Source of the DNA: Gemmatimonadota bacterium
GTDB lineage: Bacteria; Gemmatimonadota; Gemmatimonadetes; Longimicrobiales; RSA9
Length of the DNA: 21,178 nt
NCBI GenBank assembly: GCA_040905425.1
Contig: JBBDRO010000058.1
Coordinates: forward strand, 7,693-28,870
Reading direction: 5' to 3'
The translations under genes were made by a program, and so were the position numbers. The notes beneath the pieces are model-generated. The model saw only the letters and a program-made list of their open reading frames with translations. It was not told the origin of the DNA and made no database searches. This document shows, one piece after another, positions 1 through 21,178 of the stretch. Position 1 is the first letter of the stretch. Each line of letters opens with the position of its first letter.

Positions 1-1395
1 GCGCGCGCCCACCTGGGCGCGCACGTCCCCCGACCCGATCTCCTCCACCACGTAGCCGGCCAGCGTGTAGTCGTAGGTGGACGGCGTGCGCAGTGAGCCA
101 CCGGTGCGGATGTCCCGGTACTGGCCCCGGAAGCCCAGCGCGCCCTCGGTGAAGGGACCCCGCACGCCGTGCCGCGTAATGGCCTCGGCGGCGCCCAGGC
201 CCTGCGTGAACGTGGTCCCCACGGAGCCCTGCTCCTCAAACTCCGTGTGGTGGTAGTCCGTGTAGGAGGTGCGCAGCTCCACGCCGTCCACGAGGCCCTC
301 GGTGTGGAGCTCGCCCTCGGCGCGCACGTTGTGGCGGCGCATGGCCACCGTGACGCCGTCCTCGTGCCCGCCCACGAAGCCGCCCGGAATGCCGTACTCG
401 TTGTCGTAGAAACGATAGGCGGCGCCGCCATGGGCATCCTCACCGATGTAGGCCGCGCCCGCCGACAGGTTGACGTTGCGCACGCCCGTGTTCTCCAGGT
501 CGCCGGCCGGCGTGGCCATGTCCCCGCTCGCGCGGTAGGTGGCCTCACCGCGCAGCGCCAGCCGTCCGAAGCCCGTGGTGGCATAGCCGCCGGCCGAGAT
601 GCCCGAGTTCACGCTGGTGCCCTGCACGCTCATGACGCCATGGACGTCCGACGGCAGCACGCTCGGCACCTCATCCCGCACCACGTTCACCACGCCCCCC
701 AGCGCGCTGCTGCCGTAGATCAGGGACATGGGCCCGCGCACCACCTCGAAGCGCTGCGCGGAGAGCGCCTCCACCGCCACCGCGTGATCGGCGGAGGTGG
801 AGGACATGTCACCGGTGCGGGCGCCATCTTCCAGGATGAGGATGCGATCGCCGCCCAGGCCCCGGATGATGGGCCGTCCCGTGTTGGCGCCCATGCCGCT
901 CACCGACACGCCGGGCTCCGACTGCAGCGTGGCCGCCACCGTCAGATCCAGCTTGCGGTCCAGCTCCGCGCCCGACACCACCGTGGTAGGGCTCAGCATG
1001 TCCCGCCCGGCGCGCGCGCCGATCGTACCGGTGACCACCAGCCCGCCCAGATCGAAGACGGTGACGCCGAGCCCGATACGGACGCGTACGGTCTCCCCCG
1101 CCACCACCGTGACGTCCCGCGTGGTGGAGGCAAACCCCAGGCGGTCCACCGAGATCTCGTAGCGGCCCGGCGTGAGGCTCACGAAGTGGAAGCTGCCGTC
1201 CCCGTGCGAGAACTCCGTGCGCCCCCCCTCGCCGAGCTGGACGAGCGCGCCCACCACTGGCGCGCCGCTGACGGAATCCACCACCGTGCCCTGGATGGTG
1301 CCCGTGGTACGCTGGGCGGCAACGGGCGCGCCGAACATCACGAGCAGCACGACAACAACGGGTACCGGCGCGAGCCGGCTGATACGAAGACGCAT
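1..1395 (-). CDS. TonB-dependent receptor, ZnuD-like metal uptake type (5' part; runs off the left edge)
   Basis: Manual translation from ATG 1395 (AGGA upstream): signal peptide MRLRISRLAPVPVVVVLLVMFGAPVAAQ, carboxypeptidase-regulatory-like domain (GTIQGTVVDSVSGAPVVGA...PGRYEISVDRLGF), plug motifs GRPIIRGLGGDRILILEDG...DMSSTSADHAV and FEVVRGPMSLIYGSSALGGVVNVV. Absent from the ORF track because no stop lies in the window. Confidence 0.93.
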   Translation of the reverse strand, partial: MRLRISRLAPVPVVVVLLVMFGAPVAAQRTTGTIQGTVVDSVSGAPVVGALVQLGEGGRTEFSHGDGSFHFVSLTPGRYEISVDRLGFASTTRDVTVVAGETVRVRIGLGVTVFDLGGLVVTGTIGARAGRDMLSPTTVVSGAELDRKLDLTVAATLQSEPGVSVSGMGANTGRPIIRGLGGDRILILEDGARTGDMSSTSADHAVAVEALSAQRFEVVRGPMSLIYGSSALGGVVNVVRDEVPSVLPSDVHGVMSVQGTSVNSGISAGGYATTGFGRLALRGEATYRASGDMATPAGDLENTGVRNVNLSAGAAYIGEDAHGGAAYRFYDNEYGIPGGFVGGHEDGVTVAMRRHNVRAEGELHTEGLVDGVELRTSYTDYHHTEFEEQGSVGTTFTQGLGAAEAITRHGVRGPFTEGALGFRGQYRDIRTGGSLRTPSTYDYTLAGYVVEEIGSGDVRAQVGAR

Positions 1396-1476
1396 AGGAA
1401 TCCTGGCTGACCTGGGCAGTGAGCGGCGCCATCGTAGCGCCGCCGATCCGTTGGTGCGGCGGGGTAGCCGCCGGGG

Positions 1477-1833
1477 TCAGCCGAGGGGCGGCGCGCGCGC
1501 GCCCGGCGCCGCCACGTGGGCGGCGGACGGGGACAGCGCGCTACGGGCGGGGATCTCGAAGACGGCGTGCGGCGCGGCCACGGCCAGGTGCGCGGCCGAC
1601 GCGGCAGCCACGAACGGCTCCCGCGTGGCGTTCAGGACCTGGCAGAAGGCATTGTGGTGGGCGGCATCGCAGTCCGCGTCGCCCGCCCCGCTGACGTGCT
1701 CCACGGCAACGAGCGCGCGCCCCTCCGAACCGGCATCCGCCAGCGGCAGCAGCCCCGCCACCAGGAGGTGGAGGAGCAGGATCGCGGCCGCGGTGGTCCG
1801 CAGGGTCAGGGTTCGAGACTGCGTTCGGATGAT
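1477..1833 (-). CDS. Upstream regulatory ORF with signal peptide, Cys/His cluster and C-terminal RAPP motif (DUF2946/CruR-like); start uncertain
   Basis: The open frame after TGA 1843-1845 reads TPDIIRTQSRTLTLRTTAAAILLLHLLVAGLLPLADA...EH...CDAAHHNAFC...APGARAPPLG*. It ends about 80 nt before the TonB receptor ATG. Confidence 0.75.
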   Translation of the reverse strand: MIRTQSRTLTLRTTAAAILLLHLLVAGLLPLADAGSEGRALVAVEHVSGAGDADCDAAHHNAFCQVLNATREPFVAAASAAHLAVAAPHAVFEIPARSALSPSAAHVAAPGARAPPLG

Positions 1834-1872
1834 GTCCGGGGTTCAGGGCAGACGTGACGCTCCGCCGCCTGT

Positions 1873-1902
1873 ATTTGTATACAACACTCCTCTACCGCGC
1901 AA
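1873..1902 (-). promoter_or_regulatory. Putative sigma70 promoter for the uORF/TonB receptor, overlapped by palindrome TTGTATACAA (1875-1884)
   Basis: Minus strand TTGCGC-17 bp-TACAAA(T); AT-rich island in GC-rich DNA; perfect 10-bp palindrome. Confidence 0.5.
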
Positions 1903-2164
1903 ATCGGTCGATTGTTCCTGGCGTCGAGGGCTACCCGGGGCGTCCCGGTATGACGTTGCAGGAACGGGGCCGCACGAACGACGCCGCGCGCAGGGCTCCC
2001 GCCAGGAGGCCCGACAACGACCACAACGCCACACCTCTGCCTGGCCGACTCGATTCCAGGCCGGTTCGTGTCGTGACGGGGCGACAGACGGTGCGCCTGG
2101 GACTTTCAGGAGGGGGCAAGCTGCGCACGACCCTCGAGGCGACGGCCGGCATTGGTGGTCTCCC

Positions 2165-2755
2165 TCAGGGGAATAGATCGGCCTCCGGCGCGAACAGGCG
2201 CTGGGTGTAGCGGAGGAGACCCACCACGTAGACCACGGTGCCCAGCAGGATGAGCGGCAGGACGACCTGCCCCGGCAGCCGGATGGGCACGGGCGCCCCG
2301 TTGCTCTGCAACACCACGTGCATGGCCAGCAGGAAGACCAGGTTCATGTACGCCAGCGTGAGGTCCATGAGAACGCCTCCGCGGCGGAGCATCTCCTGCC
2401 GGCGCGCGGGCGTCTCCAGCCACCAGGCCTTGTGCGGCACGTTGAGCGCCGAGGGGCCGAGGCGTAGGAGCGCGGGAAGGAGCAGGTTCAGCCCCACCAC
2501 CAGCACCGCCATGAAAACCAGGAAGCCCCCCCGCTCCATCCAGCCGTCGGGTGTGCCGTCCAGCGCGAAGTGCGTGGCCGGGCGCTCCGGCATCGTCAGA
2601 TAGCCCACGATGCCGTAGGCCCCGAGGGCCGCCAGCGACAGCACCGTGACGAGCCGCGCGCGGCGGCGCGCGCGTTCGCCAGGGGTGGGCATCGTCATAT
2701 CCAGCGGGCGGGCATCATCTGGCGGAACGTCATATCCGGCGGGGCTGCGTGACAT
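2165..2755 (-). CDS. DUF1648-domain membrane protein (SdpI-like)
   Basis: Motif MPERPATHFALDGTPDGW after the first TM segment; about four hydrophobic helices. Confidence 0.8.
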   Translation of the reverse strand: MSRSPAGYDVPPDDARPLDMTMPTPGERARRRARLVTVLSLAALGAYGIVGYLTMPERPATHFALDGTPDGWMERGGFLVFMAVLVVGLNLLLPALLRLGPSALNVPHKAWWLETPARRQEMLRRGGVLMDLTLAYMNLVFLLAMHVVLQSNGAPVPIRLPGQVVLPLILLGTVVYVVGLLRYTQRLFAPEADLFP

Positions 2756-2770
2756 CCGGCAGGGGCCCCA

Positions 2771-3121
2771 TCAGACGAAGAGGGCGCGGCCGTCGTGGCT
2801 CAGCAGCACCCAGAAGGTGTAGATGCCCAGGACCGTGCCGAGGGGCGGATTGAAGAGGTTCAGGAAGCCCAGGATGAGGCCGCCCACGCGCGCCCACCCG
2901 GCCCGCTGCAGGAGGCCGATCCCCACGATGAGGTTGGGCAGCGCCAGGGCGGCGGCGATGGTGGCCACGATGCCCAGGATGCCCATGGTGAGGAAGCCGT
3001 CGCCGCCAGCGGCCAGAAAGCTCACGAGCGCGCCGACGCCCAGCACCAGGGCGGCGGCCAGGAGCCCGAGCAGTCCCAAGCCTATGTAGAGCCAGCCGAG
3101 TACGGTGACGTGCGTGCGCAT
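2771..3121 (-). CDS. Small integral membrane protein
   Basis: 116 aa, almost fully hydrophobic (GLLQRAGWAR...FNPPLGTVLGIYTFWVL); TGATG overlap with the upstream regulator. Confidence 0.8.
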   Translation of the reverse strand: MRTHVTVLGWLYIGLGLLGLLAAALVLGVGALVSFLAAGGDGFLTMGILGIVATIAAALALPNLIVGIGLLQRAGWARVGGLILGFLNLFNPPLGTVLGIYTFWVLLSHDGRALFV

Positions 3122-3510
3122 CAGGATTCACCGCTTCCGGCGCTCTCCCCCACGGCGTGGATGAGCGCTTCCATGTGGTCCAGGTAGGCGCGGAGCGCCT
3201 CACGCCCCGCGGGCTCCAGCGTGTACTCGGTGCGCGGCACACGGTCCTCGAAGCGTTTGGTGCAGGCCACGTAGCCTCCCTCCTCGAGTTTGCGCGCATG
3301 GGCGCTCAGGTTGCCGTCGGTGATGTCCAGCAGCTCCTTCAATTCGTTGAAGGTGAGCCGTTCGCTCACCGCCAGGGCGCTCACGATGCCCAGCCGCACC
3401 CGTTCGTGGATGAGCCGGTCGGTGGCCACGCCGCCCAGCGCCCGCCGCACCTGGCGGGTCAGCGGAGGCACGGGCGCCTCGCCTTCCTGCTGCCTGCGCG
3501 CTTCACCCAC
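3121..3510 (-). CDS. Winged-helix transcriptional regulator (ArsR/MarR-like, HTH_34 type)
   Basis: DRLIHERVRLGIVSAL...LTFNELKELLDITDGNLSAHARKLEEGGYV...PRTEYTLEPAGREAL; GGAGG before GTG. Confidence 0.9.
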   Translation of the reverse strand: MGEARRQQEGEAPVPPLTRQVRRALGGVATDRLIHERVRLGIVSALAVSERLTFNELKELLDITDGNLSAHARKLEEGGYVACTKRFEDRVPRTEYTLEPAGREALRAYLDHMEALIHAVGESAGSGES

Positions 3511-4102
3511 CGTGCCTCCTCATCAGAAGTGCCCCGAAGCCCACGTGCAGGCCGCCGAAGCCCACCGCCAGGAGCGGATCGCCCCACGCGGGAAGGAATG
3601 CGGCCAGCCCGCCCAGGCCCATGAAGGCCATGCCCATGAACTGCACCGGGCGCACCGAGTGCGCACCGGCATTGGCCACCGCCGCACCGTAGAGCAGGAG
3701 CCAGACGGCCGGCACCAGCGCCGGCGCCCCCGCCGCCAGCAGCGCCGCGCTCAGCACCCCGCCCGCCACCATGGGCGGCGCGAACGCCAGCAGGAACCGG
3801 CGCGCCGGCGGCGAGCCCAGCGGCGTGCCCACGCGCCGGCCCTTGCGAGCGCTGGTGGCCACCGAGATGGCGGCCGCCAGCAACAGCTCACCCGCCCAGA
3901 CCGCGCTCCAGTCCGCCACCGTGGCCTGGGCGGCGGCCAGCGCCGCCGCGGCGGCGGCAGTGAGCCCGGCAGCCACGAACCCGGCGCCGGACACGCCCGT
4001 GAAGGAACCGGTGCGCTCCATGGCGGAGCGGATGTAGTCCAGATTGGCGGCGGCACGGTCGTGCAGTGCCGGCGTGCGTGATGAACTCTCCATGTGTCTC
4101 AT
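3503..4102 (-). CDS. Multi-pass membrane protein, first gene of the regulator operon
   Basis: AAANLDYIRSAMERTGSFT followed by about six TM segments, ending GFGGLHVGFG; ATG at 4102 or 4093. Confidence 0.8.
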   Translation of the reverse strand: MRHMESSSRTPALHDRAAANLDYIRSAMERTGSFTGVSGAGFVAAGLTAAAAAALAAAQATVADWSAVWAGELLLAAAISVATSARKGRRVGTPLGSPPARRFLLAFAPPMVAGGVLSAALLAAGAPALVPAVWLLLYGAAVANAGAHSVRPVQFMGMAFMGLGGLAAFLPAWGDPLLAVGFGGLHVGFGALLMRRHGG

Positions 4103-4206
4103 GATCGCTCGGCCCGGGCGCTGGGGCAAGCACTCTGCAAGGCAAAGGCGGTTGGGATCGTTGGCGGACGCGTGGAGGTAGCGGGGAGCCTACCGCTTAC
4201 AGGTAG

Positions 4207-4638
4207 CTAATGCTCTTCCGCCCCCTCGTGCTCCACCAGGATGCCGGCCACGATACGCACGAAGGCATCGACCGGCTCGAGCCCGCGGAGCGCCGTGACG
4301 GCGCGCTCCAGGTCGAGGCTCACGTATTCGTGAACGATGATGTTGCGGAAACCGGGCAGCAGGGCCAGCTCATCGATGAGTTCGGGCGAGAATTCGCTAT
4401 ACGCCTCCAGGGCGCGCACGGCCTCCGTATAATCCTCGAATCGCCGTCCTTTGCGCCCGGCCAGTTCACCGGCAATGTCGATGACCAGTTGCGCAACGGT
4501 GAGGAGCGAGAAGAGCACGTCATTGTGCAGGGAAAGGTTGTTCCGTAACGCCGCTGCGTCGGGGACGCGCTCGCGCAGGGCGTGCAAGTGCAGCAGGTGA
4601 CGCCGGAGCTCTGCCAGCCGTTCTACCAGGTAGGTCAC
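4207..4638 (-). CDS. hepT: HepT-like HEPN RNase toxin (DUF86)
   Basis: RX4HXY motif (FRNIIVHEY); 4-bp overlap with the nucleotidyltransferase gene. Confidence 0.9.
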   Translation of the reverse strand: MTYLVERLAELRRHLLHLHALRERVPDAAALRNNLSLHNDVLFSLLTVAQLVIDIAGELAGRKGRRFEDYTEAVRALEAYSEFSPELIDELALLPGFRNIIVHEYVSLDLERAVTALRGLEPVDAFVRIVAGILVEHEGAEEH

Positions 4639-5060
4639 CGCCGGAGCGCGTCCAGCTTGGTACGCCGTACACGGCGCAGGAAGATGTCCAGGTCCGCGGC
4701 GCGAAGCTGGATGTCCCGGACGTACGCGTGGTCCGCCGCCGCATCTGCGCAGTGGACACGTTGACCGCGCACCACCACGGCTCGGCCCAGTTCCGGCGGG
4801 GCATCGTTGAGGATCACCACGTCCACGTCATTCCGGTCGAGCACATCTACCAGCTCAGCGCCAAGGCGCACCCGCACGTCGAACCGGTCCGCCGCGAGCG
4901 GGTAGCGCCCGCGATCCAGTAGCACGCCCACATCCACGTCGCTCTCCCGGTGGCTGCGCCCCTCGGCATGGCTACCGAAGAGGTAAGCGGAGAGCACTCC
5001 GGGCGGCGCGGCGGCCGCGAAATAGGCGTGCAGTCGAGGGCTGAGTGGCGTGGCGTCCAT
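4635..5060 (-). CDS. mntA: MntA-like minimal nucleotidyltransferase antitoxin (type VII TA)
   Basis: YLFGSHAEGRSHRESDVDVGV (GSX10DXD), plus VDVVILNDAPP. Confidence 0.9.
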   Translation of the reverse strand: MDATPLSPRLHAYFAAAAPPGVLSAYLFGSHAEGRSHRESDVDVGVLLDRGRYPLAADRFDVRVRLGAELVDVLDRNDVDVVILNDAPPELGRAVVVRGQRVHCADAAADHAYVRDIQLRAADLDIFLRRVRRTKLDALRR

Positions 5061-5066
5061 GACCGG

Positions 5067-5095
5067 AAGTTACGCCCGGCCGGGGCTGAATCCAA
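5067..5095 (-). promoter_or_regulatory. Putative leaderless promoter of mntA-hepT
   Basis: Minus strand TTGGAT-17 bp-TAACTT, 6 nt before ATG 5060; no SD sequence. Confidence 0.5.
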
Positions 5096-5113
5096 GCACG
5101 GTCAGCCCCGGCC
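5078..5113. repeat. Perfect 12-bp inverted repeat overlapping the mntA promoter
   Basis: GGCCGGGGCTGA (5078-5089), 12-nt spacer, TCAGCCCCGGCC (5102-5113). Confidence 0.85.
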
Positions 5114-5273
5114 ACGCTGGCGGGGCCGCTGCCTCGGCCGCGCTCAGCGCTCTACGAGATCGCGCCGCCCCGTCAACTCCGCCACCAGATTGCGCAGCGC
5201 CCCGTGCCAGACGAGCGGCTGACCATCACCCCGGCTCGCGATCCGCCACCGGGGGTGCCCCTGCGGCTTCCGG

Positions 5274-5302
5274 TTGACCCGGCTACGCCAATGGCTTACA
5301 AT
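5274..5302 (+). promoter_or_regulatory. Sigma70 promoter for a leaderless brnT transcript
   Basis: TTGACC-17 bp-TACAAT, 7 nt before ATG 5310. Confidence 0.75.
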
Positions 5303-5309
5303 AACGCCT

Positions 5310-5600
5310 ATGGAATTCACCTGGGAAGAAGGCAAGAACCGGGCGAATCGACGTAAGCACGGTATCTCGTTCGAGGAGGCGCGGGAACTGTTCGCCTCGG
5401 GGGCGGACTACCTCGAGCTCTACGACATGGCCCACTCCGACCTGGAAGAGCGCTTCATTGCTATAGGACCGGTTCGCCGCGGGTTGATTCTCGTCGTATG
5501 GACCGAGCGCGAAGAGGCTACGATCCGGATTATAAGCGCTCGCTATGCCACCCCACGCGAGCAAACCATTTACCACTCGTACATGGATAAACGCCCATGA
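5310..5600 (+). CDS. brnT: BrnT family toxin (DUF497)
   Basis: MEFTWEEGKNRANRRKHGISFEEA...EERFIAIG...IRIISARYATPRE. Confidence 0.92.
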   Translation: MEFTWEEGKNRANRRKHGISFEEARELFASGADYLELYDMAHSDLEERFIAIGPVRRGLILVVWTEREEATIRIISARYATPREQTIYHSYMDKRP

Positions 5601-5896
5601 CCGAAATCCCCGAAATTCCTGAACTAACGGAAGAGGATCTCGCCCGAGCGATTCCCGCGCGGATCCGCAAGCGGTTGCTCCGCGGAGAAGTCGAATCAGG
5701 CGCTGACATCGTGGCCCTACGACGATTTGTCGGGCTCACACAGGTTGACTTCGCCAAAGCGATCGGGATCAGCGTCCATACCCTCCGCAATTGGGAGCAG
5801 GGTCGGCGGTCGCCCGATGGCCCGGGCCTCGCCCTGCTACGCATTGCCGCTCGGCACCCGCGCATCATCCGCGAGAACCTCGAATCCGCCGCCTGA
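5597..5896 (+). CDS. Antitoxin with XRE/HTH_3 domain
   Basis: ALRRFVGLTQVDFAKAIGISVHTLRNWEQGRRSPDGP; acidic N-terminus; ATGA overlap with the toxin. Confidence 0.88.
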   Translation: MTEIPEIPELTEEDLARAIPARIRKRLLRGEVESGADIVALRRFVGLTQVDFAKAIGISVHTLRNWEQGRRSPDGPGLALLRIAARHPRIIRENLESAA

Positions 5897-5910
5897 ATCC
5901 GCCCAGGGCG

Positions 5911-5962
5911 CTGGCGGTGCCATGGAACACACTCCGAATGGTACCACGGCGGCTGCGCCAGA
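5911..5962. repeat. Relic (copy 0) of the repeated ECF-sigma start region
   Basis: CTGGCGGTGCCATGGAACACACTCC matches 10382-10403, 13379-13402 and 17934-17958; the downstream GCGCCAGA is also shared. Confidence 0.7.
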
Positions 5963-6014
5963 CGAAAGCCGGAGATGAGAGGGCGCGCGGGGGCGGCGTC
6001 CACGAGGAAGCCGG

Positions 6015-7289
6015 TCACCCTGGCTCGGCGATTCGCCACCGGACCAGGTAGACGACGTCCACCTCGTCGCGCACGGTGCCGTAGACGAACGGGTGGTCGT
6101 AGGCGTACATGCGAATCCCGGGCGCGGCTGTGAAGCGGCCCACGAGACCGCCGCCGGAGTCGAACACGTCCCAGTCGGAAGCGTCCCCGCTCTCGAAGGG
6201 GTCAGGGTCCATGTCGGCCCGGTGGACGAGAAGCCGCCCCCCCTGATCGGCGATCAGGTACCCGATGATGGGCCGGAAATCCACGTGGCCGAGGCCCCGG
6301 ATGTCGTTCCGCCACATGTCGTACGCCAATTTCGACTCGCCCTGGAGCGCGCCCCGGGCCTCGAATTCCTCCACGTTACGACGGATTTCGGCCTCCATGT
6401 CCTCGTCGGTCACGGGGATCCGCTCGATCCGGCGCGTTACGCCCGGGCCACGGCTTCCGTCGGGGTGCCACTCTTCGACTTCGTAATCCCCCGAGTGGCT
6501 GATGAAGACGCTGCCGTCCGTAGAGATTGCGGTCTCGACTGGGGGCGAAAGCATGGCCATGCGCAGGAAGCCGATCTCGCCGACGAGGAATTCGTCCGGG
6601 TGGACGGCCGTGGCGAAGGGCGGGCCGAAGGAGCCGGTGGCGGGGTCGAAGACGCGGGCGTGGGTGGTCTGGTTGAAGGGGCCGCGTACCACGCCCGCAC
6701 CCCGCGGCCCGTTCCCGTAGACGGGACGGACCCGCTCCGTGACGAGCCAGCCCCTTTCGGTCCAGGCGGCCGACCCGATCGGGATCCGACGCTCGTCGGC
6801 CGGGCCCTCGTAGGCACGCGCGTCGATGAACTGGCCTTCGATGTCGAAGACGTGGTAGAGCCGCCCGTCAAAGACGATCACGGAGTCCGGACCGACCGCG
6901 ATGGCCGAGACTATCTGGAACGCCCCGGGACCCTCCCCGCGCCCGCCATACGTGTATCGGTGCGTGCCGTCGGCTGCGAAGACGCGGATCGACCGGTCCC
7001 TCGAATCGAAGACGTGGACGTCGTCACTTGGCGCGACCGCGACCGCGACCAGGCCGATCGAGGTGAACGTCTCCTCCTCCGGTCCGTCCAGCGACCCGAT
7101 CCGCAGGTCCTCCTCGAGCTCGAGGCGGGGCACGTTCGCGTCGGATACGGCAGACGCCATGGAGCCGTCGCTCACCGTCGAGTCGCCGCCCTCGGGACCG
7201 CAGGCGAGCAGGACGAAGGCGGTAGCTACGAGCGCACGAGCGGCAACGCTACGGCGGGAGGTGTCGGGATGCCGCGATGCTCTGATCAT
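6015..7289 (-). CDS. 6-bladed beta-propeller lipoprotein (A)
   Basis: Lipobox LLAC; LEEDLRIGSLDG, GGRGEGPGAF; C-terminal GTVRDEVDVVYLVRWRI typical of this family. Confidence 0.85.
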   Translation of the reverse strand: MIRASRHPDTSRRSVAARALVATAFVLLACGPEGGDSTVSDGSMASAVSDANVPRLELEEDLRIGSLDGPEEETFTSIGLVAVAVAPSDDVHVFDSRDRSIRVFAADGTHRYTYGGRGEGPGAFQIVSAIAVGPDSVIVFDGRLYHVFDIEGQFIDARAYEGPADERRIPIGSAAWTERGWLVTERVRPVYGNGPRGAGVVRGPFNQTTHARVFDPATGSFGPPFATAVHPDEFLVGEIGFLRMAMLSPPVETAISTDGSVFISHSGDYEVEEWHPDGSRGPGVTRRIERIPVTDEDMEAEIRRNVEEFEARGALQGESKLAYDMWRNDIRGLGHVDFRPIIGYLIADQGGRLLVHRADMDPDPFESGDASDWDVFDSGGGLVGRFTAAPGIRMYAYDHPFVYGTVRDEVDVVYLVRWRIAEPG

Positions 7290-8373
7290 GGTGGCGATAT
7301 GCTACGTTCAGGGATGCGGAGTGAATCTGTAGCGCTGTACAACATGCACATCGAGATCCCCGCGCTTCATGCCCAGGATGTAGTCCTCACCGATCTCAAA
7401 GATTCGCTCCAGAGCGGGCAACTCGACCCGCGCAATCGCACCCTCCGCATCGTGCACGATGGCAAACTGTGTCGAGTCCTCGGTCCCAACCGCCCAGATT
7501 CGCCCTGCCGCATCCACGTGCAGACTTTCGAACGCCGGAGTGAACTCCGGCCGGCCCCATGCGGTCAGATCGCGTTCAACCGCCTCCGGTCGGCGGGAGC
7601 GCTGAACCATGGAACCGCGTATCTCAGCCCACATCTCATCGGTGACGGGACGCCGGGAATCGAATAGCTCGAACTCCCTTTCCACGTGATCCGCGTCGTC
7701 GTAAATCCGTACTAACGGGCTGTTGGTGTTTTCGGCCACCACGATCCGCAACGGAGATCCCCCGGCAGCAACCGCGGGCCTGGCGTTGAAAGGCATGTTC
7801 TGAAAGGAACTGCTACCGGCCAGGATCTCGTCAAATGGGAAGTCGCCGAACTCCTGCTGGGTGCTATCGGCGTATCGCACGAGCACGGCATGCGGTCGAT
7901 ACCGCCCCGAGGACGGCGGTGGCGCCGATGGTCCATACCTCGGCACGACAATGGATCCGTCCGGCAACAGATCACCTTCGTGCCTGACCCTGTGCGCGTT
8001 GGAGGGACGCTCGCCGAGGAAGTCTCCCGCGGTTGACCAGAAGCTCAGTACGTCACGGACGTAATCCCAGGCCACCACACTGTCCCCGGGCACAAGCTCC
8101 AGCGCCCAAGGTGCGCGAAATTCCCCCGGTCCCTCGCCACGGCGGCCTTGAACAGTCCGCACCGATCCATCCGGATCAAAGAAGCGGATCTCGAATTCGC
8201 GCGAGTCCAGCACGGCGATCCCACCATCGGGAAGGACGAGCGCATCCTGTGCAGATCCAAAGCGCTCCGCAGGCGGGGCGTCAACACCACCGAGGCTTAG
8301 CTCCGGGGTTTCGGCAACGGTCCACACAGGCAGCTCGGGCACCGGTGAAGCATCCTGGCAGGCAAGCATCATG

Positions 8374-10349
8374 CCCATCTTCGACAGTTGCCGGGTACTC
8401 GGCCTCTGAAACCCGTTGGGACACAACAAACCGGACCTGAGCCGGTGCAGAATGTAGTGCCACAAACCGTGTAGACCGTATGGTGTATATGGATGCTACG
8501 CTTGTGGTTTTCGAGCATCGGATGTATCCTTCCGTGGTGGCAACTTAGCCTCGGGAGGCCGGATGTTCGTTCGGACCAAGCGATCGGGGCAGTACAGTTA
8601 CCTGCAGGTGGTCCATAATGAGCGGGTGGATGGCCGCGTCAGGCAGCGCGTCATCGGGACCCTCGGCCGTGTCGACGAGCTTCAAGCGAGCGCGCAGCTG
8701 GACGGTCTGCTGAACTCGCTGGGTCGGTTTGCCGATCACAGCGCTGTCCTGAGCGCTCACCGTGCGGGCGAGACCGAGGTGGAGGAGGCGCTGCGTATTG
8801 GCCCGGGCCTGGTCTTCGAGCGGCTGTGGCGAGAGTGCGGCATCCAGCGTACGCTGGAGCGGCTGCTCCAGGACCGGAAGTTCGAATTTTCCGTGGAGCG
8901 GGCCGTGTTTCTCACGGTGCTCCATCGGCTCTTCGCACCCGGCAGTGACCGTGCAGCGGAGATGTGGCGCGAGCGCTACCGGATTGAGGGCAGCGAGGAG
9001 CTCCAGCTCCAGCACCTTTACCGCGCCATGGCCTGGCTGGGGGCTGAGTTGCCGCCCCCGCAGCAGGTGGGCGCCACGCCCTTTGCTCCGCGCACCACGA
9101 AGGACGAGATCGAGGAGGGGCTCTTCCAGATTCGACGTGACCTGTTCTCCAGCCTGGATCTGGTCTTCTTCGATACCACCTCGATCTATTTCGAGGGTCG
9201 CGGCGGCGAGACCCTCGGCCAGAGGGGCCACAGCAAGGACCATCGCCCCGACCTGCCGCAGATGGTGGTCGGGGCCGTGCTGGACGCAGCGGGGCGGCCG
9301 CTGTGTAGCGAACTCTGGCCGGGCAACACCACGGATGTGCGAACGCTGGTACCGGTGGTGGATCGGCTCCGCACCCGCTTCGGCGTCCACGAGCTGTGTG
9401 TTGTGGCCGACCGCGGCATGATCAGCAAAGGCACGATCGAGGCCCTTCAGGATGGAACGCGCAACGTGCGCTACATCCTGGGTGCGCGCATGCGTCGCGT
9501 GAAGGAGGTCCGCGATGAGGTGCTGGCGCGAGGGGGCCGCTACCGGGAGGTGCGCCCTCCACGGCAGTCCAGCAAGGGACCCGCCCCGCTCCAGGTGAAG
9601 GAGGTCTGGGTCGAGGATCGCCGCTACATCGTGTGCTTGAACGAGGAAGAGGCACGCAAGGACCGACTCGACCGGGAGGCCATCGTAGCCTCCCTGGAAA
9701 AGAAGCTCAGCCAGGGAGAGAAGGCCCTGGTAGGCAACAAGGGCTACCGCCGCTTCCTCACGTCCACCGGCAACAGCTTTCGGATTGATCGGGCGAAGCT
9801 GGAACAGGAGGCCCGCTATGATGGCAAGTTCGTGCTCCAGACCGACCTCGATCTGGACGCCGCCGACGTGGCGCTCCGCTACAAGGAACTGTGGCAGGTC
9901 GAGGCCGCCTTCCGTAGCGTCAAGTCCGTCCTCGACACGCGCCCCATTTATCACCAGAAGGACGAGACCATCCGCGGCCATGTCTTCTGCAGCTTCCTCG
10001 CGCTGGTGCTGCTCAAGGAACTGCTGCATCGCATGGAAGAGAAGGGCGGGCACGTGGAATGGGCCAGACTACGCGAGGACCTGGATGCGCTGGAAGAGAT
10101 GAAGGTGCGTACCACGGGTCGATCCTTCATCCTGCGTACGCCGACCCGCGGCGACGCGGGACGTGCCCTGCAGGCGGCCGGCGTGGCGCTCGGACCCTCC
10201 GTCCGCTTGCTGAGCAGCGATCCATGAGGGCGTAAGGAGCAAGGACAGAGGCGTGGAGCGGGCCCGGGCAGCGTAGTGCCAAGGCCCCGAAGCAGTCCCG
10301 TAAACTATTTAAAGGGCGGAGCTTACGTTTTTCAACTGTCGAAGATGGG
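8374..10349 (+). mobile_element. IS1634-family insertion sequence, 1976 bp
   Basis: Perfect 17-bp IRs CCCATCTTCGACAGTTG (8374-8390) and CAACTGTCGAAGATGGG (10333-10349); 5-bp target duplication TCATG (8369-8373, 10350-10354). Confidence 0.95.
8563..10227 (+). CDS. IS1634 family DDE transposase
   Basis: 554 aa; FFDTTSIYF, GHSKDHRPDLPQ, VADRGM, YKELWQVEAAFRSVKS, RPIYH, IRGHVFCSFLAL; GGAGG RBS. Confidence 0.95.
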   Translation: MFVRTKRSGQYSYLQVVHNERVDGRVRQRVIGTLGRVDELQASAQLDGLLNSLGRFADHSAVLSAHRAGETEVEEALRIGPGLVFERLWRECGIQRTLERLLQDRKFEFSVERAVFLTVLHRLFAPGSDRAAEMWRERYRIEGSEELQLQHLYRAMAWLGAELPPPQQVGATPFAPRTTKDEIEEGLFQIRRDLFSSLDLVFFDTTSIYFEGRGGETLGQRGHSKDHRPDLPQMVVGAVLDAAGRPLCSELWPGNTTDVRTLVPVVDRLRTRFGVHELCVVADRGMISKGTIEALQDGTRNVRYILGARMRRVKEVRDEVLARGGRYREVRPPRQSSKGPAPLQVKEVWVEDRRYIVCLNEEEARKDRLDREAIVASLEKKLSQGEKALVGNKGYRRFLTSTGNSFRIDRAKLEQEARYDGKFVLQTDLDLDAADVALRYKELWQVEAAFRSVKSVLDTRPIYHQKDETIRGHVFCSFLALVLLKELLHRMEEKGGHVEWARLREDLDALEEMKVRTTGRSFILRTPTRGDAGRALQAAGVALGPSVRLLSSDP

Positions 10350-10381
10350 TCATGGGCACCAGGAGCAGAGCTGATCGGGAC

Positions 10382-10596
10382 GGCTGTGCCATGGACACAC
10401 TCCTGGCGGGGGCTCCGCCCTGGGGAAGCCAGCGCCAGATGAACACGGGGAACCCACAACGCTAGCGGGTTGGGAGGGGGCAACAGGCTACGGCACGGAG
10501 GGACCCCCCATTTCTACCCTCCGGCTTTTCGGAGGGTAAGATCTTTCTGTTGCTGCCCTCCCCCCTGGCGCATTCGCACCGCCGCCTTCGGCATCT
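10382..10596. repeat. Copy 1 of the repeated module (sigma/MFS intergenic region only)
   Basis: Aligns with about 13381-13605 and 17936-18158 (shared CCGCCCTGGGGAAG, GCGCCAGATG, GGCTACGGCAC, CCCTGGCGCAT); more diverged than the other two copies. Confidence 0.85.
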
Positions 10597-10676
10597 GTCC
10601 CATTGTGGGAGTACACGCCCGTGTAAACTTTGGACTCCACGACCACCCTGCGACCAACAGGACAGTCTATTATTGG

Positions 10677-11711
10677 CTATCGGCGCAGGTCGGCAATCAC
10701 CACCGAGGGTACCGGCTCTTCTGTGCTGAGAAGAAAGCCGTGGTCGCTACTATAATCGTGCATATAATACCAACCGTATATTCGCCCGATGACGTTCTTC
10801 TGGTTTGCATCGATCGAATATACGATGGTAGTCCGTCGGTCAATTGGCTCCCCTGGGCTACCATGCCATTCCGCCCAGTACGTGACTAATGCGGACCTAG
10901 CCAAGCCGGCGGGAAATGGTCCGGTTCCTACCTTCACCGAAAGTAGAGTTTCATTAGCCCGGCCGGGCACCGGTCCGCCATTGGAAGCCGCTGATGAGGC
11001 CTCCGGCGTAACAGAATCCTGTACCGTGGTTATACGCCCCGATTTACAGTCCAACAGCTTCACAGCCGGTAGAAGGTCATGTTCCGCGAACCAGACGATT
11101 GAGCTTCCGTTTGAGGCCGAGAACCCCGGGTGTCGCCATGGTATATACGTACCGGCCAGTTCGGAATCGACCCTGATTGGCGAGGCCTGAGAGGTAGATT
11201 GAACAACAACAGCGACTGCTGAATCCCCAAGACGCCCGTACGCGAAAATCTCGTTGCCTTGACAGGCCGACTCAAGCACCCTTACACTCATCTGAATCGG
11301 GATCGAACTGGATCGGAGACGCGTGCCCTCCCGGCTGAATACCGTTAGCCTGTTGCGATCGTGCGCGACGATCACTTCACTGTCATCCGTGACAGCAATG
11401 GCCCGTGTTGAGTATGCTTCGCCAGGCCCCCCGCCGAACGGAATGAACCGAGCCTCCAATAAACCAGTCGGTCCGAAAATCCAGGCAAACGGGTCCGAAG
11501 CATCCAGCACAGCTATTCCGCCGTTTGGCAAGAACTTGGCCTCTCGAACTCGGGTGAACGTCACCGAAGTTTGACCAACTGCTGGAATAGTCCGAGACCC
11601 CTCCCGGAGGTCGATGATCGCATCTTTCTCCGGGAGGGTGTCATCCACTTCTCCGCACGCTAGCAGGAGCCCTGCTACCGCCAAAGAATGACGTATCGGC
11701 CGACGTACCAT
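10677..11711 (-). CDS. Beta-propeller-type lipoprotein (C)
   Basis: MVRRPIRHSLAVAGLLLAC lipobox; LPNGGIAVLD, GGGPGEA; TGATG coupling to the upstream peptide gene. Confidence 0.8.
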   Translation of the reverse strand: MVRRPIRHSLAVAGLLLACGEVDDTLPEKDAIIDLREGSRTIPAVGQTSVTFTRVREAKFLPNGGIAVLDASDPFAWIFGPTGLLEARFIPFGGGPGEAYSTRAIAVTDDSEVIVAHDRNRLTVFSREGTRLRSSSIPIQMSVRVLESACQGNEIFAYGRLGDSAVAVVVQSTSQASPIRVDSELAGTYIPWRHPGFSASNGSSIVWFAEHDLLPAVKLLDCKSGRITTVQDSVTPEASSAASNGGPVPGRANETLLSVKVGTGPFPAGLARSALVTYWAEWHGSPGEPIDRRTTIVYSIDANQKNVIGRIYGWYYMHDYSSDHGFLLSTEEPVPSVVIADLRR

Positions 11712-11938
11712 CAATCCGGCGGGCAACCAAGAGTGCTGGAGTGGCAAGCATACGTGCACTCGACCTCCTGCTCATCACACTCCACGAGGAAGCAGATGGT
11801 ATCCTCCTCGGTGGGGTGCTCAATGCACGAATCGCAGATATCGTAGCAACCCTCGTCCGCAGCGAGCATGCTGGCGCTGCCCGCGACGAAGAGGAAGGCC
11901 ACGATTCCAGATCCCAGGTACTTCCGCAACAGTCTCAT
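11711..11938 (-). CDS. Small secreted acidic Cys-rich peptide (75 aa, 8 Cys)
   Basis: Strong AAGGAGG RBS; signal peptide MRLLRKYLGSGIVAFLFVAGSASMLAA; mature DEGCYDICDSCIEHPTEEDTICFLVECDEQEVECTYACHSSTLGCPPD. Confidence 0.85.
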   Translation of the reverse strand: MRLLRKYLGSGIVAFLFVAGSASMLAADEGCYDICDSCIEHPTEEDTICFLVECDEQEVECTYACHSSTLGCPPD

Positions 11939-11979
11939 TTGATGCCTCCTTCTAAGGCGTGGATTTGTGAGGCGCCCGG

Positions 11980-12528
11980 TCAATTCAACCATCCGCCAAT
12001 CGGCAGGGCGCGCAACCGATTAACGGCCATGATTCGGGAGAGCCTGAATGAGAGATTCACTCTTGCCGTGGAGTCATGCCGCACAGTCAGATAAACCACA
12101 GATGGTACGTATTGAGCCCGAAGAGAACGCTGGATCACTCCATCTACATCTCTTGCAATCAGGAGGTCGCTAGCAGAGGAAGAGGCAAAGTCTGGGGGGA
12201 GAATTGCGGATGTTGGAGCGCCCTTCACCACCAACAAAACCGAGTGGCCACCGGATCGCGCCAACTGCAATGCAAAGGCGCGGTATCGATCACCATGTTG
12301 TACGCAGCTATTGCACGATGTAGACAGTAGAACAACAGTCAAGTCCACGCTGTCCTCCATAGTAGCGCTTAGCGGCGACATTACTGCCGGAACCCTTCCC
12401 AACTCGCTATCCGGTTCGGGCAGATAGGGGTGACTGCCCTGCTGGAACAATCTGCCTGCCACAAGTACCGCCCCCAATACGAGCAGGCCCAAGCCGGCAA
12501 TGCGGCGGGTTCCAATGGTTGCATTCAA
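11980..12528 (-). CDS. Membrane-anchored thioredoxin-fold (TlpA-like) CxxC protein
   Basis: N-terminal TM segment, VVLLSTSCNSC, DVDGVIQRSLRAQYVPSVVYL with cis-Pro-type motif; probable TTG start at 12528 (GGAG upstream), alternative 12591. Confidence 0.7.
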   Translation of the reverse strand: MNATIGTRRIAGLGLLVLGAVLVAGRLFQQGSHPYLPEPDSELGRVPAVMSPLSATMEDSVDLTVVLLSTSCNSCVQHGDRYRAFALQLARSGGHSVLLVVKGAPTSAILPPDFASSSASDLLIARDVDGVIQRSLRAQYVPSVVYLTVRHDSTARVNLSFRLSRIMAVNRLRALPIGGWLN

Positions 12529-12824
12529 CCGTAGTGGCTCCCTATGCACCGCTGACTCGGTCGCGAAAGATTTTGTTGACGGGAAGGCCACGGCAGTACG
12601 TCACACCGACTCTGGCGGCGTCCAAAGGCATGCTTTGGTCGGCGACACCTTCCCCTGAGGGTGAAGGCATCAATTGGCCTTGGCTGGCACCGCCCTTGGA
12701 CAAGCCCCTACCGCGAGCACCGGCTTCCGAACAGGATGGGGACATGCCGCTCCCTGTTGATGACCGGTCGCAACCCGCGTCCGATCTCGTCCTCGTTCCT
12801 ACCCCTATTAACCCACCAACCCCC

Positions 12825-13391
12825 TTACCCCCCCCCGTCCAAAAAAGAGGACACATCGTCAAACCCGCCGATTCCCCTTGCCAGCAGGGCATTCTTGATG
12901 TTCCCATATGCCGCCGTCTTCCGCTTCTCTAACGCCTTGGGAGTGGCGTTCAGCTCCGCCGCAGCTTCCGCCACGGTGAGCTCCTCGTAGGTCGTGAGCC
13001 TCACGGCGGACCGCTGCCTTGTGGGCAGATCGTCCACGATCTCAGCCAGGAGCCGTTGGAGCGCGGCGGCTCCGATCGCCACGGCGAGCTCGCGCGGCCT
13101 CGGTGTGCCTGCCTCCGGCGCATGGGCCAGCGGCGCCTGCTTCAGCAGTCTATCCAGCATCCTCCACGCCTCCCGACGCACGGCCCGGAACAGGTACCGG
13201 CGGCGTCTTTGCACAGGTACCCGTGCCAGATAATCCTTTGGCAACTTACTGAAGACCTCGTGCACCGCGTCCTAGGCGCGCGCAACGTCATGTAGAATCC
13301 GGGTGGCGATTCGGATCATCTCCGACGCGTGCGCTACGTAAAGCTCCGCGACTTCACGCCTGTCGACCGGGTTGAATGCTGGCTGTGCCAC
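12825..13391 (-). pseudogene. ECF-type sigma-70 factor with in-frame TAG at codon 40
   Basis: AGGAG-7 nt-GTG; ELYVAHASEMIRIATRILHDVARA*DAVHEVF (region 2) and DDLPTRQRSAVRLTTYEELTVAEAAAEL (region 4). TAG at 13272-13274 where the other copy has CAG. Confidence 0.85.
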
Positions 13392-13641
13392 GGACACACT
13401 CCTGCCGGGGGCCCCGCCCTGGGGAAGGCGGCGCCAGATGGACACGGGGAGTCTACAACGCCGGCGGGTGGCAGGTGGGAACCGCGGACGAGGGCGGAGG
13501 CTACGGCACCGTCGCACCCCCATGTTTATGCCCCGGCCGCTCGAAAGGCAAGAGCTTTCTCCTGATACCTCCGCCCCCTGGCGCATCCGCCCCATCCCCC
13601 CATCTTCCCCGCCAGCAAACGCACCGCAGCCCGGAGCCGCA

Positions 13642-13905
13642 TTGCCCCTCACCGCGCGCGACCGCGCCCTCATCCTCACGGCCATCATGCTGGCGCTCTT
13701 CCTGGGCGCGCTGGACCAGACCATCGTGTCCACGGCGCTGCCCGCCATCGTGGCCGACCTGGAGGGGCTGGACCGCTACGCGTGGGTGGCCACCGCCTAC
13801 CTGCTGGCTTCCACCTCGCTGGTGCCCATCTACGGCAAGCTGGCCGACATGCGCAGCCGGCGGAGCATCGAGCTGGTGGCGATGGGCCTCTTCCTCACGG
13901 GCTCC
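13642..13905 (+). pseudogene. 5' fragment of DHA2 MFS transporter
   Basis: Near-identical to the first 88 codons of 18198-19748, then runs into unrelated lower-GC sequence (stop at 13983). Confidence 0.9.
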
Positions 13906-13950
13906 GCGTTTTCATACCGTACCAGGAGCAGCGACCAACTGAGCACTGTC

Positions 13951-15033
13951 TCACCGAGACTCGGACTCCACGATCCGATGTAACCGCAAGGACAGGGAAC
14001 CGTCGTTACGTTGGCTCATCGAATATAAAAGGGAATCCGAGGCGAATCCTCTTATCGGCTCTCTCGACCTGCCGCTTATGATTACTCGTTGAGAGTGCGG
14101 ATCAACGAGTGCTATCACCGAGTCCAAATACTGATGCTCTAGCACTACCATGTCAGTGTTTGTTCTGTCGACGTTCCGATCAGCTGGCGTCCAAGCGGAG
14201 GAGGCGACGAGGCCCACGACCCAGATCAGCCCATCAGAGCGGCAACGTATGGTAGTGATCAAACCTTTTGGCCGCTCCTTCCAAAATTCGACTGATGACC
14301 CGGGCACGTGGCCCTCTAACCAGGGGACATCCAATTCCACGGTGATGGTATCACGCGGATCATGGCGCCACCTAGATAGTGCCAGTTCGCCCACTGGGGA
14401 ACTCCACAAGGTTCCATCGTGACATGCTGTCAACACTCGCCGGGGAGGTCGTCTGACATCTATCACAGAACCTGCAAAATCATACGAGGCCTGTCGAGAG
14501 CCATCCCAGCTAAAACGATGTACCATATAGCCAAAAAGGCGACGCTCCCCTATTAAACTCACGAACGCAAACTGACTATCCGGCAAAAGCCGGAACGATC
14601 TCGCAGTATTATGAACGGCTGAACCCGTGTAGCGATGATTAAAGTTCTCGTCAAATACTACATGGTGCTGCGAAAAAACATGAATGTTTCCTTGATTGTC
14701 AACTTCAAGGCCCCGAACCCGACGGAATTCGTCGGGGGCATCTCCAGAACGGCCAATAGATCTCTGGTATGCGCCGTTCGTACCGAATATAAATACCCTT
14801 CCATCAGGATAGACCGGCGCAACGGCGAAGCGGCCGTCTCGTAGTTGCCGTACCGCTGAAGAATAGTGCAAATCCCCATCGGCATTCGAGACATCCAAGT
14901 CCATCACCGGATTAATTGCCAATGTGTCTGCAATGAAAGCAGACACCGGCACATTAGCCACTTGGCCACCACTCAGGAATTTCACCGCGCAGAGAAGAGA
15001 AAGTGCAGTTGCGAACAGAGGATATCTCGGCAT
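13951..15033 (-). CDS. Secreted beta-propeller-type protein (D)
   Basis: Signal-like MPRYPLFATALSLLC; VFIFGTNGAYQRSIGRSGDAPDEF; SDGLIWV; visibly lower GC. Confidence 0.8.
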   Translation of the reverse strand: MPRYPLFATALSLLCAVKFLSGGQVANVPVSAFIADTLAINPVMDLDVSNADGDLHYSSAVRQLRDGRFAVAPVYPDGRVFIFGTNGAYQRSIGRSGDAPDEFRRVRGLEVDNQGNIHVFSQHHVVFDENFNHRYTGSAVHNTARSFRLLPDSQFAFVSLIGERRLFGYMVHRFSWDGSRQASYDFAGSVIDVRRPPRRVLTACHDGTLWSSPVGELALSRWRHDPRDTITVELDVPWLEGHVPGSSVEFWKERPKGLITTIRCRSDGLIWVVGLVASSAWTPADRNVDRTNTDMVVLEHQYLDSVIALVDPHSQRVIISGRSREPIRGFASDSLLYSMSQRNDGSLSLRLHRIVESESR

Positions 15034-15202
15034 CACAACGGGAGCCCCCTTTGGGTTGATCACTCGCGAATTCTAATGCGGACTGACTCCACTGCCGAAT
15101 ACGAACAGATTCGGGTCCTGGAGGACAAGCTTCCCTGGCAATCAGGTGGTACCGTTCAAGCTCCGCAAATGGCGGGGAACGAAAGCGGACTGCTCCGGAA
15201 CT

Positions 15203-16624
15203 TCACCGCCTGGCGCTGCCCACACTTCGCACGAGCATGACGCGCAGCCCGGCGGTATACCACACCGCCCGCGTATCCTCGAACTCATGGCCCCACCATG
15301 CTTTCAGATCGCCCCAGGAGGTGCGCTCTAGGACCGCTCCCACCTCCAGTTCGGTCGCCGGGCTGCCGAGTCCTACGAGCACGCCCGCCGCCGCTCCGAT
15401 CGGTAGGCCCCACGATGTGATGTGGTTCGGCGTCGACCGACGCGCCACGCCCGCCCGGGCCGCTGCGAACGGCCGCACGGCCTCACCGCCCCACACCAGC
15501 CGCGGCTCCAGGTAAAAGCCCGTGGCGCTCCCCGTTTCCTCCCTGGTCCCCTGGCCGAAGTACGTACCCGCCGCGCCCACGCCGAGCCAGACCCTCGGGC
15601 GCCAGCGCCAGTGCACCTGCGTGGCCCAGCCGAGTCCCGGTGAGGAGAGGCCGTCCACCTGGCCGCCCACGGCCCCGGCGCCGAACGCGAGGGAAAGGTC
15701 CCACAGGGAGCCGCCCCGTGCGTCATGCAGCGCCACGTCGTCCATAGTGTGGCGAAACCACAACGCCACCACGCCGCAGTGGGACCCGGATCCGCCGTAC
15801 GCCGCGGGCAACTCCGCCACGCCACGATAGACCTCGACGGCTTCGATGTCATGGGCCGTGAGCGTCCGCAGCCACATCAGCATGTCCTCTTCGGCCTCGT
15901 CGCCTACCCGCGCCCCACCGATGTAGAGGGTGGCTCGGCAGCTGCCGTCTGCACTGAACAGGCGGGCGGTGTGGCTCCGCAGCATCTCGATGACCGGTAT
16001 GGTGGCCGTCTCTCGGACGCGCACGCCAGGTACGATACCAAGCACTCCGCCCAACCGCATGCTGCCGAGCGGCGCCAGATCCTCGCGGGTGAGGAATTTA
16101 CCCCACGGCAGCGCCATGCGGTCACGGATATCCTGCATGTAGGGAGGCTCGAGCCGCTCCGCCCGGACATCGAGTGGCGCCAGCGCCACGGGTTCGCCGC
16201 GGAGCGCCAGCTCCACCTGCACCACGGCATCTGGGTCGAGCTCGCGTGCCTGCGTCTCCAGCGTGCCAAACGCAATGTGCTCCACCCGCAGCCGGTAGCG
16301 ACCTGCCGTCGGGACCCGCACCGAGAAGACCCCGTTGCCCCCGCTCACGGCACTGGCCACTACAGAATCCGCGCCGGCGGGCAGGACGGAAACCACGGCG
16401 GCCGCGACGGACCGACGGCTGTCGGCGTCCACGACCTGCCCGGTGAAGACCTGGGCAGCCGCCGGGGTGACAGTCATACCGAGGGCGGTCGCCAACGCGA
16501 CCGCCCTCGTGAAGATATAAATGAGGCCTCCATTCCTGCGATTCGGTATGGGGAGCACATGATCCCCGCATGAGAAATGCAAGCGAATCCTATCTGCTTC
16601 TTTCTCCGTCATTATGACGGGCAA
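15203..16624 (-). CDS. Exported protein: carboxypeptidase-regulatory-like domain, TonB-plug-like domain and C-terminal beta-barrel-like region; start uncertain
   Basis: AAAQVFTGQVVDAD...GRYRLRVEHIAF; IEAVEVYRGVAELPAAYGGSGSHCGVVALW; alternating strands GFYLEPRLVWG, WYTAGLRV. Confidence 0.75.
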   Translation of the reverse strand: MPVIMTEKEADRIRLHFSCGDHVLPIPNRRNGGLIYIFTRAVALATALGMTVTPAAAQVFTGQVVDADSRRSVAAAVVSVLPAGADSVVASAVSGGNGVFSVRVPTAGRYRLRVEHIAFGTLETQARELDPDAVVQVELALRGEPVALAPLDVRAERLEPPYMQDIRDRMALPWGKFLTREDLAPLGSMRLGGVLGIVPGVRVRETATIPVIEMLRSHTARLFSADGSCRATLYIGGARVGDEAEEDMLMWLRTLTAHDIEAVEVYRGVAELPAAYGGSGSHCGVVALWFRHTMDDVALHDARGGSLWDLSLAFGAGAVGGQVDGLSSPGLGWATQVHWRWRPRVWLGVGAAGTYFGQGTREETGSATGFYLEPRLVWGGEAVRPFAAARAGVARRSTPNHITSWGLPIGAAAGVLVGLGSPATELEVGAVLERTSWGDLKAWWGHEFEDTRAVWYTAGLRVMLVRSVGSARR

Positions 16625-16625
16625 A

Positions 16626-17282
16626 TCAGAAGGGTTTGAAGTTAGCGGGGCTCCACCAGAACCCTAACGGTGGCAACATCGGGAGCCGTTGCCGGTCAGA
16701 CGCGATTCGGTCCATTTCAGCACCTACCCCACGTCCGACATGATCTGGAAGAACAACTTGGGCGACGACGAGTTCATTGCACCCGATTAGCTGGATAAGT
16801 GAACGTTCTCGATCGAACTCCACTCTGCTTTCCTGAACGAGGCGCAGGATGGCGTGAATCTCGCCGGCGGCAGATGCCTCCTGGATGTCCTCCAGATCCT
16901 CCATAAAGTTGGGACCCTCACAATCCATATGCCACTCCCAGCAATAACCAGGCGCAGAGGAGTTCCCTTCAGCATGCGATTCGGGATCGTCTGCTAACGG
17001 CTCCCCCTCCGCAGGCTGTATGTAATATGCGAATCCTCCATTGAAGAATTCATGGCAAATGGAGTAATTACAACCGCCTACATCTATCGTAGTACAAAGT
17101 TCGCATTCACCCTGTGCCCACAAGCGAGGGGTAGCGGTTAAGAGATTCATCAACAGAACCAGCCCCATCACACGGAGCGCGAGAGCCAGGCGAACGTTCC
17201 AGACCGGCATCGGTGCCGCGCCTTTGATCGAGATTGACGTGAGCCAGAATGCAACGAGCGCGGTAACGAACAAGTAGCCCAT
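16626..17282 (-). CDS. Secreted protein with Cys/His-rich acidic N-terminal domain
   Basis: GGAGG RBS; hydrophobic leader ending LWA-Q; CELC...C...CH...H...GYCWEWHMDC, then helical region and RSLIQLIGC. Confidence 0.75.
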   Translation of the reverse strand: MGYLFVTALVAFWLTSISIKGAAPMPVWNVRLALALRVMGLVLLMNLLTATPRLWAQGECELCTTIDVGGCNYSICHEFFNGGFAYYIQPAEGEPLADDPESHAEGNSSAPGYCWEWHMDCEGPNFMEDLEDIQEASAAGEIHAILRLVQESRVEFDRERSLIQLIGCNELVVAQVVLPDHVGRGVGAEMDRIASDRQRLPMLPPLGFWWSPANFKPF

Positions 17283-17362
17283 TTCGTCCCTCCGATTTGC
17301 GGTCTGCAGCTAAGGGCTAGTGGCTTCCTCGACGTGACGAAACATCTAGTCTCCTACCTCTA

Positions 17363-17946
17363 TTAACCCGCGAACCTCCTTACCCCCCCCCCGTCCAAAA
17401 AAGAGGACACATCGTCAAAGCCGCTGATTCCCCGCGCCAGCAGGGCATTCTTGATGTTCCGATACGCCGCCGTCTTCCGCTTTTCTAACGCCTTAGGAGT
17501 GGCATTCAGCTCCGCCGCAGCTTCCGCCACCGTGAGTTCCTTGTAGGTCGTGAGCCTCACGGCGGACCGCTGCCTTCTGGGCAGATCGTCCACGATCTCA
17601 GCCAGGAGCCGTTGGAGCGCGGCGGCTCCGATCGCCACGGCGAACTCGCGCGGCCTCGGAGTTCCTGCCTCCGGCGCATGGGCCAGCGGCGCCTGCTTCA
17701 GCAGTCTATCGAGCATCCTCCACGCGTCCCGACGCACGGCCCGGAACAGGTACCGGCGGCGTTTTTGCACAGGTGCCCGTGCCAGAAAATCCTCTGGCAA
17801 CTTGCTGAACACCTCGTGCACCGCGTCCTGCGCGCGCGCAACGTCATGTAGAATCCGGGTGGCGATTCGGATCATCTCCGGCGCGTGCGCTACGTAAGCT
17901 GCGCGACTTCACGCCTGTCGGCCGGGTTGAATGCTGGCTGGGCGAT
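17363..17946 (-). pseudogene. ECF-type sigma-70 factor with ATC at the start position and a -1 frameshift near the 5' end (170-aa ORF from ATG 17875 remains open)
   Basis: AGGAG...ATC GCC CAG CCA versus GTG GCA CAG CCA in copy 2; plus-strand CGTAAGCT at about 17893-17900 versus CGTAAAGCT in copy 2. Confidence 0.75.
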
Positions 17947-18078
17947 GGAACGCACTCCTGCCGGGGGCCCCGCCCTGGGGAAGGCGGCGCCAGATGGACA
18001 CGGGGAGTCTACAACGCCAGCGGATGGCAGGGGGAAAGCCGCGGACGAGGGCGGAGGCTACGGCACCGTCGCACCCCC

Positions 18079-18108
18079 ATGTATACCCCCCGGCGCCTCA
18101 CCGGGCAA
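18079..18108 (-). promoter_or_regulatory. Putative promoter of the sigma gene (equivalents at 13522-13551 and 10510-10539)
   Basis: TTGCCC-17-TATACAT, TTGCCT-17-TAAACAT and TTACCC-17-TAGAAAT; spacing is conserved while spacers diverge. Confidence 0.55.
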
Positions 18109-18197
18109 GAACTTTCTACGACCACCGGCCCTGGCGCATCCGTCCCGCCCCCCCATCTTCACCCGGCCAGAGACCCGTACCGAAGCCCGGAGCCGCA

Positions 18198-19748
18198 TTG
18201 CCCCTCACCGCCCGCGACCGCGCCCTCATCCTCACGGCCATCATGCTGGCGCTCTTCCTGGGCGCGCTGGACCAGACCATCGTGTCCACGGCGCTGCCCG
18301 CCATCGTGGCCGACCTGGAGGGGCTGGACCGCTACGCGTGGGTGGCCACCGCCTACCTGCTGGCCTCCACCTCACTGGTGCCCATCTACGGCAAGCTGGC
18401 CGACATGCACAGCCGGCGGAGCATCGAGCTGGTGGCGGTGGGCCTCTTCCTGACGGGCTCCTTCCTGTGCGGCATCGCCGGCGAGTTCGGAGCGTTGCCG
18501 CTCATCGGCGACGGCATGAACCAGCTGATCCTCTTCCGCGCCATCCAGGGGCTGGGTGGCGCGGGCATCTTCGGCATGGCCTTCATCATCATCGCCGACC
18601 TCTTTCCCCCCTCCGAGCGGGGCAAGTGGCAGGGGCTGATCGGCGCCACCTTCGGCGTGGCCAGCGTGCTGGGCCCGCTCGTGGGCGGCTTCCTCACCGA
18701 TCATGGCGGCGGTCTGATCCCCGGAATCGAGGGCTGGCGCTGGGTCTTCTACGTGAACGTGCCGTTCGGCGCGCTGGCCGTCTGGTTCATCGTGCGCCAC
18801 ATGCCGCCGCTCGTGCCGCCGGGGGAGAAGGCGCGCATCAACCGCGTCTCGGCTGCGCTGCTCGTGCTCGGCCTGGCCACGCTCATCACCGGCCTGCAGC
18901 TGGACAAGCTGCGCTACCCGTGGCTGCCGGGCCTCGGACCAGCGCCGCTGGAAGCCTGGTGGACCGGCTGGGTGACGCTGGGCCTGCTGGCCGTGGCGGC
19001 CGCCGCGCTCACCCTCTTCACGCGCCGCACGCTGCGCGAGCCAAACCCCATCCTGCGGCTCTCCCTCTTCCGCAACCGTGTCTTCTCCACCGCCAACGCC
19101 GCGCAGTTCTTCTTCGGTGCCGTCTTCCTCTCCCTCATCCTCTTCCTGCCGCTCTTCATGGTGAGCGTGGTGGGCGTCTCCGCCACGCGCGCGGGCGTGA
19201 GCCTGATCCCGCTCTCACTCGGGGTGGTGGCGGGCTCCACGCTGGCCGGCCAGCTCGTCTCCCGCATCGGCCACTACCGCCGCATCATGCTGGCGGGCAC
19301 GGCGCTGCTCTTCGTGGGCGTGCTCCTGCTGGCGCGCATGGACGCGGACGTGGCCTACGGCACGGTCACCTTCTACATGGTGCTCTGCGGCCTGGGCATG
19401 GGACCGGCCATGCCGCTCTACGTGTTGGCCATCCAGAACGCCGTGGACGTGCGCTACGTGGGCCAGGCCACCAGCGCCAACCAGTTCTTCCGCCAGATCG
19501 GCGGCATGGTGGGCGCTGCGGTGATGGGCACCATACTGGCCGTGGGGCTCACGGTGGCCGCGGGGGAGGGGCTGACGGTGGGCGCGCCGGGCTCCGCGCC
19601 GCCCCGCGCCTTCGCCGACGCGCTGACACGCATCTTCACGGCGTCGGCCGCACTCGTGGCAGTGGCCGGGCTCATCACCGCCTTCATCCCCGAGCTGCCG
19701 CTGCGCCGCACGCATGACGTGGCGCGCCCGGGGGTGACCGGGGATTAA
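18198..19748 (+). CDS. DHA2 (EmrB/QacA-like) MFS efflux transporter
   Basis: MLALFLGALDQTIVSTALP, WVATAYLL, PIYGKLADMHSRR, FRAIQGLG, GPLVGGFLTD, WRWVFYVNVP; TTG start with GGAG RBS. Confidence 0.93.
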   Translation: MPLTARDRALILTAIMLALFLGALDQTIVSTALPAIVADLEGLDRYAWVATAYLLASTSLVPIYGKLADMHSRRSIELVAVGLFLTGSFLCGIAGEFGALPLIGDGMNQLILFRAIQGLGGAGIFGMAFIIIADLFPPSERGKWQGLIGATFGVASVLGPLVGGFLTDHGGGLIPGIEGWRWVFYVNVPFGALAVWFIVRHMPPLVPPGEKARINRVSAALLVLGLATLITGLQLDKLRYPWLPGLGPAPLEAWWTGWVTLGLLAVAAAALTLFTRRTLREPNPILRLSLFRNRVFSTANAAQFFFGAVFLSLILFLPLFMVSVVGVSATRAGVSLIPLSLGVVAGSTLAGQLVSRIGHYRRIMLAGTALLFVGVLLLARMDADVAYGTVTFYMVLCGLGMGPAMPLYVLAIQNAVDVRYVGQATSANQFFRQIGGMVGAAVMGTILAVGLTVAAGEGLTVGAPGSAPPRAFADALTRIFTASAALVAVAGLITAFIPELPLRRTHDVARPGVTGD

Positions 19749-19761
19749 GCGACGACGCCCC

Positions 19762-21012
19762 TCATCCTTCCTCCGCGCCGGACCCTCCATGATCCATCTT
19801 CGAGATCCGGTACACTCGCACCGTATGGACTCCGAATTCGTCCCTGATTATGCCCCAGACGAGATCACCGCGGAGCCCGCGGCGCATGAATTCCTCCGGC
19901 AGCACGAACCGTCCCTGGTACGCACCGTCCGCCGAGAACAGGTCGTAACCCCACGGTTCCGTCCAGCCGTCATCGGTGCGCACCGACGGCATATGGACGC
20001 CTACGACCATACTGCCATCGTGCCCGAACCACATGCCCCCCGGCCTCAGGATCGGCTTCTCACGAGGCAGCGTCGGACTGCGCTCCAGACCCAACATTTT
20101 CGCGAACTCCTCCATAGTCTGGGCGTGGACCTCCGGTTGCATCAGGACCGGCTCGGCCGGCCGCTCGATGACAAGCGTGTCAGGCCAAGGCTTCCCGGCG
20201 GCCTCGATCGGAACGATCCCGATCCGGTACTCGCCCGTACAGGCCCTGGCGAAGCGGCCTGCGGACCAAACTGTTGCCTCAAAGGGTCCGAATGGAAATC
20301 CGACTGAATTCTCGCACGCTTCTCGCCGGACCCATGCAACGTCGTCCTCTGTGGGGCGGCTCGGCACCGGGATCCGAATCGAATCGAGGGTTGCGCCCTC
20401 TTTGATCCGGAGGAGCCAGATCGCGCGCAACTGCCCGGGCCGTCGTCGATTCGAGTCCTTGAGGTAGACGACTCCCGAGCTATCGGCCAGAATGGCCCCC
20501 GGGGCACTTCCCGTAACCCAAGTACGGCGTGAATCCAGAGTCCAGATATCGTCCAATCGACCGTCGTTCCGGTACAATGTCAGCCGATCCGCCAACTCGC
20601 CATCACGCACGATCACGCGGCCGTCAGGCAGTTCCGCCATGCCCGACGGGATACGATACTCCCCTGGCCCTGCCCCTTCCCTACCCACGCGACGGACGAA
20701 TTCACCGGAAGGCGAATAGATCCGCACCATCGGCTCGGCACCCTGTACTACCCTGGCGCGTCCTCCATCGGAGACCCAGACCTCGCCGCCACGGGTGACG
20801 AGCACGTCATTGATTGCCGCGAACTCGTAGTCACGGCCGGAGCGTGTCTCCCCGATTTCGGCAACCAAGTGCACCGGAAGGCGCAAGGAATCGGGCACTC
20901 CAACGTCGACTCGATCGGCCGGCTCTGAACCACAGCCAAGCGCGAAGAGAGCGGACAGTGCCAGTACCATTTCCGGCGCATGCAGGCTATTACAGGTCAG
21001 TAGCCGAGACAT
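19762..21012 (-). CDS. 6-bladed beta-propeller lipoprotein (E)
   Basis: Lipobox ALGC; VGREGAGPGEY; WGIIRDEFGVHTVRVYRI; ATG at 21012. Confidence 0.85.
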   Translation of the reverse strand: MSRLLTCNSLHAPEMVLALSALFALGCGSEPADRVDVGVPDSLRLPVHLVAEIGETRSGRDYEFAAINDVLVTRGGEVWVSDGGRARVVQGAEPMVRIYSPSGEFVRRVGREGAGPGEYRIPSGMAELPDGRVIVRDGELADRLTLYRNDGRLDDIWTLDSRRTWVTGSAPGAILADSSGVVYLKDSNRRRPGQLRAIWLLRIKEGATLDSIRIPVPSRPTEDDVAWVRREACENSVGFPFGPFEATVWSAGRFARACTGEYRIGIVPIEAAGKPWPDTLVIERPAEPVLMQPEVHAQTMEEFAKMLGLERSPTLPREKPILRPGGMWFGHDGSMVVGVHMPSVRTDDGWTEPWGYDLFSADGAYQGRFVLPEEFMRRGLRGDLVWGIIRDEFGVHTVRVYRISKMDHGGSGAEEG

Positions 21013-21044
21013 GCATGTAGCGGTGGAGCGCTTCCGAATAGGCC

Positions 21045-21178
21045 TCAGGTAGCTCCCCCATCGCAAGGGGTGTCCACCTCGGGATCGCAGCAGGTGCACA
21101 GTTCCCAGACCGGTCCGCCTGCATGTCCCAAGCATTCTTGCGCATCAGCCTCGCAGAAGTGGTGTTGCTGCACGCACT
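21045..21178 (-). CDS. C-terminal part of a small acidic Cys-rich protein (partial; not in the ORF track)
   Basis: Frame from 21176 reads CVQQHHFCEADAQECLGHAGGPVWELCTCCDPEVDTPCDGGAT* (7 Cys in 43 aa, no K/R), ending 32 nt before propeller E. Confidence 0.7.
   Translation of the reverse strand, partial: CVQQHHFCEADAQECLGHAGGPVWELCTCCDPEVDTPCDGGAT

Follow-up and report, generated by a model that had tools for sequence, protein, structure and literature searches.

A sediment Gemmatimonadota genome, available as a 115-piece metagenome bin, carries a row of exported-protein operons in which the same regulatory segment of 0.85-1.1 kb recurs in front of operons that differ from one another. The window (the whole stretch analysed, 21,178 nucleotides) is a gap-free contig flanked by scaffold gaps within C58, a scaffold with N runs. 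The recurring segment, here called the platform, comprises a sigma-70-like promoter (TTGCCx-N17-TAnACA) and about 150 nt of conserved leader, together with an ECF sigma gene and a G-tract with the GTTAnTAGGGTAGG element. The features are listed below in window coordinates unless a contig is named; platform copies and relics are given without strand.

4207-4638, minus: HepT toxin (NCBIfam NF047751, 49.7; Pfam HepT-like), left of the array
4635-5060, minus: MntA nucleotidyltransferase antitoxin (NCBIfam NF047752, 74.1; Pfam Polbeta), left of the array
5274-5600, plus: BrnT toxin (Pfam BrnT_toxin, 85.7 bits)
5597-5896, plus: HTH antitoxin (HTH_3/MqsA_antitoxin); the stop codon of the BrnT/HTH pair is 13 bp from relic A
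5909-5935: relic A, 23-26 bp of platform (sigma ribosome-binding site and start-codon region)
6015-7289, minus: propA, six-bladed propeller lipoprotein (paralog HMM E 4e-59; GC3 0.87)
7308-8465, minus: propB, six-bladed NHL-type propeller lipoprotein (GC3 0.70)
8563-10227, plus: IS1634-family transposase gene (NF033559, 400.7 bits, cut-off 100)
10382-10586: relic 0 (sigma start codon and 4 codons, leader, sigma-70-like promoter)
10677-11759, minus: propC, divergent propeller lipoprotein (GC 56.7%; paralog HMM E 3e-26)
11980-12591, minus: p203, membrane-anchored thioredoxin-like protein with a CNSC motif in the translation (GC 55.7%)
12797-13905: platform copy 1 (GTTAnTAGGGTAGG element 12798-12812, C9 tract 12828-12836, sigma1 pseudogene, promoter and leader 13392-13565, MFS stump)
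12825-13391, minus: sigma1 pseudogene, GTG start, TAG at codon 40
13642-13905, plus: MFS stump, 88 codons (the propD ORF ends at 13951)
13951-15063, minus: propD, propeller (Pfam DUF5128 26.1 bits, over the 22.9 cut-off)
15203-16624, minus: Cpd473, CarboxypepD_reg domain protein with a weak Plug-like region (GC native-like, 68.8%)
16626-17282, minus: p218, secreted Cys/His-motif protein of a family paired with propellers
17352-19748: platform copy 2 (element 17353-17367, C10 tract 17383-17392, sigma2, promoter and leader, the sole full MFS)
17363-17875, minus: sigma2, start codon now ATC (17944-17946), 1-bp deletion, internal ATG only
18198-19748, plus: DHA2-type MFS (PF07690 169.6 bits; TIGR00711 218.1, cut-off 230.2)
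19762-21135, minus: propE, propeller lipoprotein, 91% identical to propF just past a 100-N scaffold gap
C58:30656-31504: platform copy 3, outside the window, with sigma3 (C58:30676-31242; intact, 188 aa)
C53:142-1012: platform copy 4, outside the window, with sigma4 (intact, 188 aa; TIGR02937 49.2 bits, cut-off 42.9)

Platform copies and relics

The four module copies of the original prediction are present, with motif starts at 5913, 10382, 13381 and 17936. Self-blastn of the window aligned 12797-13905 with 17352-18461 at 92.7% identity over 1115 bp, and 10382-10586 with each of the long copies at 71-74% over 215-222 bp (E 1e-32 and 5e-25); the same self-comparison gave no match near 5911. The fourth copy, relic A, is a real relic of 23-26 bp, because motif matches in the 4.12-Mb genome are highly specific: a 23-mer spanning the sigma start codon (at most 3 mismatches) occurs only in copy 2 and at 5913-5935 (1 mismatch), the 22-mer form is limited to copies 1, 3 and 4 and the 10382 relic, and the reversed 23-mer has 0 matches. 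Smith-Waterman local alignment of 5909-5935 scored 32-35 against a shuffle maximum of 30. Relic 0, whose extent is defined by alignments A1 and A2, has neither a sigma body nor MFS codons. The ends of both relics at the sigma start lie within 3 bp of each other, a coincidence that random deletion does not predict and that therefore counts against the model favoured below.

Inside the window the copies do shrink leftwards, from the full MFS through the 88-codon stump to about 205 bp and finally 23-26 bp, but the rule is valid only there. Copies were also sought past 21178, as had been proposed, and copies 3 and 4 were found; to the right of the window, MFS codons are absent from copy 3 and limited to about the first 20 in copy 4, so that MFS length is non-monotonic outside. 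These two copies have a different right flank in common. Moreover, the stump lengths could have been fixed at each insertion, and erosion is not needed to explain them. An independent sign of polarity, which the original prediction did not use, comes from the sigma genes, whose integrity decreases from right to left: the two outside the window are intact, the next has an N-terminal frameshift and the one after it a nonsense codon (the TAG of sigma1, covered by a 100%-identical unitig from sample X2, 13177-13305), and the last two are deleted. The module had been described as a fourfold ECF sigma-MFS unit. The repeats are there, but the window holds just two sigma genes, both damaged, and the two leftmost copies have none. 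Four codons of sigma0 are left beside the IS1634 gene, which occupies its expected place; this gene is single-copy (one tblastn match in the genome), and terminal inverted repeats were not found for it.

All long copies have an identical left edge, right after the post-sigma element, whereas their right edges vary (alignment A1). The copies are mutually 85-93% identical, with identity ranging from 91-98% in sigma and 66-82% in the leader to 98-100% in the MFS part. In a comparison of copies 1, 2 and 4 the 94 informative sites cluster, forming 50 runs where 61.8 were expected (p = 0.007); each copy is a mosaic of the others, which supports the suggestion that the module serves as a recombination substrate.

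Homology among the copies ends directly past the G-tract and GTTAnTAGGGTAGG element; the DNA that follows is low in GC, and such a drop right after the element was found at every locus examined. A regular expression for the element has 6 matches in the genome, all at sigma-to-cargo junctions (two on C58, one each on C53, C32, C9 and C100), against 1 for the reversed control. The sigma-then-cargo boundary also exists at old, diverged single loci on C32, C9 and C100 (sigma identity 35-44%), and the association of sigma with cargo therefore predates the array. The G-tract encodes a conserved C-terminal tail of the sigma subfamily, DDVSSFLDGGG. Profile searches recognised no anti-sigma factor beside any platform copy, and neither the sigma nor the locus had a close relative in the collections searched, the subfamily being found in this genome only.

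The window was said to lack an integrase, and indeed there is no tyrosine recombinase on C58 or C53, the genome's three lying on other contigs; the IS1634 transposase gene had gone unmentioned. No transposase or recombinase lies within the platform, its surroundings showed neither terminal repeats nor target duplications, and the window has no inverted repeats of at least 40 bp.

Cargo genes and their composition

Every cassette terminates, as first read, in a gene of one six-bladed propeller family, of which the genome has about 114 ORFs. Sequence similarity to Pfam DUF5128 is marginal, and only propD clears the cut-off; propA, whose translation contains a lipobox-like LLACG, scores 16.9 bits, under it, and propC has no Pfam match at E<=1. 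The AlphaFold2 model of propB (pLDDT 86.6, pTM 0.83) has its best PDB matches in the NHL domains of TRIM2 and Brat (E about 1e-10). Of the 302 homologues found for propB, the few with a name are called 'hypothetical protein' or '6-bladed beta-propeller' and come almost entirely from Gemmatimonadota, with one from a Gammaproteobacteria MAG. The GC content of propD, 52.7%, is the lowest among 114 paralogs; searched against 1.84 billion representatives, propD shares 30% identity with its best non-self match.

Local duplication does not account for the cargo propellers. A single clade of A-F is rejected (AU p = 6.4e-6); propC and propD fall in one 14-member clade (SH-aLRT support 96), separated by that branch from A, B and E/F; and pairwise identity among the array propellers does not exceed 30%. 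The exception is E/F, the sole recent duplicate pair, which is sister to a sigma-linked paralog on C74 (support 100). The propE stop codon is 13 bp from the full MFS, and a Logan contig leads from the DNA upstream of the propE start through 81 nt into a diverged copy of 19653-19776. Rows of tandem propellers that lack a sigma gene are common in the genome, with 5 propellers on C32, 4 on C37 and further rows on C106, C74 and C81.

Extra genes differ by cassette: a thioredoxin-like gene in C, p218 and Cpd473 in D, and p129 in F. The thioredoxin-like p203 has no Pfam match, and its Atlas feature matches (0.93-0.96) are to Thioredoxin_2, Redoxin and TlpA clusters. Cpd473 scores 38.3 with PF13620, over the cut-off, and 17.9 with Plug, under it, and has no PDB match by sequence. 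Residues C60, C63, H77, C114, H118, C121 and C168 are invariant in the p218 family (alignment A4), all 7 of whose ORFs in the genome lie at most 1.6 kb from a propeller; a propeller ORF also abuts a p218-like gene in 10 of 11 loci of other Gemmatimonadota genomes. The cassettes had been called dissimilar, which goes too far: in function they repeat one theme, a p218-family Cys/His-motif or thioredoxin-like protein together with an NHL propeller, a pairing that is also found in other Gemmatimonadota. No toxin or immunity domain was detected in the cargo by profile searches.

Most cargo genes are compositionally foreign to this genome of 70.6% GC. GC3 is 0.53-0.59 in propD, p203, p218 and propC against 0.95 in the MFS gene, and spans 0.53 to 0.87 among the propellers; Cpd473 (GC3 0.81) and propA look native. 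Just 35 of 3958 1-kb windows in the genome fall below 60% GC, 4 of them on C58; about half coincide with or adjoin sigma-linked propeller loci (C9, C32, C47, C58, C74, C100). Low GC is found at the single sigma-propeller loci on C9, C32, C100 and C47 as well. It marks the cargo class at every sigma-linked locus and so cannot date individual acquisitions. Since no donor or close relative was found for any cargo gene tested, acquisition from outside remains a proposal, and the genes may equally well have been reshuffled inside the genome.

Assembly support and origin of the array

Independent data came from Logan contigs and unitigs of two samples, X1 and X2, of one study. The contigs cover 5126-12827, 13823-17407 and 18379-19776, with 0 differences in X1, and every unique junction is confirmed at even depth: 47.8, 44.3 and 49.4 for the unique pieces in X1, against 47 for the left flank (bin 5000-5539), and 19.4 and 22.8 (two pieces), 17.4 and 14.3 in X2. 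The stump-to-propD and relic 0-to-propC junctions each lie within single contigs with 0 differences. The Logan contigs break within the 1.1-kb repeats, which are bridged only in the original assembly, and the order of the cassettes therefore rests on that assembly; C53, whose start bears copy 4, and C58 are separate pieces of the bin. Logan unitigs tile most of copy 1 at 100% identity, with no listed piece over 13306-13432. The depth of one unitig specific to copy 1 (13496-13686) is about half that of single-copy sequence (21.6 against about 47 in X1, 9.0 against about 20 in X2), and a joint from 12860 to 13454 has nearly single-copy depth (41.5 and 15.3), with a shorter side of only 22 nt. 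Both observations are without explanation and count against the model that follows.

We put at about an even chance that the tandem array was built by repeated platform-anchored recombination, with units added rightwards and older sigmas decaying. An arriving unit would recombine homologously inside the platform or the right-hand flank, and its other end would be joined illegitimately; the incoming DNA could be linear, with homology-facilitated illegitimate recombination as the route, or a circle that integrates by a single crossover. Of the right flank of the previous platform (MFS, or on C53 the next gene) a stump would be left behind, and the newest cargo would come to lie next to the flank gene that stays intact. 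Like most bacteria, the organism has a ComEC homologue.

It is conceivable, if unlikely, that the platform itself is mobile, copies of the promoter-sigma segment having repeatedly invaded a pre-existing row of propeller operons and dragged along right flanks of varying length, so that no cargo was acquired at the locus. The fixed left edge with variable right edges, the abundance of sigma-less propeller rows, the contrast between platforms at 85-93% identity and propellers at 30% or less, and the GC step just past the post-sigma element would all suit such a history. Against it stand the absence from the segment of transposase, recombinase, terminal repeats and target duplications, and the old loci on C32, C9 and C100, where sigma and cargo were already joined; it also leaves the positional order of sigma decay without explanation. 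Quite improbable, in our estimate, is ordinary tandem duplication of a sigma-cargo-MFS unit, with fast divergence of cargo and homogenisation of the sigma region by gene conversion. Propellers E and F did arise by recent tandem duplication, along with about 100 bp of the MFS 3' end, and mosaic copies and a common functional theme would be expected on this account, but the propellers do not form a single clade, C and D are set apart from A, B and E/F by a well-supported branch, gene content differs between cassettes C, D and F, and propeller GC3 is widely spread.

We regard as very improbable an assembly artefact in which alleles of one sigma locus from co-existing strains were strung together through the shared repeat. 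The fragmentation of the bin and the N runs of C58 lend themselves to this suspicion, as do the breaks of independent contigs within the repeat, the half-depth unitig, and the resemblance of the C53 start and the C58 end to alternative versions of one junction. Strain alleles, however, would each show only a fraction of the flank depth, whereas the unique pieces in X1 nearly equal it and those in X2 range from 14.3 to 22.8. Truncated platforms lie beside foreign cargo inside single contigs, and the several-platform structure thus exists on single molecules. Divergence between the copies is 7-14%, and their longest identical run (152 bp, copies 1 and 2) is short enough to be resolved by paired short reads. 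Growth of the array by platform-anchored recombination is the favoured account; the original observation is confirmed, and its interpretation is partly supported.

Comparison with known systems and possible role

CDI and Rhs loci have a polar layout, with a conserved segment first and variable cargo after it; older units that have been displaced retain only a piece of that segment, and homologous recombination within it is proposed to drive the process. The array is like them in each of these respects, and the likeness to polymorphic-toxin orphan modules originally drawn thus holds for layout. It does not extend to the cargo, which has no detectable toxin or immunity domain; moreover, the conserved segment here is a whole regulatory unit and not a toxin coding body, and the relics lie on the conserved unit's far side from the 3' end of their own cargo. 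Such orphan toxin-immunity modules lie downstream of cdiA and Rhs genes (see PMC4927057 and PMC6336857). Integron cassette arrays likewise have a one-directional row of unrelated cassettes after an expression platform. Large chromosomal integrons carry toxin-antitoxin pairs, as does the edge of this array. Unlike integrons, the array has no integrase on C58 or C53 and, given the lack of inverted repeats of at least 40 bp in the window, no attC-like repeats at cassette ends, and each cassette has its own platform copy in place of one common promoter.

Homology-facilitated illegitimate recombination, with one homologous and one illegitimate end as defined in PMC3240628, would yield the observed junctions: truncated resident segment, foreign DNA, intact homologous segment. 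It is a mechanism and not a type of locus, is only proposed for this organism, and was not found described as a builder of multi-unit arrays in the literature searched. As in FecI-type and Bacteroidetes PUL sigma systems, an ECF-type sigma precedes exported and outer-membrane genes, including a CarboxypepD_reg/Plug-like protein; unlike the sigma/anti-sigma pairs of those systems, no copy has a recognisable anti-sigma factor, the sigma promoter is sigma-70-like and not obviously auto-regulated, and the subfamily bears its DDVSSFLDGGG tail. The propellers resemble DUF5128/NHL lipoproteins (Bacteroides BF0058, PDB 4raa; BVU_1028, PDB 3s9j) in fold, GxGxGPGEF motif and export, and differ in marginal similarity, in expansion to about 114 ORFs, and in the pairing of one clade with a Cys/His-motif partner.

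The array is real and unusual, was likely built by recombination, and is seen in one MAG only. Its cargo would be expressed from the platform promoter or through the conserved post-sigma element, with intact sigmas acting in trans, and older sigma copies would then be dispensable. The cargo is likely to form an extracytoplasmic module in which an NHL propeller lipoprotein works with a Cys/His-motif partner, helped by thiol-disulfide oxidoreductases.

Layout of the array and copies of the platform

The genome that carries the array comprises 4.12 Mb in 115 pieces and is 96.7% complete. Runs of N in scaffold C58 (C58:4246-4255, C58:7683-7692 and C58:28871-28970) place the window on one gap-free contig between two gaps; coordinates without a contig prefix are window positions. 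Homopolymer stretches of G or C, 27-43 bases long, stand directly beside a scaffold gap (C58:4203-4245) and at contig ends (C27:215-251, C4:6780-6810, C2:31344-31370), and look like sequencing or assembly artefacts and not biology.

Genes of the window: position, strand where assigned, and product
1-1395, minus strand, TonB-dependent receptor fragment
4207-5060, HepT/MntA
5274-5896, BrnT and HTH antitoxin
6015-7289, minus strand, propeller gene propA
7308-8465, minus strand, propeller gene propB
8563-10227, plus strand, IS1634-family transposase gene
10677-11759, minus strand, propeller gene propC
11980-12591, minus strand, p203, thioredoxin-like protein
12825-13391, minus strand, sigma1, sigma gene of copy 1
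13642-13905, plus strand, MFS stump
13951-15063, minus strand, propeller gene propD
15203-16624, minus strand, Cpd473, CarboxypepD_reg protein
16626-17282, minus strand, p218, secreted protein with a Cys/His motif
17363-17875, minus strand, sigma2, sigma gene of copy 2
18198-19748, plus strand, full DHA2-type MFS
19762-21135, minus strand, propeller gene propE

The repeated unit, here called the platform, joins a promoter and leader to an ECF sigma gene, and the four copies originally noted in the window are real and lie where they were placed. Self-blastn of the window recovers three of these: 12797-13905 (copy 1) aligns with 17352-18461 (in copy 2) at 92.7% identity over 1115 bp, and a relic at 10382-10586 matches either long copy at 71-74% identity. 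Self-blastn gave no repeat match near 5911. The fourth copy was recovered with a 23-nt motif around the sigma start codon which, with up to three mismatches allowed, is found at just two places genome-wide, copy 2 and 5913-5935 (the latter with one mismatch), the reversed control giving no matches; a 22-nt form of the motif is confined to copies 1, 3 and 4 and the 10382 relic. Further copies expected beyond 21178 were indeed found, at C58:30656-31504 (copy 3, past the 100-N gap) and C53:142-1012 (copy 4), and diverged relatives of the platform lie on C32 and C9. The IS1634 transposase within the array scores 400.7 bits against NF033559 (cut-off 100). A search for terminal inverted repeats of this element found none, so its ends are undefined.

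Architecture and decay of the sigma platform

Read on the sigma strand from alignments of the copies, the platform begins with a sigma-70-like promoter, TTGCCx-N17-TAnACA. There follows a leader of about 150 nt (13392-13565, 17947-18122 and 10393-10560 in the window; C32:154380-154552; C9:3470-3660), whose conservation at the DNA level extends to the C9 and C32 paralogs, where the sigma factors are only 35-44% identical. An AGGAG ribosome-binding site and an ATG inside a near-palindrome (TGTGCCATGGACACA) then lead into a 188-aa ECF sigma factor, and the unit closes with a tract of 7-12 G, encoding a C-terminal Gly run, and the element GTTAnTAGGGTAGG. A regular expression for GTTAnTAGGGTAGG has six matches in the genome, every one of them at a sigma-to-cargo junction (control, one match). 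The divergently transcribed MFS gene, across the promoter from the sigma gene, is a passenger only, since the loci on C32, C9 and C100 do without it; its full-length product scores 169.6 against PF07690 (cut-off 33.4) and 218.1 against TIGR00711 (DHA2 subfamily), slightly under the cut-off of 230.2.

A riboswitch or other RNA element in the leader was considered and dropped: the leader matches nothing in Rfam, whether at the gathering threshold or at E<=1, the RNAalifold covariation term over seven sequences is unfavourable (+3.39), and folding is no better than that of shuffled sequences (z = +0.97). Its conservation may instead reflect protein-binding DNA.

The G-tract is present, at 8-12 bases, at the C-terminal Gly run of every sigma factor of the subfamily (12828-12836 and 17383-17392 in the window; C53:172-181; C58:30679-30687; C32:155103-155110; C100:163231-163242), and a length of 9 or 10 sets the sigma C-terminus as GGG or GGGVRRFAG. 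Copy 2 reads 10 C in X1 and 9 C in X2, two of four sequencing runs (X1-X4) of one sediment study, in a contig anchored in unique cargo; the difference could be slipped-strand variation or homopolymer error. About 56 runs of at least 9 G or C occur genome-wide.

ECF (group 4) sigma-70 factors consist of regions 2 and 4 only. The intact sigma4, from copy 4, matches the ECF model TIGR02937 at 49.2 bits (cut-off 42.9) over model positions 3-165 of 165, which places it in this class; Sigma70_r4_2 scores 31.7 (cut-off 25.7) and Sigma70_r2 20.7, under its cut-off of 24. The two copies in the window are truncated and for that reason stay under the TIGR02937 cut-off, at 30.5 and 40.8 bits. ECF sigma genes usually, though not universally, stand beside a gene for a cognate anti-sigma factor. 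No anti-sigma family of Pfam or NCBIfam was found among the proteins downstream of sigma1, sigma2 or sigma3, and p203 has only about 28 cytoplasmic residues ahead of its membrane helix. The sigma factor was matched at E<=1e-20 in one of 41 genomes, the window's own; scans of species-representative genomes and of metagenomes gave 4 loci (23-40% identity) and 10 loci (28-43%), respectively, and a word search over 5.8 billion proteins returned only this genome's own three copies.

The copies differ widely in how much of the sigma gene survives. Those on C53 (sigma4) and at C58:30676-31242 (sigma3) are intact. In sigma2 the start codon has become ATC and 1 bp has been deleted, so that an internal ATG alone is left and 24 residues are missing; sigma1 has a GTG start and a TAG at codon 40, a site covered by an X2 unitig of 100% identity. 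The 10382 relic keeps the start codon and four codons, with the IS1634 gene adjoining, and the 5913 relic only the ribosome-binding site and start region, 13 bp from the antitoxin stop codon. Provided that C53 lies to the right of C58, sigma integrity thus declines by position from right to left.

Lengths of the right flank do not keep to this order. The predicted right-to-left shrinkage of the copies stands inside the window (full MFS, exactly 88 MFS codons, about 205 bp of promoter and leader, 23-26 bp) but is broken beyond it, where copy 3 ends ahead of the MFS start and copy 4 keeps approximately the first 20 MFS codons. Past that point both copies carry the 5' end of a lipoprotein gene of which only C53 has the full length. 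Recombination among copies 1, 2 and 4 is indicated by clustering of the sites that support one pairing or another (50 runs versus 61.8 expected, 94 informative sites, p = 0.007). Identity between copies 1 and 2 is 91-98% in the sigma gene, 66-82% from the promoter to the MFS start and 98-100% in the MFS stump.

Propellers and their cargo partners

The propeller genes belong to a very large family. An HMM built from the genome's own paralogs finds about 114 ORFs in the 4.1 Mb, frequently in tandem rows (for example C32:63544-73838, C37:39361-44886 and C106:45072-48639) and near contig ends, and all five window propellers match it at E values of 2e-20 to 2e-71. Only propD (26.1) passes the PF17170 (DUF5128) cut-off of 22.9; propA (16.9) and propE (17.9) fall below it, and propB and propC have no match. 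The sole propeller modelled, propB (pLDDT 86.6, pTM 0.83), comes out with confidence as an NHL-type propeller of six four-stranded blades with a helical insert, for which the best Foldseek matches are the six-bladed NHL domains 7qrv, 4zlr and 1q7f (E 5e-11 to 2e-10); its PDB matches also include two Bacteroides structural-genomics proteins, one of them 4raa. Where homologues of the propeller proteins carry a name, they fit a Gemmatimonadota genome. A word search with propD gave no matches. An exhaustive search gave 1788, the best non-self match being 30% identical and the ten best all unnamed or annotated "hypothetical protein".

Base composition sets part of the cargo apart. Genome GC is 70.6%, and propD, at 52.7%, is the lowest among the 114 paralogs; p218, p203, propC and p129 lie at 54.8-57.2%, MFS at 70.9% and Cpd473 at 68.8%. 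GC3 runs from 0.95 (MFS), 0.87 (propA) and 0.81 (Cpd473) through 0.75-0.77 (sigma) and 0.70 (propB and propE) to 0.59 (propC and p218), 0.57 (p203) and 0.53 (propD). Seven of the 12 lowest-GC propellers genome-wide stand behind sigma genes, and of 33 sigma-like ORFs, 13 are followed on the same strand by a propeller at a distance of up to 4 kb, a count in which the C58 rows include pieces of the same genes. Cpd473, native-like in composition, sits between the low-GC p218 and propD with its start 1 nt from the p218 stop codon, which makes cassette D a mosaic in its own right. Cpd473 has no sequence relative in the PDB.

The cassettes had been described as dissimilar, a description that goes too far: they are not unrelated in function, with p218-family, thioredoxin-like and DsbA-like partners recurring beside propellers. 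p218 is homologous to small secreted proteins that adjoin sigma-linked propellers on C32, C9 and C100 (BLASTP E 4e-5, 4e-4), and in an alignment of four family members the C-x2-C, H and C-x3-H-x2-C positions never vary and a C-terminal domain is shared. Seven ORFs of the genome match a family HMM; none is farther than 1.6 kb from a propeller, and six are within 273 nt of one. Pairs lie at C32:155212-156963, C9:1079-2744, C100:161162-163149, C105:58435-60133 and C59:7030-8624. The propeller of a pair mostly carries an N-terminal CxxC, and its partner the motif C-x2-C...H...C-x3-H-x2-C. The C9 family member reads CLDCH, a haem-c-type motif. Models of p218 (Atlas pLDDT 0.43; a second model, pLDDT 53.9) were too poor for a fold search, with moderate confidence for residues ~125-198 only. 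A likeness to methylamine dehydrogenase (MADH) or QHNDH, in which the propeller and its small Cys-rich partner would correspond to the heavy and light subunits, was considered and set aside; no search supports it.

Among other Gemmatimonadota the p218-family HMM matches 12 of 200 genomes at E<=1e-5, and a propeller ORF abuts the p218-like gene in 10 of 11 loci fetched. No sigma gene lies directly upstream of the pair in five such neighbourhoods extended to 14 kb, so the sigma linkage seems particular to this lineage. p203, which has no Pfam or NCBIfam match, is judged thioredoxin-like from its CNSC motif and from language-model features (0.93-0.96 to Thioredoxin_2, Redoxin and TlpA clusters). 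DsbA-like proteins occur in the sigma-linked propeller locus on C47 and beside a low-GC propeller of the propC/propD clade on C100 that has no adjacent sigma. Judged from sequence, then, the recurring cargo theme is a propeller lipoprotein with a Cys/His-motif partner and putative thiol-disulfide helpers.

Origin of the array and its likeness to known systems

The preferred explanation of the array, at about even odds and from this single MAG, is accretion anchored on recombination. An incoming unit would consist of cargo, platform and some right flank; it would pair by homology with a resident platform or its flank, its other end being joined illegitimately or the whole integrated as a circle by one crossover. 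By either route the resident platform would be broken somewhere along its right flank, at no set position, and followed by new cargo and then an intact platform with flank. Since accretion itself would yield this series of junctions, the one observed in the array, the stump lengths require no erosion, and the polarity of the array would follow from where insertions occur. Older sigma copies could decay because their role is filled in trans by an intact copy, or because transcription of the operon continues from the sigma-70-like promoter. Two relic edges lie no more than 3 bp apart at the start-codon palindrome, which suggests that it may be a breakpoint hot spot.

An assembly chimera, in which versions of one sigma locus from several strains would have been joined through the repeat, is highly improbable. 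Sampled 31-letter words of the stretch occur in the four sediment runs at shares of 0.92, 0.91, 0.65 and 0.19, runs that are not fully independent of the MAG because its sample of origin may be among them; X3 and X4 are too low in depth to judge cassette presence. Logan contigs of X1 cover 5126-12827, 13823-17407 and 18379-19776 with no differences (depths 47.8, 44.3 and 49.4), and X2 gives near-identical pieces, the left stretch split as 5126-8402 and 8373-12852 (depths 19.4 and 22.8, then 17.4 and 14.3). These contigs contain the junctions of the 10382 relic with propC, of the stump with propD, of p218 with its platform and of MFS with propE, and truncated platforms therefore stand beside different cargo on single molecules. 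The contigs break within the repeat and bridge no platform copies; gaps in their cover carry no evidential weight. Most of copy 1 is tiled at 100% identity by unitigs from the set listed at 99% identity. Identical runs between copies reach 152 bp at most, and the unitig at 13496-13686 has half depth in both X1 and X2. A joint from 12860 to 13454 that skips nearly all of sigma1, carried by one contig in each run (depth 41.5 in X1, 15.3 in X2; 22 nt on the shorter side), could reflect a platform variant lacking sigma or an artefact of the repeat. At the left, X1 and X3 contigs agree with the window no farther left than 5119 and have other sequence in common beyond it, the long X1 contig starting at 5126; there may be a variant left junction between the two toxin-antitoxin pairs.

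Duplication followed by divergence, which would derive the cassettes from one sigma-cargo-MFS unit, is quite unlikely. Pairwise identity among array propellers does not exceed about 30%, with the exception of propE and propF, 91% identical tandem copies (within 19653-21178 and C58:28971-30175) across the 100-N gap. In an X2 contig the DNA upstream of the propE start leads, after 81 nt, into a diverged copy of the final 100 bp of MFS, so part of the MFS 3' end was duplicated along with the propeller. A tree of 44 propeller sequences chosen from 107 (the array's six, those next to them in a FastTree built on the full set, the sigma-linked paralogs and a range of further members) puts propC and propD in a 14-member clade rich in sigma-linked paralogs (support 96) and propE/propF as sister to a sigma-linked C74 paralog (support 100), with propA and propB elsewhere; forcing the six into one group costs 176 log-likelihood units (AU p = 6.4e-6). 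Homologues of the propC/propD clade have a near-invariant N-terminal CxxC, which propD itself is without. That the platform is itself a mobile element is an unlikely explanation, if less so. In its favour, homology in the alignment of the long copies ends immediately past the GTTAnTAGGGTAGG element, and the right edges are all different.

The accretion reading can be extended into a joint reading in which the sigma platform is a dedicated site for cassette capture and expression, a proposal we regard as unlikely. Low-GC cargo would be swapped precisely past the G-tract/GTTAnTAGGGTAGG element, units would accrete through one-sided homologous recombination without an integrase, the sigma-start-codon palindrome would be a breakpoint hot spot, and the variable G-tract (7-12 G) would toggle cargo expression. 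The whole would amount to a regulator-borne, integrase-free analogue of an integron that diversifies exported redox or propeller modules.

Among known systems, the orphan modules of CDI/Rhs loci come nearest in layout; their displaced units keep a conserved fragment, a trait found here in layout only (the 88-codon stump and the 205-bp and 23-26-bp relics). The variable C-terminal toxin domain and adjacent immunity gene of those loci were not found in the array's cargo, and the 13 cargo and module proteins include no toxin or immunity family of Pfam or NCBIfam. The proposed resemblance to polymorphic-toxin loci, which allowed for different cargo, holds for layout only. Integron arrays offer a looser likeness, and their hallmarks, an IntI-type recombinase beside the array and attC at cassette ends, were not found at this array. 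The tyrosine recombinase family PF00589 has three matches in the genome (C21, C80 and C94), none on C58 or C53, in agreement with the lack of an integrase noted for the window; as for attC-type repeats, the window has no inverted repeats of at least 40 bp, and the 3' flanks of four propellers share no common motif by eye.

In a narrow literature search no account of repeated sigma-gene platforms with exchanged cargo turned up, nothing usable on DUF5128, NVEALA or BF3164, and nothing related on "6-bladed beta-propeller" in "Gemmatimonadetes"; the main text of the ECF reclassification (PMC7826278) contains none of the terms Gemmatimonadetes, NHL, propeller and lipoprotein.

If the accretion reading is true, cassettes would be collected and displaced through a homology anchor that is a complete regulatory unit, instead of a recombinase site or the body of a toxin gene, and uncultured high-GC bacteria would have an added route to diversify exported proteins. 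The array also links a very large unstudied lipoprotein family, with its roughly 114 propeller ORFs, to testable partners: a secreted protein with a Cys/His motif, thiol-disulfide oxidoreductases, and a private subfamily of ECF sigma factors that brings a conserved DNA element of its own.

Follow-up and report, generated by a model that had tools for sequence, protein, structure and literature searches.

The locus described here raises the question of why a bacterium would couple the gene of a small, exported, cysteine-rich protein to that of a beta-propeller lipoprotein, and what the two products might do together. It lies in a 21,178-nucleotide stretch of a Gemmatimonadota genome, referred to here as the window, for which a first-pass annotation had proposed a two-gene peptide/propeller unit acting as ligand and receptor or as toxin and immunity protein. 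Both genes are real, but a third conserved gene directly upstream, coding for a CxxC redoxin, had been overlooked, as had a broken sigma gene at the head of the cassette. Our results show that the cassette of redoxin, mini-protein and propeller, found in sediment bacteria, is real, conserved, recurring, swappable and undescribed, and the mini-protein and the propeller are predicted to be, probably, matched binding partners. The focal cassette contains the following features.

12825-13391, minus strand: ECF-like sigma-70 gene heading the cassette, with an in-frame TAG at 13272-13274
11980-12528, minus strand: putative membrane-anchored CxxC thioredoxin-fold (redoxin/TlpA-like) protein, from Atlas feature matches
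11945-11949, minus strand: Shine-Dalgarno-like GGAGG in the sequence, 6 nt before the mini-protein ATG
11711-11938, minus strand: exported acidic 8-Cys mini-protein of 75 aa, about 48 aa when mature, from the ORF translation
10677-11711, minus strand: predicted six-bladed NHL-type beta-propeller lipoprotein C of 344 aa, its start overlapping the mini-protein stop

ORF translation bore out the earlier description of the mini-protein as a signal peptide followed by a mature part of 48 aa with 8 Cys, 14 Asp/Glu and no Lys or Arg; 2 His are also present, and Trp is absent (cleavage after residue 27, the signal peptide being called by eye and with a hydrophobicity heuristic). The sequence likewise agrees with the stop/start overlap reported before, the TGA of the mini-protein and the ATG of propeller C having their A in common (TGATG). 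The mini-protein has no family match in Pfam or NCBIfam, a word-based protein search returned no homologue except the protein itself, and its Atlas and structure matches all fall below 0.9 and TM 0.5, respectively. A single-sequence model gave a helix and a beta-hairpin at pLDDT 55, and a defensin-like CS-alpha-beta reading was rejected on the absence of the strand CxC. The three coding genes of the cassette are intact and are covered without differences by contigs of two sequencing runs, one of which is possibly the source of the assembly. Four DNA runs from one study, and none of RNA, are listed for this DNA, and a promoter/terminator scan of the locus was uninformative.

The redoxin stop codon lies 41 nt ahead of the mini-protein ATG; its start codon is uncertain, with the frame open to 12591. 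Atlas feature matches of 0.94-0.96 connect the protein to Thioredoxin_2/Redoxin/AhpC-TSA clusters and its relatives give weak AhpC-TSA/Redoxin matches, while Pfam has no match for the window redoxin itself. By fold family, it is a candidate for a dedicated thiol oxidoreductase beside the mini-protein, and a VKOR is encoded in the same genome. We propose that the mini-protein would be exported by Sec, as its signal peptide suggests, and that the co-encoded membrane-anchored CxxC protein would oxidise the eight cysteines into about four disulfides and could then be re-oxidised by the VKOR. An oxidoreductase partner points towards disulfides rather than free thiols, and this bears on the idea that the peptide is an exported metal chelator acting through Cys, His and Asp/Glu, with a propeller that recaptures the loaded peptide. 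The composition would suit such a role: the 48 aa include 14 acidic residues along with 8 Cys and 2 His, and the net charge per residue is -0.29, whereas the propellers of the genome have a median of -0.03. However, acidity is not conserved, since 3/7 peptides of the subfamily are about neutral, and the cassette contains neither a metal transporter nor a TonB-dependent receptor, so that chelation seems very unlikely to us.

Propeller C carries a lipobox-like LLAC19 whose Cys19 is retained in 45/48 relatives; a signal peptide with a lipobox cysteine makes it a lipoprotein, with lipidation predicted. Pfam and NCBIfam contain no match for it and it does not pass the PF17170 (DUF5128) cut-off, being tied to PF17170-positive paralogues only via jackhmmer profiles (E 1e-19 to 1e-21). 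Its family profile matches NHL domains at 1e-30, and a fold search with its model (pLDDT 83) recovered Brat NHL (VIA Z 24.6, rmsd 3.2, 258 aligned), PAL (Z 21.1, rmsd 4.0, 271 aligned) and NHLRC2 (Z 20.6, rmsd 3.4, 251 aligned). Propeller C is, by this modelling, a six-bladed NHL-type propeller. The jackhmmer family comprises 123 ORFs of at least 100 aa; more than 100 genes of this genome go into a single family of propeller lipoproteins, for which no role is known.

The presence of PAL among the fold matches is one reason to ask if the propeller helps the peptide to mature, displays it or forms a structure with it, be it as a chaperone, as the large subunit of a stable heterodimer or as a PAL-like peptide-modifying enzyme. 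Translational coupling, which suggests 1:1 synthesis, points in the same direction. PAL has conserved His metal ligands and a catalytic Tyr/Arg, but no conserved catalytic-type residues were found in 48 propeller sequences, where no His or Tyr column reaches 60%, and a PAL-type NHL metalloenzyme was rejected on these grounds. Further points against a fixed partner are the lack of a peptide at half of the subfamily loci and the fast change described below for a duplicated pair, which would be unexpected of a fixed subunit; we regard this alternative as fairly unlikely. Complex prediction run on this pair alone, with propeller C residues 20-344 and the mature peptide, scored 0.16 and 0.02 where the mark is 0.32.

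Whether peptide and propeller belong together can be addressed by counting. Twenty-eight ORFs of the genome passed a mechanical filter that required a leader, at least 4 Cys and an acidic composition and that excluded haem and ferredoxin motifs. Of these, 18 have a propeller on their own strand no more than 2 kb away, compared to 5.8% for 20,000 positions drawn at random. With one false call removed from the 18, there remain 17 real peptide genes for 123 propeller ORFs; the 17 are exactly the candidates with a GC of 0.65 or less, a split that was made post hoc. They form two classes, nine short peptides and eight longer Cys/His proteins. All nine short ones are located upstream of a propeller and seven have exactly 8 Cys, while six of the eight longer ones are directly downstream of one. 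Of the eight short-peptide loci other than the focal one, five have a DsbA-like neighbour, and the focal locus has the redoxin instead. Under a stricter filter, peptides were found at 4/114 propellers of the genome, at 8/20 subfamily loci and at none of 250 exported-looking control ORFs, drawn from 368. Pairing of peptide and propeller exceeds chance, and the survey that had been suggested to look for enrichment of small Cys-rich ORFs near propellers came out in its favour. An obligate pair is another matter: 10/20 subfamily loci and about 105 of the 123 propeller ORFs have no such peptide. Because of these filter counts (18/28, 4/114 and 0/250), it appears that the peptides need propeller neighbours, while most propellers stand alone. 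On contig C74 of the same genome, an exported, acidic, His/Trp-rich small protein with 2 Cys only is encoded upstream of a propeller (L055:18146-18469).

The abundance of propellers, most of them without a peptide, and the variation in gene order and partners would also be expected if the genes were loose cargo, that is, co-regulated neighbours in variable islands without direct interaction. Against this, the enrichment is far over background, the stop and start codons overlap, and the redoxin-peptide-propeller triple occurs in four genera of two families, and we consider loose cargo to be highly improbable.

A profile built from 48 sequences of the propeller-C subfamily, with only part of the candidates of each genome scored, identified 20 loci in 19 other genomes, a count that omits three partial matches covering less than half of the model (G393, G241 and G428). 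An adjacent exported Cys peptide was seen at seven of them (G060, G046, G040, G467, G446:C145, G511 and G032), which upholds the claim that the unit recurs and gives the earlier pairing idea, a plausible one, comparative backing; five of the seven belong to one genus. The redoxin is also present at 5/7, in the order of the window in G060, G046, G467 and G511 and permuted in G032; G467 and G511 are absent from the redoxin alignment. Pairwise BLAST between the window and G032 redoxins found nothing, and the two have only CxxC, topology and position in common. The loci that fall into neither group are G509, at a contig edge, G437, with a peptide before a neighbouring propeller, and G476, with peptides before a TolB_like propeller. 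Seven of eight subfamily peptides start with CxxxC, and the G032 peptide has 8 Cys with similar spacing; identity among the peptides is only 17-28% and homology is not established. A peptide profile run over 401 genomes returned 4 training loci and 5 others, all 5 of which were wrong-frame noise on inspection.

Other arrangements were seen along the way. In G476, the TolB_like propeller is preceded by two small Cys-rich ORFs that carry EA(A)C.NGTCC motifs and have no PF14055 match (L108:234-1836), the nearest to a Bacteroidota-type arrangement in this analysis. A second Cys peptide and propeller pair of G032 (L042:632-2013) shares the same IS-flanked island, and G060 contains a small ORF (L038:868-1104) with a leader that we take to resemble a lanthipeptide-type precursor.

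The window itself contains further Cys-rich genes and propellers.

13951-15063, minus strand: propeller D, over the PF17170 cut-off
15203-16624, minus strand: exported protein with CarboxypepD_reg and a Plug-like domain, encoded between propeller D and the long Cys/His gene
16626-17282, minus strand: longer exported Cys/His protein of the second class, with a mature part that contains 7 Cys
19762-21012, minus strand: propeller lipoprotein E, with a 90.7% identical tandem copy E' beyond the window
21045-21178, minus strand: 3' part of a 12-Cys peptide gene, a 5'-truncated tandem copy of the full gene just beyond the window

It had been noted that a Cys-rich gene upstream of a propeller recurs at 21045-21178 and 16626-17282, each time with unrelated sequence. 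The genes are present and the three cases do represent three different peptide classes, but 16626-17282 belongs to the longer class, with a C-terminal domain common to 6 other ORFs of the genome (motif by eye), and 21045-21178 is truncated. In the exported protein between the former and propeller D, the short Plug-like domain gives way to a small, beta-rich region at the C-terminus; L049 and L050 have comparable genes next to propellers.

The 12-Cys peptide and propeller E are duplicated in tandem, the full copy lying just beyond the window. An assembly gap cuts 21045-21178. The one contig that spans it has room for just 81 letters, so that the in-window peptide is 5'-truncated and lacks about the first 36 of 107 codons, signal peptide included. 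Since that contig exists and the summed read depth about doubles over the duplicate, both copies are probably in one genome. Between the copies, the peptide has a dN of 0.30 and a dS of 0.155 (43 codons) and the propeller a dN of 0.05 and a dS of 0.18 (383 codons); the non-synonymous rates of the two genes differ (P 9e-10), the synonymous rates do not, and dN above dS in the peptide is not significant alone (P 0.31). Changes in the peptide are concentrated between Cys8 and Cys27, where 25/54 bases differ against 4/75 elsewhere, and all seven compared Cys are retained (P 0.048). The propeller shows a run of 5 changed residues (P 0.0009), presumably a top-face loop by the NHL blade pattern. This pattern is consistent with what would be expected of a specificity pair, in one non-focal pair with one copy truncated, and relaxed selection or a recombination tract may contribute to the change in the peptide. 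The proposal that peptides and propellers diversify together thus holds in part: one duplicate combines fast peptide change, fixed Cys and a matching propeller patch, but a FastTree of 114 propellers of the genome has low support and is too poorly resolved for co-divergence. The 91% identical duplicate and the defined triple make cognate binding testable with two peptides and two propellers.

The surroundings of the cassette include repeats and mobile elements.

12797-13905, unstranded: repeated cassette head, with the sigma gene, the upstream region and the 5' part of an MFS gene
17363-17946, minus strand: second sigma-like head, start codon lost, with a 1-nt deletion (frameshift) near the 5' end
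10382-10586, unstranded: remnant of another cassette head, beside the IS
8563-10227, plus strand: IS1634-family transposase (NCBIfam NF033559, E 1e-119), downstream of the cassette

The head of about 1 kb repeats at 12.8, 17.4 and, beyond the window, 23 kb; the stretch 12797-13905 is 93% identical to 17352-18461, and more copies exist to the right of the window and on contig C53. Because of its in-frame TAG, the sigma gene of the focal cassette is probably a pseudogene; the copy at about 23 kb is intact, and in the remnant the similarity of the sigma-like frame is gone after four codons. Stops and frameshifts in the copies led us to exclude sigma dN/dS values. Cargo GC is 0.52-0.6 against about 0.7, IS elements are neighbours both here and in G032, and near-identical heads could permit exchange of cargo by recombination. 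Farther to the left, propellers A and B (6015-8465) stand without a peptide beyond IS1634, and the island edge has two toxin-antitoxin-like pairs, a nucleotidyltransferase with a HepT-like protein (4207-5060) and BrnT with an HTH protein (5274-5896); 99 bases of the first pair recur at the right end of the contig. A small Cys/His ORF (1477-1761) upstream of a TonB-dependent receptor (1-1395) may be a metal-sensing leader.

The sigma genes bear on signalling or kin recognition, in which the peptide would be a pheromone-like ligand and the propeller its receptor, with feedback on the regulator of the cassette. The ECF-like subfamily appears to be specific to this genome and to head propeller cassettes: seven copies were found (in the window and on C53, C32, C100 and C9), six of them with a propeller 23-2312 nt downstream and the seventh running off its contig. 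A related sigma gene precedes a 9-Cys exported peptide in G015 (L119:1914-2336), other short-peptide loci come after a sigma-54 activator or a response regulator, and variable loops would suit allele-specific recognition. However, no anti-sigma factor, kinase or other transducer is seen in the cassette, a lipoprotein alone cannot signal across the membrane and the focal sigma copy is broken, which makes a signalling role improbable in our view.

The reading that we tentatively prefer, while giving it somewhat less than an even chance, is of the conflict type: a polymorphic disulfide peptide would be captured by the cognate propeller. Once folded, the peptide would sit on the top face of the NHL propeller lipoprotein translated along with it, with the cysteines as a fixed scaffold and the loops between them conferring specificity; the peptide would be an effector that the propeller captures or neutralises, and the many propellers without a peptide could form a library of binders. 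This is favoured because of the coupling with a strong ribosome-binding site, the co-occurrence and the variable loops on fixed cysteines, and also because of an orphan-like module, the mobile context (low GC, IS), a propeller without catalytic signature and the lack of a signalling transducer. It is weakened because the peptide is missing from half of the subfamily loci, because 17 peptides face 123 propellers, because the fast change comes from one pair, the homology of the subfamily peptides is unestablished and the sigma head is broken, and because most positive loci come from a single genus. The anionic nature of the focal peptide, free of Lys and Arg, which sets it apart from membrane-active antimicrobial peptides, and the absence of a transporter or delivery domain from the cassette weaken it as well. 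No delivery domain or secretion system was found among the window ORFs, and two secretins are encoded elsewhere in the genome.

Several known systems share ingredients with the cassette. Orphan toxin/immunity modules are known from CDI and Rhs, where a variable gene is followed by its cognate partner (PMC3150448). The E/E' duplicate resembles them in that a 5'-truncated fragment and an intact partner lie behind a full pair, although our cassette has no large delivery protein or known toxin domain; the arrangement is one example, and simple tandem duplication also accounts for it. Bacteroidetocins are small disulfide peptides that need a dedicated thiol oxidoreductase for full activity, a likeness that here extends to fold family; their clusters are described with a leader of the double-glycine kind and a peptidase/transporter but lack an immunity gene, and the main text uses neither the term propeller nor the term lipoprotein (PMC6671954). 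A class II bacteriocin or bacteroidetocin cluster was excluded given the Sec-type leader and a single C39 match in the genome, on another contig.

The large subunit of methylamine dehydrogenase is a propeller. In its mau cluster, the disulfide-rich small subunit needs a CxxC helper, MauD (10.64898/2026.03.05.709764). Small protein, helper and propeller partner are the same three ingredients as here, and they speak for a maturation or structural partnership. Unlike that enzyme, the cassette has a six- and not seven-bladed propeller that is a lipoprotein, a hypervariable peptide and no Trp for a TTQ; with 0 Trp in the mini-protein and no MauE match in a genome that is 96.7% complete, this type was rejected. 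NHLRC2 also favours a partnership of this kind, since its thioredoxin-like and NHL domains form one functional cleft (PMC6107167). These domains share one chain in NHLRC2, whereas here they are on separate exported genes with a peptide between them, and an NHLRC2-type protein was rejected for that reason.

Searches of the literature on NVEALA, DUF5128 and combined terms found no description of the cassette, with subscription papers and bioRxiv supplements outside their coverage, and the papers listed, among them those on NHL proteins, deal with other subjects by their titles and abstract starts. In Bacteroidota, neighbourhoods of NVEALA (PF14055), DUF5128 (PF17170) and TolB_like (PF15869) are known, and the first-pass annotation had likened the locus to NVEALA-peptide/propeller neighbourhoods of this phylum. 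As regards NVEALA itself the likeness fails: PF14055 matches neither the mini-protein nor anything else in the genome at E<=1, the motif is absent from the mini-protein, and none of the three window peptides belongs to NVEALA. The cassette also differs in its Sec-type signal peptide, its ECF-like sigma head and a propeller C that misses PF17170. What it has in common with these neighbourhoods is the gathering of a small Cys-rich exported ORF, a six-bladed propeller lipoprotein and a thioredoxin-fold protein, and propeller D of the window, which is over the PF17170 cut-off. We may be looking at a widespread, undescribed recognition system, in which hypervariable mini-proteins on disulfide scaffolds are matched by more than 100 NHL propellers, with cassettes being swapped behind a repeated sigma head and truncated peptide/propeller modules serving as a store of specificities, an extension that we put forward as rather doubtful. 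Cognate binding, if true, would supply natural disulfide scaffolds from a new source, together with their matched binders, and a function for DUF5128-like propellers.
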